Below, in pieces: positions 1-64,000 of a stretch of 64,000 bases of DNA (its first letter is position 1; every line of letters begins with the position of its first letter). Origin of the DNA: Candidatus Obscuribacteraceae bacterium (GTDB lineage Bacteria; Cyanobacteriota; Vampirovibrionia; Obscuribacterales; Obscuribacteraceae); assembly GCA_044226015.1 (NCBI GenBank), contig JBGAHS010000008.1:320001-384000 (forward strand). Reading direction: 5' to 3'. The notes below the pieces were generated by a model that saw only the letters and a program-made list of their open reading frames with translations, did no database searches and was not told the origin of the DNA. Made by a program: the position numbers and the translations under genes.

Positions 1-480
1 ATGCCAAATCACATCGCCTTTTTTGACTTTTGCAAGATTTGCATGATGAAAGGCTTCGGATCCGCTTTTTGTTCTCTGCGGCGCCCATATAAAGCCGCCG
101 TCATGCTCTTCATGGTAGGTCTTGTTCTGGTTGACCCACCACCATGCCGTTGAGTGAGCTAATGACTCATTAACTTTCGAATCTTTCTGCGACGAATTTT
201 CCATCACTCTTTTTTCACCTGCCTCGGTGAGCTTCCAAACATTTCGCTCATCGCCTGCAATATGACCTAGCTTTACAAGGTCGTTTCGCGCCCAACGCAC
301 CATGTTTTCCCATTTATTTCTTTGAGGCTCGGAGTCCAAACTTTGATTTCGCTCTGCTGGAGTGAGCGCAAAAAATTCTGCCAGAAGCTCGTAGAGCTGC
401 GCAGGTTCTGCAGACCCTCCCAATTGATGCAGGTATTGCAAGAGAGAAATTTGGATGTCTTTGTACTTAGGAAAACTCAT
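1..480 (-). CDS. Mrr-N winged-helix plus EVE/PUA-like domain protein (modification-dependent restriction type); partial, runs off the left edge; not in the ORF track
   Basis: Manual translation from ATG at 480: MSFPKYKDIQISLLQYLHQLGGSAEPAQLYELLAEFFALTPAER...KWENMVRWARNDLVKLGHI...VWKLTEAG (Mrr_N-like), then WWWVNQNKTYHEEHDGGFIWAPQ...VKKGDVIWH (EVE/PUA-like). No stop before base 1. Confidence 0.8.
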   Translation of the reverse strand, partial: MSFPKYKDIQISLLQYLHQLGGSAEPAQLYELLAEFFALTPAERNQSLDSEPQRNKWENMVRWARNDLVKLGHIAGDERNVWKLTEAGEKRVMENSSQKDSKVNESLAHSTAWWWVNQNKTYHEEHDGGFIWAPQRTKSGSEAFHHANLAKVKKGDVIWH

Positions 481-642
481 ATTTGCCGTCCTGAAGCGTT
501 CATGTGAATTCTACTGCCACAGAGCGCGCTTGGCATCATCAATCAGCAACACTTCGTTGATGCCACCTCGGACCCCATCGAATTGAGCGAACACCTTCTG
601 CGTGGTCATTCTTAGGACATTTTTGGGGGATCAAAAGGGAAA

Positions 643-741
643 GGAAGGGGCCAACCCTTGGCCCTTTTCCTCTTGCCACCCTCTGAAGTCCGGTAGAGGC
701 TGGTTTTGTATTGCTGCTAAAAAGGGCCAATCGGGGCCAAC
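643..741. repeat. Integrase arm-type site candidates: inverted GGGGCCAA-ccc-TTGGCCC (643-670) and tandem GGGCCAA-tc-GGGGCCAA (719-741)
   Basis: Seen directly upstream of the integrase; a similar tandem pair AAAAGGGGCCAACTGGGGGCCACC occurs at 32081-32104. Confidence 0.6.
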
Positions 742-779
742 GCTGACTAAGACTGCATTTGAAGTGGAGTAGAAAGGAA

Positions 780-1997
780 ATGAGTGAGACAAAGCGAATC
801 AACTTTACTAAGAAGAACCTGGAGGACCTTGACTTGCCTGAAGAAGGCAAGAAGCAAGAGCGCTATTACGACACAAAAGCGAGAGGTCTGTTTGTTCTGG
901 TCACTGACGCCGGGATGAAGACCTTTTATGTGCGCCGCAAGGTTAAGGGCAAGTCGGAGTTGTTCCTGCTCGGCAGATTTCCAGAACTGACAGTGGAACA
1001 AGCTCGTGCTAAAGCTGGTGGCTTTCACGCGGCGGTGACCGAAGGTAAGAATGTAGTCGAGGCAAAACGTGCTGAGAAAGCCGAACTTACTCTGGGTGAG
1101 CTCTTTGACGAGTACATTGAACGTCATCTGAAAAAGAGCCGGAAGACATGGCAGGTTCAACAAGAAAATATTGAGCGCTATTTCGGTCCCTGGAAAAATC
1201 ACAAATTGTCTGCAATTACGAGAGAAGATGTAGAACTCCTGCACGGATCCCTTGGACGAAAGAGAGGTCACTACTCAGCAAACAGAGCGCTCGATCTCTT
1301 GCGGGCTGCATATAACAAAGCTATTCAGTGGCACATGTACAAAGGTGCAAATCCAGCCGTCGGCATTTCCGAGTTTAAAGAACAGCCACGCGAACGCGCT
1401 CTACAAGCCGATGAGATGGAACGTTTCTTTCAGGCACTGCAAACAGAAACTGATAACAATTTCAAGGACTTTATTCATCTTTGCCTGTATACGGGTCAAC
1501 GAAAATCAAATGTACTTGCAATGCGGTGGGCCGACATCGATTTCACAAGCAAGACCTGGACAATACCGGGAGAGAAAATGAAGAACGGTCAATCACTTGT
1601 GTTGGCATTGAGTCAATCTGAAATTGATCTTCTTGAAAAAAGACGCACGCTTGGAGAGTGGGTGTTTCCTGGCGCCGGGCGAACAGGACATTTTGTCGAG
1701 CCAAAGCGAGCCTGGCATCGATTGTTGAAGCGAGCGGAGATTGAGAATCTGCACGTTCATGATCTTCGGCGCAGCTTAGCCTCGTTCATGGCCAATGCTG
1801 GTGCTGATGTGTCACTGATCAAAAGCGCACTCAATCACAAGGACATTCAAACAACACTCAATGTTTATGTACGGACGGCGAAATCTGCTGAGCTGGATGC
1901 GCGAGAAAAGGCGCACAAGCTGATGGAGCAATTCGGCAAGAAGGACGAGAGCAAAATAGTCGATATCAAAAAGAAGCAAGCAGGAAAAGGAAAGTAA
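780..1997 (+). CDS. int: Tyrosine recombinase/integrase, P4-like with N-terminal arm-binding domain
   Basis: N-terminal YYDTKARGLFVLVTDAGMKTFYVRRKVKG; catalytic motifs TGQRKS (R), HDLRR, LNHKD and NVY. ATG at 780 follows AGAAAGGA. Confidence 0.95.
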   Translation: MSETKRINFTKKNLEDLDLPEEGKKQERYYDTKARGLFVLVTDAGMKTFYVRRKVKGKSELFLLGRFPELTVEQARAKAGGFHAAVTEGKNVVEAKRAEKAELTLGELFDEYIERHLKKSRKTWQVQQENIERYFGPWKNHKLSAITREDVELLHGSLGRKRGHYSANRALDLLRAAYNKAIQWHMYKGANPAVGISEFKEQPRERALQADEMERFFQALQTETDNNFKDFIHLCLYTGQRKSNVLAMRWADIDFTSKTWTIPGEKMKNGQSLVLALSQSEIDLLEKRRTLGEWVFPGAGRTGHFVEPKRAWHRLLKRAEIENLHVHDLRRSLASFMANAGADVSLIKSALNHKDIQTTLNVYVRTAKSAELDAREKAHKLMEQFGKKDESKIVDIKKKQAGKGK

Positions 1998-2084
1998 AAG
2001 TTACGCGTTAAGCGTCTGTTAAGCTACCAGGACACCTCAACCACTGGTCAAGCACCATATTTAGTGACGATAAAGCACTGCTGT

Positions 2085-2300
2085 TCTTATACTTGCCGAA
2101 GGAGTGAGCTGGAGCCCTGTTGCTAGCTGCCGGCAGGCATATGAGCGCAGCGACTGAATCGGCTTGGAGCATGTGCTAGGCTAGGAGCGGCAGACGGTGA
2201 AAGACATTTTTCAACTTGCCTCAGTCGGTCGCAGTCTGCCCGACAGCCGGAAAGCACAGGCTACAAGCCCAACCAATTTCCGAGGCTCGGCAGGTGAAGA
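2085..2300. ncRNA. Candidate structured non-coding element downstream of the integrase
   Basis: Four nested complementary pairs: 2085-2099/2287-2300, 2113-2124/2253-2262, 2130-2134/2246-2250 and 2189-2195/2234-2240. No ORF of 60 aa or more here. Confidence 0.35.
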
Positions 2301-2309
2301 GTGTGCAAC

Positions 2310-3080
2310 TTACTTTGTTGTTTCTTTCTGAGCTTCAGTCTTCCACAATTCAAGCTGCTCTATGTGTTCCTTTGGCAGATCATATTTCTTAGCTCCTTCA
2401 ATCATCATGTCAATGTAATTTTGTGTTGGCCAAACCGGGGAGGTCTGAAGTCTTTCTTTCCGTTGAACTATGTAAACGACTGCTGGCACCTTGGTCCCAT
2501 CGCTAAGTTCAATTTGCGGCTTTGGATTCAATGTTTCGTAAACGTGAGGATAGCCTTCCTGAGCGTTGATACCACTAAGATTGGTGGCCTTGAAAGCCAC
2601 GCCTGGCAATATCTTCCCGTCGGCTCGTTGAATATTAGCGGCTCCCGCTTTCCATCGGTCTTTGCTGTAGTAGTTCCAAATCAGCTCGTAATCTGGCAGA
2701 GTGGCACGACACGGTTGCGATATAACTGAGGCGTCAAAACCCTTTTCGGTCAATCGTTTGCAGAGACCATCAAAATCCATGTTGGAGCCGTAAGCGAAAA
2801 CCCATTGACTTTGTTGATTGCGTGATCCAATACGCAAAACACTGAGGCTTTCCAAATCTGTGTACAAGGAACATTCAATCCTTAAATCGCTTACTTGAAA
2901 CAACCAAAATATCGAGCCTTTCCCTTTTGGAGTAATAGCCATGCGACGACCACGTCCGCGAGGATCAAAAGTGTTTCCTTGATAGTACGAAAGGAATGCC
3001 AAGATTTCCTGTCGTTCGGAAGCCTCCAAAGACGCCAGTTCAGTTACAGCTTGTTCGTGAAATTCAACCTTCCAGTTCAA
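2310..3080 (-). CDS. Degenerate RelE/ParE-like domain fused to a gamma-glutamylcyclotransferase (GGCT/AIG2-like) domain
   Basis: Residues 1-87 WKVEFHEQAVTELASL...DPRGRG...FWLFQVSDLRIEC...VLRIGSR follow the RelE pattern. Then VFAYGSNM, G-A-A-N-I, QEGYP..Y and P.QNYIDMMIEGAKKYDLP..HIEQL are GGCT motifs. Confidence 0.8.
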   Translation of the reverse strand: MNWKVEFHEQAVTELASLEASERQEILAFLSYYQGNTFDPRGRGRRMAITPKGKGSIFWLFQVSDLRIECSLYTDLESLSVLRIGSRNQQSQWVFAYGSNMDFDGLCKRLTEKGFDASVISQPCRATLPDYELIWNYYSKDRWKAGAANIQRADGKILPGVAFKATNLSGINAQEGYPHVYETLNPKPQIELSDGTKVPAVVYIVQRKERLQTSPVWPTQNYIDMMIEGAKKYDLPKEHIEQLELWKTEAQKETTK

Positions 3081-3810
3081 AGCGCTTGCTGACCTCCTCC
3101 CACGAAATCAAGTTTTTTCTGGCAGCTCCGCGTTCGCTTGTCGTTTCGTCTCCATTTCCCCACATCTCTTGGTGCGGCGGATCCAAACTTACCCGGCCAA
3201 GATAGTTACAGAATCTAGTAACTAAGTGCTCTCTGTATGGTGGCAAAAGCTTGCATCGACGACGACTTAGTCTCTTCTGGGGCACTCGTTCCGAAATGCA
3301 GTTATAGAGCTCACTAGTAGGAATAGAAAAGTATTTTCTAAAATCAACAGCAAGGGGCGGGAGCCCCGTATTCAAATTGTCCTCACATCTGAGGACTTCG
3401 CACATGACGTGAAATCTCTCGTTGGCATTTGCTCGAATTGGCTTCCAGAGGTCGCTCCCTTGATTTAAGTTCTTTACGTGCTCAAGTACAGTCATTTGGC
3501 AAAGTAACACGCACGGCAAAAGATTCGCGGTTTTCTTTGCGATTTTTTGCCGCAATGCATCCTTTTCTGCGTCCCCAGCTTCTGCCAAAGCCCGTCTTAG
3601 GTCCTCCAACTCTTTGCGCAGATCATAGTCTTGCAATAAGTCGCAGTCTTGCGTAAGCACAATTGCAAGCGGATGCGCTTCTATTTCAATTTCCGGCTCT
3701 CCCGTCAGAACAGCCGACTCCGTTAATCGTGTTATCACAACATTTGAGAGAATCTCTCCTTGATAGAGACTCTCACCCAGATTGGAACGAGCATAGACGC
3801 CACTCGGCAA
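3064..3810 (-). CDS. Hypothetical protein with IVLTQDCDL motif, third gene of the TIGR04255 module
   Basis: LYQGEIL, IVLTQDCDL, LAVDFRKYFS and LLPPYREHLVTRFCNYLGRV, a pattern I associate with genes downstream of TIGR04255. Confidence 0.7.
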   Translation of the reverse strand: MPSGVYARSNLGESLYQGEILSNVVITRLTESAVLTGEPEIEIEAHPLAIVLTQDCDLLQDYDLRKELEDLRRALAEAGDAEKDALRQKIAKKTANLLPCVLLCQMTVLEHVKNLNQGSDLWKPIRANANERFHVMCEVLRCEDNLNTGLPPLAVDFRKYFSIPTSELYNCISERVPQKRLSRRRCKLLPPYREHLVTRFCNYLGRVSLDPPHQEMWGNGDETTSERGAARKNLISWEEVSKRFELEG

Positions 3811-3813
3811 TAT

Positions 3814-4092
3814 CTACTCCTCGCCAACCTGAAATTCTGGTCGCACAATTATACTCTTTACTTTGGCTTTGATCGGCTTTGCTACAGCAGCCTTCGGCTG
3901 CTTGAACTCATCCTCGGCTGCAATTTCTCGAACGAAATCTAGAACTCTCTCCAATGATTCTGATGGCAAATTTTGGACATACAGCAAAAGCTCCAACCGT
4001 TTAGGAGATAGTCCAAAGTCTGTGGAGAGAACCGGTTTATCGTCAGTCACGGCCTGCTGAATATGCCAAGAAAATGTCTCAAGGGTTTGCAT
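3814..4092 (-). CDS. Small hypothetical protein, middle gene of the TIGR04255 module
   Basis: Track ORF 3814-4206; the internal ATG at 4092 reduces the overlap with the upstream gene to 14 nt, and the stop lies 3 nt before the next start. Confidence 0.6.
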   Translation of the reverse strand: MQTLETFSWHIQQAVTDDKPVLSTDFGLSPKRLELLLYVQNLPSESLERVLDFVREIAAEDEFKQPKAAVAKPIKAKVKSIIVRPEFQVGEE

Positions 4093-4891
4093 TCTCGAGC
4101 TTTTCAATTGGCTCTGGATCCATTGCTTCGTGGAGCGTTCCTGTGATGCACCAGCGGAAGAGTCTTGTTGACCGCTTGTTGAATTCATGAGTTCGTTCGA
4201 TTGCATCTTTTACCTCAGTTCTCTGCTCGGTGTACGTATCGCTATCGATCACATAACTATGCTCGTCATCTTCGTTTTCCTTGTGGAGACCATGTTGAAG
4301 CAGAACTTTTCCACCTTTTACTTTTATGAGTATCTGCCTGTATGCAAGCTCAAAGTCGTCCTCCTTCAAATTTTTGTTTGCAAGTTCACCAACAATATGA
4401 GATTCGAATAGGTCGCACCATTTGGCATCTTGGAGATTGAGCTTACTTCTTGTTATAACATTTCGATATCGAAGTCCGACCCTGTCGAAAAATGCAGGCT
4501 TGTAGCACTTAGTCAGAGCTGAAAGGGCAACTTCCAGTTGTTCTCTAAATTCTTCCCATCGACGGTAAGCCTTAGTACTGACGGCCAAAAAATCCTTGTT
4601 TAAGGTGATAGTCCAGCCTCCATCAGCAGAACTGAATTGATGAGCCACATTTGCTATATTCCCAACAATCTCGGTGGGTAGCATGGGTACTAGCTGCTGC
4701 GGTATTGGCGACTCAAGCTTCCTCTTGTAAAGAGGGTAGGCGATCTTCAGCGTTTCGTCGCGCAAACAGTCCTGGAAATCCGCTGGTGACTTGGAGTCTA
4801 TCCGAAGAATAGTCGGGTACCTGAGCTGGCAGATCACTTCTTCCAGCGGGTTTTTGCGGTAAATGAATCGCTCGGTTTCTGGAAACGGCAT
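4079..4891 (-). CDS. TIGR04255 family protein
   Basis: YRKNPLEEVICQLRYP, Y.RWEEF, RVGLRYRNVI, YVIDSD and LFRWCIT signature blocks. Confidence 0.85.
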   Translation of the reverse strand: MPFPETERFIYRKNPLEEVICQLRYPTILRIDSKSPADFQDCLRDETLKIAYPLYKRKLESPIPQQLVPMLPTEIVGNIANVAHQFSSADGGWTITLNKDFLAVSTKAYRRWEEFREQLEVALSALTKCYKPAFFDRVGLRYRNVITRSKLNLQDAKWCDLFESHIVGELANKNLKEDDFELAYRQILIKVKGGKVLLQHGLHKENEDDEHSYVIDSDTYTEQRTEVKDAIERTHEFNKRSTRLFRWCITGTLHEAMDPEPIEKLENANP

Positions 4892-5129
4892 TTCAAAGCC
4901 AGATTAGGTTAGTAAAGCTCCATTCTACCCGACAAACAGGAAGAGTCCAGCCCCTACCGACGATCCAATTATCAGACCTTTCGAAGGGCTCCATTCTGTT
5001 GGACTATTGATGGATGCCATAAGAGATATATGTACAAAGCTCAGAACCCATTCACCTGTGTTAATACGACTGAGTCGCAGATGCTTAGAAAGCTCGCCGT
5101 TGATTGATGGCCGGTTCTCTTCCTATTTT

Positions 5130-5876
5130 TCATTTAGACCCGATTTCTGGAAGTTTGGCATCTGGAACAGGCTCCATCCGCTCAGCTGCCTGAATACCAG
5201 GATAGGTCAGCTCGTATACAACGCCACTGATATATTCAACGAGTCCTGCGCTGACAAGCTGATCAATTGCGTGAAGAAATAACTTGCGCTGTTTTTCAGA
5301 ATCATCAAAGGCATAGCCCTTGATACTTATTCTTTTCCCAGCACTCAGCGTTGCGTCAACTGCCAGAATTCTATTATTGTCCTGCAACGCTCGAGTCATG
5401 ATTACCCGTTTTGCAAGAGCCAGGTCATCTTCAATTTCAGGAACTGCAATTGAGGTTCCGCCAACCCCAATTACCTCAGCTAAATCTGCTGCTAATCTCA
5501 GGATCCCGTTTTCAGTATTTCCGGCATACAGCATTGATAAGCTTGGCGAAACCGCTTTTACTTCTTTAGCAGTTACCTTGTGCCAGACTGGCAAAATAAC
5601 CTTTACTGCATCTGCCATTTCTCTTGCTAGAAGACCGTCTAGTTCATATTGCGGCCAGTTCTTTTTGAAAAACTCCGGGCTCAGAACTACAATTCCATAT
5701 CGTGATTTCGAAAGTCCCTCATCTATTTTTCTGCGCAGGCTATCGCCAATTTTTATCACAGATTTGTCTAGCCAAACATTTAGTCCGAGCTTTTGAAGCT
5801 CATTTGCAAGAGGCTCTACTACGTCAACTTTATCTTCAGACGCATGGCAAATGAACACATCGAATTCGAAAGTCAT
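5130..5876 (-). CDS. TIR-domain protein with C-terminal winged-helix-like domain (copy 2)
   Basis: FDVFICHASEDK, GDSLRRKIDEGL, WPQYELDGL (catalytic Glu position) and ILPVWH. Confidence 0.9.
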   Translation of the reverse strand: MTFEFDVFICHASEDKVDVVEPLANELQKLGLNVWLDKSVIKIGDSLRRKIDEGLSKSRYGIVVLSPEFFKKNWPQYELDGLLAREMADAVKVILPVWHKVTAKEVKAVSPSLSMLYAGNTENGILRLAADLAEVIGVGGTSIAVPEIEDDLALAKRVIMTRALQDNNRILAVDATLSAGKRISIKGYAFDDSEKQRKLFLHAIDQLVSAGLVEYISGVVYELTYPGIQAAERMEPVPDAKLPEIGSK

Positions 5877-5889
5877 GAGTTATCCTCGT

Positions 5890-6636
5890 TTACTTCATAC
5901 CTACGTCCAAAATCCTGTCTTTGGGAACTGGCTCCATTCGTTCGGCAGCTTGGATACCAGGATAAGCAACTGCATACATTACGCCATCGGCGTGGGCTAC
6001 AAGTCCAGCTTTCATAAGCTCCTCAAGTGCGTACAGAAACAATTGGCGTTGTTTCTCGGAGCCGTCAAATGAGTAACCACCTATAGATATTCGCTTCCCT
6101 ACGTTTACTTTGACGTCAAGCTTAGCTATCTTGTTTTCGACTTTTAGAGCTTCGGTCAAAATGATTCGTTTTGCAACTGATATGTCATCTTCTATTTCAG
6201 GCACTGCGATTGATTTATCGCCCACTCCGATGACATCAGCCAACTCGGCTGCCAAATGCGGAATGCCATTTGCGGTATTGCCAGCTAATAGCATCGATAA
6301 TGAAGGCGAAACGGCTCTTACGTCCTTTGCAGATAAGTTATGCCAGACTGGTAGAACGACTTTCACAGCATCAGCCATTTCTCTTGCAAAAAGCCCATCA
6401 AGCTCATATTGCGTCCAGTTTTTCTTGAAAAACTCGGGGCTTAGAACTACGATCCCGTATCTTGATTTACTAAGCCCTTCATCGATTTTTCTGCGCAAGC
6501 TATCGCCTATTCTTAAGACAAATTTGTCGAGCCAAACCTTTAGACCGAGCCTCAGAAGCTCCTGCCCTAAGGGTTCAACCACCTCGGCTTTGTCTTCAGA
6601 AGCGTGGCATATGAACACGTCGTATTCGTAGGACAT
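5890..6636 (-). CDS. TIR-domain protein with C-terminal winged-helix-like domain (copy 1)
   Basis: YDVFICHASEDK and WTQYELDGL; same length (248 aa) as its neighbour and colinear with it. Confidence 0.9.
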   Translation of the reverse strand: MSYEYDVFICHASEDKAEVVEPLGQELLRLGLKVWLDKFVLRIGDSLRRKIDEGLSKSRYGIVVLSPEFFKKNWTQYELDGLFAREMADAVKVVLPVWHNLSAKDVRAVSPSLSMLLAGNTANGIPHLAAELADVIGVGDKSIAVPEIEDDISVAKRIILTEALKVENKIAKLDVKVNVGKRISIGGYSFDGSEKQRQLFLYALEELMKAGLVAHADGVMYAVAYPGIQAAERMEPVPKDRILDVGMK

Positions 6637-6817
6637 TGATACCTCGGGACAACTTGCAATACATAGATAATCGATCTCATATCACGGATGCGCAAGAGAT
6701 CTACTTGATATATCCTGGGTGCCGCAAGACTCGAAAGATTGACAGCCGGACTGCTCCGCGACTTGGTTACTTTCTTTTCAGGATTTGATGGAGATGAATA
6801 ACAATCAACTCGATGGC

Positions 6818-8095
6818 TCATATTGGCACATGGAATGCTAGCACCGTCAACGTGAGGGTCTTTGCTGAATCGCCTGCATGGCAGAATTTATAGCGAAATG
6901 CACAATCATCACCGTAATTCAATTGAGAAATACACTGTTTGTGCTGCCGAGTCTCTGTTTTCAGTTTCTCTAGAACACTACTGAAATCTTTATTCCTGCA
7001 GAAGACAATGATGGCAATCTTGGTATCATGCCAAGACACATATTTGAATAACTGATCTATGGCGTCCTGATAGTTCGCTTCCCCGGTCCAGTATTTGCAT
7101 TCTGCAATGAAAAGATTTTTTCCTTTGTGTTTGATGACAATGTCAGTTTTGCCGCCGACGTTGAATGTCTCACCTGTAGCCTGTCCCTCAAACACGCCGT
7201 TAAGTTGAACCAGAAAATGAAACCGGAGATCTTCCTCCGGAATCTTCTGAAAAGCGTGAGGACTGAGCTCCATTACTTTTGCCATGTTTCGGCAAATCGC
7301 AAGGATTTCGTCGTATGTAGCTACTTCTAGGGAAGGGTCCATCACTTTTGTTGAACTGACCTTAATCTGTTCAACTGCCGAAAGTTTTTTTCGAACGATA
7401 GGTTGTGCCACATTTGATGGCTGGCTTTCACGCTTTCGAATTTTGAATCCAAGTTCTTGCACCAGCAAGTTCTGGCTTGTTAGATCCGTTTGTCGCTTCT
7501 GAATTAGCTGGAGTCCTTCAGTTTGAAGCCAATTATTGAATCCGGTAACTTGATTCATGGCGCCATTCATGCAGTGTTTAAGTCCAGAGAATCGCTCATT
7601 CTTCAACTTAAGTATTGATTGCTGAGTAAACTTTACAGCGTCTTCAAAGGTGATATGGACTTCAGAAGCAAGTATTTCTCCAGTCAACGGAACATTAGTG
7701 TAGTTAAGTGGTTTGTATGCAAAGAGTTCCTTGGTTCCTTTGTATGGTATTGCCAGCTTGATAAAGAAGCCATCGACCAAGGGTTCGGCGTCCTCATCGA
7801 CAACCCAGAATCGATGGTCGCCCCTCACGTTGATTTTTTTTGAGCCTTGCTCAACTATTTCAGGAGCGTCAAAATCAAGCAAGATCGGCTGCAATTCAAA
7901 TTTAGAAAGAAGCCAACCAAGTATCTCGTCCTCAGGATTGTCTAGCTCTTGTTGGGTCAATTCGAAGATCCAACTACGTGATTCCTTCTTTCGAGCCTCC
8001 AGAAACTCATAGAGATCTTCTCCTGAAAATAGCGTTTGGTCCGGCATAGAAATACTCATAATTTTTCCGAGAATGTAACACTGTAGGGGGATCAT
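6818..8095 (-). CDS. Protein with C-terminal PD-(D/E)XK restriction-like nuclease domain; true start probably a later Met
   Basis: EEDLR...GETFNVGGKTDIVI...FIAECKYW...AIDQLFKY gives an E..D..ExK..Q arrangement. Confidence 0.75.
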   Translation of the reverse strand: MIPLQCYILGKIMSISMPDQTLFSGEDLYEFLEARKKESRSWIFELTQQELDNPEDEILGWLLSKFELQPILLDFDAPEIVEQGSKKINVRGDHRFWVVDEDAEPLVDGFFIKLAIPYKGTKELFAYKPLNYTNVPLTGEILASEVHITFEDAVKFTQQSILKLKNERFSGLKHCMNGAMNQVTGFNNWLQTEGLQLIQKRQTDLTSQNLLVQELGFKIRKRESQPSNVAQPIVRKKLSAVEQIKVSSTKVMDPSLEVATYDEILAICRNMAKVMELSPHAFQKIPEEDLRFHFLVQLNGVFEGQATGETFNVGGKTDIVIKHKGKNLFIAECKYWTGEANYQDAIDQLFKYVSWHDTKIAIIVFCRNKDFSSVLEKLKTETRQHKQCISQLNYGDDCAFRYKFCHAGDSAKTLTLTVLAFHVPI

Positions 8096-8149
8096 AGCTC
8101 ATGATCACAACCATTTAACAGAAGATTCCCCCCGCTGTTTGCCTATAGC

Positions 8150-8188
8150 AAAAAAATACCCGCGCCCGATTATGGACGCGGGTATTTT
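8150..8188 (-). terminator. Intrinsic terminator, possibly bidirectional, after the J-domain gene
   Basis: AAAATACCCGCG-12nt-CGCGGGTATTTT hairpin with a T7 tract on the minus strand. Confidence 0.85.
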
Positions 8189-8196
8189 GAGAGAAA

Positions 8197-8907
8197 TTAG
8201 AAGGGACAGGGACGCAAGTGTTCGACCTTCGCGGATAAGGAGAATTCGGCGCCAGGGCGTACACTCGGTTCATATCGTTTGTTGAAGCCGCCGATTAGCA
8301 GAAACACGAAGATGGCGGCGAGAGCCATTGAGATTCTCCAGCGAAGTTGCTGCTCAGTGAAGGGTTGGTTCGTCACCTGTGCTTTGGCTTTCCCGGCCCA
8401 GGCGGCAGCTGCATGGGCCGTAGCTGCTTGTCGTGCTTTCTCCAGAGCCTCCTTTAGGGCCGCTTCCTGAGCTTCTTCTGCGCGTCGGCGACGTTCGGCT
8501 TCTTGAGCGCGGGCTTCCTGTTCGCGCCACTGCTCGTAAGTGGTCTTTTCCCGTTGAGAGCCACCTGGATTCGAATAACCCGCACTGCCGCCAGCGTGTC
8601 CATTGCCAGCAGATTGTCCGTAGCCCGTGTTCGGGTTTTGGCCGTTTCCTGTTTGCTGGTTGAATGCTGTTGGCCGGCACTCGCATTCGGGTCCTTGCCG
8701 GTGTCCAGATTCGAAATGCTTCTTGATGCAATCGAAGGCGTTGTTGATTTGCTTCAATTCTTCTTCGGCTGTACGTCGTCCCTCGGGGGTGGGCATCCTG
8801 TCCGGATGCCACACCATTGCGAGTTGTCGATATCTTTTCTTCATTGTATCGAGCGATGTGCCTGGTGCAATGCCAAGTTTCTGATATGCCGCTTGGATTT
8901 TGTTCAT
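8197..8907 (-). CDS. DnaJ (J-domain) membrane-anchored protein
   Basis: AYQKLGI...KKRYRQLAMVWHPDR...LKQINNAF, then a Gly/Asn linker, a coiled region and a C-terminal TM segment. Start overlaps the upstream stop (TAATG at 8909-8905). Confidence 0.85.
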   Translation of the reverse strand: MNKIQAAYQKLGIAPGTSLDTMKKRYRQLAMVWHPDRMPTPEGRRTAEEELKQINNAFDCIKKHFESGHRQGPECECRPTAFNQQTGNGQNPNTGYGQSAGNGHAGGSAGYSNPGGSQREKTTYEQWREQEARAQEAERRRRAEEAQEAALKEALEKARQAATAHAAAAWAGKAKAQVTNQPFTEQQLRWRISMALAAIFVFLLIGGFNKRYEPSVRPGAEFSLSAKVEHLRPCPF

Positions 8908-9581
8908 TAGGATACTCCCTTTACGATGTCTGAATAGAGATTGATTAGAGCAACTACGCTGAGGATTAGCAGCCACCATGGCGGAGCGGACAGCTTGCTC
9001 ACTTGAGCCGGGCTGTCCACGAGTTTGAAGCCGCCGAGTTGGGCTGAAATTGCCTTCTGGCAGTTAGAGATGATTGAGTCGCAGGCGAACAGATTCGAGC
9101 CGTCGGCTTTGGCGGTAAAGTCGAGCTTCACTGTAGTGGTGTCGCGGCCGGTATCACTCACAAAGGCATCGAGTGTGATGAATCGCTGCACTCTTTCTTT
9201 GCGTGTGTGAACCTGTCCCCTTGCATCGGCTTCGCAGCGGACGACCTCGTCCGTGAACGTTAAGTTCGCGGTGATTCGGCCGGATTGAGTGTCGGCTGTC
9301 ACGACGCGCCACTTGTCGCCGAAGTTGTATGAGACCTCCGCCAGGAAGTCGCGGATTTTTGCGAATGCGAATTTGGCGGGAATTTCATATTCACGTGGCT
9401 GTGGGTGCAGGAAGTGTCTTCGTTCCACCAGCCATGCATGAAAGCATGGCCAGGCAGCCCAAATGCCGATGACTAGTCCGGGGAAGAGTCCGGCTTCACC
9501 TCTGTGCAGAATAGCTTCACCGATAAGAGCACCAAAGAAACAGAATGCTGAGAAACCTAGCGCAATTCCTAATATGACCAT
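8907..9581 (-). CDS. Hypothetical membrane protein (two N-terminal TM segments, one C-terminal)
   Basis: Hydrophobic segments; overlaps both neighbours in an operon. Confidence 0.7.
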   Translation of the reverse strand: MVILGIALGFSAFCFFGALIGEAILHRGEAGLFPGLVIGIWAAWPCFHAWLVERRHFLHPQPREYEIPAKFAFAKIRDFLAEVSYNFGDKWRVVTADTQSGRITANLTFTDEVVRCEADARGQVHTRKERVQRFITLDAFVSDTGRDTTTVKLDFTAKADGSNLFACDSIISNCQKAISAQLGGFKLVDSPAQVSKLSAPPWWLLILSVVALINLYSDIVKGVS

Positions 9582-10253
9582 ATGTCGTCTACCTCCGGTC
9601 TTTCTTGGGTGGGATTGGAGTTCGTGTTTGTGTTGCTTGACGGCTGAAGGGTTGGGTCAAGCTGAGGATCAACTTCCGGTGCACTTTGCTTACCAGCACC
9701 AGCGCCTTTCTTGTTTCGTCCCCCTTTCTTGGGACTTGGATCGTCCGCATCAGCAGCTTCATTCATCTGCGCGTTGTTTCTTCCTCTGCGCTGTACCGTT
9801 TCGCTAATCACATGAATCGGTCGCTCGGGCGGTGGATAATCCATCGCGTGTTGATATGCAATAGGCGATGCAACGGTAATTTTCAGCGGCCAGGTGTCGT
9901 TTGTGAAAGCGATCACCTGGTCTTTGAGATTGATCAGTTCTTCTGGCGTTGCTAGCGCTCTGCCTTGAATGAACTCTTGTACTCGTCCTGAGTCGGACAC
10001 GGTTACCTCCTCAATCGTTGTCTTGCCGAGTGCATCGCTGAGCACTCGTGCTTCATGGAAGTTCTTTTGTCCGAAGTAAATCTGCGTGGCGGGCTGGTCG
10101 ATAATGATGCGTGCCTCGTTTTGCGAGTACACGCGCTCAAGTTGGTGGTAGTTCTGGAAGCCCAGGACCAAACTTATCTTGGCTTTGCGAATTATCGATA
10201 GCACTTCGGCGATGTTTGCGATCTTTCCGAAGTTGGTGAACTCATCGAGCAGC
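9569..10253 (-). pseudogene. 3' fragment of a type IV coupling protein (VirD4/TraG/TraD-like)
   Basis: LLDEFTNFGKIANIAEVLSIIRKAKISLVLGFQNYHQLERVY...ARVLSDALGKTT...GRALATPEEL (Walker B and TraG-D C-terminal pattern). An in-frame TAG immediately precedes LLDEF and there is no Walker A region. Confidence 0.85.
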
Positions 10254-10652
10254 TACTTAACATGGGCTACGGTGGCTCAAGGAAAGATGCTGGTGAAGCA
10301 ATCGGAAGATCTGGCGATAGTGGCATTGATGGAATCATTAAAGAGGACCGTCTTGGTTTAGACTCTGTGTACGTACAGGCGAAACGTTGGGAAGATACCG
10401 TTGTCGGCCGACCAGAAATTCAAAAGTTTGCCGGTGCGCTGCAAGGACATCGAGCTTGAAAAGGAATTTTTATTACAACCTCTCGATTTTCTGCTGATGC
10501 TCGTGAATACGTAAAGATGATCGATAGCAAGATAGTCTTGCTCGACGGCGAGCAGCTTGCGCAACTGATGATTGACTTTAACGTCGGAGTCGCATCCAAC
10601 AAAGTATATGAGATCAAAAAAAATTTACAGCGATTACTTTGTCGAAGAGTGA
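10244..10652 (+). pseudogene. mrr: Mrr restriction endonuclease catalytic-domain remnant
   Basis: MGYGGSRKDAGEAIGRSGDSGIDGIIKEDRLGLDSVYVQAKRW...GALQGHRA*KGIFITTSRFS...IVLLDGEQLAQLMIDFNVGV. In-frame TGA at 10457-10459, frameshift in the A-run near 10616-10623, N-terminus missing. Confidence 0.9.
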
Positions 10653-10716
10653 GTATGATGCACCCTTGCGAAACAAAAAATCACAACGTCGCTCGACAAG
10701 TATCATATCAACCAGG

Positions 10717-12102
10717 CTAAGTCCTCCTGGCGCTGCTAGCCAATAAAGATCGCTCAATCGAGACCTCCAGTGTTTTCGGAGACAAAAAACTCGCCTCGAG
10801 ATTACTTTCCATCGCCCATTTGCGGAAGACTACAACAATCTCGTCTTTGTCAATCGCAACACGCTCGACCACAGCGCGAAGAAGCTTGCGTTTTGCATCC
10901 CAGTCCACACATTCGGCGACTTCAGCGGCAAACCTGGACTGGAGAGTACTTCTCACTTTTTCGAACACCGCATCTTCAAGTTTTTCTCGCCTTATTTGTT
11001 TATTCGCGCATTTGCTTTGCTCAGTCAATCGACACTTATCCGAACCGCGACAGCGATAATAGAAATACCTCTGCTCCATTCGCGCGCACCAGACTGGCTT
11101 GCCGTAATAGGCGCGCCTGCAGATATTGCAGTAAATTAGCCCTTGCAAAAGATATTGCGAACCACGAAATCGCGCACGAGCAAAGCGGCGGTTTTCGTCG
11201 AGCTGTTGCTGCGCGATGTCGAAATAAATTGAGGAAATAAGTGGTGGCACGGGGATCCTGATCCAATCATCGGCAGAAGTGCGGTAGAGTGAGAAATCGT
11301 GAGTTCGCAGTCCTTGAGCAGAACTTTTGGCGCGCAGCTCTTTTCGCCTGGGACCTATTCTTGTTCGCCCATATGCTGCATTTCCAGTATAAGCAGGATT
11401 CTTCAGCATTCCATAGATTGTCTTGTTGGTCCAAACTGTTCTTCCTTTTCGAGTTTTTATACCGGCTTCTTGCAAGCGGCGACAGACTTCAGTTATCGTT
11501 GTTCGCTCAACGCAAAACCATTGAAATACTTGCTGAACGGTTTTCGCTTCTTCGGCCTCGATCACAAAATGCGCTTCACCTGCCGCCGAGCTCTTTTTTG
11601 TGATGTAACGGTAACCGTACGGTGCCGAACCGAATACGCTAACACAGCCACGTTTGGCTGCGTGGAGCCTGCCTCTGCGGGAACGTTCCAGGAATTTTGC
11701 GCGTTCGTACTCGGCCATCATTCCTTGAACTTGCAAGAGTAATTCATCTTCTGGTGTGCCACGCCGCGGGCTATTTTGAAAGATTATGTCGATTCCAGAT
11801 TTGTGGAATTCGTCAACAAGCAGAATCTGGTAGGCGTACTTTCGCGAGAGCCTATCAGGTGAGTGGACGTAAAGGCGATCTATAAGACCAGCGTGCGCTG
11901 CGTCGCGAAGGCGTTCAAGTGCGGGTCTGACTAGTGTTGTGCCACTGTAACCGTCGTCAATAAATTTATAGCTGTCTTCGAGGGTGAGGTTGTCTGCTTT
12001 GATAAGCTGCAGAACCGATTGGATCTGGCTTTCAATGGTACCAGCTTGTGCTTGCTGCTCAGTTGAGACTCTGGCATACAGAGCTATTTGTTTCTTACTC
12101 AT
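10717..12102 (-). CDS. Large serine recombinase (resolvase, recombinase and zinc-ribbon domains)
   Basis: ALYARVST (catalytic Ser), DDGYSGTTLVRPALERLRD, SPDRLSR, PYGY, LKNPAYTG, LLQGLIYCNIC...YYRC...C. Confidence 0.95.
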   Translation of the reverse strand: MSKKQIALYARVSTEQQAQAGTIESQIQSVLQLIKADNLTLEDSYKFIDDGYSGTTLVRPALERLRDAAHAGLIDRLYVHSPDRLSRKYAYQILLVDEFHKSGIDIIFQNSPRRGTPEDELLLQVQGMMAEYERAKFLERSRRGRLHAAKRGCVSVFGSAPYGYRYITKKSSAAGEAHFVIEAEEAKTVQQVFQWFCVERTTITEVCRRLQEAGIKTRKGRTVWTNKTIYGMLKNPAYTGNAAYGRTRIGPRRKELRAKSSAQGLRTHDFSLYRTSADDWIRIPVPPLISSIYFDIAQQQLDENRRFARARFRGSQYLLQGLIYCNICRRAYYGKPVWCARMEQRYFYYRCRGSDKCRLTEQSKCANKQIRREKLEDAVFEKVRSTLQSRFAAEVAECVDWDAKRKLLRAVVERVAIDKDEIVVVFRKWAMESNLEASFLSPKTLEVSIERSLLASSARRT

Positions 12103-12144
12103 CGTATTGTCCTATGGTATTGCATGCGGTGCATGTGAATTTAT

Positions 12145-12180
12145 GCAGCAAATCGCGTTTTGGATTTGCTGCTTCTTTTT
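12145..12180 (+). terminator. Perfect 10-bp hairpin with T-rich tail upstream of the recombinase
   Basis: GCAGCAAATC-8nt-GATTTGCTGC followed by TTCTTTTT; could instead be a recombinase or regulator site. Confidence 0.45.
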
Positions 12181-12190
12181 GGTCTTGAGA

Positions 12191-12355
12191 TCATAGCACC
12201 GTTCTATGCAACATTAGGTGTGGGTCGTATCTAATGCCGTGGCCGTAACATGCATTCCAGCATGCTTCTGTTTTGTTGATGCAAGAGATGCGTGGCAAAC
12301 TGAATGCCGGTCCGGTCTTGCTGTTATGTGTCAATTGAAGTCCGTAAGTTTCCAT
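12191..12355 (-). pseudogene. Truncated Cys-cluster (GP88-like) gene; not in the ORF track
   Basis: METYGLQLTHNSKTGPAFSLPRISCINKTEACWNACYGHGIRY then DPHLMLHRTVL*. The NSK...FSLP...C-x6-C-x3-CY motif resembles GP88-type proteins, which are much longer. GAGGA RBS present. Confidence 0.55.
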
Positions 12356-12411
12356 TCTATTTTCCTCAAGAAAGAGGGGACGAGCATTGCCCGTCCCACT
12401 GTGTTATCGAC

Positions 12412-12615
12412 CTATCGAATTTCAAAGTAGATATTCTCCAGCCGCTGCACTTCAGCGCTGGTCGATTCAGTTTTTCTGTAGCTGTCGTAATAACGCCGAA
12501 GCGCTTCTCTGATTAGATCGGAACGAGTGCGACATTCGTACTTCGCCATCAGATCAACATTCGCAAGCAGCCGACTCGGCAAACCGATCAAGACTTTCTT
12601 GGTGTCATTGCTCAT
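12412..12615 (-). CDS. CopG/ribbon-helix-helix regulator
   Basis: KKVLIGLPSRLLANVDLMAKYECRTRSDLIREALRRY; AGGAGA RBS before ATG 12615. Confidence 0.85.
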   Translation of the reverse strand: MSNDTKKVLIGLPSRLLANVDLMAKYECRTRSDLIREALRRYYDSYRKTESTSAEVQRLENIYFEIR

Positions 12616-12897
12616 TTCAATTCTCCTTGAATTTCGCCCAGCCACCGACGAGGTGACTCCGGCATGAAACACAGCCGTGCACATGCGCCGCGCGAAATCA
12701 TTCAGTGCAATGCCTCGCTAGCGCCATCAGCGTGATGCCGTGCGGCGCATGTGCGATGAATTGAAATTGCCGGAAAAATCGAATTTCTTTGAAGAGAATC
12801 TGTAAGACGAAACAACTGGGGACAGAGTCCACTTCAAGTACATGCGCGTAGAAGGGACAATTTAAGTGAGTTCTTGGATCTGGTGTAAGATGAAATC

Positions 12898-13881
12898 TTG
12901 TATCTCAGGGAAGGAGTGACTATTCCAATGGAAATGAGGGATTTCGATAGTCAAATTGATAAACTCAAGGCGGAGCGTGCGGCACGAGTAAAAGAGCTGC
13001 AGGAAAAATTTCCGTATTTGCCTGCCGGAGCAATTAAGGACCCGTTGGTTCAAATTATTGATGAATCGGTCCGGGCTCTTGAATTCGAAAAAGAGAAGTA
13101 TCAAGAATCGTTGGGTCCGAAAGACAAAGAGCAAGCAAGTGAATCAATCGCCAAGGCTTTCACCGCATTGATGAGGCCAGCAACGGCCGAGCACAAAAAA
13201 CTGGAGAATTACTCAAATCTATTGAGAGAGAGATTTGATTCCAAGGAGCTTGAAGATTGGTACCAACAACTTTGTGTACTCGCTAAAAGAATTGAAGAAC
13301 TAAGACAGTCGAAATATTTCTTACTGAAGGAACTGTCGCCAACATCCCTAGAGTTACTAGAAAAAGCAAAGGGCGTAAGCCGTGAGATTCTGCATCTAGA
13401 TTATCAACTGAACAACATTGTATATGCTCATGAAAAACGGCTCTACGACAGCAAAGGTTTGTCGAGCAGTGCACACAATGTTGAAGTTACTGTGGTGGAG
13501 ATTAAGCCTTTCAAAAATGCAATGTTTGGGTTGCAGCAAAAAAATTGGGCTGGTTTCTTATCGGAAATCGATCAATTGACTAGGTTCCTGGGAAAGCATG
13601 AATTAGGCGAAGGAATTGAACGAGCTACAAGATTGTTGAAGAAACCGTCAGTCTTTTTGTCAACTTTTCAATCAAAGATCGACCTGAATGTTGATGCCAG
13701 TCCAGAGACTATTCAGACGAGTTCAAGGGAAACAACACTTGCTTACTCCAGATACCTGCTGTCTAATACATACGTAAATATCTCGGCATCTTGGGGAGAG
13801 TTCAAGTGTTACCTTCTTTCCATTGATGGGCTTCGCTTCCTGATTTCACAGGGAACTTTTGGGTTTCGCGATTTGCTCTAA
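12898..13881 (+). CDS. Hypothetical helical/coiled-coil protein; start possibly ATG 12928
   Basis: 327-aa ORF with natural composition; no motif recognised. Confidence 0.65.
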   Translation: MYLREGVTIPMEMRDFDSQIDKLKAERAARVKELQEKFPYLPAGAIKDPLVQIIDESVRALEFEKEKYQESLGPKDKEQASESIAKAFTALMRPATAEHKKLENYSNLLRERFDSKELEDWYQQLCVLAKRIEELRQSKYFLLKELSPTSLELLEKAKGVSREILHLDYQLNNIVYAHEKRLYDSKGLSSSAHNVEVTVVEIKPFKNAMFGLQQKNWAGFLSEIDQLTRFLGKHELGEGIERATRLLKKPSVFLSTFQSKIDLNVDASPETIQTSSRETTLAYSRYLLSNTYVNISASWGEFKCYLLSIDGLRFLISQGTFGFRDLL

Positions 13882-13917
13882 CCACTGTTAAGAGAGTTGG
13901 CTTTAGCTCTTGTTGAG

Positions 13918-15693
13918 TTAGTCGCTCGGAGGAAGTAGTCTCTCACCGGCGGCTTTCATTAATGCTATTGCGGGAGCTGCTGGCGGATACCACGCAGGTT
14001 CAAAAATTCGGAAAGTTTGATTGATATAGAGATCGAACGTGATCTTCATTCTGAGGGGATCTGCTTCTGAATAGGTTCGCAAGTGAGACAAAAAGCTCTT
14101 ATTGTTTATTCGGGCTGCGGCGAGGTGTTCAAGATCAGTTATGGTAAGGACGATCAGATTCATGATTTTCAGTTTTCTTGCATTAGCTCCCGCACCTTGA
14201 ACGAAAAAATAGCCCTGACTTGGAGCATCTGGCTGCCCAAGCAGTATGGCGAATTCTGATGCCAATGCGGTTATAGCGAATCCTTGAGCCGGAAGAAGTG
14301 CATCGTGCACGAGTAACAAGGGAAAGATGGTTTCCAAATCCTCGGGAACGACATCTGTTGTATCCGTTTGAACTCTCGGGACCCTATGTCCTTCAGCTAA
14401 TCTCTTTATCGAGTTAGCTAGTTGTGCGATTCCTTTATCCCGCTCTTCAGCATCTGCCGGAACTCCATATTTGTCCATAAGCTCCTGCCAGAATAATTCA
14501 TAATCGAAAGGTCTAACTGTGTCGTCCTTAAGCCAGGCTCCTTTGGTTTCTATAAGAATCATCGTATTTGGATAAGTAAGGATGATATCTGAAAGTTCTG
14601 GAGCTTCTCCGACCGAGATTGAAAGCTTTCTGTTCGTAGAGATGTGCCCAAATTCGATATTTCGCCCACTCATACGATCATGGAAGTTAGCAAAAACAGT
14701 CTGGCAATAATTCTCAAACGCTTCTCCAAATTTGCCAAAAACTTTGTCCACGCCTAAGCCAAGCACTTTGAAAAGTGGTCCGTAGGCCATCATGTCTTGA
14801 AAGAAGACCTGATCTAAAATAATAAAATGTCCGTCTGGAAGTCGCAAAATAGGTCGACTTCTAAATAACTTAAAGTCATAGAATTGATCAACGGCTCTTT
14901 TCCTCAACTCCTCTCGTAACTCTTTAACGTCAATCGAAAAGTGTTTAAAGAAGCGTTCCAATATAGGACGAAAGTCTGGTGCTCTTGCACACAGATTGTC
15001 CAGAGTAAATGTAAATCTCACTCCGTTTTTGTCCTTACTCCCGAGGCCCAAGCACGCAACACCGGCAACGCATGCGTAAAAATCGCTGAGCGTTAAACCG
15101 TCTGTTCGCTTGCCGAACTCAACTCCGAAGGTTGGATCAACGAAGATGCGGTCAAGCAAAAGCAGCGATGCTCTTCCTAACGAGTGAAGAGAGTACCAAG
15201 CCGGAAGACCCATTAAAGCCCACTCGCGAATTACCGGGAGGCACTTTTTTATTCGAGTAAGGTTGCTGTCACCTGGACTACCATTCAATAGGGGATCGTG
15301 CCGCTTGGTTGAAAGCTCCGCGGCGGCCATTTGCGCTAATAAGAATTCATCCGGCTTTTCGTTTGAAGGTTGGTCACTGGCAAAATGTGCTATCCATTTC
15401 AGCAACTCCAACAGTCCTCGTCTGTGCAGTACCCACGGAAAGTGTTTCTTCCTAAAATATGTATCTATTTCCTTTGTCGATTTCTCTGTAAGTTCGATCT
15501 GTCGCAGAGCCAGGGCTTGCCGGTCTTTATGATCTCGAACTCCGTTTGCTGAAGCACAGCCATTAATCAAAGCCACGCGATAGATTGCTTTTTCAAAATT
15601 CATTGTTGAAACAACAGCTTTAAGCTCTTCTTCACTGGGGCACGCTCCAAATATGTCATCAAAGGTAATCCACTCGGTTGCATGTTCAGCCAT
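13918..15693 (-). CDS. Hypothetical protein with C-terminal NERD/PD-(D/E)XK-like nuclease motif
   Basis: FGEAFENYC...ELSDIILTYPNTMILIETKG...GIAQL. Confidence 0.7.
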   Translation of the reverse strand: MAEHATEWITFDDIFGACPSEEELKAVVSTMNFEKAIYRVALINGCASANGVRDHKDRQALALRQIELTEKSTKEIDTYFRKKHFPWVLHRRGLLELLKWIAHFASDQPSNEKPDEFLLAQMAAAELSTKRHDPLLNGSPGDSNLTRIKKCLPVIREWALMGLPAWYSLHSLGRASLLLLDRIFVDPTFGVEFGKRTDGLTLSDFYACVAGVACLGLGSKDKNGVRFTFTLDNLCARAPDFRPILERFFKHFSIDVKELREELRKRAVDQFYDFKLFRSRPILRLPDGHFIILDQVFFQDMMAYGPLFKVLGLGVDKVFGKFGEAFENYCQTVFANFHDRMSGRNIEFGHISTNRKLSISVGEAPELSDIILTYPNTMILIETKGAWLKDDTVRPFDYELFWQELMDKYGVPADAEERDKGIAQLANSIKRLAEGHRVPRVQTDTTDVVPEDLETIFPLLLVHDALLPAQGFAITALASEFAILLGQPDAPSQGYFFVQGAGANARKLKIMNLIVLTITDLEHLAAARINNKSFLSHLRTYSEADPLRMKITFDLYINQTFRIFEPAWYPPAAPAIALMKAAGERLLPPSD

Positions 15694-15764
15694 TTAGCAC
15701 CCACTAAAGCTATTGAGGAAAGGTTCTACGGAGTGACTCTCTATTCAGCAAGCAAGACAGTGAG

Positions 15765-16073
15765 CTAGTGCAAGTGATCAATTACCATGCAACATAGAGA
15801 GTCAGCCATCATTTGAAAGCCAAAAGACTGTAGTTCGCTTTTCGGGTTGTGATTCGCTATCGTACTCATCACGTATTGTTCTCCGGACTTAAGGTCGGAA
15901 GCTTCCACCAGTTTCGACCAGACTGAGTTCTGTGTCAAATGGTCTAAGAGCCGGACATGCACATACACCAACCCAAACCGTCGCGTCAGCCGAATATCAT
16001 CGCGCCAAGGCAAGAAGTAATACTCCACCACCGGGTCCTTATAAGTGCGGCGAAAAAATCTGAGCGACTCCAT
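15765..16073 (-). CDS. Small hypothetical protein
   Basis: 102-aa ORF with GGAGGG upstream of the ATG. Confidence 0.45.
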   Translation of the reverse strand: MESLRFFRRTYKDPVVEYYFLPWRDDIRLTRRFGLVYVHVRLLDHLTQNSVWSKLVEASDLKSGEQYVMSTIANHNPKSELQSFGFQMMADSLCCMVIDHLH

Positions 16074-16372
16074 GATGCGTGCCCTCCGAAATGAATATGG
16101 AATTCAAGAAGAAAATGGGTTGCCATGCAGGTCGCGAGAAAATTGCGCTGCTACTTTCATAAACGTAAAAATCATGCCAAGAGTTCAATGAAATTGATTA
16201 ATTCAGAGGGTGGACTGCATGTCTATTGCGGTGTCGGTTGCTAAGGTGAGTTAAATCATCCGGGCAGAATGGCTTGCAAACTTGTCATGAGAGAAATCAG
16301 AACGGGCTTATGGGAAACTAATGTCTATTTTCCTCGGCATCCATCCCGGTCCGTGTGGGGTTGTAAATAGCT

Positions 16373-19300
16373 ATGGACGTATTTGAAGTTCGTCAGAGTC
16401 TCATCGATGACTACGCCAATTACATTGGTAGTTTCTTTCAGATAAAAGATCCTCGAATCGAGAGCAAGGTGAAAACGAGTCTCGAAGAGGGCTTGCTCTG
16501 GCCGGAGCCGCTGATTCAACTCAATCCTTCATTCGAGCCTGGAAAATGGATCGATGAATTGGTAAAGGAAGGCGTTCTTGCTCAGGAATGCAGCAAAATC
16601 TTCCGAAAGAAACCGCAGGCTGATGTAGATAACGGTCCATTGCGCCTCCACAAGCACCAGGAAGAAGCGTTGCGCACTGCACGGACCGGAGCTAACTACG
16701 TTCTAACAACCGGCACTGGTTCGGGTAAAAGCCTTGCTTACATAGTGCCGATAGTTGATCACATTGTGCGAAATGGTTCTGGAAAGGGCGTTCAAGCAAT
16801 CGTCATTTATCCCATGAATGCGCTTGCAAACAGCCAGGAAGGCGAGCTAAAAAAATTCCTTGAGAATGGTTATCCAAAAGGAAAGAGCCCGGTCACATTC
16901 CGTCGCTATACCGGACAAGAAAGCGAAGATACGAAAAACGAAATCATCGCGAATCCACCAGACATCATTCTGACAAACTATGTAATGCTGGAATTAATGC
17001 TTACTCGTCCCTCTGAAGAGAAGCTGATTGCAGCAGCCAAAGGAATGAAATTCCTGGTGTTTGACGAATTGCACACCTACCGGGGACGGCAGGGTGCCGA
17101 CGTAGCATTGCTGGCACGCAGAGTTGCAGATCGAGTTGGAGCAGAACGGCTTCAATTCGTGGGTACCTCCGCAACATTGGCTGGTGGAGATAACTACGAA
17201 GAAAAGCAACGAGAAGTAGCTGCCGTTGCGTCAAAGATTTTTGGTGCTCCGGTTCATCCAGAACATGTAATCGGCGAGACTCTCAGACGTGCGACTCCCG
17301 AGCTTGATTTCACCAAGAACTCGGTAATTACCGATCTCGCAAGCCGAGTTTCTGATGAAGAATACAAATTGCCGATGGATTTCGAATCCTTTGTCAAAGA
17401 GCCACTATCAAGCTGGTTGGAAACAACATTCGGAATTAAGAAAGAAGCCAACAGCGAACGCTTGATGCGAACAATACCGATGAGCATAACGGGCGAGGAT
17501 GGTGCAGCGAAGCAGCTAAGCAAACTTACAGGTGTAGATGACAAAGTATGCGCACGGACTATTCAACGTGGTTTGCTTGCTGGCTACCAGTGTGCGCCGA
17601 ATCCCGAAACAGGTTTTCCCGCGTTTGCGTTTCGCGTGCATCAATTCATCAGCAGAGGCGATACCGTTTATTCGTCACTAGAATCGGCAGAAGCCAGGCA
17701 CTTGACGATGTTCGGTCAGCAATTTACACCGGAAGATCGGACGAAAATATTGCTCCCGATGTGTTTCTGCCGTGAGTGCGGACAGGAATATTACACAATT
17801 AGACGCAAGAAGAATCCTAAGCCAGGTGAACGTGCGGTCGAGCCACGAGTGTTTCAGGACCAAGGACATGACGCAACTGGAGATGCCGGATATTTGTACT
17901 TCAGTGAAACCGATCCGTGGCCGGATGATGATCCGACCGACAGATTGCCAGACGATTGGCTGGAAGAGGGCAAGCAAGGTGCTCGAATAAAGAGCGGCAG
18001 AAAAGAATACTTGCCAAAGGCAATCATGCTTGACGCCGGTGGCTTTGAATCGGCAGGCGGACAGAAGTACCATTTTGTCACTACTCCCTTCCAATTCTGC
18101 CTGAGTTGTGGAGTCACATATAATAGGCAAAGATCAGACTTCGGAAAACTGAGCACGCTTAGTTCGGAAGGAAGAAGCACCGCCACAACAATTCTCAATT
18201 TGTCGGCAATTTTGAGATTGCGTAATGAAGAGACCTTACCCAGCACGGCTCGAAAGCTCTTGAGCTTCACCGACAACAGGCAAGACGCGTCGCTGCAGGC
18301 TGGCCACTTCAACGACTTTGTCGAAATAGGACTATTGCGCGGTGCACTCTATCGAGCGGTGGAAGAAGCGGGCACAAACGGTGTTAGTCACGAAGTTCTT
18401 TGTCAAAAGGTGTTCGACTCACTCGCACTTCCAGTTCGATATTACTCGCTAGATCCCACAGTAAGGTTCCAAGCGAAGATAGATACCGACAAAGCATTTA
18501 GAGACCTGCTCGGTTACCGAATCTATCGAGATCTTGAAAGAGGCTGGCGTATTACTGCTCCAAATTTGGAGCAATGCGGATTGCTTGAAATCGAGTATCT
18601 ATCACTGAAAGATGTGACCGAAGCTGAAGACGTTTGGCAAGATACGCATGTGGTTCTTCTGAATGCGCCGCCTGTTCTTCGAATGGAAATCTGCAAAGTC
18701 CTTCTGGATCACATGAGGCGCGAGCTTGCGATTCAAGTCGACTATCTTGATCCTCAATTTCAGGAACGAATTCAGCGCGAAAGTAACGCAAGGCTGAGAT
18801 CACCTTGGTCGATTGACGAAAATGAACGAATGCTCCGCTCATCGATTTTGTATCCGCGCTCATCTCGCGGGCCGGATGGTGACGGCAGCGTGTATTTGTC
18901 TCCGCGGGGAGCTGTTGCTCAATTCTTCAAAAAGCGGTTGCAAGGATTGCTGAGAGGTCACAAGCTCGATACAAATGATGTGCAAGCAATATGCCAGCAG
19001 TTGTTGAACGCACTCAGAATCGCTGGATTAGTAGCGGTTGTTCGGGAACCTCGGGACAACGATGATGTTCCAGGCTACCAATTACGATCATCAGGAATGT
19101 TATGGAAGGTCGGCGATGGTAAGAAAGCGTATCACGATCCAATACGTGTGCCTAGACCATCCGAAGAAGGCGGTAAGCCGAACTTTTTCTTCGTTGATTT
19201 CTATCGCCAAACCGCAAAAGACCTGGTTGGACTCGAAGGAAGAGAGCACACCGCACAGGTAGATGCAGGAGCTCGCTTAGAAAGAGAAGATCAATTTAGA

Positions 19301-21892
19301 AAAGGCGAACTACCGATTTTGTTTTGCAGTCCGACCATGGAACTCGGCGTTGATATAGCCGATCTCAACGTGGTTAATTTGCGTAACATGCCGCCCACTC
19401 CTGCAAACTATTCGCAGCGCTCAGGTCGAGCAGGCAGAAGCGGGCAGCCGGCGATGGTCTTCACCTACTGCAGCAGCACAAGCCAACATGACCAATATTT
19501 CTACCGCCGTCCTGAGCAGATGGTGGCAGGTATCGTAAGCCCGCCGAGACTAGAACTCGCCAATGAAGATTTAGTCAGAGCGCATATGCACTCAATTTGG
19601 TTGGCGGAAACAGGACAAGACCTAAGACGATCATTGAAAGAAATCCTCGATTTAGGCGGACAGAAACCGTCGTTAGAACTGCTCTCAAGTGTTATTGACA
19701 GTTTGCGATCAGATCAAGCGAAGAAGCGCGCTTACACCAGAGCTGCCAACGTATTGAAGAGTATTGAAAACGAAGTTAAAGCATCAGACTGGTACAACGA
19801 TCAATGGCTAGATTCAGTCCTGAAGCAAGCACTTGAGAGATTTGATCTTGCTTGCGAAAGATGGCGTTCTCTGTTCCGAGCAGCTTCAAATCAACGAGAT
19901 ATGCAACACGCAATCGTGGTTGACCATTTGCGGAATCAATATGACAAAGACACTGCAAAGCGGCTTAGAAGAGAAGCTGAATCCCAGATTGATCTTTTGC
20001 TGGATACCAGCAACGTCAGTCAATCCGATTTCTATAGTTACAGATATTTTGCAAGTGAAGGATTCCTGCCTGGCTACAGCTTCCCAAGGTTGCCTCTCTC
20101 AGCATTTATTCCGGCAAGGAAAAAGCAAGATGGACGAGACGAGTTCCTCTCTCGCCCACGTTTTCTTGCAATTTCGGAGTTCGGGCCCCGCAGCATCATT
20201 TATCACGAGGGCGCACGGTACGTTGTTAGCAAGGTTATTCTTCCGGCAACAGACGATGATGGCAATCTGCCGCTGCGAAATGTGAAACAGTGCGAACGGT
20301 GTTCTTACATTCACCCAGTTACTGATGGTGTTGGTGATGATCTTTGTAACCAATGTGGCGCTTCGTTGCCGCTCGCAAGACCAAGAATGTTCAGGCTGGA
20401 AAATGTGGTTACACGACGAAGAGACCGCATAAGCAGCGATGAGGAAGAACGCGTTAGGCAAGGTTATGAACTGAAAACTGGCTTCAGGTTCGCTGAACAC
20501 GGTGGCAGACCTTCTAATAGAATTGCCACGCTAAGATCTCAAGGCGAAGATATTGGCATATTGACCTACGGCGATAGTGCTACTTTGTGGCGCATTAATA
20601 TTGGATGGGCGAGGCGCAAAGATCGAAATGATGTTGGATTTGTGCTCGATACCGAGCGGGGAACCTGGGGAAAGGATCAAAATCAAGCAGCAAACGACGA
20701 CGACGACAATGCCGATCCATTGGGTACAAGAACATCCAAAGTTGTCCCATTCGTTGAAGACCGTCGCAATTGTCTGATTCTACATTTGAATCAAAAACTT
20801 GATGAGGTACAAGTCGCATCACTTCAGTCTGCTCTGAAATCGGCAATACAGGTCATTTATCAACTGGAAGACAGCGAGCTAGCAAGCGAGCCACTGCCAG
20901 ACCGAGAGCAAGCACACGCTTTGTTGTTTTATGAAGCCGCAGAAGGTGGCGCTGGTGTTTTGCGACGCCTGTTAGATAATGCAGAAGAGTTCGGAAATGT
21001 TGCGAAAAAGGCCCTGGAACTCTGCCATTTTGATCCACAAACTCTAGACGATCTTGGAAAGCACCCGCGATCAAAAGAACGATGCGAGGCCGCGTGTTAT
21101 GACTGCCTGATGAGCTATCGCAATCAGAAAGATCATTTGTTCTTAGACAGAGGACAAATCAGAGACCTGCTGGGCACTTTGCGTTCCTGCGAGGTACACG
21201 CGGCACCAGCTCAGCTCAGCCGAGAAGAGCACCTTCAACAGCTAATGCGACTAACAGACTCTGAACTTGAGAGAGAATGGCTGAGGTACTGTGACCACCA
21301 TGGTTATAGATTGCCTTCGCATGCGCAAAAACTTATCGAGAAATGTGGCGCAAAGCCTGACTTCTATTATGACGAAGCTATGGCAGTGGTTTACGTGGAC
21401 GGTCCAATTCATGACTATCCAGATCGCCAAGTTCGTGATGACGAGAAACGCGCTGCCCTGAGAAATGAGGGTTATACAGTTTTGCGATTCAAACATTCCG
21501 AAAACTGGCTGGAAGGATTTTCGTCGAAGGTGTCAGTATTCGGCAAAGCGAAGAAAGCCGTCAAGGCGGAAGAAACAGCAGAAATAATTGACAAAGATCT
21601 GTTCCCAGAGCAGCTGCATAAGTTGCTTGAACTTTTGCAGCATGCAGGCGTTCATGGGATCGAACCCGGTAGCGATGTAATGGACAAAGGCATGGTTGTC
21701 GGACGCTACCATATGGAAATTGGAAACGGTGATGCTAAATCCAGGATCATAATCATTGATGCCGATGATCCAGACAAGGACAAAATTCTTGATGCGCTAA
21801 AGAAAAATGGACACGTAATCCTTGAGTCTGCTCCAGGCACTGAGGAAACCACTGTCAAAACGATTCTGGAAAAGCTCGGAGGTAAGAATTAA
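16373..21892 (+). CDS. SF2 DEAD/DEAH helicase with DUF1998 (MZB) and DUF559/Vsr-like nuclease; resembles a DrmA+DrmB fusion
   Basis: TGTGSGKS, YPMNALANSQ, DELH, SAT, SPTMELGVDI and QRSGRAGR. Then YEAAEGGAG...CEAACYDCLMSYRNQ (DUF1998) and PDFYY...VYVDGPIHD...D...LRNEGYTVLRF (DUF559). Confidence 0.92.
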   Translation: MDVFEVRQSLIDDYANYIGSFFQIKDPRIESKVKTSLEEGLLWPEPLIQLNPSFEPGKWIDELVKEGVLAQECSKIFRKKPQADVDNGPLRLHKHQEEALRTARTGANYVLTTGTGSGKSLAYIVPIVDHIVRNGSGKGVQAIVIYPMNALANSQEGELKKFLENGYPKGKSPVTFRRYTGQESEDTKNEIIANPPDIILTNYVMLELMLTRPSEEKLIAAAKGMKFLVFDELHTYRGRQGADVALLARRVADRVGAERLQFVGTSATLAGGDNYEEKQREVAAVASKIFGAPVHPEHVIGETLRRATPELDFTKNSVITDLASRVSDEEYKLPMDFESFVKEPLSSWLETTFGIKKEANSERLMRTIPMSITGEDGAAKQLSKLTGVDDKVCARTIQRGLLAGYQCAPNPETGFPAFAFRVHQFISRGDTVYSSLESAEARHLTMFGQQFTPEDRTKILLPMCFCRECGQEYYTIRRKKNPKPGERAVEPRVFQDQGHDATGDAGYLYFSETDPWPDDDPTDRLPDDWLEEGKQGARIKSGRKEYLPKAIMLDAGGFESAGGQKYHFVTTPFQFCLSCGVTYNRQRSDFGKLSTLSSEGRSTATTILNLSAILRLRNEETLPSTARKLLSFTDNRQDASLQAGHFNDFVEIGLLRGALYRAVEEAGTNGVSHEVLCQKVFDSLALPVRYYSLDPTVRFQAKIDTDKAFRDLLGYRIYRDLERGWRITAPNLEQCGLLEIEYLSLKDVTEAEDVWQDTHVVLLNAPPVLRMEICKVLLDHMRRELAIQVDYLDPQFQERIQRESNARLRSPWSIDENERMLRSSILYPRSSRGPDGDGSVYLSPRGAVAQFFKKRLQGLLRGHKLDTNDVQAICQQLLNALRIAGLVAVVREPRDNDDVPGYQLRSSGMLWKVGDGKKAYHDPIRVPRPSEEGGKPNFFFVDFYRQTAKDLVGLEGREHTAQVDAGARLEREDQFRKGELPILFCSPTMELGVDIADLNVVNLRNMPPTPANYSQRSGRAGRSGQPAMVFTYCSSTSQHDQYFYRRPEQMVAGIVSPPRLELANEDLVRAHMHSIWLAETGQDLRRSLKEILDLGGQKPSLELLSSVIDSLRSDQAKKRAYTRAANVLKSIENEVKASDWYNDQWLDSVLKQALERFDLACERWRSLFRAASNQRDMQHAIVVDHLRNQYDKDTAKRLRREAESQIDLLLDTSNVSQSDFYSYRYFASEGFLPGYSFPRLPLSAFIPARKKQDGRDEFLSRPRFLAISEFGPRSIIYHEGARYVVSKVILPATDDDGNLPLRNVKQCERCSYIHPVTDGVGDDLCNQCGASLPLARPRMFRLENVVTRRRDRISSDEEERVRQGYELKTGFRFAEHGGRPSNRIATLRSQGEDIGILTYGDSATLWRINIGWARRKDRNDVGFVLDTERGTWGKDQNQAANDDDDNADPLGTRTSKVVPFVEDRRNCLILHLNQKLDEVQVASLQSALKSAIQVIYQLEDSELASEPLPDREQAHALLFYEAAEGGAGVLRRLLDNAEEFGNVAKKALELCHFDPQTLDDLGKHPRSKERCEAACYDCLMSYRNQKDHLFLDRGQIRDLLGTLRSCEVHAAPAQLSREEHLQQLMRLTDSELEREWLRYCDHHGYRLPSHAQKLIEKCGAKPDFYYDEAMAVVYVDGPIHDYPDRQVRDDEKRAALRNEGYTVLRFKHSENWLEGFSSKVSVFGKAKKAVKAEETAEIIDKDLFPEQLHKLLELLQHAGVHGIEPGSDVMDKGMVVGRYHMEIGNGDAKSRIIIIDADDPDKDKILDALKKNGHVILESAPGTEETTVKTILEKLGGKN

Positions 21893-23973
21893 TGGCAGTT
21901 GCACTAGCAAATAGTTTCCTGGGATCGCTGATCGGGCTGAATCGAGGCGAGCAAAAATCAGCTGCAGAATTTGTGGACAAGTTTCAGGCGAATCCAGCGC
22001 ATCCGGGGCTCAGCTTAGAGCGTATTGTGCACGGAAAAGAAAAAAACTTATGGTCAGGCCGAGTCACGCAGGGACTTCGAGCCATCTTACATAAGGAAGG
22101 CGACTTCTGGAGCATTCTTTATGTTGGTCAACACGACGACGCCTATCACTGGGCAGAACGTCGCTCGGTTGAACGCAATCCACGGACGGGCGCTTTGCAA
22201 GTAGTTGTGGCTCCTGAGACCGTAACTGAAAAACTCTCTGAGTACAAAGCTCCGGAGACTCAGCCACCTCTTTTCAAGAAATTCCAGGACGACTACTTAT
22301 TGAGCCTCGGCTTACCGGAGAGTTGGTTGCCAGCCATTCGACTGCTAAAAACTGATGAGCAATTGCTGGAGATAGTCGCAGATCTCCCAGAGGAAGTTGC
22401 CGAAAGATTGCTTGATCTCTCGGCAGGCAAAGTTGTAGCCCCGCCGTTGCCAATTGCTGCAGACAAACCTGTTTTGGAATCTGAAGATACTCAAAGAAGA
22501 TTCTATGTGATTGAAGACAGCGAAGAGTTATTGAGAATGCTTTCCGCGCCCATGTCCACGTGGCTTGGATTCTTGCATCCTTCTCAGCGAAAAATTGTAA
22601 GCGGAAAATACAACGGTCCTGTCAAAGTGACTGGTTCAGCAGGCACTGGAAAAACTGTTGTAGGAATGCATAGAGCCAGACATTTGGCCAGGCAAGGAAA
22701 AAACGTTCTGCTAACAAGTTATGTAGGAACGCTCTGCGATAACATTCAAGAAAGTCTCAAGTTGCTTTGCAGTAATGAAGAGCTAAAAAGGATCACGGTT
22801 GATACAGTGCACGCTCAAGCTTTGCAGCTGATCAGAGCATCCGGTGAAAGACTTACGATTGTGGATGACAAAGAGATAGCAAAGCTGCTGGAACAGTTTC
22901 ACTGGGGCGGTTGTCCGATGGACGCCAGGACGCTTCATAGTGAATGGATCGAGATTATTCAATCACAAGGAATAAAAACCTGGGATCAGTATAGAGATGC
23001 CAACAGAAAGGGGCGAGGACACGCACTTGGCGTTAAAGATCGCAAGCTGGTCTGGCAGGTTTTTGAACAGGTGTTCCAAAGATTCTCTCAGAACGGCATG
23101 TGTGATTGGTCTTCGCTCTGTCAACGCGCACGCGATCTGATAGATTCAGGCAAAGCAAAGAGTAAATACAATGCCGTAATTGTAGATGAAGTCCAGGATC
23201 TGCGCCCGCAAGAAATTCGATTTCTAGCAAGCTTAGCAAAAGACGAAAAAGATGGACTCATGTTGCTGGGTGACGGCGGGCAACGTATTTACGGTAAGAA
23301 GATCTCATTGAAAGCCATGAACGTGGATGTGCGAGGACGATCACACATTCTCAAAGTCAACTATCGAACAACGGCACAAATTCGCGCTTTTGCCGAGCGA
23401 CTGTTGCAAACCGATGGCGATGACCTGGATGAAGGAGCGGAAGATCGCAGCGATACAAAGAGTTTGCTACGTGGACCAGAACCGCAGCTGACAGGCTTTG
23501 AATCCGTCGAGGGAGAAGCTGAGTTCATTTGCAAGACAATCAGCGAGACGATCAAAGAAGGAGTTGCTGCGGAGGACATTGCAATATTTGGACGAACCAA
23601 TGATCTGTTGGCTCCAATCGAAAAGTGCATCAAGAACAAGAAGTTGGATTTCCGTTATTTGAAAAACGAAGGTGCTGCCGCAAACGCAGTGGTTCCTGGT
23701 GTAAATCTTGGGACTATGCACAGAGCAAAAGGGCTGGAGTTCAAAGTCGTATTTGTTGCAGGCGTTTCAACGGAGAACTTGCCTTTACCAGTTGCATTGC
23801 GTGCGGTCAAAGATCCAAATGATAGAGGCGACGTTATAGAACTAGAAAGACATCTTCTGTATGTGAGTGCAACAAGAGCGCGTGATGAGGTGTTCATTAC
23901 TTGGGTAGGAAAGCCCAGCGAGTTTCTAGAAGCTGAAGTCAATCAAAAACAACTTACAGGCGCCAGGAGGTAA
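21892..23973 (+). CDS. UvrD/SF1 helicase with N-terminal RelE-like domain
   Basis: N-terminal KFQANPAHPGLSLERI...LWSGRVTQGLRAIL...LYVGQHDDAYHWA; GSAGTGKT, VDEVQD, GDGGQRIY, VNYRTT, TMHRAKGLEF and LLYVSATRARD. TAATG overlap with the upstream gene. Confidence 0.92.
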   Translation: MAVALANSFLGSLIGLNRGEQKSAAEFVDKFQANPAHPGLSLERIVHGKEKNLWSGRVTQGLRAILHKEGDFWSILYVGQHDDAYHWAERRSVERNPRTGALQVVVAPETVTEKLSEYKAPETQPPLFKKFQDDYLLSLGLPESWLPAIRLLKTDEQLLEIVADLPEEVAERLLDLSAGKVVAPPLPIAADKPVLESEDTQRRFYVIEDSEELLRMLSAPMSTWLGFLHPSQRKIVSGKYNGPVKVTGSAGTGKTVVGMHRARHLARQGKNVLLTSYVGTLCDNIQESLKLLCSNEELKRITVDTVHAQALQLIRASGERLTIVDDKEIAKLLEQFHWGGCPMDARTLHSEWIEIIQSQGIKTWDQYRDANRKGRGHALGVKDRKLVWQVFEQVFQRFSQNGMCDWSSLCQRARDLIDSGKAKSKYNAVIVDEVQDLRPQEIRFLASLAKDEKDGLMLLGDGGQRIYGKKISLKAMNVDVRGRSHILKVNYRTTAQIRAFAERLLQTDGDDLDEGAEDRSDTKSLLRGPEPQLTGFESVEGEAEFICKTISETIKEGVAAEDIAIFGRTNDLLAPIEKCIKNKKLDFRYLKNEGAAANAVVPGVNLGTMHRAKGLEFKVVFVAGVSTENLPLPVALRAVKDPNDRGDVIELERHLLYVSATRARDEVFITWVGKPSEFLEAEVNQKQLTGARR

Positions 23974-23978
23974 AGGGA

Positions 23979-26819
23979 ATGCCAGAGTACGCAGTCGGAA
24001 GTCTCGTCAAGGCTAGAGGGAGAGAATGGGTAGTGCTCCCCGAATCCACTGAAAAGCTGCTTCTAGTTCGGCCGCTCGGTGGAACTGAAGATGAGTCGAC
24101 AGGTATTCTGACTTCGCTTGAAGAAGTGGTGCCCGCCAAATTTGCACTGCCTGGACCAAAAGACCTGGGAGATTTCAAATCATGCAAGTTATTGCGTGAT
24201 GCAGTGCGAATTGGATTCCGGTCCAGTGCTGGTCCATTTCGTTCCTTCGGACGCATAGCTGTTGAACCGAGACCATACCAGCTGGTACCGCTCCTGATGG
24301 CTTTGAAGCTCGACCCGGTAAGAATGTTAGTAGCAGATGACGTTGGAATCGGAAAGACCGTGGAAGCTGCGTTGATCGCACGAGAGCTCCTGGACCGAGG
24401 GGAAGCGAGACGACTAGCGGTGATCTGCCCACCTCACCTCGCTGAACAATGGCAACTGGAACTGAAAGACAAATTTCATATTGATGCAGAGTTAGTTCTT
24501 TCAAGTACAGCTGCCAGACTGGAGCGTTTTTGTGCACCAGGTCAGTCGCTCTTCGAAGTCTTTCCATTCGTAATAGTCTCTATGGATTACATCAAATCGG
24601 AATCAAGACGAAGCGAATTTGTTCGAAGCTGCCCAGAATTGGTTATTGTCGATGAAGCACACACCTGTGCTTACAGCCCGGGTGGCAGAGGTGGCAGGCA
24701 CCAGCGGTATCAGTTATTGAAGGAACTTTCACTAAAGAATTCAGATCGGCACATGATTCTAGTGACCGCTACTCCACACTCCGGAAATGAGGATGCATTT
24801 CGATCTTTACTTTCAATCCTAAATCCAGAATTTGAGTCATTGCCGTCAGACCTAAGCGGAGAAGAAAATGTAGAACACAGGCGGAATTTGGCGAAATACT
24901 TCGTACAGCGAAGACGTGGCGACATCAAGAGTTACATGGGATCGGAAACACTCTTTCCGCAGCGCATCGAGAAAGAGGAGACCTTTAGGCTCTCGGATGA
25001 ATACAAGAAGTTGTTCGACAAGGTGCTCGCATATGCACAAGAATCTGTTCAGGATGAACAAGACGGCTCCCATCGGCAGCGTGTCCGCTGGTGGTCCGCA
25101 CTTGCATTATTGCGTTCACTAGCATCAAGTCCGGCGGCTGCAATGTCAACACTCTTGAACCGAGCTTCGACTGCAGAAACCACTACATTGGAGGAAGCAA
25201 ACCAAGTAGGAAGGCAAACAATCTTGGACCTTGACGGCGATGATGCAGCGGAACGAATGGATTGTATCCCTGGCAGCGATTTCCTTGATGATGCTGACAA
25301 CAGTTCCCCAGAGAAAAAACGCCTTCGGGAGATGGCTAAGCTCGCAGAACAACTCAAAGGAAGCAAGGACACAAAACTGCAGAATCTGGTGCTTGTTCTT
25401 GAGCAACTTCTCAAAGACGGATGTAACCCAATAGTTTTTTGCCGCTTTGTCGATACAGCTGACTATGTAGCTGATGAACTCAGAAAACGCCTCAAAGGAG
25501 TCGAGGTGAGTTCTGTTACCGGCACATTACCTCCGGTAGATAGAGAAGAACGAGTTGCAGAACTGAGCAAATCAAATAAGCGCGTGCTTGTATGTACTGA
25601 TTGTCTCAGTGAAGGAATCAATCTACAAAAGGACTTCGATACTGTAATTCATTATGATCTTTCATGGAATCCGACGCGACATGAACAAAGAGAAGGCCGC
25701 GTGGATAGATACGGACAGCCCAAAGAACAGGTAAGAGTAATTACTTATTACGGTACTGATAATAAGATCGATGGAATTGTTCTTGATGTTCTCATAAGAA
25801 AACACAAGACAATCAGAAGTTCGCTTGGAATTTCTGTGCCGGTGCCAGCTGATACAAATCAAGTCTTAGAAGCTATCTTCGAAGGACTCCTGCTTAGGGG
25901 CAAGCCTGTAAAGGAAACGCGAGGTGACAAGAGAGCGGCACCGGAGGATGTGTTCCAGCTACAACTTTTCGAGCCTGAGAAAAAGGCTTTATATGAGGAA
26001 TGGGAGGTCGCCGCAGAAAGAGAGAAGCGTTCACACCAAAGTATGTTTGCGCAGCAGACAATCAAAGTTGAAGACGTATCACGTGAACTTGAGTCAGCTC
26101 GTAAAGCTATTGGGTTCGGCATGGATTTGCGCGCGTTTGTTACAGATGGATTAATGGCCCATAAGGCGGTTGTGTCTGGCAAACAGCGAATATCTGTAGA
26201 CCTGCAAAACATTCCGCAAGCGCTTAAAGAATCCATTGGAAGAGACGAAAATTTCGTCGCGAGATTTGAACCGCCGATTGAGAGTGATGAACTGCTGCTA
26301 TGTCGGACACATCCAGTCGTTGAAGGATTAGCGAATTTTGTTATGGGATCAGCTCTCGATTCATTGAAAGAGGCAGTTGCCAAAAGAGCTGGAGTCATAA
26401 GGACTAAAGATGTTTCGACGCGAACCACAATGCTCGTGCTTAGAGGGCGTTATCACATCGTCACTAAAAAGCAATCTGGTGACTCACGACTATTAGCCGA
26501 AGACTGTATTCTCGCAGCTTTCAGTGGTGCTCCAGAAAATCCTGTATGGCTCGATTCTAACTTGGCTGAGAGTTTGCTGACTGCCAATGTTAATGCCAAC
26601 ATTGCTGCAGACTTGGCGGAAGAGTTCATAACTGAAGTCGTCGATTCCTATGATGCTTTGGAACCAGCACTTGAGAAAGTGATGTCGATGCGAGCCGATG
26701 AATTATTGGATGCTCATCGAAGAGTTCGTGTGGCGTCCAAGAACCGAGGAATTAAGTACGAGGTACATTCAGAATCTGTCGATGTCCTTGCGCTATACGT
26801 TTTTCTTCCACTGAACTGA
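23979..26819 (+). CDS. SNF2-family helicase (DrmD-like)
   Basis: GSLVKARGREWVV, RPYQLVP, ADDVGIGKT, DEAH, TATPHSG, SEGINLQ and WNPTRHEQREGRVDR. Confidence 0.92.
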   Translation: MPEYAVGSLVKARGREWVVLPESTEKLLLVRPLGGTEDESTGILTSLEEVVPAKFALPGPKDLGDFKSCKLLRDAVRIGFRSSAGPFRSFGRIAVEPRPYQLVPLLMALKLDPVRMLVADDVGIGKTVEAALIARELLDRGEARRLAVICPPHLAEQWQLELKDKFHIDAELVLSSTAARLERFCAPGQSLFEVFPFVIVSMDYIKSESRRSEFVRSCPELVIVDEAHTCAYSPGGRGGRHQRYQLLKELSLKNSDRHMILVTATPHSGNEDAFRSLLSILNPEFESLPSDLSGEENVEHRRNLAKYFVQRRRGDIKSYMGSETLFPQRIEKEETFRLSDEYKKLFDKVLAYAQESVQDEQDGSHRQRVRWWSALALLRSLASSPAAAMSTLLNRASTAETTTLEEANQVGRQTILDLDGDDAAERMDCIPGSDFLDDADNSSPEKKRLREMAKLAEQLKGSKDTKLQNLVLVLEQLLKDGCNPIVFCRFVDTADYVADELRKRLKGVEVSSVTGTLPPVDREERVAELSKSNKRVLVCTDCLSEGINLQKDFDTVIHYDLSWNPTRHEQREGRVDRYGQPKEQVRVITYYGTDNKIDGIVLDVLIRKHKTIRSSLGISVPVPADTNQVLEAIFEGLLLRGKPVKETRGDKRAAPEDVFQLQLFEPEKKALYEEWEVAAEREKRSHQSMFAQQTIKVEDVSRELESARKAIGFGMDLRAFVTDGLMAHKAVVSGKQRISVDLQNIPQALKESIGRDENFVARFEPPIESDELLLCRTHPVVEGLANFVMGSALDSLKEAVAKRAGVIRTKDVSTRTTMLVLRGRYHIVTKKQSGDSRLLAEDCILAAFSGAPENPVWLDSNLAESLLTANVNANIAADLAEEFITEVVDSYDALEPALEKVMSMRADELLDAHRRVRVASKNRGIKYEVHSESVDVLALYVFLPLN

Positions 26820-26827
26820 GGTCGATC

Positions 26828-29800
26828 ATGAGAACATCAAAGAAAGACCGATTTATTACAATACGCTCGGAAGGTGGGCTGTTGCCACTCGACTTCCTGG
26901 AGAGAGTGGCTTTACTTGATCAAGAAATCAGCGGTTTGACACCGGCAGACTATCACTTGTTGGAACATGAAAAGATCAACGAGTCTATAAATAGAGCTTG
27001 GGACAGACTGCTTGGTTGCTGGGTTTCCTTCAAATCAGCTACAAAGAATGCAAACGAGGATGATCCACTAATTCGAGAAACGCGGGAGCGCTGGCTGCTT
27101 CCCCTTTTTGATGCACTGGGTTATGGAAGACTTACACCATGCAAATCGATTGAACTTGATGGGAGAAACTTCCAAATCAGTCACATGTGGCAAAAAATGC
27201 CACTGCATCTCGTGGGAGCTGGGGTAGAGCTTGATCGCAGAACAGCAGGTGTCGCGGGCGCGGCAAGATCTGCTCCACACGGAATGGTGCAGGATTTCCT
27301 TAATCACTCGGATGAGCACTTGTGGGCGTTTGTTTCAAACGGCAGGAAACTCAGGATACTGCGCGACAATGTGAGTCTTACTCGGCAAGCATTCGTCGAA
27401 TTTGATCTCGAAGGAATGATGGACGGTGAACAATTCTCTGATTTCCGCGTCCTGTACTTACTTTGCCACCAGTCACGAGTTGAACAAGAGAAGAGTCAGG
27501 ATTTCTGGTTGGAGAGATGGACAGCAGCTGCTCAGCTAAGCGGAGTCAGAGTTAGGGAAGAGCTTGGAAGAGGTGTTGAAGAAGCAATCTCAGCTCTCGG
27601 GACGGGACTCTTGCAACATCCCGCCAATTCTGAATTGCGTAGTAAGCTGAAGTCAGGAAATTTATCTGCACAAGACTTCTATAGGCAGATTCTCAGAACT
27701 GTTTATCGTTTACTTTTCCTCTTCGTTGCCGAAGATCGCGGTGCTCTGCTGAGGCGTGAATCTTCAATCGAAGCACGCAAGACATATACCGATTATTACT
27801 CTACCCAACGTATTCGTGAAATGGCAGGCTCGCGAAAGGGGAGCCATCATCATGACCTTTGGCAGCTACAGAGGCTAGTATTCGAAAGCCTCGGACAAGA
27901 ATCTGGATGTCCTGAGCTTGCCCTACCAGCATTAGGTAGCTTCCTCTGGTCTCGTGACTCCGTCAAGGAAATTGCTGCGTGCGAACTTAGCAACAGAAAT
28001 TTTCTAAGCGCAGTTTTTGCTCTAGCTTTTACAGAGGAAGGCAAAGCAAAGCGAGCCGTCGATTTCAAGAATCTCAAAACAGAAGAACTAGGAAGTGTTT
28101 ATGAAGCACTGCTTGAAATGCATCCTCACGTGGATCTCGAAAACAACAGGTTCGGCCTTTTCGGCGAAAGTGGAAGTGAGCGGAAAAAGACGGGAAGCTA
28201 TTACACGCCTGCGAGTCTCGTGTCCTGTTTGATTGATTCAGCAATGAATCCGATTATTGAAAGGATTTCCAAAAAGACAAACGCAAAAGACTTACTACTT
28301 GCTGTGAAAATCTGCGATCCCTCTTGCGGCAGTGGGCACTTCCTGCTTGCTGCAGCTAACCGTCTAGCAAGAGCTCTTGCCGCAGCCAGATCTGAGGACG
28401 TTGAACCGTCTCCAGAGGCTTATAGAATTGCGCTCCGAGATGTCATATCAAACTGTATCTATGGCGTTGACCTCAACGAAATGTCTGTAGAGCTTTGCAA
28501 AGTAAATCTTTGGCTTGAATCTGTTGATGCAGAGCGGCCGCTTTCGTTTCTCGACAATAAAATCAAATGCGGAAACAGCCTGCTTGGGACGACACCGGCG
28601 CTCATAGCTGAGGGAATTCCCGACGACGCTTTTGAACCAATCGAAGGAGATGACAAAACATTCGCCAGGCAGGTGAAAAAGGCAAACAAGGAGCAATCCC
28701 AGGGGCAGTTGCACATTTCCGCGCTAGACCGAAAGAACGAGTACGCAGTTCTATCTAACGAAAGGTCAAAGATTGGCGCTCTTGCAGAAAACTCTTTGCA
28801 AAGCGTTCATCTAAAAGAAGAAAACTATGCTGGGCTAATTGATAGTGAGCAGTACAAGAAAGAGAAATTCTTGTGCGATGCCTGGTGTTCAGCATTTGTC
28901 TGGCCACTAAGACCGGGCGGTCCACAACCTATAACTCGTGCAATGTTTTCATTGGCGGCTTCGGATCGTAGCAGGCTGGCACCAGCAATAGTCAATGAGG
29001 TTGCCACTCTGGCTGCTCGGTATCGTTTTTTTCATTGGCACTTGGAGTTTCCCGAAGTATTTTTTGCACAGAATAGTGTTCCAGAATCAAATTCTCGGCA
29101 TGGCTGGACAGGAGGATTTGATGTTGTTTTAGGCAATCCTCCTTGGGAACGTATTAAGTTGCAGGAAGAGGAATGGTTTGCAGCGCGCGTGCCTGAAATT
29201 GCACAGGCAAGGACGGCAGCTATCCGCGGAAAAATGATCAAAGAGCTTCAGCATAGCGATGAGGAATTGTTCAACGAATTCATTAGAGATAGAAGGCAAG
29301 CTGAGGGCGAAAGCCATTTCGTGAGAAAAAGTGGTCGCTTTCCTTTGTGCGGACGAGGTGACATCAATACATATTCGATCTTTGCAGAGACTATGCGCGA
29401 TCTTATGTCACCAGTCGGTTACGCTGGCTTTATTGTGCCCTCCGGCATAGCCACTGACGATACTACTAAACTGTTTTTCCGCAGTTTGGTTGAAAGTAAA
29501 TCCTTAAGAAGTCTTTTCGATTTCGAAAATAGAAAGGCAATTTTTTCAGGCGTACACAGGAGCTATAAATTTTCTTTAGTAACACTCGCTGGTTTAGAAG
29601 CTGCAAAACCGGATGCCCAAACCGACTTCGTTTTCTTTGCATTAGGCACCGAAGACTTGGCCGACGAGGACAAACACTTCAAATTGTCGGCTGCTGACAT
29701 AGCCCTACTCAATCCGAATACCGGGACCTGCCCGATTTTTCGTAGCAAGACTGATGCTGAGTTGACGAAAAAACTCTATCGACGAGTTCCGGTATTTGTA

Positions 29801-30766
29801 AGGGAAGTACCGCAGGAGGAAAATACTTGGGACGTAAAGTTTCTAACCATGTTTCACATGGCTAATGATTCCGAGCTTTTTAACACGAAACAGACACTGT
29901 TGGCGAAAGGCTTCTCTCCAATTGGGAATTGCTTTCAGAAAGTGGAATCAGGATCTACGGTCAAATACTTGCCTCTTTACGAGGCCAAGATGGTTCACCA
30001 GTTTGACACAAAATGGGCTACGTACAAGTTTCACGATTCCTCTGCGGAGCCCGAAATCCAGGATGTATCAGAGGAGCAAAAATTAGACCCTCGTTTCGTG
30101 GTTTTTCCACGTTACTGGATTTCCGAAAGCGAAGTACAAGCTCGATTGAAAGGCAAAACGGTGCAAAATTGGCTCTTAGGTTGGCGTGATATCTGCAGAA
30201 ACACTGACGAACGAACTGTAATTGCGGCGCTATTGCCCGTTGTAGCCGTAGGCCATAAAATGCCGTTGATGATCTCCGACATATCAATCGAGTTAGCGGC
30301 TTGCTTATTGGCAAACTTGAATGCATTTGTCCTCGACTATTGTGCGCGACAAAAACACGGGAGTACTTCTCTGATTTACGCAACGGTAAGGCAATTGCCT
30401 ATTCTGCCAAGAGCGACATATTCGGACCGGGCTCCATGGCAGCAGAATATTTCTCTAGAAGCATGGATCTCACAGCGAGCACTTAGACTTGCCGGAATCG
30501 AAATTAATGCGGACAATGGAGAATCAGTGACTTGCGATCTGGAGGCCAGGCGGAAGCTAAGATCGGAATTGGACGCGGCGTTTATGATTTTATATGGATT
30601 GACACGATCGGAAATTGAATACTTGCTTGATACCTTCATCATCGTAAACAATCACGATTTGCGCCGATGGAATCGTCATAAAACCAAGGAAGACATTCTC
30701 ATGGCTTTTGATGCACTAATAGAAGCCAGCAATCGCGGAGCGATGAGTAAAGTTTCGGCGAGTTAG
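26828..30766 (+). CDS. Large Eco57I/type IIG-like N6-adenine DNA methyltransferase (DrmMI-like)
   Basis: EELGSVYE, RKKTGSYYTP, DPSCGSGHFL (motif I), GNPPW (motif IV), and a C-terminal TRD-like region GWRDICRNTDERT. Confidence 0.92.
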   Translation: MRTSKKDRFITIRSEGGLLPLDFLERVALLDQEISGLTPADYHLLEHEKINESINRAWDRLLGCWVSFKSATKNANEDDPLIRETRERWLLPLFDALGYGRLTPCKSIELDGRNFQISHMWQKMPLHLVGAGVELDRRTAGVAGAARSAPHGMVQDFLNHSDEHLWAFVSNGRKLRILRDNVSLTRQAFVEFDLEGMMDGEQFSDFRVLYLLCHQSRVEQEKSQDFWLERWTAAAQLSGVRVREELGRGVEEAISALGTGLLQHPANSELRSKLKSGNLSAQDFYRQILRTVYRLLFLFVAEDRGALLRRESSIEARKTYTDYYSTQRIREMAGSRKGSHHHDLWQLQRLVFESLGQESGCPELALPALGSFLWSRDSVKEIAACELSNRNFLSAVFALAFTEEGKAKRAVDFKNLKTEELGSVYEALLEMHPHVDLENNRFGLFGESGSERKKTGSYYTPASLVSCLIDSAMNPIIERISKKTNAKDLLLAVKICDPSCGSGHFLLAAANRLARALAAARSEDVEPSPEAYRIALRDVISNCIYGVDLNEMSVELCKVNLWLESVDAERPLSFLDNKIKCGNSLLGTTPALIAEGIPDDAFEPIEGDDKTFARQVKKANKEQSQGQLHISALDRKNEYAVLSNERSKIGALAENSLQSVHLKEENYAGLIDSEQYKKEKFLCDAWCSAFVWPLRPGGPQPITRAMFSLAASDRSRLAPAIVNEVATLAARYRFFHWHLEFPEVFFAQNSVPESNSRHGWTGGFDVVLGNPPWERIKLQEEEWFAARVPEIAQARTAAIRGKMIKELQHSDEELFNEFIRDRRQAEGESHFVRKSGRFPLCGRGDINTYSIFAETMRDLMSPVGYAGFIVPSGIATDDTTKLFFRSLVESKSLRSLFDFENRKAIFSGVHRSYKFSLVTLAGLEAAKPDAQTDFVFFALGTEDLADEDKHFKLSAADIALLNPNTGTCPIFRSKTDAELTKKLYRRVPVFVREVPQEENTWDVKFLTMFHMANDSELFNTKQTLLAKGFSPIGNCFQKVESGSTVKYLPLYEAKMVHQFDTKWATYKFHDSSAEPEIQDVSEEQKLDPRFVVFPRYWISESEVQARLKGKTVQNWLLGWRDICRNTDERTVIAALLPVVAVGHKMPLMISDISIELAACLLANLNAFVLDYCARQKHGSTSLIYATVRQLPILPRATYSDRAPWQQNISLEAWISQRALRLAGIEINADNGESVTCDLEARRKLRSELDAAFMILYGLTRSEIEYLLDTFIIVNNHDLRRWNRHKTKEDILMAFDALIEASNRGAMSKVSAS

Positions 30767-30802
30767 GTTCTTAGAATCAGTCGATTGCTATTCAAAGAAG
30801 CA

Positions 30803-31201
30803 TCAACCAGTTGCTAATTGCCAGTCTTCCTTTGAGATCTTTACTATCCCATTTCGGAAAAACACAGACCAGTAGGCCAGGTTAGTAACGAAGGTCAATT
30901 GATCAATAATCGATAGAAGATCCTTTTCTGTGGTCAATGCGCTGGATTGAAAATCAAATCGGTCCGGAAAAACACCTGCTTTTAAGAAGAGTTTTGTATC
31001 GTCAAAATAGTAATTGCTTGTTGCTGCACCTGACGCAATGATTTTCCAATCTCCTTTGCCAGCACAGCACAAAACCCTATCTCCCTTTCGAACATTCCCC
31101 ATGATGTGCTTACGCTGAAGTCCGAATGTACCTACATTGATACAATGCTGAAGATCTGCACGGGGTAAGCAAATTAACCAGTAGTTCATTGGAATACTCA
31201 T
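30803..31201 (-). CDS. Stand-alone EVE/PUA-like domain protein; start 31201 or 31189
   Basis: MNYWL...GTFGL...MGNVRKGDRVLC...FPDRF...LTFVTNLAYWSVFFRNGIVKISKEDW. Confidence 0.75.
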   Translation of the reverse strand: MSIPMNYWLICLPRADLQHCINVGTFGLQRKHIMGNVRKGDRVLCCAGKGDWKIIASGAATSNYYFDDTKLFLKAGVFPDRFDFQSSALTTEKDLLSIIDQLTFVTNLAYWSVFFRNGIVKISKEDWQLATG

Positions 31202-31346
31202 GGGACCCGCTGACAACAAACAAACATCTGCTGCATTCTTGTATTCTGCCAGGCAAAAGTCCACACTTCAACAGCTTTGACAACAAACAATGCTTGGACG
31301 TTTCCAATAGCAATCTGCGCTGGCAGCGATCATTCAGCAAGTGAAT

Positions 31347-31952
31347 CTAAAATGGCCATATAGGTGGTTGTTTAAGCAGGGCATTCCTGATATTTTCACG
31401 AACGGTTCGGTCGTTAAATAGCGCTCTAATCGCAGTTTGTAAATCAGCTATTAGATCTTCTGCCACAAAGTAAGCCGCATCCGTGACATGGGGTCTTAAC
31501 TCGAAGTTGGTTAGGTGGTCTTGAATCTGATCGGCTCTGTGAATCAAAGTGATGGAGCGTTTTCGCCCTCCGTTTTTTCGCTCGGTCTCACTTGGTACCA
31601 GTGAGTAGGCGTGAACAAGCCCGCAGCGCAGAATGTAATACATTTGCTCTGGTAGGTCTTTTTTAGTATTAGATTTTGCGATGCTTCCCGCAGCAGTTTT
31701 ATATCGCCTTCGGTGATTTCGTCGATATTCGAAATCACGATAGTCAGCAGGAAAGTACTTTCGAATAAACGCAATGTATTGCCATTTGTCCGTATGTCCC
31801 CCATTTTGCAGTCTAGCGCAATAATCAATCATCGCTGCTGCACCGACAAATGCCCATGGGGTGCCTTGCAAGTTAAGCAAGTAGCCCGCTTCATTTATCA
31901 TGTATTGCTTTGCGACGTTTAGTCGCTGAACAGGAATGCGTGTCGAGGACAT
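31347..31952 (-). CDS. Putative HEPN-domain protein
   Basis: Helical protein with YIAFIRKYF and MYYILRCGLVHAY (R-x4-H motif). Confidence 0.65.
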   Translation of the reverse strand: MSSTRIPVQRLNVAKQYMINEAGYLLNLQGTPWAFVGAAAMIDYCARLQNGGHTDKWQYIAFIRKYFPADYRDFEYRRNHRRRYKTAAGSIAKSNTKKDLPEQMYYILRCGLVHAYSLVPSETERKNGGRKRSITLIHRADQIQDHLTNFELRPHVTDAAYFVAEDLIADLQTAIRALFNDRTVRENIRNALLKQPPIWPF

Positions 31953-32127
31953 TGAAAGGAACCTCCAAGCACAAAAGGATTCGATGACTGAGTCAGCACA
32001 GGCAATTCTATAAGTTTCATTTTGTCTGAGCTAATTGTCCTCAAAATTAATATGCAATTTGAATTTCTCAAAATTTCTGCAAAAGGGGCCAACTGGGGGC
32101 CACCAAATCAAAAAGCCTACCCCAAAT

Positions 32128-32157
32128 AAAAAACGCCCCTCATCTCGAAGGGCGCTC
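32128..32157 (-). terminator. Intrinsic terminator downstream of the tRNA 3' end
   Basis: Minus strand GAGCGCCCTTCGAGATGAGGGGCGTTTTTT. Confidence 0.75.
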
Positions 32158-32174
32158 TCTATAATCGTTTCGAT

Positions 32175-32226
32175 TGGCCTGCCCGGCATGATTCGAACAT
32201 GCGACCTCATGGTTCGTAGCCATGCG
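32175..32226 (-). other. 3' portion of tRNA-Arg(ACG), an att-site duplication rather than a complete tRNA
   Basis: Minus strand CATGG-CTACGAA-CCATG AGGTC GCATG-TTCGAAT-CATGC CGGGCAG G CCA gives anticodon arm, T arm, 3' acceptor strand and CCA. No D arm or 5' acceptor strand lies upstream. Confidence 0.88.
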
Positions 32227-32229
32227 AGC

Positions 32230-32560
32230 CGAGTTAAATGAGGAGCCACCAGATGAATGCCTTTTAACAAGAAACAACGCAAAAAAATGAATTGGTGTCG
32301 GAACCCGACGACATTAGCTCGCGGCTTACTGCGGCAGCCAGCCAGCAGCCGATCGCGGACAAGACAAATCCAAATCAGCTTGTCGCAAAAATTGGGATTA
32401 CCACCAGCAGGATTGTCAGTAACATCATTGCACACCACACCTGCACGATAGAAGACGGCTCTATTTTTAACACCTTGAGTGTTGTCAGCAGAGCACAACA
32501 AACCAATGCTCCATTTTTCAACATCCCGCAATCCTGTCGCAAAATCTGGGACCGCGTAAA
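32230..32560 (-). pseudogene. Membrane-protein gene remnant with internal TGA
   Basis: ...VQVWCAMMLLTILLVVIPIFATS*FGFVLSAIGCWLAAAVSRELM...; the hydrophobic frame continues across the stop at 32375-32377. Confidence 0.3.
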
Positions 32561-32617
32561 TTCCTGCGTTCTATCAGGATCTACACCAACTCGCGAACAT
32601 GCGCACTTCAGATTAGC

Positions 32618-33311
32618 CATGCTTTACCAAGAAATTCCAGACACTGAGAAAGCCAACATCGCTGAAGCATATCTTGATGCTGACGACGCTGCCACCGCAC
32701 TGGAGTGGATGAAACGCATACCAGCACGCAAAGCGAAGTCTGATGTATGGAATTACGATTCGCTGATGCTCAAAATTCATCAGAGCTTGGGCAACAGTAA
32801 GGAAGCCTCGAAAATTGCATTGAGAGATTTCCGCCAATTTCGAAGCGAGCACGCTTTTGAAAAACTACTGTCTGTGATTGGCAAAGACAAGCGAGAAACA
32901 ATCATTGAGCAGGAAGTCTCGATTGTTCATCAAACAAAAGCATTCGTCCCAGAGGATGCTTTATTCCTTATCCAAGGCAAAAGAATGAATGATGCGGAGC
33001 AGTATGTACTAAAACGAGCAAAACAGCTTGATGGCGATCAGTATTACAGTCTTTCAGAAATCGCTACAGCCCTGCATGACGCTGAGCGATTTCTTGCTGC
33101 CACCATGGTCTATCGCGCATTGCTTGATTCAATACTCATCAGAAAACAATCGCGAGCTTACCATCATGGCGCAGATTACCTGAACGCCTTAGAATCGATG
33201 AGCACGAAAATTCTGGAGTGGAATGATACCATTCCACACGAGCGCTACATCAACGAGCTGCGCGCAGAGCACGGACGCAAGTACAGTTTCTGGAATCAAT
33301 TTCGCGATTAG
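32618..33311 (+). pseudogene. N-terminally truncated DUF6880-like helical protein
   Basis: IAEAYLDADD..TALEW...YRALLDSIL..KQSRAYHHGADYL...HGRKYSFW. The first ~110 codons of track ORF 32292-33311 look unrelated. Confidence 0.6.
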
Positions 33312-33336
33312 GCTGGGTATTGTTTCGCCCTGACGC

Positions 33337-33477
33337 AACTGACAATCTAGGCATATTTCGAATGAACAAATTTATCGCGGTGCCACCCTTGAGGACAAAA
33401 CAGTCCTCTTGAGCGATTATCGGCAGAACACGCATAATTAGCGCAACTTGTTTTCTATATGTTGTGAGGTCGGTCAT
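33337..33477 (-). pseudogene. abiEii: Truncated AbiEii nucleotidyltransferase toxin
   Basis: YRKQVALIMRVLPIIAQEDCFVLKGGTAINLFIRNMPRLSV; similarity stops just before the expected DID catalytic motif. Confidence 0.88.
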
Positions 33478-34279
33478 TTTGCAGTTCCTCCGGCACTGTT
33501 ATGAGGTATTTAGGATCAAGCTTACCTCCAGGCACCAACATCCGCTTACCTTTGCCGATGTCGATTTTTTCGGTATCGATCATCTTAAGCCACGCGTGAT
33601 CATGCCTGTGAGCGAACCAAAGAAACAACCTTTTTGTTTTTACGCTCCGACAATTAGCGAGAAGCAGATTCAAGAATTTCGGTCGCAAGTTACTCAAGCT
33701 TTCCATCAACGCGTCAACCTGAGCAAAACTTTCATGATTTGGCAATTCATCCAGAACTTCAAGTATAGCTCGTTCGGGCGTTGAGATGCGCATTTTCCAA
33801 TCAGACTCGCCCCAGCGGTGCTCGCTAAAGTGAGCTCGTTGCGATTCCTTACTGTTCTCAATCGACTCTGTACAAAACAAGAGAGCCGAGTGAAAAACAA
33901 ATTTTCTGTCTAACTTCAGTCTTGCCACCCAGGGTGGTGGCAGTTCATCTCCATAGAGATGAACTTCGGTTGGACCAGACAGGGAAAGATAGTGCACAAA
34001 TCCATACAACTCTATGGCGCTGCGTCCGCCAACGGTTAACGGAATATTCAGCAAATTCTGAATTGAGAGCAAAGCGGTTTCCCATCTTTTCTGATCAATG
34101 AAGGCGCTTTTTCGGTAAAAGACACCGCGTGCTGGTGATTCAAGCCAACCGTGCTGAACGTACTTGGCTAGTAACTGTCTTGAGTAGCCGCGCTCTTGTA
34201 GCCAGAATGAATCTACCGGCAGACCTTCGGGCAAAATCTGTTGCAATCGGTTTAGCTTTGTCTGTTTTTGTATACTCAT
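33455..34279 (-). CDS. abiEi: Type IV TA antitoxin AbiEi
   Basis: KLNRLQQILPEG...WL...GYSRQL..KY...GWL...RGV; STPERAILEVL; LLANCRSVKTKRLFLWFA; GKGKRML..GG.LD.KY.ITVP. Overlaps the abiEii start. Confidence 0.9.
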   Translation of the reverse strand: MSIQKQTKLNRLQQILPEGLPVDSFWLQERGYSRQLLAKYVQHGWLESPARGVFYRKSAFIDQKRWETALLSIQNLLNIPLTVGGRSAIELYGFVHYLSLSGPTEVHLYGDELPPPWVARLKLDRKFVFHSALLFCTESIENSKESQRAHFSEHRWGESDWKMRISTPERAILEVLDELPNHESFAQVDALMESLSNLRPKFLNLLLANCRSVKTKRLFLWFAHRHDHAWLKMIDTEKIDIGKGKRMLVPGGKLDPKYLITVPEELQNDRPHNI

Positions 34280-34350
34280 AGTTGACATTATAGCGCACAT
34301 ACGAACCCATGGTTTACATTATACCTATTTTGTAGCCTCTGTGTTGACCA
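34277..34350 (-). promoter_or_regulatory. 31-bp-periodic repeats overlapping TATAAT boxes at the abiEi start
   Basis: CATAGTTGACATTATA (34277-34292), CATGGTTTACATTATA (34308-34323) and a partial GTTGAC at 34343. The two full copies contain TATAAT on the minus strand. Confidence 0.5.
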
Positions 34351-34380
34351 ATTTAGCAATTCCCAAACCACCCCTTCAGG

Positions 34381-34636
34381 GTCGGGAAACCGACTTCACC
34401 CCAAGGTAATGGTATTCCTGGCTACGAGGATGGTTACGTAATGGATGATGCACCGTTACCTCCCGATATGGATGCACCAACAGTGGTGCTTTTCTCTACA
34501 AAGGACAAATGGTAATGTTTTTGCCGTAGACTGCTCCGGCGGAATGGGATTGGGAGATTTTCAAAATGAATGGTCAACGCCAGATGATGCAATCCCAGAC
34601 ATTCTAGAATTCTACTTTGGCGATCCTGCGCGATGA
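34381..34636 (+). pseudogene. Truncated, frameshifted paralogue of 34698-35150
   Basis: VGKPTSPQGNGIPGYEDGYV...DAP...W, frameshift, then VFAVDCSGGMGLGDFQNEWSTPDDAIPDILEFYFGDPAR*, aligning to the downstream ORF. Confidence 0.75.
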
Positions 34637-34697
34637 ATTTGAAAGCGTACCGAATAGCTGAGCTGCAATAGTTGAAAGCAATTAACTCAGAGGAAAA

Positions 34698-35150
34698 ATG
34701 TCCCAAATTGATGAAAAATACTTGAATAAACTTCGCTCTGCTGGGCTGTTCGTTTCACACCCTATAGAAGCTTTTCTTGATGGAGTGTGGGTTGTGAAAC
34801 CCGCGTCCACCGCAGGCAATCATATTCCCGGCTACTCAAATGGTGGCTACGTTAGTCTCGACGAAGAACCGATATGCCCTGCTAGCGATGCACCAATGCT
34901 CAAGTTCATATGTGTGAATGAGTGCAGGTGGCAGGTAGATGGACAAGACTGCGCTGGTGGCATGGGACCAGCAGATTTCATTGATGAATGGAAAACAGCT
35001 GAAGAAGCAATCAGTGACATTCTAGATTTTTATTTTGGCAATTCCGATCGCATAGACAGAAAAGCTGTGGAAGAGGAAAATTTCAGGGCTCGTCTTGAAG
35101 CCAGCCGACGCAACAAGCTTAAGTTAGAGGACCGCCCTGGTTCTCAATGA
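34698..35150 (+). CDS. Hypothetical protein, immunity-like
   Basis: 150-aa acidic, Trp-containing ORF with GAGGA RBS and an upstream paralogue. Confidence 0.75.
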   Translation: MSQIDEKYLNKLRSAGLFVSHPIEAFLDGVWVVKPASTAGNHIPGYSNGGYVSLDEEPICPASDAPMLKFICVNECRWQVDGQDCAGGMGPADFIDEWKTAEEAISDILDFYFGNSDRIDRKAVEEENFRARLEASRRNKLKLEDRPGSQ

Positions 35151-35238
35151 AGCATGGAAGGTATATTTCATACTTCACTGAGCAGCGAGTAGAATAAGGA
35201 CGCAAGTTCAGTTGCTGGAATCAATTTCGCAAGTAAGC

Positions 35239-36468
35239 ATGATGAGTAAAACCGAAGCATACAAATGGGAATTCAAGCCGCGCTTCAGGCGTGGTGCTTT
35301 TGGCTGGCGTTCGCAGCCTGCCATAAAGCGCGTCAAGGAAGCAGTCAGTGAAATCAAAAAGGTCGCTCGCCGCGAGCCATTGCTTGCAGCGGAGGGCGCA
35401 GTTTCTTTCCTCGAACGTGTTTCGCCAGCGCTCGAAAAGGTAGATGGCTCTTCCGGAGCAATCGGTACTGCAGTTTATCGTGCGGTCGAAACAATGGTGA
35501 CAATAATCGCAGCGGCGGATGCAGATCTTAGCGTCCGCAGGAAATGGCTGCAACGGCTCTGGAAAGCCATCGAAGCTGACGAGATTCCCTACATCGAAAG
35601 CCTGGACGAACACTGGGGCACCATATGCGCCACCGCAGAAATAGCCTCAGAATGGGCTGACGAGCTGCTTCCGCTTGTGCGGCTCGTTGCTGAAAGCCCC
35701 GGGTTCTGCTACTCTAGAGCTACTACAGTTTGTTTCGCGTCCTTGTATAAAGCGGGTCGCTACGAGGAACTGCTGCATTTGTTGAAAGCACACCCATTTC
35801 GTTTTGACTCGTACCAGGCGTACGCGGTAAGAACTCTGTTCACGCTTGATCGCAAGGAAGAAGCCCTTGCGATCGCGGATGCATGCAGGCGCACTTCCGT
35901 AAATGGCACGCCTTCGATTGATCAGGTCTTGATTGAATACATGCTGGCACCCGCACCAGTTGAATTGGATTATGGACCAGCCGCATTTCAAGCTCTTCGA
36001 AAAAGGACTTACATCGCATGGTATCGAGCGGTGTCCGAGAAGTTTCCCGGAAGGCAGCCTATCGAGATTCTTCAAGACTTGATTGCCACCATGCCTGGTG
36101 AAGAAGGCAAATGGTTCGCCACAGCCAAAGAGTTAGGTGCCTTGGAATTGGCTATCAGACTCGCTAATACTAGCCCGTGTGACCCGAACACTCTGTCGCG
36201 TGCTGCGCGAGATTATCTCGACAAGGATGCGCAATTTGCCATGGACGCTGGACGGGCAGCACTGCATTGGTACCTGCAGGGATATGGCTTCGATGTAGCG
36301 TCTTATGATGTCCTGTACGCCCTCGATACCACCATGAAAGCCGCGGCACAACTGGGACAGACGGATTCGCTTAAAGCGGAGCTTCGACTTCAGGTGGAAC
36401 CCAAATTGAAGCGACGCAGCAATGTTGCGATATGGCTGGCACCGCGCCTTGGTATTACTTCGCCCTGA
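35239..36468 (+). CDS. Conserved hypothetical helical protein
   Basis: KWEFKPRFRRGAFGWRSQPAI...VDGSSGAIGTAV...PGEEGKWFATAK...PCDP.TL.RAARD, a family I recognise from mobile regions; function unknown. Confidence 0.8.
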   Translation: MMSKTEAYKWEFKPRFRRGAFGWRSQPAIKRVKEAVSEIKKVARREPLLAAEGAVSFLERVSPALEKVDGSSGAIGTAVYRAVETMVTIIAAADADLSVRRKWLQRLWKAIEADEIPYIESLDEHWGTICATAEIASEWADELLPLVRLVAESPGFCYSRATTVCFASLYKAGRYEELLHLLKAHPFRFDSYQAYAVRTLFTLDRKEEALAIADACRRTSVNGTPSIDQVLIEYMLAPAPVELDYGPAAFQALRKRTYIAWYRAVSEKFPGRQPIEILQDLIATMPGEEGKWFATAKELGALELAIRLANTSPCDPNTLSRAARDYLDKDAQFAMDAGRAALHWYLQGYGFDVASYDVLYALDTTMKAAAQLGQTDSLKAELRLQVEPKLKRRSNVAIWLAPRLGITSP

Positions 36469-36634
36469 CGTACTGGAGCAGTCCGCGCGCGTGCTGCTTA
36501 TCACAATATTGCGTCCCTTTACGCCGGATTTTACAAAGATCTGAATCCAGTCCAACATGACTGCAATCCCTGAACAATGGATAGTTAAGCGAAATCAAAA
36601 CAAGGTATTTCAGAAATATTTCAGCTAGGTCCTG

Positions 36635-36850
36635 CTAAGCACCAGCCTAGAAAAATTGATGACCAATTGTCCTATCGGAGCAACACTAAAAAAGTTTGGA
36701 TACGGCTCACACGCTGTAGTTGTTGATGGCGCAACAGCAGAAGGGAATCTGCTAATACGAGACCCTGCAAATGGTCTAAAATACGAGATGGAACGAAAGG
36801 AATTTTTAGACTTGCTTGAAACTGTAATCTACAAAAAGAAACGAGGATAA
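36635..36850 (+). pseudogene. C-terminal fragment of a papain/C39-like peptidase (orphan toxin tip)
   Basis: GSHAVVVDG...GNLLIRDPANG..YEM...EF gives the His/Asp half of the triad; the Cys-bearing half is absent. Confidence 0.65.
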
Positions 36851-36855
36851 ATCTA

Positions 36856-37383
36856 ATGGATCTCAAACAGCTCGTTTCAGAAACTTCTGGAAAATACGTA
36901 CTTCGTTGTGGTGAAGATGCCAAAACAGTGCTCACGATTCAGCTAACCCCCGACCTAAGAGGTTTAGATTCGGTTGAGATGTTGCCCTTCAGACCAGTAG
37001 AGAATGAAGAGAAGGAACTAATGTTAGAATGCGTTTCGTCTTTCGCAAAAGCGCAACAAACGATGCAGCTGATTATGGGAGAGCAGCGACTCGTGGGAAG
37101 CGAAAAATCTTCCACAGTGAGCAATAAAAAAATGTTCCCCTACGCCATAGAGCTGATTAGTGAAACTAACGAGCTTGAACAATACCTGGTCCGCTTCAAT
37201 TCAGAGGGACAACAAATAGATCACACTTTCCATGTAAGCTATGCCGACGTCGACGCGCCAGGCATAACATGGGACGAGCAGTTCTGGTCAAACATAGATG
37301 GCGAATTAAGCCTCGCCCGCCCATTGTTCAAAGCCATTGCAACTTTCTCCAAACTGCGACATTTTGAGCTAGCTGCCAGGTAA
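36856..37383 (+). CDS. Putative immunity protein, two weakly similar halves
   Basis: Starts 5 nt after the peptidase-fragment stop with a GAGGA RBS; LVSET..KYVLR...SFAK versus LISET...QYLVR...TFSK. Confidence 0.6.
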   Translation: MDLKQLVSETSGKYVLRCGEDAKTVLTIQLTPDLRGLDSVEMLPFRPVENEEKELMLECVSSFAKAQQTMQLIMGEQRLVGSEKSSTVSNKKMFPYAIELISETNELEQYLVRFNSEGQQIDHTFHVSYADVDAPGITWDEQFWSNIDGELSLARPLFKAIATFSKLRHFELAAR

Positions 37384-37596
37384 GATAGCTAACGCTTTAC
37401 TCAACAACTCCTGAACCATTTGCATTCTTGGACATTCCAGACTCTATAAGCCGACCCTTCTGGTCCTCGTTGCCGCTCAAATCGGTGCTGAAAGAAAGAA
37501 TCTGGCAGGAGAGCGCTGATTAAATACAAAAGCGCAATGTCATAAACATCAATCTCAGAGCTAGCAGAGATTCTAAGATCCGTTCGGTTTAGAGTT

Positions 37597-38727
37597 TCAA
37601 GGCTTACTGCCACCAGCCGCTGCAGTCTCCAGCTTCCGCTTCTCTTTCCCTGACAGAACGCGATACCACTGGTAGTGCCCATCTGTTTCAAGTTTCAGCT
37701 TGATCGGATCAGCTTCTTTATTTTCGACGCCCTTGAGCGCGAGCTTTTTGATCAGATCAGTTTGAATGGAGTGCCCAATAAATCCCTTGTCCATCGCAGT
37801 AAATTCGACTGTTTTCAAGCCCGGAATTTCGGGCGGTCTGCGCCAGTCCACATCAACATTGTCGACCGTTGAAGTGCCCAACCGCGCACGTCCATGGACT
37901 CGCCGCGACAATCCCAGCGCCTTGTCTTTCGCCGAAATCAGGATCCAACTTTCCGTCGCGCTGCTGCAAACATTCGCCGCGTAATTGTTGAATGTTCCGC
38001 TATCAATATCGGGCGATGTAAGCACAAGGTCGCAAAATTTGGGAGTGCTGACATTCTTTGCTTGATTCAACTCAGCTCTCGCATTGAGCGCCCACATCAG
38101 CAGCCTGTTGCCCATGCTGTGCCCAACAATCATTATCTTCGTCTGGTCGCCAACGGCGTTTTCCAAATCAGCAAGGAATCTCCTGAAGTGCAACAAACTC
38201 CACTCAGCGTTACACTCATCCTTTATGTAGTGCAGCGTTTTCTCGTTGGACGGCCAGCAATACGCAATCACCGGCGCGCCGAAAGACAAGCCGAAATCAG
38301 CCGCTCGCTGCAGCGCGACATCCATGCCGTTGTTATAGCCGTGCACAAACAGAATCACCCTGTCGGCGTTGCGCAGCTTCGCAAGCACATCTTCATAGAA
38401 TCCGGCAGGCTCACGATATTGCGATTTGACATTGTCAACGATGATTTTGTTTTGCCGCTGCGTTTTGTTGCGCCAACCGAGATTGTAGTGCTCTCTTGCA
38501 TCACTCGTGCTGGGCACCGCGACCTGGCATTGCCCAAGTTCCACACCTTCGGCGTAACGGCGCTTGCAGTTGTATTGCGGGTCGGAGTTGCCACCATCTC
38601 TCTGCCGATCTGTAACGTAAAAAACAGGCATCTCGATCGACTTCACATCTTTGGCGCGCACGGCAGATTGCACGCCGAGCGTCATCGCGAGAGACAAAAT
38701 CACGACCATCTGTTTGTTTGCTTGCAT
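37597..38727 (-). CDS. Secreted alpha/beta hydrolase (DUF900-like)
   Basis: Signal peptide; VFYVTDR, LFVHGYN, YCWPS, GHSMG, SPDID, D.AL.LS, ARLG and GHS. Confidence 0.92.
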   Translation of the reverse strand: MQANKQMVVILSLAMTLGVQSAVRAKDVKSIEMPVFYVTDRQRDGGNSDPQYNCKRRYAEGVELGQCQVAVPSTSDAREHYNLGWRNKTQRQNKIIVDNVKSQYREPAGFYEDVLAKLRNADRVILFVHGYNNGMDVALQRAADFGLSFGAPVIAYCWPSNEKTLHYIKDECNAEWSLLHFRRFLADLENAVGDQTKIMIVGHSMGNRLLMWALNARAELNQAKNVSTPKFCDLVLTSPDIDSGTFNNYAANVCSSATESWILISAKDKALGLSRRVHGRARLGTSTVDNVDVDWRRPPEIPGLKTVEFTAMDKGFIGHSIQTDLIKKLALKGVENKEADPIKLKLETDGHYQWYRVLSGKEKRKLETAAAGGSKP

Positions 38728-38945
38728 AAAGGCGCCTCAGCTGCTGCTTCCGGTGCGAGTGCCTGGTCTTATCGCGACCCAAAAGCCATCACACATAGAT
38801 TGAACCGATCCATTTTACTTGGAAATTGGCGAGCGGAACAACAAATTTCCAAGAAAGATGCGAGCAAATCCCTCTTGAATTACTAGCAAGTACCACAGAC
38901 TTGTACTAACAAAAATGATGTACTGACTCTATGAAACGCCAGCCC

Positions 38946-40088
38946 CTATAAAGCTTTAATAGGAGGATGGGTCTTCAGGTAGTCTACAATTTCTTCTGGA
39001 TCATCAAGCAAACAAATCAGCTTAGCGTAAGGCTTATTTTCATCACGCGCCAACTTTTTCAGAAAAGGATAAATAGGTTTAGCGCAAGCCCAATACTCTG
39101 TACCTAAAAATATCATTGGACTGGCTTCACCATTACTCATGTAATAGTTCTGCGCAGCATCTTGAAAGATCTCTTGGATGGTGCCCGCTTTTCCAGGACT
39201 AAAAATAATTCCACCTTTCGCAAGAGTGACCAGTCCATCCTCTCGAATTGAATTAGCAAAATACTTTGCGATGTGCGTTGCAAACGGCGTAGATGGCTCG
39301 TGCCCGTATAGCCAGGTCGGAATAGCCAAGCTCGCTGCTGGTTGGTATTTTTGGGAAACCTCGTCCAAAAGCTTGAACGCCGAAGACAACCAAGGGTGAA
39401 GTCCGCTTTCAAAGCCTGGTACGTTCGACAGCTCAGTGATGGCTGCATCCATCTCGGCAAGAGTTCCGTTTGCGAATAATGGACCCAAGTGCGATGCCTC
39501 CATAGCACCTGGACCACCACCACTAACCACCAGGTATCCTTCTCTGCATAACAGCCACGAGAGTTTTGCAACTGTGCGGTAGTCCTCCGCACCTCTGACC
39601 ATTTTGTGCCCACCCATGATCGCAACCATTTTGTAAGAATCAATGTTGTTTTGCCTGGTGAAGTCACCTATGGCATCGTCAATTGCGTGATCGTGCATTC
39701 TTTGCAAAAGTGCTTCAAAGACACCTAAATCATCCTTGTTTTTTTTCCAGTATTCATAAATTTTAGAATCAGGAGTTCGTTTATACGAATTAGGATCGGC
39801 TTGGTCAAATCCATCATATAAATCTCTGGCAGTATAAAGTGAACTGCGGTATGGATTGAAAACGAGACCGGGAATCGTGGGAAACGTCAAAGCCTTATTC
39901 TGATCGAAATACCGTTGAACGGCTTCTGTAAAAGTACAGCCCAAGAAGACCGCTCCTGCTACCGGTGTAGTCAATATTTTCGACTCAAACGATGAAAGAT
40001 CTAGATTTTGCACGACACAGTCCTCTAGAGTTGTTTCCAGCTGCGCCTTAAACTGATCAATCGTATCAATCTCTTTCATCCCTTTCAC
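38946..40088 (-). CDS. LOG/SLOG family (Rossmann-fold nucleotide-binding) protein
   Basis: IMGGH, SGGGPGAMEA, PTWLYGHEP, KYFANSIREDG and PGKAGTIQE. Confidence 0.9.
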   Translation of the reverse strand: MKGMKEIDTIDQFKAQLETTLEDCVVQNLDLSSFESKILTTPVAGAVFLGCTFTEAVQRYFDQNKALTFPTIPGLVFNPYRSSLYTARDLYDGFDQADPNSYKRTPDSKIYEYWKKNKDDLGVFEALLQRMHDHAIDDAIGDFTRQNNIDSYKMVAIMGGHKMVRGAEDYRTVAKLSWLLCREGYLVVSGGGPGAMEASHLGPLFANGTLAEMDAAITELSNVPGFESGLHPWLSSAFKLLDEVSQKYQPAASLAIPTWLYGHEPSTPFATHIAKYFANSIREDGLVTLAKGGIIFSPGKAGTIQEIFQDAAQNYYMSNGEASPMIFLGTEYWACAKPIYPFLKKLARDENKPYAKLICLLDDPEEIVDYLKTHPPIKAL

Positions 40089-40383
40089 CTCAATTTTTGT
40101 AGCACAAAAAGAACTTAGCCTTCAGTAAGCCAATAGCCAATAACGTTCAACCCAGAGCGACTTGCGAATTCGCGGAGGGCTAGGAATTTCCGGAACCTCG
40201 TAAACTATAGCGCACTTTATCGTAAGCAGTCATGCATGAAAGACATCAAAAATAAATTTCCATATCAACATTCGCAACTACCTATATTTCGGATTTCAGA
40301 CGGTCCTAAACCGGGTCGGCTCCAAGTTTTTCTTTGAGGCGTGAAAAACGAAGAGAACCAAAGACGTGAATTCAAGAGAGAAA

Positions 40384-40407
40384 GAGTTACACGATTATGT
40401 GTAACTC
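40384..40407. promoter_or_regulatory. Perfect palindromic operator candidate GAGTTACAC-N6-GTGTAACTC
   Basis: 9-bp perfect inverted repeat in the divergent intergenic region, without a poly-T tail. Confidence 0.5.
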
Positions 40408-40520
40408 CAACATTTTGTCGAACTTTTCATAATTGATGCGAACAAAGCATCTGAGCGGCTGTCTGCGCATTCAGCGTCTAACTATTTGCGACCATAAATC
40501 AAAAAAGTTCGGACAAACAA

Positions 40521-41849
40521 ATGAGACAGGATATGATTGACCACAGTTTTATGGGAGTGAATACTTTGCAAGAATCTATACGTGACAAGAGCAGAACTCG
40601 TTTGCTTTCTCTTCTATTTATCGCAAGCACGCTTCTTACACCACCCAATTCGCAAGCCGCTCCCCAACCCGCCGTCAAGAAACCTACGAAAGCAGCCACA
40701 GTCTCTTCGGCTCGAAATCGCCATTCAATTGGTGTTTCGCACACAAGCAAAAATCAACCGAAGACGAGTCCTGCGTCAATCCACCATCGCACTACTTCGG
40801 AAGTACATCCCCAAGGTACAAGCCCACCCGAGAAGAGAATCACTGGTACTTTCATCCAAATTGGAGAGGCAGACCTAGCTGACAACGCTTCTTGGGAAAA
40901 GCATCTCGACGTCATCAGAAGCTTGGGATTAAAGCGCATCATCATTCAATATGTAGATAAGCCAAATTTTCATTTGCTCGCTCAGCAAAACGATCCAGTA
41001 CCGTTCATATTGAGTTATTGCAGAAGAAACGGCATTGAGGTGCTTATGGGCACTTACTACGAAAATGGTTTCATTGATCGCTACTGGAATAACGACCTTT
41101 CTGACTTCCAGGAGAACAGCAGGGTCTTTAACGCAACAAGAGACGCCGCAAAAAATGCAGCCACTAAATACAATCTAGCAGAAGAACCATGTTTCAAGGG
41201 ATGGTACCTTTCACTCGAACCTTTTCTCATTTCGTTGAGCCAAGAAAAGCAAGTTGCGTTCAACCAGTTTCTCAAACGTTGCGTCGCAGAACTGCCAGCA
41301 CGACGACCTAACGACATCGTTGCAACCAGCGTTTTCTTACCCGATACCGCAGCTAGGGACGACTACTCTAGTAATATTGCAGAGCTTATCCCTGTAATCA
41401 AAGACAGCGGAGTAAACGTGTTAATGCTACAAGATGGTGTCGGGAAACTCAATGGCATGAGAGTAGACGGCATGACAGCGCCATTGAATTTGAATACCTT
41501 GCAAAATCTCAAGAATTTCATCGAGCCATATATGCTTGCATTTATGAATTTAGAACGTTCATTACCGGGGGTAAAACTGTGGCTTGATTTGGAAATTTAC
41601 GACCCGGACGGAGCTGAAACCAAACCGCCGGCGGTATCACAAAGAGTATTGAATCAGCTTGAATTAGAGACACCCTTTCTAAGGTCGAATTCGGAGATAA
41701 TAGCCTGGGATGTCTACAACCAGATGAGCAAGTTCAACACAAATGGCGGCAAACAAGCGAAACGCACCGCATTTTACAACTTCTACTTTAACTACGTTAG
41801 GAATAAGTATCCCGCCGTTGTCGTGCCCATAGAAGGTGTCACCCCATAG
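40521..41849 (+). CDS. Secreted DUF4434-like TIM-barrel glycoside-hydrolase-like protein
   Basis: Signal-like segment and low-complexity linker; ITGTFIQ, W...L..IRSLG..RIIIQY, FKGWYLSLE, LMLQDGVG and LWLDLEIY. Confidence 0.75.
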   Translation: MRQDMIDHSFMGVNTLQESIRDKSRTRLLSLLFIASTLLTPPNSQAAPQPAVKKPTKAATVSSARNRHSIGVSHTSKNQPKTSPASIHHRTTSEVHPQGTSPPEKRITGTFIQIGEADLADNASWEKHLDVIRSLGLKRIIIQYVDKPNFHLLAQQNDPVPFILSYCRRNGIEVLMGTYYENGFIDRYWNNDLSDFQENSRVFNATRDAAKNAATKYNLAEEPCFKGWYLSLEPFLISLSQEKQVAFNQFLKRCVAELPARRPNDIVATSVFLPDTAARDDYSSNIAELIPVIKDSGVNVLMLQDGVGKLNGMRVDGMTAPLNLNTLQNLKNFIEPYMLAFMNLERSLPGVKLWLDLEIYDPDGAETKPPAVSQRVLNQLELETPFLRSNSEIIAWDVYNQMSKFNTNGGKQAKRTAFYNFYFNYVRNKYPAVVVPIEGVTP

Positions 41850-41860
41850 CTGCTGAGTCG

Positions 41861-42337
41861 GTGAAAGAAGCAAAGGAATGGGTTGCGTGGCAATGGCTCG
41901 AATACATGCAAAAGTGCAATCCGACAGTGCCGGGCTTGGCGGTGAAACTCTTTCCGCCTCACACTCGCGACCTGCTGACTGATCAAACAAAATTCTGGAA
42001 ACTGTTGCTTGCTCAACAAGACTTCCACTGCATCTACAGCAACACGCGTATCGAAGCGAAAGAGTTCAGCCTGGATCACTTTTTGCCCTGGTCATTTGTG
42101 GTGCACGACGAACTCTGGAATCTAATTCCCACCACTCGCGCAGTGAATTCGAGCAAAGGAGATAGATTGCCTGCGGAGAAATATATAGACGCACTTGCAA
42201 TTTCTATGCACAACGCACTGAAATTCGCGCGCCAGAAAAACTTAGCCGCCAGCGAATGGGAAAAATTGAGCGGTCCCTTTTTCAGAGATCTGGGAATTGA
42301 AAGCGAAGCTAGAATAGAGAATGCCCAGCGCCTTTAA
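41861..42337 (+). pseudogene. HNH endonuclease C-terminal fragment
   Basis: YMQKCNPTVPG...CIYS...LDHFLPWSFVVHDELWNLIP...VNSSKGDRLP; the long N-terminal domain usual for this family is missing. Confidence 0.7.
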
Positions 42338-42385
42338 GCGCAGCAATCAAAACCGAAACAGAGCACGCTCGAAAGTGAATGCATC

Positions 42386-43054
42386 ATGCAGACATATAAT
42401 CACAATCCGAAACTCAATACTGAACTAATACAGCAGTTAATGGAACTCGGCGACGAGCTAAACACTGAAAAGATCGATAAAATCGCCGAGCAGGAACCAA
42501 AAATAATTTCGGACCTGATTGAAATCGTCAAAGACGCCGATTCATTTGGTGCGGAAGAGGCGTCGTGGGTTCCAATTCATGCTGTTATCCTGCTTAGAAA
42601 ACTCAATGCGTTAGAATCGATTGATGCACTCATACAAGTAGCATTAAGCAGCGAGTGGGACGAAATTCTTCTTAGCCAAATATTGATTGCTTTTAGTAGC
42701 TTTGGTGAAGCAGTCCTCGAACCAGCGCTCTCCGCGTACGCTAGTGCAAAGACTGACTTAGAGCGAGAAATAATGCTCGCTTCAGCTTCCAGTGCTGGAA
42801 TTCACGATCAACGTGTGTTCGAAATCATCCACACAGAATTCAAAAAGGATCCTACTAAAGCAGCGATTCAATTCGCGGCTTATGGCGATAAAGCTGCGCT
42901 GCCAATTCTCGCCGACACCCTGAACAAAGCCTACGAGCCGGTGCTCATTACAGAACTAGCATTTGCAATTAGAGAATTAGGCGGTGAACTCGCTCCAAAA
43001 CAGGAGAAAAAAGTTGCATCAGCCAAGAGAAAAATAAAAAAGACGCAAGAGTAA
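42386..43054 (+). CDS. HEAT-repeat/DUF1186-like helical protein
   Basis: WVPIHAVILLRKLNALESIDALI, FGEAVLEP, YGDKAALPIL and AIRELGGEL. Confidence 0.65.
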   Translation: MQTYNHNPKLNTELIQQLMELGDELNTEKIDKIAEQEPKIISDLIEIVKDADSFGAEEASWVPIHAVILLRKLNALESIDALIQVALSSEWDEILLSQILIAFSSFGEAVLEPALSAYASAKTDLEREIMLASASSAGIHDQRVFEIIHTEFKKDPTKAAIQFAAYGDKAALPILADTLNKAYEPVLITELAFAIRELGGELAPKQEKKVASAKRKIKKTQE

Positions 43055-43109
43055 CTGCAGCGATGCTGAGCCGGCAGCTGTATGGCGGATAGTAAAAACA
43101 AAAAACTAC

Positions 43110-43757
43110 TCAGTGAATAACTACGACGGGGCGCACCGGCTTAAGCCTGCCTGGCACCAAAAGTGGTGCCGCATACAAATCGCACAAAATCTCCTCCTGC
43201 ACTCCGGTCAAATCAAGATTGAGCAGACATGCGACGTTGTGAGAATCAAGCAAGCCTAGCGCTTGCTCATCCGTCAACTGCGCAAACTCCGTGGACTCTA
43301 CACCAATCAATCTGAATTCGGCGCTCAAACACCTCAGCGCGCCTTCCGTTAATAAGCGAAATTCAGTACGCTTATTCATCGAGTTCTTAATCAACAGTCG
43401 CACGGGCACCTCAACTTTGACACCATAGATGCCGCTCAGTTTCTCAGCCAGCCCTTTCAGTTTCGCCAGTGCAGACGCCATTTCATCTTGTGAAATAGCC
43501 CGAGTTTCAGCAGCAGACAAATCAATAATTGCGCAGGGACCAATATAAAGCCCCAAACCATTACTCGAATCGTCAGCTGAAAAATTCGCCTGCTTACTCA
43601 TAGACTCAGGCACAAAAGCCAACGACAAGGAGCCAGCCTTCAAATTTTCATCCAGAGTGCCAAACCGACTTTCACAGGAAATGTCAAATAGATTACGCTC
43701 GGGCTGCAACAGTCTGCCCTCCATCGTATGCTTCACCAGGATCACCATGCTGCGCAA
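43110..43757 (-). CDS. Degenerate cyclase/kynurenine-formamidase-like protein 2; start uncertain
   Basis: LFDIS, LYIGPCAIIDL, RLLIK, LIGVES, LLNLDLTGV, LYAAPL and PVRPVV; no HxGTHxD motif. Confidence 0.65.
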   Translation of the reverse strand: MRSMVILVKHTMEGRLLQPERNLFDISCESRFGTLDENLKAGSLSLAFVPESMSKQANFSADDSSNGLGLYIGPCAIIDLSAAETRAISQDEMASALAKLKGLAEKLSGIYGVKVEVPVRLLIKNSMNKRTEFRLLTEGALRCLSAEFRLIGVESTEFAQLTDEQALGLLDSHNVACLLNLDLTGVQEEILCDLYAAPLLVPGRLKPVRPVVVIH

Positions 43758-44358
43758 TCAACACTGCTCGACACGCACAGACACCAAGAACATCTGACAA
43801 AACTGGCACTGCGACAAGCTCATAATTGGTCAGAACTTTCGCATCGCAGAGATTCACCCCAAGCAACCATACAATATTGTTCTGGCGCAAAAAATCCTCA
43901 TTGTTGCTCGGCTGTCCGGGCGGGTCTAATGCAGCAGTATCGATCCCTAGAAGCGATACACTCTGCGACATAAAAAGCAAAAGGGCATCGGCAGAAAGAT
44001 ATTTATCGCCCGTGCTGCCAGCTGATTTAGTCCTCAGCAAAAGACGCCGCGGGCGCTTAGTCGGTTCAAGTTCCAGGAATGGATTGAGACTGGGCAAAAT
44101 GTGCGATGCATTGATTGTTTGCTCGCCACAATCACTCAAATCGAGCACAAATGCTGTCCCCATATATGGCGACAGAGAAACACTGGTCAATAGGCGTTCT
44201 GGCTCCAGCAAAGAATCAGCGTCGTCGAGCGACTCAGCATCAGACGGAAAGCCATAATAGACAGTAGTGGTTGAACGAAACGGCGGAAGCAAACTCAGAC
44301 TTCCCGTCGTCTCGGCGGGGATTGAAATATCGAGGATCTGAGAAAAATCCCTGGACAA
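43693..44358 (-). CDS. Degenerate cyclase/kynurenine-formamidase-like protein 1
   Basis: ILDISIP, YMGTAFVLDL, RLLLRT, LLGIDTAALD, YELVAVP and CRAVL; no HxGTHxD motif. Confidence 0.7.
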   Translation of the reverse strand: MSRDFSQILDISIPAETTGSLSLLPPFRSTTTVYYGFPSDAESLDDADSLLEPERLLTSVSLSPYMGTAFVLDLSDCGEQTINASHILPSLNPFLELEPTKRPRRLLLRTKSAGSTGDKYLSADALLLFMSQSVSLLGIDTAALDPPGQPSNNEDFLRQNNIVWLLGVNLCDAKVLTNYELVAVPVLSDVLGVCACRAVLIAQHGDPGEAYDGGQTVAARA

Positions 44359-44670
44359 TTTTTCGCCTGAAGAAAAGTTACAAAAGAGGGATGGAAGAAG
44401 GGTTTAGTTTTGCAATTTTAGAACCGCAAGGTCAATTTACCACGAAGGAGTTAGCACAACGCTCCTTGACGACCAGAGTGCGCTGCATTGCGCGCTGACG
44501 CAGCAAATCCACGGTTCAGGTCGACAACACGCCTACCAGCATCCTGCGGTATCGGGATTTTGCATTCTAATGATTTCAATTAGCGAACTGGGGCACAATA
44601 TTCGTAAGGGTTTAGTTGTCAGCAATGCTTCGGGACGGCGTGTCTTATCCCTCTGGATTGGTGTGCTCCT

Positions 44671-47600
44671 GTGAAAGACGATGAAACCAAGGACGAAAAC
44701 AAGAAGACTGATAAGAGCGAAGATTTCGACGATAGCCCAGAGAACACCAGGCTAGAAGATAAAGCCGATATCGACGTAACGAAAACGCAGGTCAAAGACG
44801 CGACCAAGAGCCGCGCTGCTACAGCCGTTCCCGACATTGATCTTCTCGGTGCCGATCAGACCGGCGGTCTGCGCGAATTACTGCGCCGCCAGGAAGCTGC
44901 AATTGGCAAGCCTTCAGAGAAACAGAAAGCGAGCGACGCAGGCAAACCATCACAAGAGAAACGCGAAGACTTTGAGAAACTAAAGGAGTTTCAACAGGCA
45001 TTCCTCTCACCATTGGCTTCAGCGAACGAGAGACGCGCGGCGCTGGACGCAATGGAATCACTGCTGCAAAAGAAAGATGGCACTGAGGCAGCCGAACTAA
45101 AAAAGGGCATCGAAACCAATCGCAGACTAGACCAGCTTATAGGCTTGTCTAGCGATGCAGCCTCATTCAAAACAGAGAATCTGATAGCAGCACTGCAAAC
45201 GCCAACAAGAACAGACGCTGCGATTCTCGGACTTGCCGCCATCGCCAATGGTGGCAATGGAGACAAGTCGCAGGCTCTGTCAGCAACCGCTGCATTGCAG
45301 CAGTTCGTTGGAAAAGACGAGACATTTAACACTGCGCGGGCTAAGCAAGTTATCGACGCCTTGCTCGCAAGCAGGACAGCTCCGTACTCAGACAAATTTC
45401 TTGGCTTAGTGCTAGCCAGCGACCTTGCTGCAAAATCACAGCATTTTCCAGACGCATTACATCAGAGCATTCAAGAGGCATTAAGCTCAGACACAGCTGT
45501 TGGACGCGAAGCCGGATTCAACGCAATCAAAAGGCTTGGCGGCAAAGCCTCCGATGCTGATTTTAAAGCACTGCAAGAAAATATGACGCCAGAATTGGCG
45601 AAGAATATTATGGCTTTGCCACCAGATCTCTTAGCGAGAAACGACTACGCGCTGATATCAGAAGCAGTGACTCGCTTGCCCAAAGCAGAACTCAGCAAAT
45701 TCTTCACCGATGCAGCAACTCAACAGACCACGAAACTCACTGAATTAGCGAAATCCGAGCTAGCAGATGCCGGCGAAGTAAAGACGAGCAAGGGCTTGCA
45801 GCAAGCTGCCGTAAAAGGTCTGGCTGAAATTGCAAGAGGAAGAGTTCAGGATGAAGACGAAGCTACACGTGCTTACAATGCATTGAAGAAACTGGCAGAA
45901 AGTCCAGAAGCGAAACATGCTGTAATTGAAGCCATTGCCAAGACGCAGCCAGCGCGCAATTCCGACTATTGGACAATACCTCTCTTGGGGAAAACCATTG
46001 CAAGCCTGAAAGATGGCTACGAAAGCGTTGGTGAAGGGCTGCCAGAAAACGAGAAACTGGCGCTAAAAAAAGCTGTTCGCGACGCAATAGAAACCAGCTT
46101 GAAGAGCCATGCAGCGGCAGACAATCGTTGGGCGGGAAGAAGCCTATCATGGCTTGCCAAAACAATGGACGAAGAGCTCTTGAATGTATTCAAAGACAAT
46201 CTGTCTTTTGAGTCGATAAACGAGCTGTCGCCACATGTGAAGGCGATGAAACCAGAACTGCAAGCGCTGTTGCGTCAAGATTTAGTTTCGCGTGCCAGCA
46301 CAGACAGCGGCGCCGATCGCAAATCACGTGAGACTGCAATTACAGCCCTGGTTAGCTTCTTTGGAAAAGATGCGCTTGATGGCACGGGGCTTGAGGTTTC
46401 TACAGAAAAGCAAAAGGAAAACAAATCTGAAATCGCTGAACTAATAAAGGTCGCGGACACAAGCACAGGCACGAATTACGTCTTTGCTCTTCCATTAGTG
46501 AAAGGCGGAAGCACGCATCCACTTCCTCTAAGCATAGATAGGGGCGAGCCCAGCGACCCAGCTCTTCCAAAGCTGACGGAGTTTAAGTGGGAACAGGGAA
46601 GAGAGAAACCACAAGGCAATGCATACACTGGCGCTGAAAAGAGTTTTCTCACCGACACACTGAAAGAAGTTAGCGAAAAGTTTTCTAAGGACCAGAGAGG
46701 CAATGAGACTACTCTGGTTCGTGAAGCCAACAAATACAAAGTCAATGAAGAGGCAAGTCTTAAAGCCTCCACGCAGAATGGTGCAGCAATTACAGATGCC
46801 ACGCGCGCCTCGTTCAACGAATCAAAAGACACTCTGACGAAAAGCAGTGATTTCGTTGAAAGACAAAGCAACGAAAAATTGATTAGAGAAGATGTAGACC
46901 GCGCTTATCAGCAACTTCTGGGACGTAAGCCTGACTACCCCGGAGCAAACTGGGCATTGGATCTCTTCAACAGCGGCAAGAGCTACCGCGATGCACTTCG
47001 CGGAATAGCCTCAGCAGCGGAATTCAAAAATGCTATTCCGCAAGATAAAGATAAGGTCATGCCTTTTCTATATAGCAAGTTGCTACTTCGCAGCTTCGGC
47101 AGCGGCGACAATAAGGCAATGTATGAGCAGCTGATTGCCAAGGAAGGAATTGATGGCGCAATAAATTTCATTCTGAGCTCAGCCGAGTTCAATGAAATGG
47201 CTGCATCAAGAGGAAAGAATAAAGCGCCAGAACTGAAAGATGCATTGCCACCAGAAACAAACGAAAAGTGCAACGCAGCTGCCAGAACAATCGAAGACCT
47301 GCAGAATCAACTTAGGGCGAATCCGGAAAACAAATTGCTGCAAGACGCTCTTATCGCGCTGGGCGGGCTGGACAAAGCCGGCGCACCCGAGCAGACTGGC
47401 GGACCTGCCAAAGCTGGATCTAGCAAGGCGAACGAAGAGCGACAGAAGCTCATTGCTGCAAGCTTGGAAGCAATAAACAGAGTTCCCGACGGATTGCTGT
47501 CTCAACTCAAAGCACAAGACCCTGCAATGCGATTCAGGGCGATGGAAAAAATCGACCTTGCCTTGAACAGTTCAAATGACAGTGTGCTGCAACAAGCACT

Positions 47601-50600
47601 TTCTGAGAGTCGCGCTCGCATGTCGACCTTTGCATTGACGGAAAAGAGCACACCAGAAAATTATGCGCGCGCTAAAGAGAATATACAGCGAGACTTTGAA
47701 AAGGCACTAGCAGCAGGCGACAACGTGCTCGCTAACGAATTGAAAGACCGCTACAACTGGACTAACGCAGCCGGAATTATCAGTGAACTAAATGGAATAA
47801 AGACGAGTGATCAGCAAAAAGCAGCCATTCAAACAGCTGCTGGTGTTGAAGCACTTATGGATCAAGCTAGCAAAGGTAATCCTTACGCACAAGCTGCCGT
47901 GGCGATGATTCTAAATACTGGCGATGCAGCAGCCCAAAAGCGCAGCCATGACTTGCTGGCACAGGAGAAAAGTTTAACCCTTGCCGTGCCTGATATCAGC
48001 AAACTGCCAGAGCAAGCCCAACTACTGGTGCGTAACCAGGCGCTTGCATCTTTGGTCCAAAAGACAGCAATGACTAATGGTACGATTTCTAAAGCAGAAG
48101 CTAGCGCTCTCACCGATGCTCTCTTGAATGCAGAAAAGAGAAAAGACAATCAGGCTGCGAAACTCCTCTCATCAGCACTAGACCTGGCTTTGTCTTCCAA
48201 GAAGATGAGCATACCTCGTCCGGGACAAGAGCCGCTCATAGTTGATGGCAAGAAAGCAGCAAGCGAAGCGATTAATGATGCCATCAATCGTGGTGCAGAT
48301 TCGGAAACGCTGGTGAACAAATACTTGAGCTTGCTCGCATCCGACAAACAAGCAGCTCTGCTAAGCAAGGAAGATTTTAACGCTCTGGTTCGTAACGCAT
48401 CAGAAGGCAAGCCAGCCGCCATGAAGGTACTGGCGACAATTGCCACTACTGACGGTGAGCTTGCAAAAGACGCCCAAGCAAAGATGATTGAGCTTGCAGC
48501 CGGAGAGAAGACACGCGAGATCGCTCTACTTGCAACGCTTGATGCAAAAGACCCCTTAACACTCCATCGCAATGGAGCAGCAGAGCTATTCAAACAGCTT
48601 CTTGGGAAAGCTGAGCTTCCGCCTCGCGTCGAGCAAGCTATCTTAAGCAAACTGAATTCAACTGATGATTCAGAGAAAGCTGCTGGAAGAAACGCCATGC
48701 TTGCAAGCGCTGACCGTTGGATGAAGGGAGATTCGGGAGAAAATGCCTTACTGAAAGCAGCAGCCTCAAACATGAACGCTGAGCTGATAGAGCTGCTGAA
48801 AGACAAAAAAGACTTGATGCAAAACCCAGCGTTCTTGAACAAGCTAGGTCTGAGTATTGACACTGCCAACGGTGTCACCACACTTAAGCACGCAGCAAGC
48901 AACACCGAATACAAGATAAAAGATTTCAATGGCAAGCTGCGATTATTCGAGCAAAACACCTATGGTGCAGACCAGAAGCTAAGCCATGCTCGCAACAACT
49001 TGTTCGACGAGAAAACGGGTGAATTTAAGGGTGCTGAAGAAATAGACAGCACCGGCAACAAAGCAATTTTCAATAAAGACAAGCTGCTAACTGAAGTTCG
49101 GCGCTCGAGTCCCGAAGGTGAGTTTGTTAAAATTTCACGAACTAATGATGGCAAAGCCACAGCTGTCTTCGATAACTATGGACGCGGCTGGGACTCAAAA
49201 GATGGTGGCAGAACATGGGCTCGTCGGGGCAGCAATGAAAAAGCATACGGAGCACCAGAGTTTCAAGCTGGAGGTGTCATAAAATTCTCTGGCGCTGGAC
49301 CAGAAGGTAAGGTAGAAACACTGGATAAACCTTCCGGTATCGTTTGGAAATATGATGAGGCTAGAAAAGAAAGCACCGTTAGCTATCCAGACAAAAGCTA
49401 TGAAACAAAAAACGAGTCCGGCAAAACCGTCAAGTCACGCGACGCCAACGGCAACGAAAGAGAGTTCTTCTGGTCAGAAGACAGTAAGAAATTACTCGGT
49501 GTAAAAGATGAAACTGGACTCTGGCAGGCAAGCCCAGATGGCACTCACTGGCAAAACCTCAATGCACCAGACCAACCCACACAAATTGGCACACGCACCG
49601 TCGATACAGCCGGATATCACATTCGAAATAGCGGTGCAAGCGAAAAAATATTCCGCAGAGACGGCTCAGTATTGGAAATTAAGTCTGAAAAAGAGCAATC
49701 GATTCACGACCGCCATGCCAATAAAATTGACCTCAAATTCGAAGGCAAAGAGCTCCGCGAAGTCAATGAAAATGGAAATGTTTGGCGTCGCAAAGAAGGC
49801 GCCCCCGAAGACAAGTCTCTCTATTTAATAGTAGACGGAAAACCCACTGAGACTAAGGCTAAATTCGAACTAAGCGACGACCGCAGCAAACTAAAGAGAA
49901 TAATCGAAACAGCCACCGAAGCAAAAGACGGCGCCGTAAAAGGGTTCTTCAAAGAAACCGAGTACAGGTCCGATGGCACTATGCTTGCCCGAGACGAACA
50001 AGGCAGAGTGCGCCGATCGCGCAACCGGGATGGGGAACTAAGCAACATTGAATACCTGGACAAAACGAATGTTGTGGCTAGAATAGGCACCAGTTTTCCA
50101 GATGGGCACGAGGAAATCACAGCATTACGAAATCCATCAAAGCCAGAAGAGGAGTACATAAAGACATTCTGGCAGCGAAAAAGCCCAGGTTCTGACGAAC
50201 TTGTAAGAGAAGATGTCACGAAAGAAAATTGGAACATCTCTGCTCTATCGGTTGACCATGCAACTGGTAGCATAAAAGCATCTGAAGTCACAGTTATTTC
50301 TTCCAATGAATCGGGTGAAAGAAGGCGACGTTCTCACGCACTGGTTGTTTCGTCTCTCGACAATGGCAGCATTGCATTCCAACGACATGACGCAGGCTTG
50401 CTCATTAGTGATCGCTATAACGGCAACCAGACTCGTAGCTCATATAAATGGGCAGCGGAAGGCTCGCTTTCAAGTACAAGCACGATTCGCGGAAGAGATG
50501 CCAGCTGCACCTACGATGCGGCTGGCAATCTGACAAGAGTTGAGGGCTTATCTAACAACCAGAGCTTCGAAATTAAACGCGGCGAAAATGGTTCAATCGA

Positions 50601-53600
50601 AATCGCAGAATCAAATGGCACGCGATGGCAATCAGCTGACGGCAAGACATTCACCAACCCAGCGACACAACAAACCTTCAGCGGCGAATTTTTCGCTAGC
50701 ACTGACGGTAAATATGGATTTAAAATTCCGGGTTCAAGCGAAAGCACTATTATCAGAGACGTAGCCAGGCGAGAGACTATTTTCTCGCCTCCAGAGCGCT
50801 TTCAGATACAGAGGCTGGTAAAGGATGTAACAAGCGTTGCACTCACGGACAACAACGCGATAATTCAGCGCGACGCCAATGGCAGAACCCTGGCACTAGT
50901 GAACCCCGATGGAAAAATTGTACGAGCAACACGCGATGCTTCAGGCAACGTGCAAGAACTCAGCATTACAGACCCTCGCAGCAATCAAGCAATGACTTGG
51001 AAAAAAGATGGCGCGCGCTTGCTGCTTACACGCGGAGCAGAAACAGAAGATCTAGGTAATTCAAAACTAGAGCTTAGTGATCGCGGAGAGATAGTTCAAA
51101 TCTCTGACAAAAACAAGATTGAATATGTCCGAAAAACTGATGGCACTGAGATAAGAAGACTGCAAGGCTCTTCCGAGTTTGATGGAAAGCAAAATTTCCG
51201 CTACGTGGTCGACAGACCTGACGGCAGCATAGCAGAGTATCACTATCGAGTTCATGCGGAAGGGGCGGCAGAGAATCTTGAGGTAGTGAAAACTGGCACA
51301 AGAAACATCGACTCATCTCTCAATGCTGAAACCGTCATGCGGAAGATGCCTAACTCGAATCCCCAAGAGCCGACATGGTACTACTCAGATTCGGCTGAGA
51401 TTCGTTCTGGCGCTATGAAAATGGGACAGACCTGGAAAGGCAGTCAAAACTTCGACCCAACGAATGGAGAGTTCAGCACTATTGGTGCAAAGCCAGGAGA
51501 AAAAGCAGCTCGAATTCGCGAAACAGCTGATGGATGGAGACAAGAAGCTGAGTCTCCTGTACTTAGCAAACGCGGCATGGGCGGAGAAATCGTCTACAAA
51601 TCGAGCACTGGCGAAGTTAACAAGATAGCAGATCGCAACGGGCGAAACATCGACATCAAACACACTGATGGACAGATCTCTGAATTGTCAATTACAGAAA
51701 AAGGTGGAAAAGAAGCATCAGAAAAATTCAGCTCAGCAGACGGCAAAACGTGGAGCCGCAAATTCCGTGATGCTGCTAGCGGCGAATGGAAAGAAGAGAA
51801 ATTCAGCGGACATGCTTCGGTCGACAGCGAAGGCGTCATAAGAATCAGGAAAGCAGGAGCTGACTTCATCACGCTGCGCCCCGAAGGACAACGCATCACG
51901 CACGACAAGGCAGCAGGCATCACGCTGGTAGAGAAAACCAATGGTGAAAGAGAGAGAGTCGGCTTCGGTCCAAACAACAAAGTAAACCGAATATATAATT
52001 CAGACAATAGCTATACAGCCACCGACGACGGTGTCAACTGGCGCAGCTACGACGCGACTGGCAAACTGAAGACCGACAGCGCTAAACAGCAAATTGTAGA
52101 ATTCGACGAAAAAACAGGCACCATTACCACCCAGGCAAAAGATGGCAGCCGAGTTGAAATGAAAGGAGGCGACGGCAGCCTTCGCATCTACTCTGCAGTT
52201 GGTCCTAAAGAACAATCACTCGTTCTTACCTACGATAAGAATGCACGAGCCGATGTCACCGAAGTACGCTACGAACAAGGCAAGAAAATAGAAACAGTTG
52301 TTAGTTACGCCAACAAAACTGTGCAGAAATTCAACGGGGATGATCTGCTCAGCTACATGAAGGACATCCGAGGAAAAGAAACATCCATCAGCTGGGAAGG
52401 AACACCGCCGCGCTCAACAATAAAATCATTTACTGACGAAAGCGGACTCAATTTCGAACGCCACAGCGCTGGTTTTTACCTGGCAAAAAACAGACATGGA
52501 TTCGTCGTAGATAGATATGATGGCACAGTGTTCGTCAACTCCGAAGGCAAACTAGAGAGAATATTCGGTACTTCATCAAACATAGTTGGTCAAGACCGCG
52601 GCGTCACGGCTGCAAACGTAAGAGAAATACGCGGACTCGACGGCAATGTTCTGAATCTTGTCGGAAACAAAGGCGTCACAGTTAGAAATTCCGAAGGATT
52701 ATTGCAACGAAGCATCGATGGCACAGGGTTTGTCAGACAGTTCGAATTTGGAGACAAGGACCGCTGGGGACAACCATCGCTCGATAAAGTAATCATCGGA
52801 GAAGGCAATGGAGAATACTCCATAAGCCGTCAATACTGGTATTGGGAAGACGCAGCAAAATCAAAAATGGCTCCAAAGTGGCTGCGCAGCGATGGCAAAG
52901 CATTGTACGACCACGACTCCAAAGCACATCAAAACTGGCGGGTTGATCACACAACTGGCGATATGTTTTGTTATCGCAATGATTTTGTGACCGAGCACTT
53001 CAATCTGGAGTCAGGCAAATGGACAACAGGAGATGAATCGAGCGTTCGCGCGAAAGCAGATGAGATAAAGACGATTGCGGACAGATATTCCATTCAATAC
53101 TTTTTTGATCCTAACGGACGTTACAGAGAACTAAACGATCAGCTCAAAGATCTCTCTGCCGACCAGATTCAGGCAGTCAAAGACTACCTGATGTCCAAGG
53201 CATTGAACATCAACGAATATGTGAATCACAAGTACAGCAGAGGCAGCGTCGAAAATACCGTACTTAACGGACACCTGAGACGCATAGGGCACACGCGCGA
53301 TGCGCACAATGTCGAGCTTGCTGAACTTGCATTGAAGCAGGCTCTGGCAGAAAAGACCCAGCGAGGTTACCGCACAAATCTTGAAGTTGAGAAAGACCTC
53401 AGAGACAAAATTTCGCCTCTGAACCAAAGACAAATTGCAATGCTAAACGATGGCTATGCAAAAGAGCATGACGGCAAGACTGTACTTGAAGATATGAAAG
53501 TGGACCCAAGCTGGAAACGTAGCTCTGCATTGCATAAGGAGGCAATGGAAAGCTACCTGACTAAAGGCAAAGGCAATCGAACTGTTGAGGAAGAACTCAA

Positions 53601-56600
53601 GCTTGCAAAAATGGCAGCAGAATATTTGCCCGCGAGTTTTCCAAAAGAACTACAAGACAAGAATCTCGACTCTGTGCGAGAGGCTTTGATAGAACAACAA
53701 AATAGCAGACGTGGCAGAAAATCTATTGCTGCGGTTGATGCTTATGTAGACATGCTGCGGCAGGATAGGCTGGCGTTGGTGCAGGAATTCCTGGGCGAAG
53801 GCCGTGTTGATGATAATGTTCGTCAAGCATTTGCAGAGAATAAAGAACTGGGAAAAGCCTACCTCGAAAATAATCTTCTTCTCTCCTCCCAGCGAAAAGC
53901 CGATGGCAACTATGAATTTAAGAATGGCATTTTCGTATCACGTAATGATGCAGGACGGGTTATGGCACTCGCCATGGATGCCGTCAACCTTGGCAAAGTC
54001 AGCGAAGCTACACAAATGGAGCTGGGGAACTGGGCAACCGGAAATTCAAAAGCCGATATCGACAGAATATTTCACGGCATGTCCGACTCAGACCGCAAGC
54101 GTATTCAACTCGGCATGGACATTCGAATGGCGCTTGATGCTCCAGGAAAAAATGAGAAACACAGTGACTCACAAATTGCAGCAGGCAAGGTGATCTCCGA
54201 GAAACTTCAAAGTGGTGCACTGTTACCGCACAACTTGACGCCAAGAGACAAGCAAGAGCTAGCTCATTTCCGCCGAGCCGAAGCAAAGAAATTGCTGGAA
54301 GACCCCGAGAAAGGATTTCAGGCAAGAGCCGCACTAGCCAGTTATGACCAACTGTACAAAACGGCCGGACGCCAATCAATGTGGGGCGATGAGCGCAACG
54401 AGCGCTTCCGCAAAGAGTACTTGCAAGCTGCAGCAGGAGCCGATTTCTCTCATGAAATGGGAGAGAAAAACATCAGCATGATGTGGTGGAACTCCAGCAA
54501 AGATGAACACATGAAGAGCGTTGAAAACATGGATGAGCGCAGCTTCTCTTTGTTAACCAGCAACACAAACCTGCGCGAGTTGATGTTTTCCCATATGCGA
54601 AAGAACTTCGATTACGATCGAGGAATAGACGCCAGAAAACTGCTTGAGGCAAAATTCCAGTTCGTTGAAGACCTGATGGAAGGCAAAGAGAAGTTACGAC
54701 TTGGCACCGCATTCGGTGAAGAACAACGTGCACGATTGAAAGAGCTGCTTCCTGGCACCAGGTCCATGTCAGACAGCGCGTTCCAAGACCTGATGAGCCA
54801 GCGAGCGCTCAGCAAAGACATAGAAGCTGGGCGAAAATTAAGAGAACAAATAGAGCGCGGCAAACAATATGAATCAATGATGTCCTTCGCTGAGCAATTA
54901 ACAAAAGACATCGCTGAAGGAAAGAGAATTGAAAAGCAACTCAACTCTCGCGATACAGATATTCTGGCACTCTACCGCCGCTCAAAAAAAACAGAACCAG
55001 AGCTGACTGCTCCCGAAAAACAGGCAGAGGCATTTGCCAGGGCAGACCTGCAAAAATACAGGGATAGCATCTCAAATCAACAAGGCGAGTCAAAGCTAAG
55101 TGAGACTGAGAAGAAATCAATTGCGGCGTTCGACAAGTTCCAATCACTTTTGAAAATTGAGGAGAAGGTCAAAGACGGTCTGCGAATTCAAAAGAATATC
55201 GAAGAGGGCAGACTTCTGGCTGGAAGTCTGGAAAAAAATGCCAGTTCGTTTAAGGACAAACTTACTGACGAACAGAAAGCGCAAATAGATCTATTTGAGA
55301 GATCCACAGGCAAAGCCCCAGGACTGTCTGCTGGCGAAAAAGAGAATCTGGCGCTTTCACGTGCATGGCAGCAAAAGCAGGCGGACCCATTGCTAGCTTC
55401 CTTCAAACGAGGAAACGAAATTACGGACACACTGGCACAAAAGAATCCCGAGTCCCGGGCTGAATACAGAAAGGCATTGTCGCCAGAAGACAGGGCGGCG
55501 TTGTCCCTCTATCAGGACATGAATGCTGCAAAGGAACTGAACAAAGAGATTGAAGCAGGTCGCAAACTTAGCCATTCAATCCTCGATGGTTCATTAGAGA
55601 ATGCTACGCCAAATACAGAGCAGACCAGACAACTGCAAGTATATCGAGCCTACATGAGCGGCAAATTGCCAGAGGCTGACAAACTCGCACTTGAAAAATT
55701 ACAAGCAATCGATAAGGCTGGCGATGCAAAGCCAGGAGATACAGCTCTAAGCAAAGAGTCGGCAGATGCCCTGGAGAAAAATCTTGCTGGCATGCAGCAA
55801 TTGCACAGCCTACAACAATATAACGAAGACAAATCAGGGCTTAAACTATATTTGGATGGACTTGATGTTGCACGTCAGCTTAATGGCATGTTGGTCGCCA
55901 AACAAGTGGAAGCGATGAAAGCGCTCGAGACCGACCCCGCCAGAGCCCACGAAAAAGCCGCTCTAGAGTACTTCAGAAAGACCACATTTGAAATTGCTCG
56001 AGATAACATCAGACGCGACATTTCTGAGGTTATCTCAGATGTAGACCATACCTTCTCCAAAGACTACAAGGCTCTTTTCGATGCAGTGGTTGGAATGAAA
56101 CCAGATGAGCGAAAACGCTACGCAGGTGATGAAGACTACCGCAAACAGATTGACGATGCAGTAAGCAACTTGCTGAAATCTTACCCAGACGCACTCGCCG
56201 CCACAAAACATCTCTTGTTACAAATAAAAGATGACCCGACAAAGGCGCCTCAGAAAGATCTCGTTTTCGACCTTTTAGCAAAAGCACAAGACGGCAAGCG
56301 CAGCGCTGCTGAAGCAGCGTTCGCGATACAAGAAGCCTTTAACGTACCTGCAGGCAAAGAGCTAAAACGCAAACTAGATGCGAACAGCCCAGATTATGAC
56401 GAACGATATGCAAAGGCATTCGATGCTGCCTGGAAGCGCCACCTGCCATTGTCTGCGCACCGCCCTGATGCACCTGCTAGAGACAGAGGTCCGATTACTA
56501 GCTTCAACGATTTCAAAACACGCGTGTTGGATGACCTGAATGCAAATGGACACCTTAAGATAAGCACCATCAGAGATTTACGAGGCGGAGCAGTAATCTC

Positions 56601-59600
56601 ACCAGAAGAACTTGGCAAACAGATACTCACACTCAATGAACGTTCCAGAGAAAACTTCGCTAGCACTGAAAAAGAAAACTTGGGGTCTGTTTTTTACGGA
56701 GAACAAAAGGAATTCATCGAGAAGATTCTGGCAACACGAGGAGAACTCGGCATCGAGGACAAACTAAAGGCGATTCATGTTGGAATTCTTCCAAAAGAAG
56801 ACTTGATAAAAACAATCAATGAAATAAAAGCCATGGATGAACGACGCCAGGTCGCCAACAACTATGCCACCAAATACAATGCTGACTTGATATCGCAAAT
56901 GAAGAGCGTTGCAGCCTCTGCAGACCAGGGGCGCATTGAGATTGCGTTGCGATTTAGAGACATGACTGCACTTGAGCAACTATACAAAGCTCAAGACCAC
57001 AGCAACCGCGTTACCCGAACTGGTTGGGATACGCAGGGCTGGAACTCAACTAAATATCAGCTAGACAATCGCATGGGTGAACTGACTAAACTCATCGGTG
57101 GAGACAATGCAAACTTCAGAGAAACAGAGCAAAGCAAGATTGACGAATCTCTAGATGCAGTCTGGGAAGCACAGCGTGGAATATCCGAAACCCAAAAAGA
57201 GATGGCGAACGTCGCCAGAGAAATCATGATAGCAGCAGCAGCAACAGTGCTGACGATTGCATCAGGCGGAACCATGTCCTGGGCAGCGATAGCGCTCTTC
57301 ACGTTAGCAGCTGCCGCGGGTTCCGCAGCACTAACAAAGCTTGCCATGGGTGATAATGTCACCACAGATGATATGAAAGAGGCAGCAAAAGACGGGGCAA
57401 AGAGCGCCTTTATTCAGAGCCTGGGACCTGGACATTTGCAAAAGCTAACAGGCTTTGGTGCGACTGCAGCAAAAACCGCTGCAAATCAGTTGCTTAAAGA
57501 GGCTGCTTTCAAAGGACTAAGTGAAGCGGAAAAGAAAATTGTCCAACAGGAAATCGAAAAAACTGTAGTAAAAATGCTGCGCCAGGGCGCACAAAGTGCT
57601 TCTATGAAGGGGATTGACCAGCAAATAAATCACGCTGTCATGGAGCTTCTTCAAAAGAGTCCTATAACCGGAAAAATAATGGAAGGTCTTGGACAAGAGG
57701 GCGCGCAGCTGCTCGGTAAAACCTTCGAAAAGTCTGCCCACGAAGCAATCATGAAGCTGGGCTCTAGATATGTTGAAAATGAGATGCAATCGACTCTACA
57801 GAGAGTGTGGAATGCTGCGGCCAGAGAGGGGTACTCCGCAACACTAAGCCACGGCGCAGCAACAGCAAGCTCACTGGTTGTCGAAACAGCCGATATGATG
57901 TGGCACGGCAAAATCACCGTGGGAAATATTCTCGATGGTTCAGCGTTTAGCGACAAAGAGATATCATCACAGTACGCCAAGAGCATTTTTCACGCCAACC
58001 TCGCCGCCGGTGCCGGTCACTGGGCCGGCAGGGCAAGCCACCATCTAGTGAACCCTGAATCGATTGCCAATCGCCTTGCACTGACACAGAAGTTAGACCC
58101 GACAACAATGCGAATGATGAGCAGTGGATTTCTCAGCGAGCGCTCAGCCCGACTGATAGGTAATGTCACCCACTTCACCGCCTCTGGTGCCTTTATGGTT
58201 GGCGGCATGTCAGGCTCAAATCTGATAGCCGGAGGTGTAGAGAATCTTCTATATGGCAAGGTTGTTTCCCCAACGGAAAACATGAGCAGCCTCATTCAAT
58301 ACAGCATTGCGCCCTTCATCACCGGTGTACATGGAACCTATGCCGCCGCAGGCAGAGCAAACATAGGACGAGCAAGTTACAACTTGAACCATGAAGCTAC
58401 GGTAAAGCCAAGCGCAGAACCGATTCGAGGAAGCCAAGCCGGAGAGACAAAAATCGTAAAATACCAGAGTCCCACACTGGAAAATGCACGATTCGAAAAG
58501 CCGGTTGTCATCGAAGATGGCAAAGGAAGCATTTCATCGGGAACTGTTGAGCTCCGCACAACTCACGACGCGTCAAACGCCACAAGCGAGCCTGCAGCAA
58601 AACTACTGGCAGATGTACCGGCTGGACAAACGCTTAAGATTGTCGTGTCAGATCCAGCTGCCTTAAAGAATTTCGAAATCGCCAGTTCTAGCAAGGGCAA
58701 GGTAGAGCTATATATCGCGCAAGACCACCCCGGACTTCGAGATCTCTTAAGCGAGCACGTCCACAGAATTGCTGAAGGACAGGTTGAACTCAAGACTCTT
58801 GGGTTGAATGGGGAAAGCAAAGCAATCATCTCCCAAGAAATGGCTCGATCATTAATAGCACAAGTAGAATCGGTAGATGGACTTTCTCCGCTATGGCGCC
58901 CCGAAAGACACCTTAACGGAAGCGAACTTGCAGCATTGTCTGCTCAGCTGGGTGACAATGCCGGTAAGCTAAGTGATGCGGCAGTAGCGCAAAAGTACCT
59001 TGAGCAAGTTGGTCGCACCATAAGTGATGCCCGAGAGCCTCTGCGACAAACTGCCGAAGAATTCAAAGCCATAAGAGATAACTTCGAAACGACAAAAGCA
59101 AGCCTTGAAGCAGAATTAGCAAAAGAAGGATTGAGGCTGCCGCAAGAAAAGGACTTCGATGCAAGCAGCTTACATGAGTGGTCACGAAAAGATGCTAGCG
59201 GCAAGCGCAACGAAATTGTCAGCAAATTTTTAGCTGAGAGAGAAACTCATGCGGAGGCTCTAAAGGCGCTAAATCAAAAGATTGACGCCAGTCTCAAAAC
59301 GATAGAAGACGCAATCAATAAGTTCAATTCAAGAGAAGGAATTCCACCGGTCAGCCTCAAAAGATATGGTGATTTGCACGTGGCTGACGCATCATATCGC
59401 GATGGTGTGATAAAGGTAAAAACTGAAGACCTCATAAATAACCCAGGCAAGCTGTTGATAAACACTTATCACGAATCTGCGCACGTAGCACAGGACGCAG
59501 AGGCACTCAAGTCAATTCAGCATACTCTGGCTGCAGCTCAGAAATTTGGTGTTAAACCAGAAGAAGTTACAGCAGAACAGAAACTCAAAGTCAGCGCCGA

Positions 59601-62600
59601 TGAGCTTTCCAAAGTATCTGCCGAACGAGTTGCGGAGAGGTATGCAGAGCTCAGTAAGCATAGCCACGATAAGTCGTTCGAAAAGCAATGGATGAGTTTC
59701 GTTGCTAAATCACTTGAGTTGCCAGCACTTGGAAAAGAACAGCTTTCGCGAGCAGACAACTTGATAAAGAGCTTTGCAGAAATCGGTGCGTACAAGGGAC
59801 AAAGCGAGCATGAGATAAGGCAAGACTACAACGCAATAAAGTCTGCCAAACAGCACATCAATTCAGAGTCTGGTGTAGGCGCACAAGAACTGCTGCTACT
59901 TATGAAAAAAGCTGCTGCTGGCGACGCCACTGCCATGCAATTAGCGCGGCGTATTTTCGGTTCAGATGCTGAGCATCTAGTTGCAGGAAAGAAAGAGGCG
60001 GCAGTAGCTCCGACTGATGCAGCTCGAGCAGAAGCTCAAAAGGAACGCTTTGACGCGATTCGAGATTTATACGAGCTAGCTTTGAATCTTGACCCCAATA
60101 ATCCTAGCCCAATCACTGAAGCAAAAGCGAAAGCGCTGTTTGAAAAGCTTATGGAAAATCGAGTTGCTCAGCTAAATGAGCAGCTCATGGATGCATACAA
60201 TCAATACATGCGCATGCACGAGGCTGATGCACTGGCTGCAGAAAATTATTTGCGTCGTGTTGCTGGTGACGGTTTAGAAAGACTCAACAAGTCAGCCGCA
60301 ATTGAACTACCAACAGATGCACTCGGCGATGTCCACAGCTCTGCCGGGCAAATGCCGAGCATAAAGAATAACAACCCAACGGCAGCAACTTTAAACAATT
60401 TACGTCCGGTAGAGAACCTGCTTGCTCCCGTAGACAGGCTTATAACAGAAAAGGCAACGCATTCAAATAGAGAGCCTCTCAAAAAAGTCATGAGAGACTT
60501 GCTTCGCCATGTACCAGCAGAGCAGCTCGAATCATACGCGAATAAATTTGCTGAAGCGGCAAAGGTTGAAGGTTTCATCACGCGCCTGGCTCACATAAAA
60601 GAGATTACAGACAAATTCCAGCAAGGAAAGGCAGACATCGCCGCAGTTCCGCTTGACCTACTGCTAGACAAAAACATCACACTTCAAACCTTAGCGGCGT
60701 TCAAAAACAGTTTAAAACCTGGAGGCATCTCAGAGGCAGCCAGAGAGGCTTTTGTCGACCCGATTCTACGCGCAAACAAGCCCCAAGAAGTTGCCGACAG
60801 GGTTTCTACTGCAGCAAAGTACGACCTCGCAGTTGCACAAAAAAAACTCTTCGCATTTCAGTTTGGCGAAATAGCAGCGCTAGACCCCACCTGCAGAAAA
60901 CACATTGTAGATTCACTTATTGAGCGTCAACTAAATAGCTCCACAAACATGGAAGGATTCAGACGAGCAGTCGATGATGCAGTGGAGACTGCAAAAATAT
61001 ACAAGAGCTTGTTTGAGATAAAAGCACTGGACCCAAAAGTGCTCTCAACGCCAGGTCGAGATGGGCTAGATCACCTTGTCAAAGACCTCGGACAAAAGCT
61101 TCTTGAAGGAGAGATTGATAAAACAACATTTTCAAAGGCAGTCACAGAAAGGCTAAATCTAATTAGCAGCTTTCTGCAGAGCACAAAAAATGGTGCCAAC
61201 CTACTCGCTGAAGCCCGTTCAAGAAATCCACAACTAACAAATGCTATCTTCGAGCCCCTAATGAAAAGTCCGCTCTCAGAGAAAGCGTTGCAGAATGCAA
61301 TTGAAACCGTAAGCAAATACGAGAAGCTGAAAAACACGGAACCAACTTTAGCTTCAGCCTTGCTTGCGATTAAGCCATCGGTTCGCGCGCAATTGATAGA
61401 CCCTTTCGTAGGAAGCACACATCACAAAAATTACGTTGTAGAGCTGCAGAGGACGATAAGCGAGAGCAACGACGGCGGAATTGCGCTGGCAACAGCATTC
61501 AAAAATCTCTTTAAGCAATCACCAAAAGTGGCAGAAGAATTGCACAATGACTTACGTGCAGAACGCATTACAGGTGAGCAATTCTCGCTGCTAGCTCAAT
61601 GCCCGGAAGAAACTAGAACAGCATTGCAGAGCTTGTTCAAAAAGCACCTGGCTGCAAATCTGGCAGGGGAAGAGAATCTATTCAGACTAATCACAGCTGT
61701 CCATGCTATCAAAGACAGCACGCCGACGAAACAAGCGAAAGCAATAGAGTCGTTCGCACGAGAGATGGCAGTTCAAAGCGAATCACCCAGCAAACAAAGC
61801 TGGGAAAAAATAGCAGAGCTTGCTGCAAGCGATTCTCCCAACAGGGACATGCTTGTCAAATCAATGATATTGAACAAGAGAGACTTAATTCAATGGCTGA
61901 ATTCCCTGGAGTACTCAAAGATTGGAAGCATAAAGGGACCTGAACTGATATCGCGACTGCTTGATTGTGGTTCATCCCCAGAACTGAAAAATCTGGGCGC
62001 TGGGCAACAGTCAAGATTTACGAATAAGCTTAGCAACATCTTGGCAGAAACAGGATTGCCAACAGAAGCCGGCTTGCGAGAAGCACAAATTGAGAAATAC
62101 GCAGCTCTATTTAGAGCACTACCAACTCAAGACATAGCTCAAGCAAACTATGGCTTAGCAAAGCTATTGGACAAGATGAATGCAAATGATTTTGCGCGAG
62201 CATCAGACTCCACGGTAGCTGACTTGATGCGACTCTTTGAGAATAAAGCTGAAAATATGCTTGAAGAAGACCGCGGAGCAACAATAAAGAAACTCATCGA
62301 TTCTTTGCAAACAACGCAAGAAGGTAAAAAACACGAACTCATTGCTGCCACAGTAGCAAAATTGACTACCGAAGCAGATATTCGTGAAATGCAAGCAGAA
62401 ACACGAGCACAATTCAGGCAAGCAGCGATTGAATATCTCGACAAGCTAGAAAGTAAGTCTCGGGCCGACAATGAAGCCAGAACAGCGCAGCGCATTGAAG
62501 TGCTTATCGATAAACTATTTCCAGCAGCTATCGACAGATCAACTGCAGACAGGATATTTGGAGGGCTTACGGAAAGCCAGAGAAAAATCCTTCTTGAACA

Positions 62601-64000
62601 TAGAGAAGAGTTTCTTTCGCAGTCAGGCATGAGAAAAGTATTTGATCAAGTTGCAGTCGAGATAGAGAAAGCAATTCGAATAGGGCAAGCCGATGGATGG
62701 GCAGGCTTCACACACAAAAAGATGGTGCAACGAATTACTGCAGTTGCTACAACCGAAGAGGGAAGAGCTCTTGCTTACGAGTTTCGCAAAAGCACAGGCA
62801 TAGAGGTAGTCCTCAAGACACCTCAACAATTGGAGCCCGGCGAAAAAGCGGTGTTGTTTGAAAACAACCTGAAGATGAAACAGGAAGACCGAACAATCCT
62901 TGCAAGAAACAAGCAAGTTCTGCAACCCTCGAAGATACAGGAGTTTGGTCAAGGACTTAACATGTTTGACATGGCTGTTTCAAAATCGAACCCAAGCCAC
63001 CTGCAGGAACGTATAAGAACCATACTTGCTTTGCCTGATTTAGCATTCTCGACATCTGGCAAGATTAGCGATGCTGAGTTCGCTGCAATTAATAGACCGG
63101 TAGAAGATGCAAGAGAAATAGGCATGACCAGAGCTCTGGCTCATTTCAGCAAACAGAGTGATGCAGCAAGAGAACTTTCCTACGCTGTAAATGAAATGAA
63201 CATCGTCAGCAATACGGACTTTGCCCAAGCAATGCGTAGCGTACACAAGCAATTATTCGGGCAAGCACACAATCCGGGAAGCGAGCTAGCGCAAGGCATA
63301 ATTTTCGTGGACCTATCACGCAACAAGGCAGGGTCTTCTGGGACTGCAGACAGCTCTCACCTGGCTATGCACATGTACAGACTGGCAAATGGTCTCAGCG
63401 ACTCCAAATATGACAGTCACTTCGTTTCGAAAGAGCAAGCGAAGGCCATTATAGCTAGAGCAGGAAGCACACAGTCATTGAAAGTGATTGCCATAAATGA
63501 TTGCATCGGCTCTGGAGGCGAAACCTCAACAATAGTTGGCGACCTCGCAAGTATGAGAGCTCAGAATAGTAAGGTCGAAATCAAAATCGGACTCGCCATA
63601 GCCTCGAAAGAAGGCACAAGTAAAGTCACCATCGGTAAGCCAGCTGAAGGCGAAAAAGGCCGCACAATCACAGAAAATGACAAGATACAAATCGTCTCTG
63701 GAATTCCTCCACTGAGTGATTTCCTTACAAACGTACAAAGAGCACTACCTGCTGGCGGAAACAAATTCGTAGCAAGCCTGCAAGATATGGCATACAAAAA
63801 AGGCGCAGTAGAGCCAACCGGATTTAGCTTTGAGTACATGTTCCCGAATACCACTTCCCGCCGTATGGCAGAAGTATTAGATGCTGTCGGTATAAGAGGA
63901 GCAGCAAGTGCGACAAGGATTCAGACCTTCCCCGATACAGTAGGTCCGCCATTTTCTCAAAAGGAAAGCATAAAGGGACTGAGTAATTTTGCCAAAGTTG
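44671..64000 (+). CDS. Giant multidomain protein (>6,400 aa, 3' partial), polymorphic-toxin-like; not in the ORF track
   Basis: Last in-frame stop is TAA 44605-44607 and the first start is GTG 44671. Every stretch I translated in this frame is open and protein-like up to base 64000. The track lists no ORF in this frame after 44671, as expected if no stop closes it. Confidence 0.92.
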   Translation, partial: MKDDETKDENKKTDKSEDFDDSPENTRLEDKADIDVTKTQVKDATKSRAATAVPDIDLLGADQTGGLRELLRRQEAAIGKPSEKQKASDAGKPSQEKREDFEKLKEFQQAFLSPLASANERRAALDAMESLLQKKDGTEAAELKKGIETNRRLDQLIGLSSDAASFKTENLIAALQTPTRTDAAILGLAAIANGGNGDKSQALSATAALQQFVGKDETFNTARAKQVIDALLASRTAPYSDKFLGLVLASDLAAKSQHFPDALHQSIQEALSSDTAVGREAGFNAIKRLGGKASDADFKALQENMTPELAKNIMALPPDLLARNDYALISEAVTRLPKAELSKFFTDAATQQTTKLTELAKSELADAGEVKTSKGLQQAAVKGLAEIARGRVQDEDEATRAYNALKKLAESPEAKHAVIEAIAKTQPARNSDYWTIPLLGKTIASLKDGYESVGEGLPENEKLALKKAVRDAIETSLKSHAAADNRWAGRSLSWLAKTMDEELLNVFKDNLSFESINELSPHVKAMKPELQALLRQDLVSRASTDSGADRKSRETAITALVSFFGKDALDGTGLEVSTEKQKENKSEIAELIKVADTSTGTNYVFALPLVKGGSTHPLPLSIDRGEPSDPALPKLTEFKWEQGREKPQGNAYTGAEKSFLTDTLKEVSEKFSKDQRGNETTLVREANKYKVNEEASLKASTQNGAAITDATRASFNESKDTLTKSSDFVERQSNEKLIREDVDRAYQQLLGRKPDYPGANWALDLFNSGKSYRDALRGIASAAEFKNAIPQDKDKVMPFLYSKLLLRSFGSGDNKAMYEQLIAKEGIDGAINFILSSAEFNEMAASRGKNKAPELKDALPPETNEKCNAAARTIEDLQNQLRANPENKLLQDALIALGGLDKAGAPEQTGGPAKAGSSKANEERQKLIAASLEAINRVPDGLLSQLKAQDPAMRFRAMEKIDLALNSSNDSVLQQALSESRARMSTFALTEKSTPENYARAKENIQRDFEKALAAGDNVLANELKDRYNWTNAAGIISELNGIKTSDQQKAAIQTAAGVEALMDQASKGNPYAQAAVAMILNTGDAAAQKRSHDLLAQEKSLTLAVPDISKLPEQAQLLVRNQALASLVQKTAMTNGTISKAEASALTDALLNAEKRKDNQAAKLLSSALDLALSSKKMSIPRPGQEPLIVDGKKAASEAINDAINRGADSETLVNKYLSLLASDKQAALLSKEDFNALVRNASEGKPAAMKVLATIATTDGELAKDAQAKMIELAAGEKTREIALLATLDAKDPLTLHRNGAAELFKQLLGKAELPPRVEQAILSKLNSTDDSEKAAGRNAMLASADRWMKGDSGENALLKAAASNMNAELIELLKDKKDLMQNPAFLNKLGLSIDTANGVTTLKHAASNTEYKIKDFNGKLRLFEQNTYGADQKLSHARNNLFDEKTGEFKGAEEIDSTGNKAIFNKDKLLTEVRRSSPEGEFVKISRTNDGKATAVFDNYGRGWDSKDGGRTWARRGSNEKAYGAPEFQAGGVIKFSGAGPEGKVETLDKPSGIVWKYDEARKESTVSYPDKSYETKNESGKTVKSRDANGNEREFFWSEDSKKLLGVKDETGLWQASPDGTHWQNLNAPDQPTQIGTRTVDTAGYHIRNSGASEKIFRRDGSVLEIKSEKEQSIHDRHANKIDLKFEGKELREVNENGNVWRRKEGAPEDKSLYLIVDGKPTETKAKFELSDDRSKLKRIIETATEAKDGAVKGFFKETEYRSDGTMLARDEQGRVRRSRNRDGELSNIEYLDKTNVVARIGTSFPDGHEEITALRNPSKPEEEYIKTFWQRKSPGSDELVREDVTKENWNISALSVDHATGSIKASEVTVISSNESGERRRRSHALVVSSLDNGSIAFQRHDAGLLISDRYNGNQTRSSYKWAAEGSLSSTSTIRGRDASCTYDAAGNLTRVEGLSNNQSFEIKRGENGSIEIAESNGTRWQSADGKTFTNPATQQTFSGEFFASTDGKYGFKIPGSSESTIIRDVARRETIFSPPERFQIQRLVKDVTSVALTDNNAIIQRDANGRTLALVNPDGKIVRATRDASGNVQELSITDPRSNQAMTWKKDGARLLLTRGAETEDLGNSKLELSDRGEIVQISDKNKIEYVRKTDGTEIRRLQGSSEFDGKQNFRYVVDRPDGSIAEYHYRVHAEGAAENLEVVKTGTRNIDSSLNAETVMRKMPNSNPQEPTWYYSDSAEIRSGAMKMGQTWKGSQNFDPTNGEFSTIGAKPGEKAARIRETADGWRQEAESPVLSKRGMGGEIVYKSSTGEVNKIADRNGRNIDIKHTDGQISELSITEKGGKEASEKFSSADGKTWSRKFRDAASGEWKEEKFSGHASVDSEGVIRIRKAGADFITLRPEGQRITHDKAAGITLVEKTNGERERVGFGPNNKVNRIYNSDNSYTATDDGVNWRSYDATGKLKTDSAKQQIVEFDEKTGTITTQAKDGSRVEMKGGDGSLRIYSAVGPKEQSLVLTYDKNARADVTEVRYEQGKKIETVVSYANKTVQKFNGDDLLSYMKDIRGKETSISWEGTPPRSTIKSFTDESGLNFERHSAGFYLAKNRHGFVVDRYDGTVFVNSEGKLERIFGTSSNIVGQDRGVTAANVREIRGLDGNVLNLVGNKGVTVRNSEGLLQRSIDGTGFVRQFEFGDKDRWGQPSLDKVIIGEGNGEYSISRQYWYWEDAAKSKMAPKWLRSDGKALYDHDSKAHQNWRVDHTTGDMFCYRNDFVTEHFNLESGKWTTGDESSVRAKADEIKTIADRYSIQYFFDPNGRYRELNDQLKDLSADQIQAVKDYLMSKALNINEYVNHKYSRGSVENTVLNGHLRRIGHTRDAHNVELAELALKQALAEKTQRGYRTNLEVEKDLRDKISPLNQRQIAMLNDGYAKEHDGKTVLEDMKVDPSWKRSSALHKEAMESYLTKGKGNRTVEEELKLAKMAAEYLPASFPKELQDKNLDSVREALIEQQNSRRGRKSIAAVDAYVDMLRQDRLALVQEFLGEGRVDDNVRQAFAENKELGKAYLENNLLLSSQRKADGNYEFKNGIFVSRNDAGRVMALAMDAVNLGKVSEATQMELGNWATGNSKADIDRIFHGMSDSDRKRIQLGMDIRMALDAPGKNEKHSDSQIAAGKVISEKLQSGALLPHNLTPRDKQELAHFRRAEAKKLLEDPEKGFQARAALASYDQLYKTAGRQSMWGDERNERFRKEYLQAAAGADFSHEMGEKNISMMWWNSSKDEHMKSVENMDERSFSLLTSNTNLRELMFSHMRKNFDYDRGIDARKLLEAKFQFVEDLMEGKEKLRLGTAFGEEQRARLKELLPGTRSMSDSAFQDLMSQRALSKDIEAGRKLREQIERGKQYESMMSFAEQLTKDIAEGKRIEKQLNSRDTDILALYRRSKKTEPELTAPEKQAEAFARADLQKYRDSISNQQGESKLSETEKKSIAAFDKFQSLLKIEEKVKDGLRIQKNIEEGRLLAGSLEKNASSFKDKLTDEQKAQIDLFERSTGKAPGLSAGEKENLALSRAWQQKQADPLLASFKRGNEITDTLAQKNPESRAEYRKALSPEDRAALSLYQDMNAAKELNKEIEAGRKLSHSILDGSLENATPNTEQTRQLQVYRAYMSGKLPEADKLALEKLQAIDKAGDAKPGDTALSKESADALEKNLAGMQQLHSLQQYNEDKSGLKLYLDGLDVARQLNGMLVAKQVEAMKALETDPARAHEKAALEYFRKTTFEIARDNIRRDISEVISDVDHTFSKDYKALFDAVVGMKPDERKRYAGDEDYRKQIDDAVSNLLKSYPDALAATKHLLLQIKDDPTKAPQKDLVFDLLAKAQDGKRSAAEAAFAIQEAFNVPAGKELKRKLDANSPDYDERYAKAFDAAWKRHLPLSAHRPDAPARDRGPITSFNDFKTRVLDDLNANGHLKISTIRDLRGGAVISPEELGKQILTLNERSRENFASTEKENLGSVFYGEQKEFIEKILATRGELGIEDKLKAIHVGILPKEDLIKTINEIKAMDERRQVANNYATKYNADLISQMKSVAASADQGRIEIALRFRDMTALEQLYKAQDHSNRVTRTGWDTQGWNSTKYQLDNRMGELTKLIGGDNANFRETEQSKIDESLDAVWEAQRGISETQKEMANVAREIMIAAAATVLTIASGGTMSWAAIALFTLAAAAGSAALTKLAMGDNVTTDDMKEAAKDGAKSAFIQSLGPGHLQKLTGFGATAAKTAANQLLKEAAFKGLSEAEKKIVQQEIEKTVVKMLRQGAQSASMKGIDQQINHAVMELLQKSPITGKIMEGLGQEGAQLLGKTFEKSAHEAIMKLGSRYVENEMQSTLQRVWNAAAREGYSATLSHGAATASSLVVETADMMWHGKITVGNILDGSAFSDKEISSQYAKSIFHANLAAGAGHWAGRASHHLVNPESIANRLALTQKLDPTTMRMMSSGFLSERSARLIGNVTHFTASGAFMVGGMSGSNLIAGGVENLLYGKVVSPTENMSSLIQYSIAPFITGVHGTYAAAGRANIGRASYNLNHEATVKPSAEPIRGSQAGETKIVKYQSPTLENARFEKPVVIEDGKGSISSGTVELRTTHDASNATSEPAAKLLADVPAGQTLKIVVSDPAALKNFEIASSSKGKVELYIAQDHPGLRDLLSEHVHRIAEGQVELKTLGLNGESKAIISQEMARSLIAQVESVDGLSPLWRPERHLNGSELAALSAQLGDNAGKLSDAAVAQKYLEQVGRTISDAREPLRQTAEEFKAIRDNFETTKASLEAELAKEGLRLPQEKDFDASSLHEWSRKDASGKRNEIVSKFLAERETHAEALKALNQKIDASLKTIEDAINKFNSREGIPPVSLKRYGDLHVADASYRDGVIKVKTEDLINNPGKLLINTYHESAHVAQDAEALKSIQHTLAAAQKFGVKPEEVTAEQKLKVSADELSKVSAERVAERYAELSKHSHDKSFEKQWMSFVAKSLELPALGKEQLSRADNLIKSFAEIGAYKGQSEHEIRQDYNAIKSAKQHINSESGVGAQELLLLMKKAAAGDATAMQLARRIFGSDAEHLVAGKKEAAVAPTDAARAEAQKERFDAIRDLYELALNLDPNNPSPITEAKAKALFEKLMENRVAQLNEQLMDAYNQYMRMHEADALAAENYLRRVAGDGLERLNKSAAIELPTDALGDVHSSAGQMPSIKNNNPTAATLNNLRPVENLLAPVDRLITEKATHSNREPLKKVMRDLLRHVPAEQLESYANKFAEAAKVEGFITRLAHIKEITDKFQQGKADIAAVPLDLLLDKNITLQTLAAFKNSLKPGGISEAAREAFVDPILRANKPQEVADRVSTAAKYDLAVAQKKLFAFQFGEIAALDPTCRKHIVDSLIERQLNSSTNMEGFRRAVDDAVETAKIYKSLFEIKALDPKVLSTPGRDGLDHLVKDLGQKLLEGEIDKTTFSKAVTERLNLISSFLQSTKNGANLLAEARSRNPQLTNAIFEPLMKSPLSEKALQNAIETVSKYEKLKNTEPTLASALLAIKPSVRAQLIDPFVGSTHHKNYVVELQRTISESNDGGIALATAFKNLFKQSPKVAEELHNDLRAERITGEQFSLLAQCPEETRTALQSLFKKHLAANLAGEENLFRLITAVHAIKDSTPTKQAKAIESFAREMAVQSESPSKQSWEKIAELAASDSPNRDMLVKSMILNKRDLIQWLNSLEYSKIGSIKGPELISRLLDCGSSPELKNLGAGQQSRFTNKLSNILAETGLPTEAGLREAQIEKYAALFRALPTQDIAQANYGLAKLLDKMNANDFARASDSTVADLMRLFENKAENMLEEDRGATIKKLIDSLQTTQEGKKHELIAATVAKLTTEADIREMQAETRAQFRQAAIEYLDKLESKSRADNEARTAQRIEVLIDKLFPAAIDRSTADRIFGGLTESQRKILLEHREEFLSQSGMRKVFDQVAVEIEKAIRIGQADGWAGFTHKKMVQRITAVATTEEGRALAYEFRKSTGIEVVLKTPQQLEPGEKAVLFENNLKMKQEDRTILARNKQVLQPSKIQEFGQGLNMFDMAVSKSNPSHLQERIRTILALPDLAFSTSGKISDAEFAAINRPVEDAREIGMTRALAHFSKQSDAARELSYAVNEMNIVSNTDFAQAMRSVHKQLFGQAHNPGSELAQGIIFVDLSRNKAGSSGTADSSHLAMHMYRLANGLSDSKYDSHFVSKEQAKAIIARAGSTQSLKVIAINDCIGSGGETSTIVGDLASMRAQNSKVEIKIGLAIASKEGTSKVTIGKPAEGEKGRTITENDKIQIVSGIPPLSDFLTNVQRALPAGGNKFVASLQDMAYKKGAVEPTGFSFEYMFPNTTSRRMAEVLDAVGIRGAASATRIQTFPDTVGPPFSQKESIKGLSNFAKV

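Follow-up and report, generated by a model that had tools for sequence, protein, structure and literature searches.

MARTX toxins are single giant chains in which a centrally placed string of effectors is accompanied by a protease and by linkers repeated between the modules. In PVC-type toxins, annexin domains precede the toxin domains, and a role in membrane breaching or delivery is proposed for toxin-linked annexins in the passages of PMC3482391 and PMC3894181 that deal with them. Polyvalent proteins, as presented in the main text of PMC5512222, feature one to five interspersed zincin MPTases, for which autoproteolysis is proposed. Here we describe a 7,753-residue protein that is probably a polymorphic multi-effector toxin built on a new annexin-hairpin delivery chassis, encoded by the chromosome and belonging to a family specific to Obscuribacterales. 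Its design would combine a leader, a stalk, a membrane-entry core and a string of exchangeable effectors.

Extent and N-terminal organization of the giant gene

The window analysed is a stretch of 64,000 nucleotides from contig C12 of the source genome G000 (8.2 Mb, 92% complete, 65 ORFs of at least 2,000 residues); C12 coordinates equal window coordinates plus 320000. A preliminary description of this DNA had pointed to an unlisted ORF of more than 6,400 residues, and translation bears this out. Frame +1 from position 44671 contains no stops in 6,443 codons, compared with 352 and 382 in the other plus-strand frames. The complete ORF has a GTG start, lies on the plus strand, as do all the features reported below, and encodes 7,753 residues (G000:C12:364671-387932). 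The window includes 6,443 of the 7,753 codons (44671..64000), and the stop is located 3,932 nt beyond the window edge, at G000:C12:387932. Since P0002, a public protein of the same length, differs at 40 of the 7,753 positions, the ORF is not a one-off assembly artefact. The 1,310 residues past the window, the annexin repeats and the family-wide spread of the protein had been overlooked by the preliminary description.

The protein opens with a charged leader of low hydrophobicity (aa 1-62; 44671..44856) ending in VPDIDLLG, its version of the family motif [LV]Px[VL]x[LI]xD. This leader, a putative export or chaperone signal, has a maximum 10-residue hydropathy of -0.11 in the first 45 residues, in line with the charged N-terminus without signal peptide described earlier. 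The HEAT-like helical region downstream (aa 77-620; 44899..46530) is kept in the four closest homologues (32-44%). In this protein it has neither a Pfam nor a PDB match; of 5 orthologous N-termini that were aligned, 2 contain a recognisable HEAT_2 (E 1.4e-6), which agrees with the HEAT-like helices already proposed. The linker-like domain noted next to these helices corresponds to a DUF4214/phycobilisome-linker-like domain (aa 722-842; 46834..47196), matched in Pfam by both DUF4214 and PBS_linker_poly. Because it sits in an alignment gap relative to the closest orthologues, this domain is regarded as a variable insertion. A second helical region, rich in Ala and Leu by composition (aa 845-1390; 47203..48840), has no Pfam match at E 0.1.

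The stalk continues with a beta-rich RHS/YD-related repeat region (aa 1400-2790; 48868..53040). The YD-like character assigned to it previously is supported by RHS_repeat and TIGR01643 matches at aa 2068-2103, and solved Rhs cores are among the matches of the family profile A4 (E 5e-13 to 3e-9). Pfam rows for Anthrax_toxA and Colicin_E5 in the same region (E 0.03 and 0.01, respectively) are below the cut-off and were discarded. A single DPxG occurs at aa 2813 and is followed by the helical core, not by a toxin.

The annexin-hairpin core and the C-terminal cargo

The stalk is followed by a helical region with divergent annexin repeats (53041..56985), the best of which are at aa 2906-2946 and aa 4026-4095 (56746-56955). 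Next comes a hydrophobic Ala/Gly helical hairpin (aa 4178-4227; 57202..57351; family consensus AAxAxxxTGGxSL), which had been placed, exactly, at 57223-57333. The hairpin is the sole hydrophobic segment of the 7,753-residue protein, occurs in 149 of the 150 representatives of the family and is a putative membrane-inserting element. A core profile (aa 3751-4330, 17 sequences) searched against the PDB shows weak matches of the pore-forming SmhB and AhlB to the hairpin (E 0.056-0.19).

PDB annexins are matched by the core profile at E 6e-9 and by a wider family profile at E 4e-25. The Pfam Annexin model is found in all 20 representatives scanned, which were hand-chosen from the 150, and is above the cut-off in 19 of them; a family annexin model detects 346 repeats in 138 of 149 proteins. 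The 7,753-residue protein itself has no Pfam Annexin match, and the family model gives its repeats 12.6 and 10.5 bits, as against -0.9 for the reversed sequence. GxGT loops constitute the Ca2+-binding motif of annexins. The loop reads GAGTDE in the family consensus and GILPKED, without GxGT, in the best repeat of this protein. The AlphaFold model of the core is all-helical (pLDDT 84). In Foldseek searches with this model annexins rank first, none at E<=0.001. VIA aligns residues 276-345 of the model to giardin (Z 8.8, rmsd 2.0, 68 aa) and the model to annexin I domain 1 (Z 7.4, amid many generic bundles), Z values below about 13 being common for helical models. By sequence and fold, the annexin repeat is thus present in the family and weak in this copy. 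The features that a language model assigns to aa 3901-4400 point towards DUF637 (0.84) and PT-TG (0.83), values below 0.9 that serve as a lead only.

Among 1.84 billion representatives, the core profile matches 1,250 clusters at E<=0.001; 755 of them remain at 1e-10 and 403 at 1e-30. We surveyed 250 other genomes of the class, some of which had contributed to the profile: the core occurs in 65/72 genomes of its own family and, weakly, in 3/73 genomes of one other family, and in 0/105 of the rest. At E 1e-10 it was not found in 175 of the 178 genomes of other families. G000 carries four members of the annexin-hairpin family. Searches of the literature outside subscription journals found no report on Obscuribacterales with giant proteins or annexin, and Melainabacteria and polymorphic toxins are co-mentioned only in outgroup and reference passages. 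The main text of the giant-gene preprint 10.1101/2023.11.21.568195, the supplements of which could list such proteins, contains neither annexin nor Obscuri- (0 occurrences each). The annexin-hairpin giant family is apparently undescribed in the literature searched.

The first cargo-side domain is a zincin-type metallopeptidase (59248..60270) with HESAH at aa 4934, where an HExxH peptidase had been noticed before, followed by QD and a distal E. The H, E, H, Q, D and distal E residues are invariant in 11 aligned copies. The domain has no Pfam or PDB assignment (best PDB row E 0.048), and PDB rows from spike proteins were rejected as helical noise. Related zincin copies, one to three per chain in homologues, are found in 36 of 150 representatives. 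We consider this domain a candidate releasing peptidase.

Further downstream are one or more helical cargo modules (aa about 5235-5985; 60373..62630), with scant or no similarity to the sequence sets compared, and a PRTase-CE module above the Pfam cut-off (aa about 5990-6420; 62638..63930). The preliminary description was right to see a PRTase-like domain here and wrong in leaving it open at the edge, as the module ends at about 63930. The domain cut by the window edge is instead the start of a dual-specificity/Siw14-TpbA-like phosphatase (aa 6437-6575; from 63979 to past the edge), which carries an intact HCAHGKDRTG. The PRTase-CE module matches retron PRTase_III-A at E 9e-5 (retron type III-A PRTases are tabulated in PMC13712802); its PRPP loop features ND, in place of the DD seen in 4/4 aligned homologues. 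The phosphatase is above the Pfam cut-off as Tc-R-P/DSP and is closest to TpbA/DSP1/Siw14 (E 4e-8). Phosphatase and PRTase are identified as domains, and their activities are putative. Past the window there are a mobile domain (aa 6815-6935), which we take to be PD-(D/E)XK-like by motif only, and a terminal module pair (aa 7237-7753) consisting of a probable beta-helix and a helical HELAGH domain. Neither the mobile domain nor the terminal module has a PDB or atlas assignment.

The cargo is exchanged on a retained chassis. Two orthologues align from aa 1 to 4,946 or 5,231 at 39-56%, and similarity then stops; two larger homologues, the open frames of which span 13,497 and 18,420 aa, align to the chassis at 30-35%. 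Conversely, a G007 protein is 48% identical over aa 7237-7745 at its end, and its chassis is only about 23% identical. At least 400 residues follow the hairpin in 128 of 149 hairpin representatives. The cores of these 128 proteins form one cluster; their last 200 residues form 61, a count that contig-end truncations may inflate. Enzymatic motifs concentrate after the hairpin in the 149 proteins: HExxH is found after it in 62 and before it in 2, CX5R in 6 and 0, and the PRTase DD in 11 and 0, respectively. The cargo of homologues includes FHA (the commonest named domain), HD, transglutaminase-like, DUF6782, PRTase, phosphatase and GP30.3 domains, and LysM is present in 2 of 20 family members scanned. 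The swapped C-termini that the preliminary description had proposed to look for are therefore seen among homologues, and invariant, non-enzymatic C-termini are not. The family thus features the conserved N-terminal part and exchangeable C-terminal domains typical of polymorphic toxins, and PRTase-CE and the Tc-R-P/DSP phosphatase are predicted C-terminal domains of the conflict-effector type. Upstream of the giant genes, G000, G006 and G025 have similar cyclase-like genes, as judged by eye.

In the close clade, a linker, G-[DEQ]-[FM]-x-[MS]-[WF], recurs at the boundaries of cargo modules. Copies were counted with the pattern [DEQN][FM][ARQP][MS][WF], often preceded by Gly, which was devised after viewing these sequences: there are 2 (plus 1 relaxed) in this protein, 2 in G006, 5 in G002 and 11 in the larger G025 protein. 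The pattern was not found in the other G025 orthologue or in four more distant homologues. Copies are always C-terminal to the first peptidase domain, and the genome background is 0.016 per 1,000 aa. Copy 1, GQMPSI (60346..60363), is the relaxed match and lies where the closest orthologue ceases to be similar (aa 5231). Past the window, copy 2 (GEMRSW, aa 6593) follows the phosphatase and copy 3 (TEMRSW, aa 7198) precedes the swapped terminal module. No DNA repeat family spans the linkers, and copies 2 and 3 are identical at 61 of 90 nt. The linker may be either a cleavage site or a domain-shuffling junction.

Candidate immunity genes, export and possible targets

An immunity gene after the stop, which the preliminary description had suggested seeking, is missing at this locus. 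The giant ORF has no co-oriented gene behind it; 34 nt past the stop lies the end of a convergent endonuclease gene, and no orphan toxin-immunity cassettes are evident in the 7 kb after it. Plausible co-oriented adjacent partners are present in 5 of 11 giant genes checked. G002 and G009 have a terminal domain in common, as well as the downstream gene (E 2e-23). The three G000 paralogues also have one domain in common and related genes downstream. In 10 of 29 further loci encoding that domain, the domain is terminal and the stop can be seen. A gene of 134-158 aa abuts in 9 of these 10, and 7 of the 9 abutting genes are homologous (by BLAST or HMM) to each other or to the G000 genes. The small genes adjacent to the paralogues are candidate immunity genes. 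The domain shared by the paralogues resembles phosphothreonine lyases by motif; with 0 PDB matches and RamC_N in 2/32 only (E 0.004), this assignment was set aside.

The retained chassis, the exchanged enzymatic C-termini and the cargo-matched small genes next to paralogues uphold the earlier reading of the protein as an effector-delivery system. Because paralogues carry candidate immunity genes, we lean slightly towards bacteria, including kin, as the likeliest targets of the family as a whole. The same mechanism might instead serve, much as in a MARTX, delivery into eukaryotic prey or hosts such as algae and protists, which we consider somewhat unlikely. Annexins would then attach to the lipids of eukaryotes, whose signalling would be jammed by the phosphatase and by the FHA-linked modules, an equally tentative proposal. 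Such targets would suit the annexin repeats and the DSP1/Siw14-like phosphatase, as well as the lack of an immunity gene beside the giant ORF and three other giant homologues. The class, moreover, includes the algal predator Vampirovibrio chlorellavorus, according to the part of PMC4451040 that describes it. These points are opposed by the cargo-matched small genes that follow paralogues, by PRTase-CE being a retron-associated bacterial domain, by LysM in 2/20 scanned members and by the near confinement of the core to one family (not found at E 1e-10 in 175/178 class genomes of other families).

A signal-like hydrophobic stretch is found in 2 of 137 family N-termini. A leader ending in LPx[VL]x[LI]xD is matched by regular expression in 37/137 N-termini, compared with 1.7 on average over 200 shuffles, and EM finds the leader motif in 97/137, at a median position of 53. 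In G000, 41 of 5,867 ORFs pass the leader test, where internal windows predict about 13 and shuffles give 4-16; other L-X pairs are also up to threefold enriched, so composition explains part of the signal. The leader HMM is weak, yielding 24 N-terminal, 2-6 internal and 2 shuffled matches at 12 bits. Of 20 hand-picked G000 leader proteins, 12 have no Pfam match and 8 match LysM, RHS, PepSY, ChaN (twice), lytic transglycosylase, thioredoxin-like and trypsin models.

Type III FHIPEP, type VI VipB and the sheath (PF04984) were not found in G000 (92% complete), nor was PF03135; VirB4 was found there with other models. The ShlB model, used to look for a CdiB-type transporter, matched none of the control genomes. 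No recognised trafficking domain was found in the 7,753-residue protein, and no export machine is linked to the giant-ORF locus. Candidate export machines in G000 are Tad-like and type IV pilus loci, identified by eye, as well as a VirB4/VirD4/Replic_Relax locus. VirD4 of the G000 type is present in 67/72 genomes of the family, in 2/2 other genomes of the order and in 0/176 of the remaining genomes. It is nearly always single-copy and mostly 72-86% identical, and this distribution makes it a housekeeping-like exporter candidate. Co-occurrence with the toxin is to be read with kinship in mind, as kin share genes and VirD4 also occurs in genomes without the toxin. The relaxase-like gene at the VirB4/VirD4 locus suggests DNA transfer. 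One G007 homologue has VirD4 some 3.8 kb upstream, an arrangement expected by chance about once per 70 genomes by our estimate and hence not counted. The predation system predicted in Vampirovibrio is, in the relevant part of PMC4451040, T-type and partly plasmid-borne. The order-wide VirB4/VirD4 machine is the best candidate for the export route, a tentative choice about which we have considerable doubt.

Ordinary signalling systems also make use of FHA, phosphatase and HD domains, an observation that we counted against the toxin reading. The protein could be a signalling scaffold in the producing cell: the hairpin would anchor it in the membrane, and its FHA, phosphatase, HD and peptidase domains would serve a large Ser/Thr-kinase network. 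This agrees with the lack of a signal peptide and of type III, type VI and sheath components in G000, with FHA as the commonest named cargo domain and with at least 106 Hanks-type kinase motifs in G000. We nevertheless judge it quite improbable, since the extreme C-terminal turnover on a fixed core, the RHS-related repeats and LysM, the divergent, cargo-matched partner genes and the swapping of modules between distant chassis fit an arms race better than a scaffold. That the protein is a giant adhesin or S-layer-like protein of the cell surface, with passenger enzymes that work extracellularly, is highly improbable: the long repeat stalk, the DUF4214 domain and helical bundles with weak structural matches to staphylococcal and streptococcal adhesins are outweighed by the 135/137 family N-termini without a signal-like stretch, by cargo that requires cytoplasmic substrates (PRPP, phosphoproteins) and by variable, enzymatic C-termini.

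Proposed mode of action and relation to known systems

As a polymorphic multi-effector toxin, the protein would be made without a Sec signal, as judged by proxy, and a dedicated export system may read the charged leader and the LPx[VL]x[LI]xD strand. The HEAT-like and RHS/YD-related regions, the latter homologous to Rhs cores, could act as a stalk or shell. Annexin repeats would dock on the target membrane and the hairpin would insert into it, as homology and hydropathy suggest. Once the cargo had entered the target, the HExxH peptidase would cut at the linker and free the modules. Cleavage at the linker, by analogy with the MARTX cysteine protease, is plausible, somewhat short of an even chance. 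The freed modules might act against phospho-signalling or inositol/poly-phosphates, against PRPP/nucleotide pools and possibly against nucleic acids.

A wider proposal, which we regard as distinctly unlikely, is that Obscuribacterales possess an unrecognised contact weapon composed of an exporter (VirB4/VirD4 or other), leader-bearing substrates and self-cutting annexin-hairpin toxins. The leader would mark dozens of signal-less proteins per genome, and VirB4/VirD4 would be a minimal, vertically inherited machine. Toxins of up to 18,000 aa, the largest substrates, would insert into target membranes, carry up to a dozen effectors and be cut by the zinc peptidase at GDFAMW-type linkers, a MARTX-like strategy of independent origin in the cyanobacterial lineage.

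If the family does represent a multi-copy giant-toxin arsenal (65/72 genomes), uncultured Obscuribacterales would be active antagonists or predators. With its annexin repeats and hairpin, the family would provide a new module for membrane entry, and with its cargo hundreds of effector domains that lack an assignment, accompanied by candidate immunity partners. Its leader and its linker are candidates for a new export signal and a self-cleavage motif, respectively, and its repeats enlarge the set of annexins known from bacteria.

The protein shares features with several described systems. It resembles CdiA and pre-toxin regions in the DUF637/PT-TG-leaning language-model features of aa 3901-4400; unlike CdiA, it has no TPS domain, haemagglutinin repeat or signal peptide that we could find in its 7,753 residues. 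Like RHS/YD toxins, it features YD repeats homologous to solved Rhs cores. In contrast to them, PxxxxDPxG is absent (0 occurrences), the RHS-associated core model has no match in the 7,753-residue protein, about 2,400 residues of helical core separate the repeats from the cargo, and the cargo is far larger than one encapsulated domain. Several effectors in one giant chain, a protease and repeated linkers are reminiscent of MARTX. However, RTX/MARTX repeats are lacking (0 GGxGxD), the effectors are C-terminal, and the protease is a zincin, the C80 cysteine protease having no Pfam match in six segments covering the protein. The preliminary description, which had reported neither RTX nonapeptides nor the RHS cleavage motif, was correct in denying a clean fit to either class, as the protein lacks defining features of both.

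Many unrelated effectors per chain, interspersed zincins, PRTases and a candidate type IV transfer route recall polyvalent proteins as presented in PMC5512222, the main text of which contains 0 occurrences of annexin. Phage and conjugative polyvalent proteins differ from this chromosomal, family-wide gene with its membrane-entry core and annexins. PVC-type toxins have a single annexin domain and a PVC metallopeptidase, whereas several annexin repeats, YD repeats and a hairpin are found here, the peptidase (aa 4860-5200) is C-terminal to the hairpin, open frames reach 18,420 aa, and a sheath gene was not found. DUF4157, the N-terminal PVC metallopeptidase, has no match in the 7,753-residue protein. 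The likeness to polymorphic toxins and annexin-bearing PVC-type toxins, as far as PMC3482391 describes them, lies in a fixed N-terminal delivery part, variable C-terminal toxins and adjacent immunity candidates, and, for the annexin-bearing PVC-type toxins, in a metallopeptidase and annexin upstream of the toxin.

Neighbourhood of the giant ORF

Just beyond the giant ORF, the candidate polymorphic toxin gene, a DNA/RNA non-specific endonuclease (Pfam E-value 1e-49) is encoded on the minus strand (L001:11966-12892, in the locus reaching past the ORF's stop). Judged by eye, the endonuclease lacks a signal peptide and carries a leader of the toxin-family kind, a charged NH2 terminus ending in LPx[VL]x[LI]xD that is a putative export signal. 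Within the window, four large plus-strand genes (1,839, 693, 946 and 1,312 residues) form a run (16373-30766), which is probably a defence island; the last of these, also by eye, is restriction-modification methylase-like.

VirB4 and VirD4 loci

A minimal type IV-like locus of the source genome, G000 (L067, C10:63035-71022), includes VirB4/TraC, VirD4, Replic_Relax and two small genes without assignment. This VirD4 occurs, nearly always as one copy, in 69 of the 74 genomes of the order, and was not found in the 176 other genomes of the class that were searched. In the genome of one relative, G007, and in this genome only, a toxin-family gene (L029:5357-18346, contig C2) has the order-wide VirD4 (L029:3-2117) approximately 3.8 kb upstream of it, a proximity compatible with chance. 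A second VirB4/TraC-like gene of G000 (C1:182285-185976) is split over two frames, with stops within the matched region, and is either a broken gene or an assembly error. A fragment of the coupling-protein family TrwB_AAD_bind, matched in a 227-residue frame (window 9974-10252, minus strand), is likely a mobile-element remnant. Two Tad-like loci of G000 map to C9:380-387 kb and C11:221-228 kb.

Giant ORFs and domains related to the candidate toxin in the source genome

In G000, 65 ORFs encode 2,000 residues or more (the longest, 14,391 residues); 40 of these have a signal-like NH2 terminus and apparently constitute a second giant family. The genome also has at least 106 Hanks-type kinase motifs. 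The HExxH domain of the toxin family is found in a 665-residue protein (C7:642564-644561, E-value 5.5e-18) that stands alone, without the toxin chassis.

Three paralogues (C5:113839-123069, C11:406378-421575 and C11:1122786-1130378) share a domain in which K-x-H, K, F-T-x-Y and R are conserved; it is present in 45/104 family genomes and is adjoined by FHA-type repeats in two of the three. The domain is reminiscent of phosphothreonine lyases, a likeness with weak support: RamC_N was matched by 2 of 32 domains of this type.
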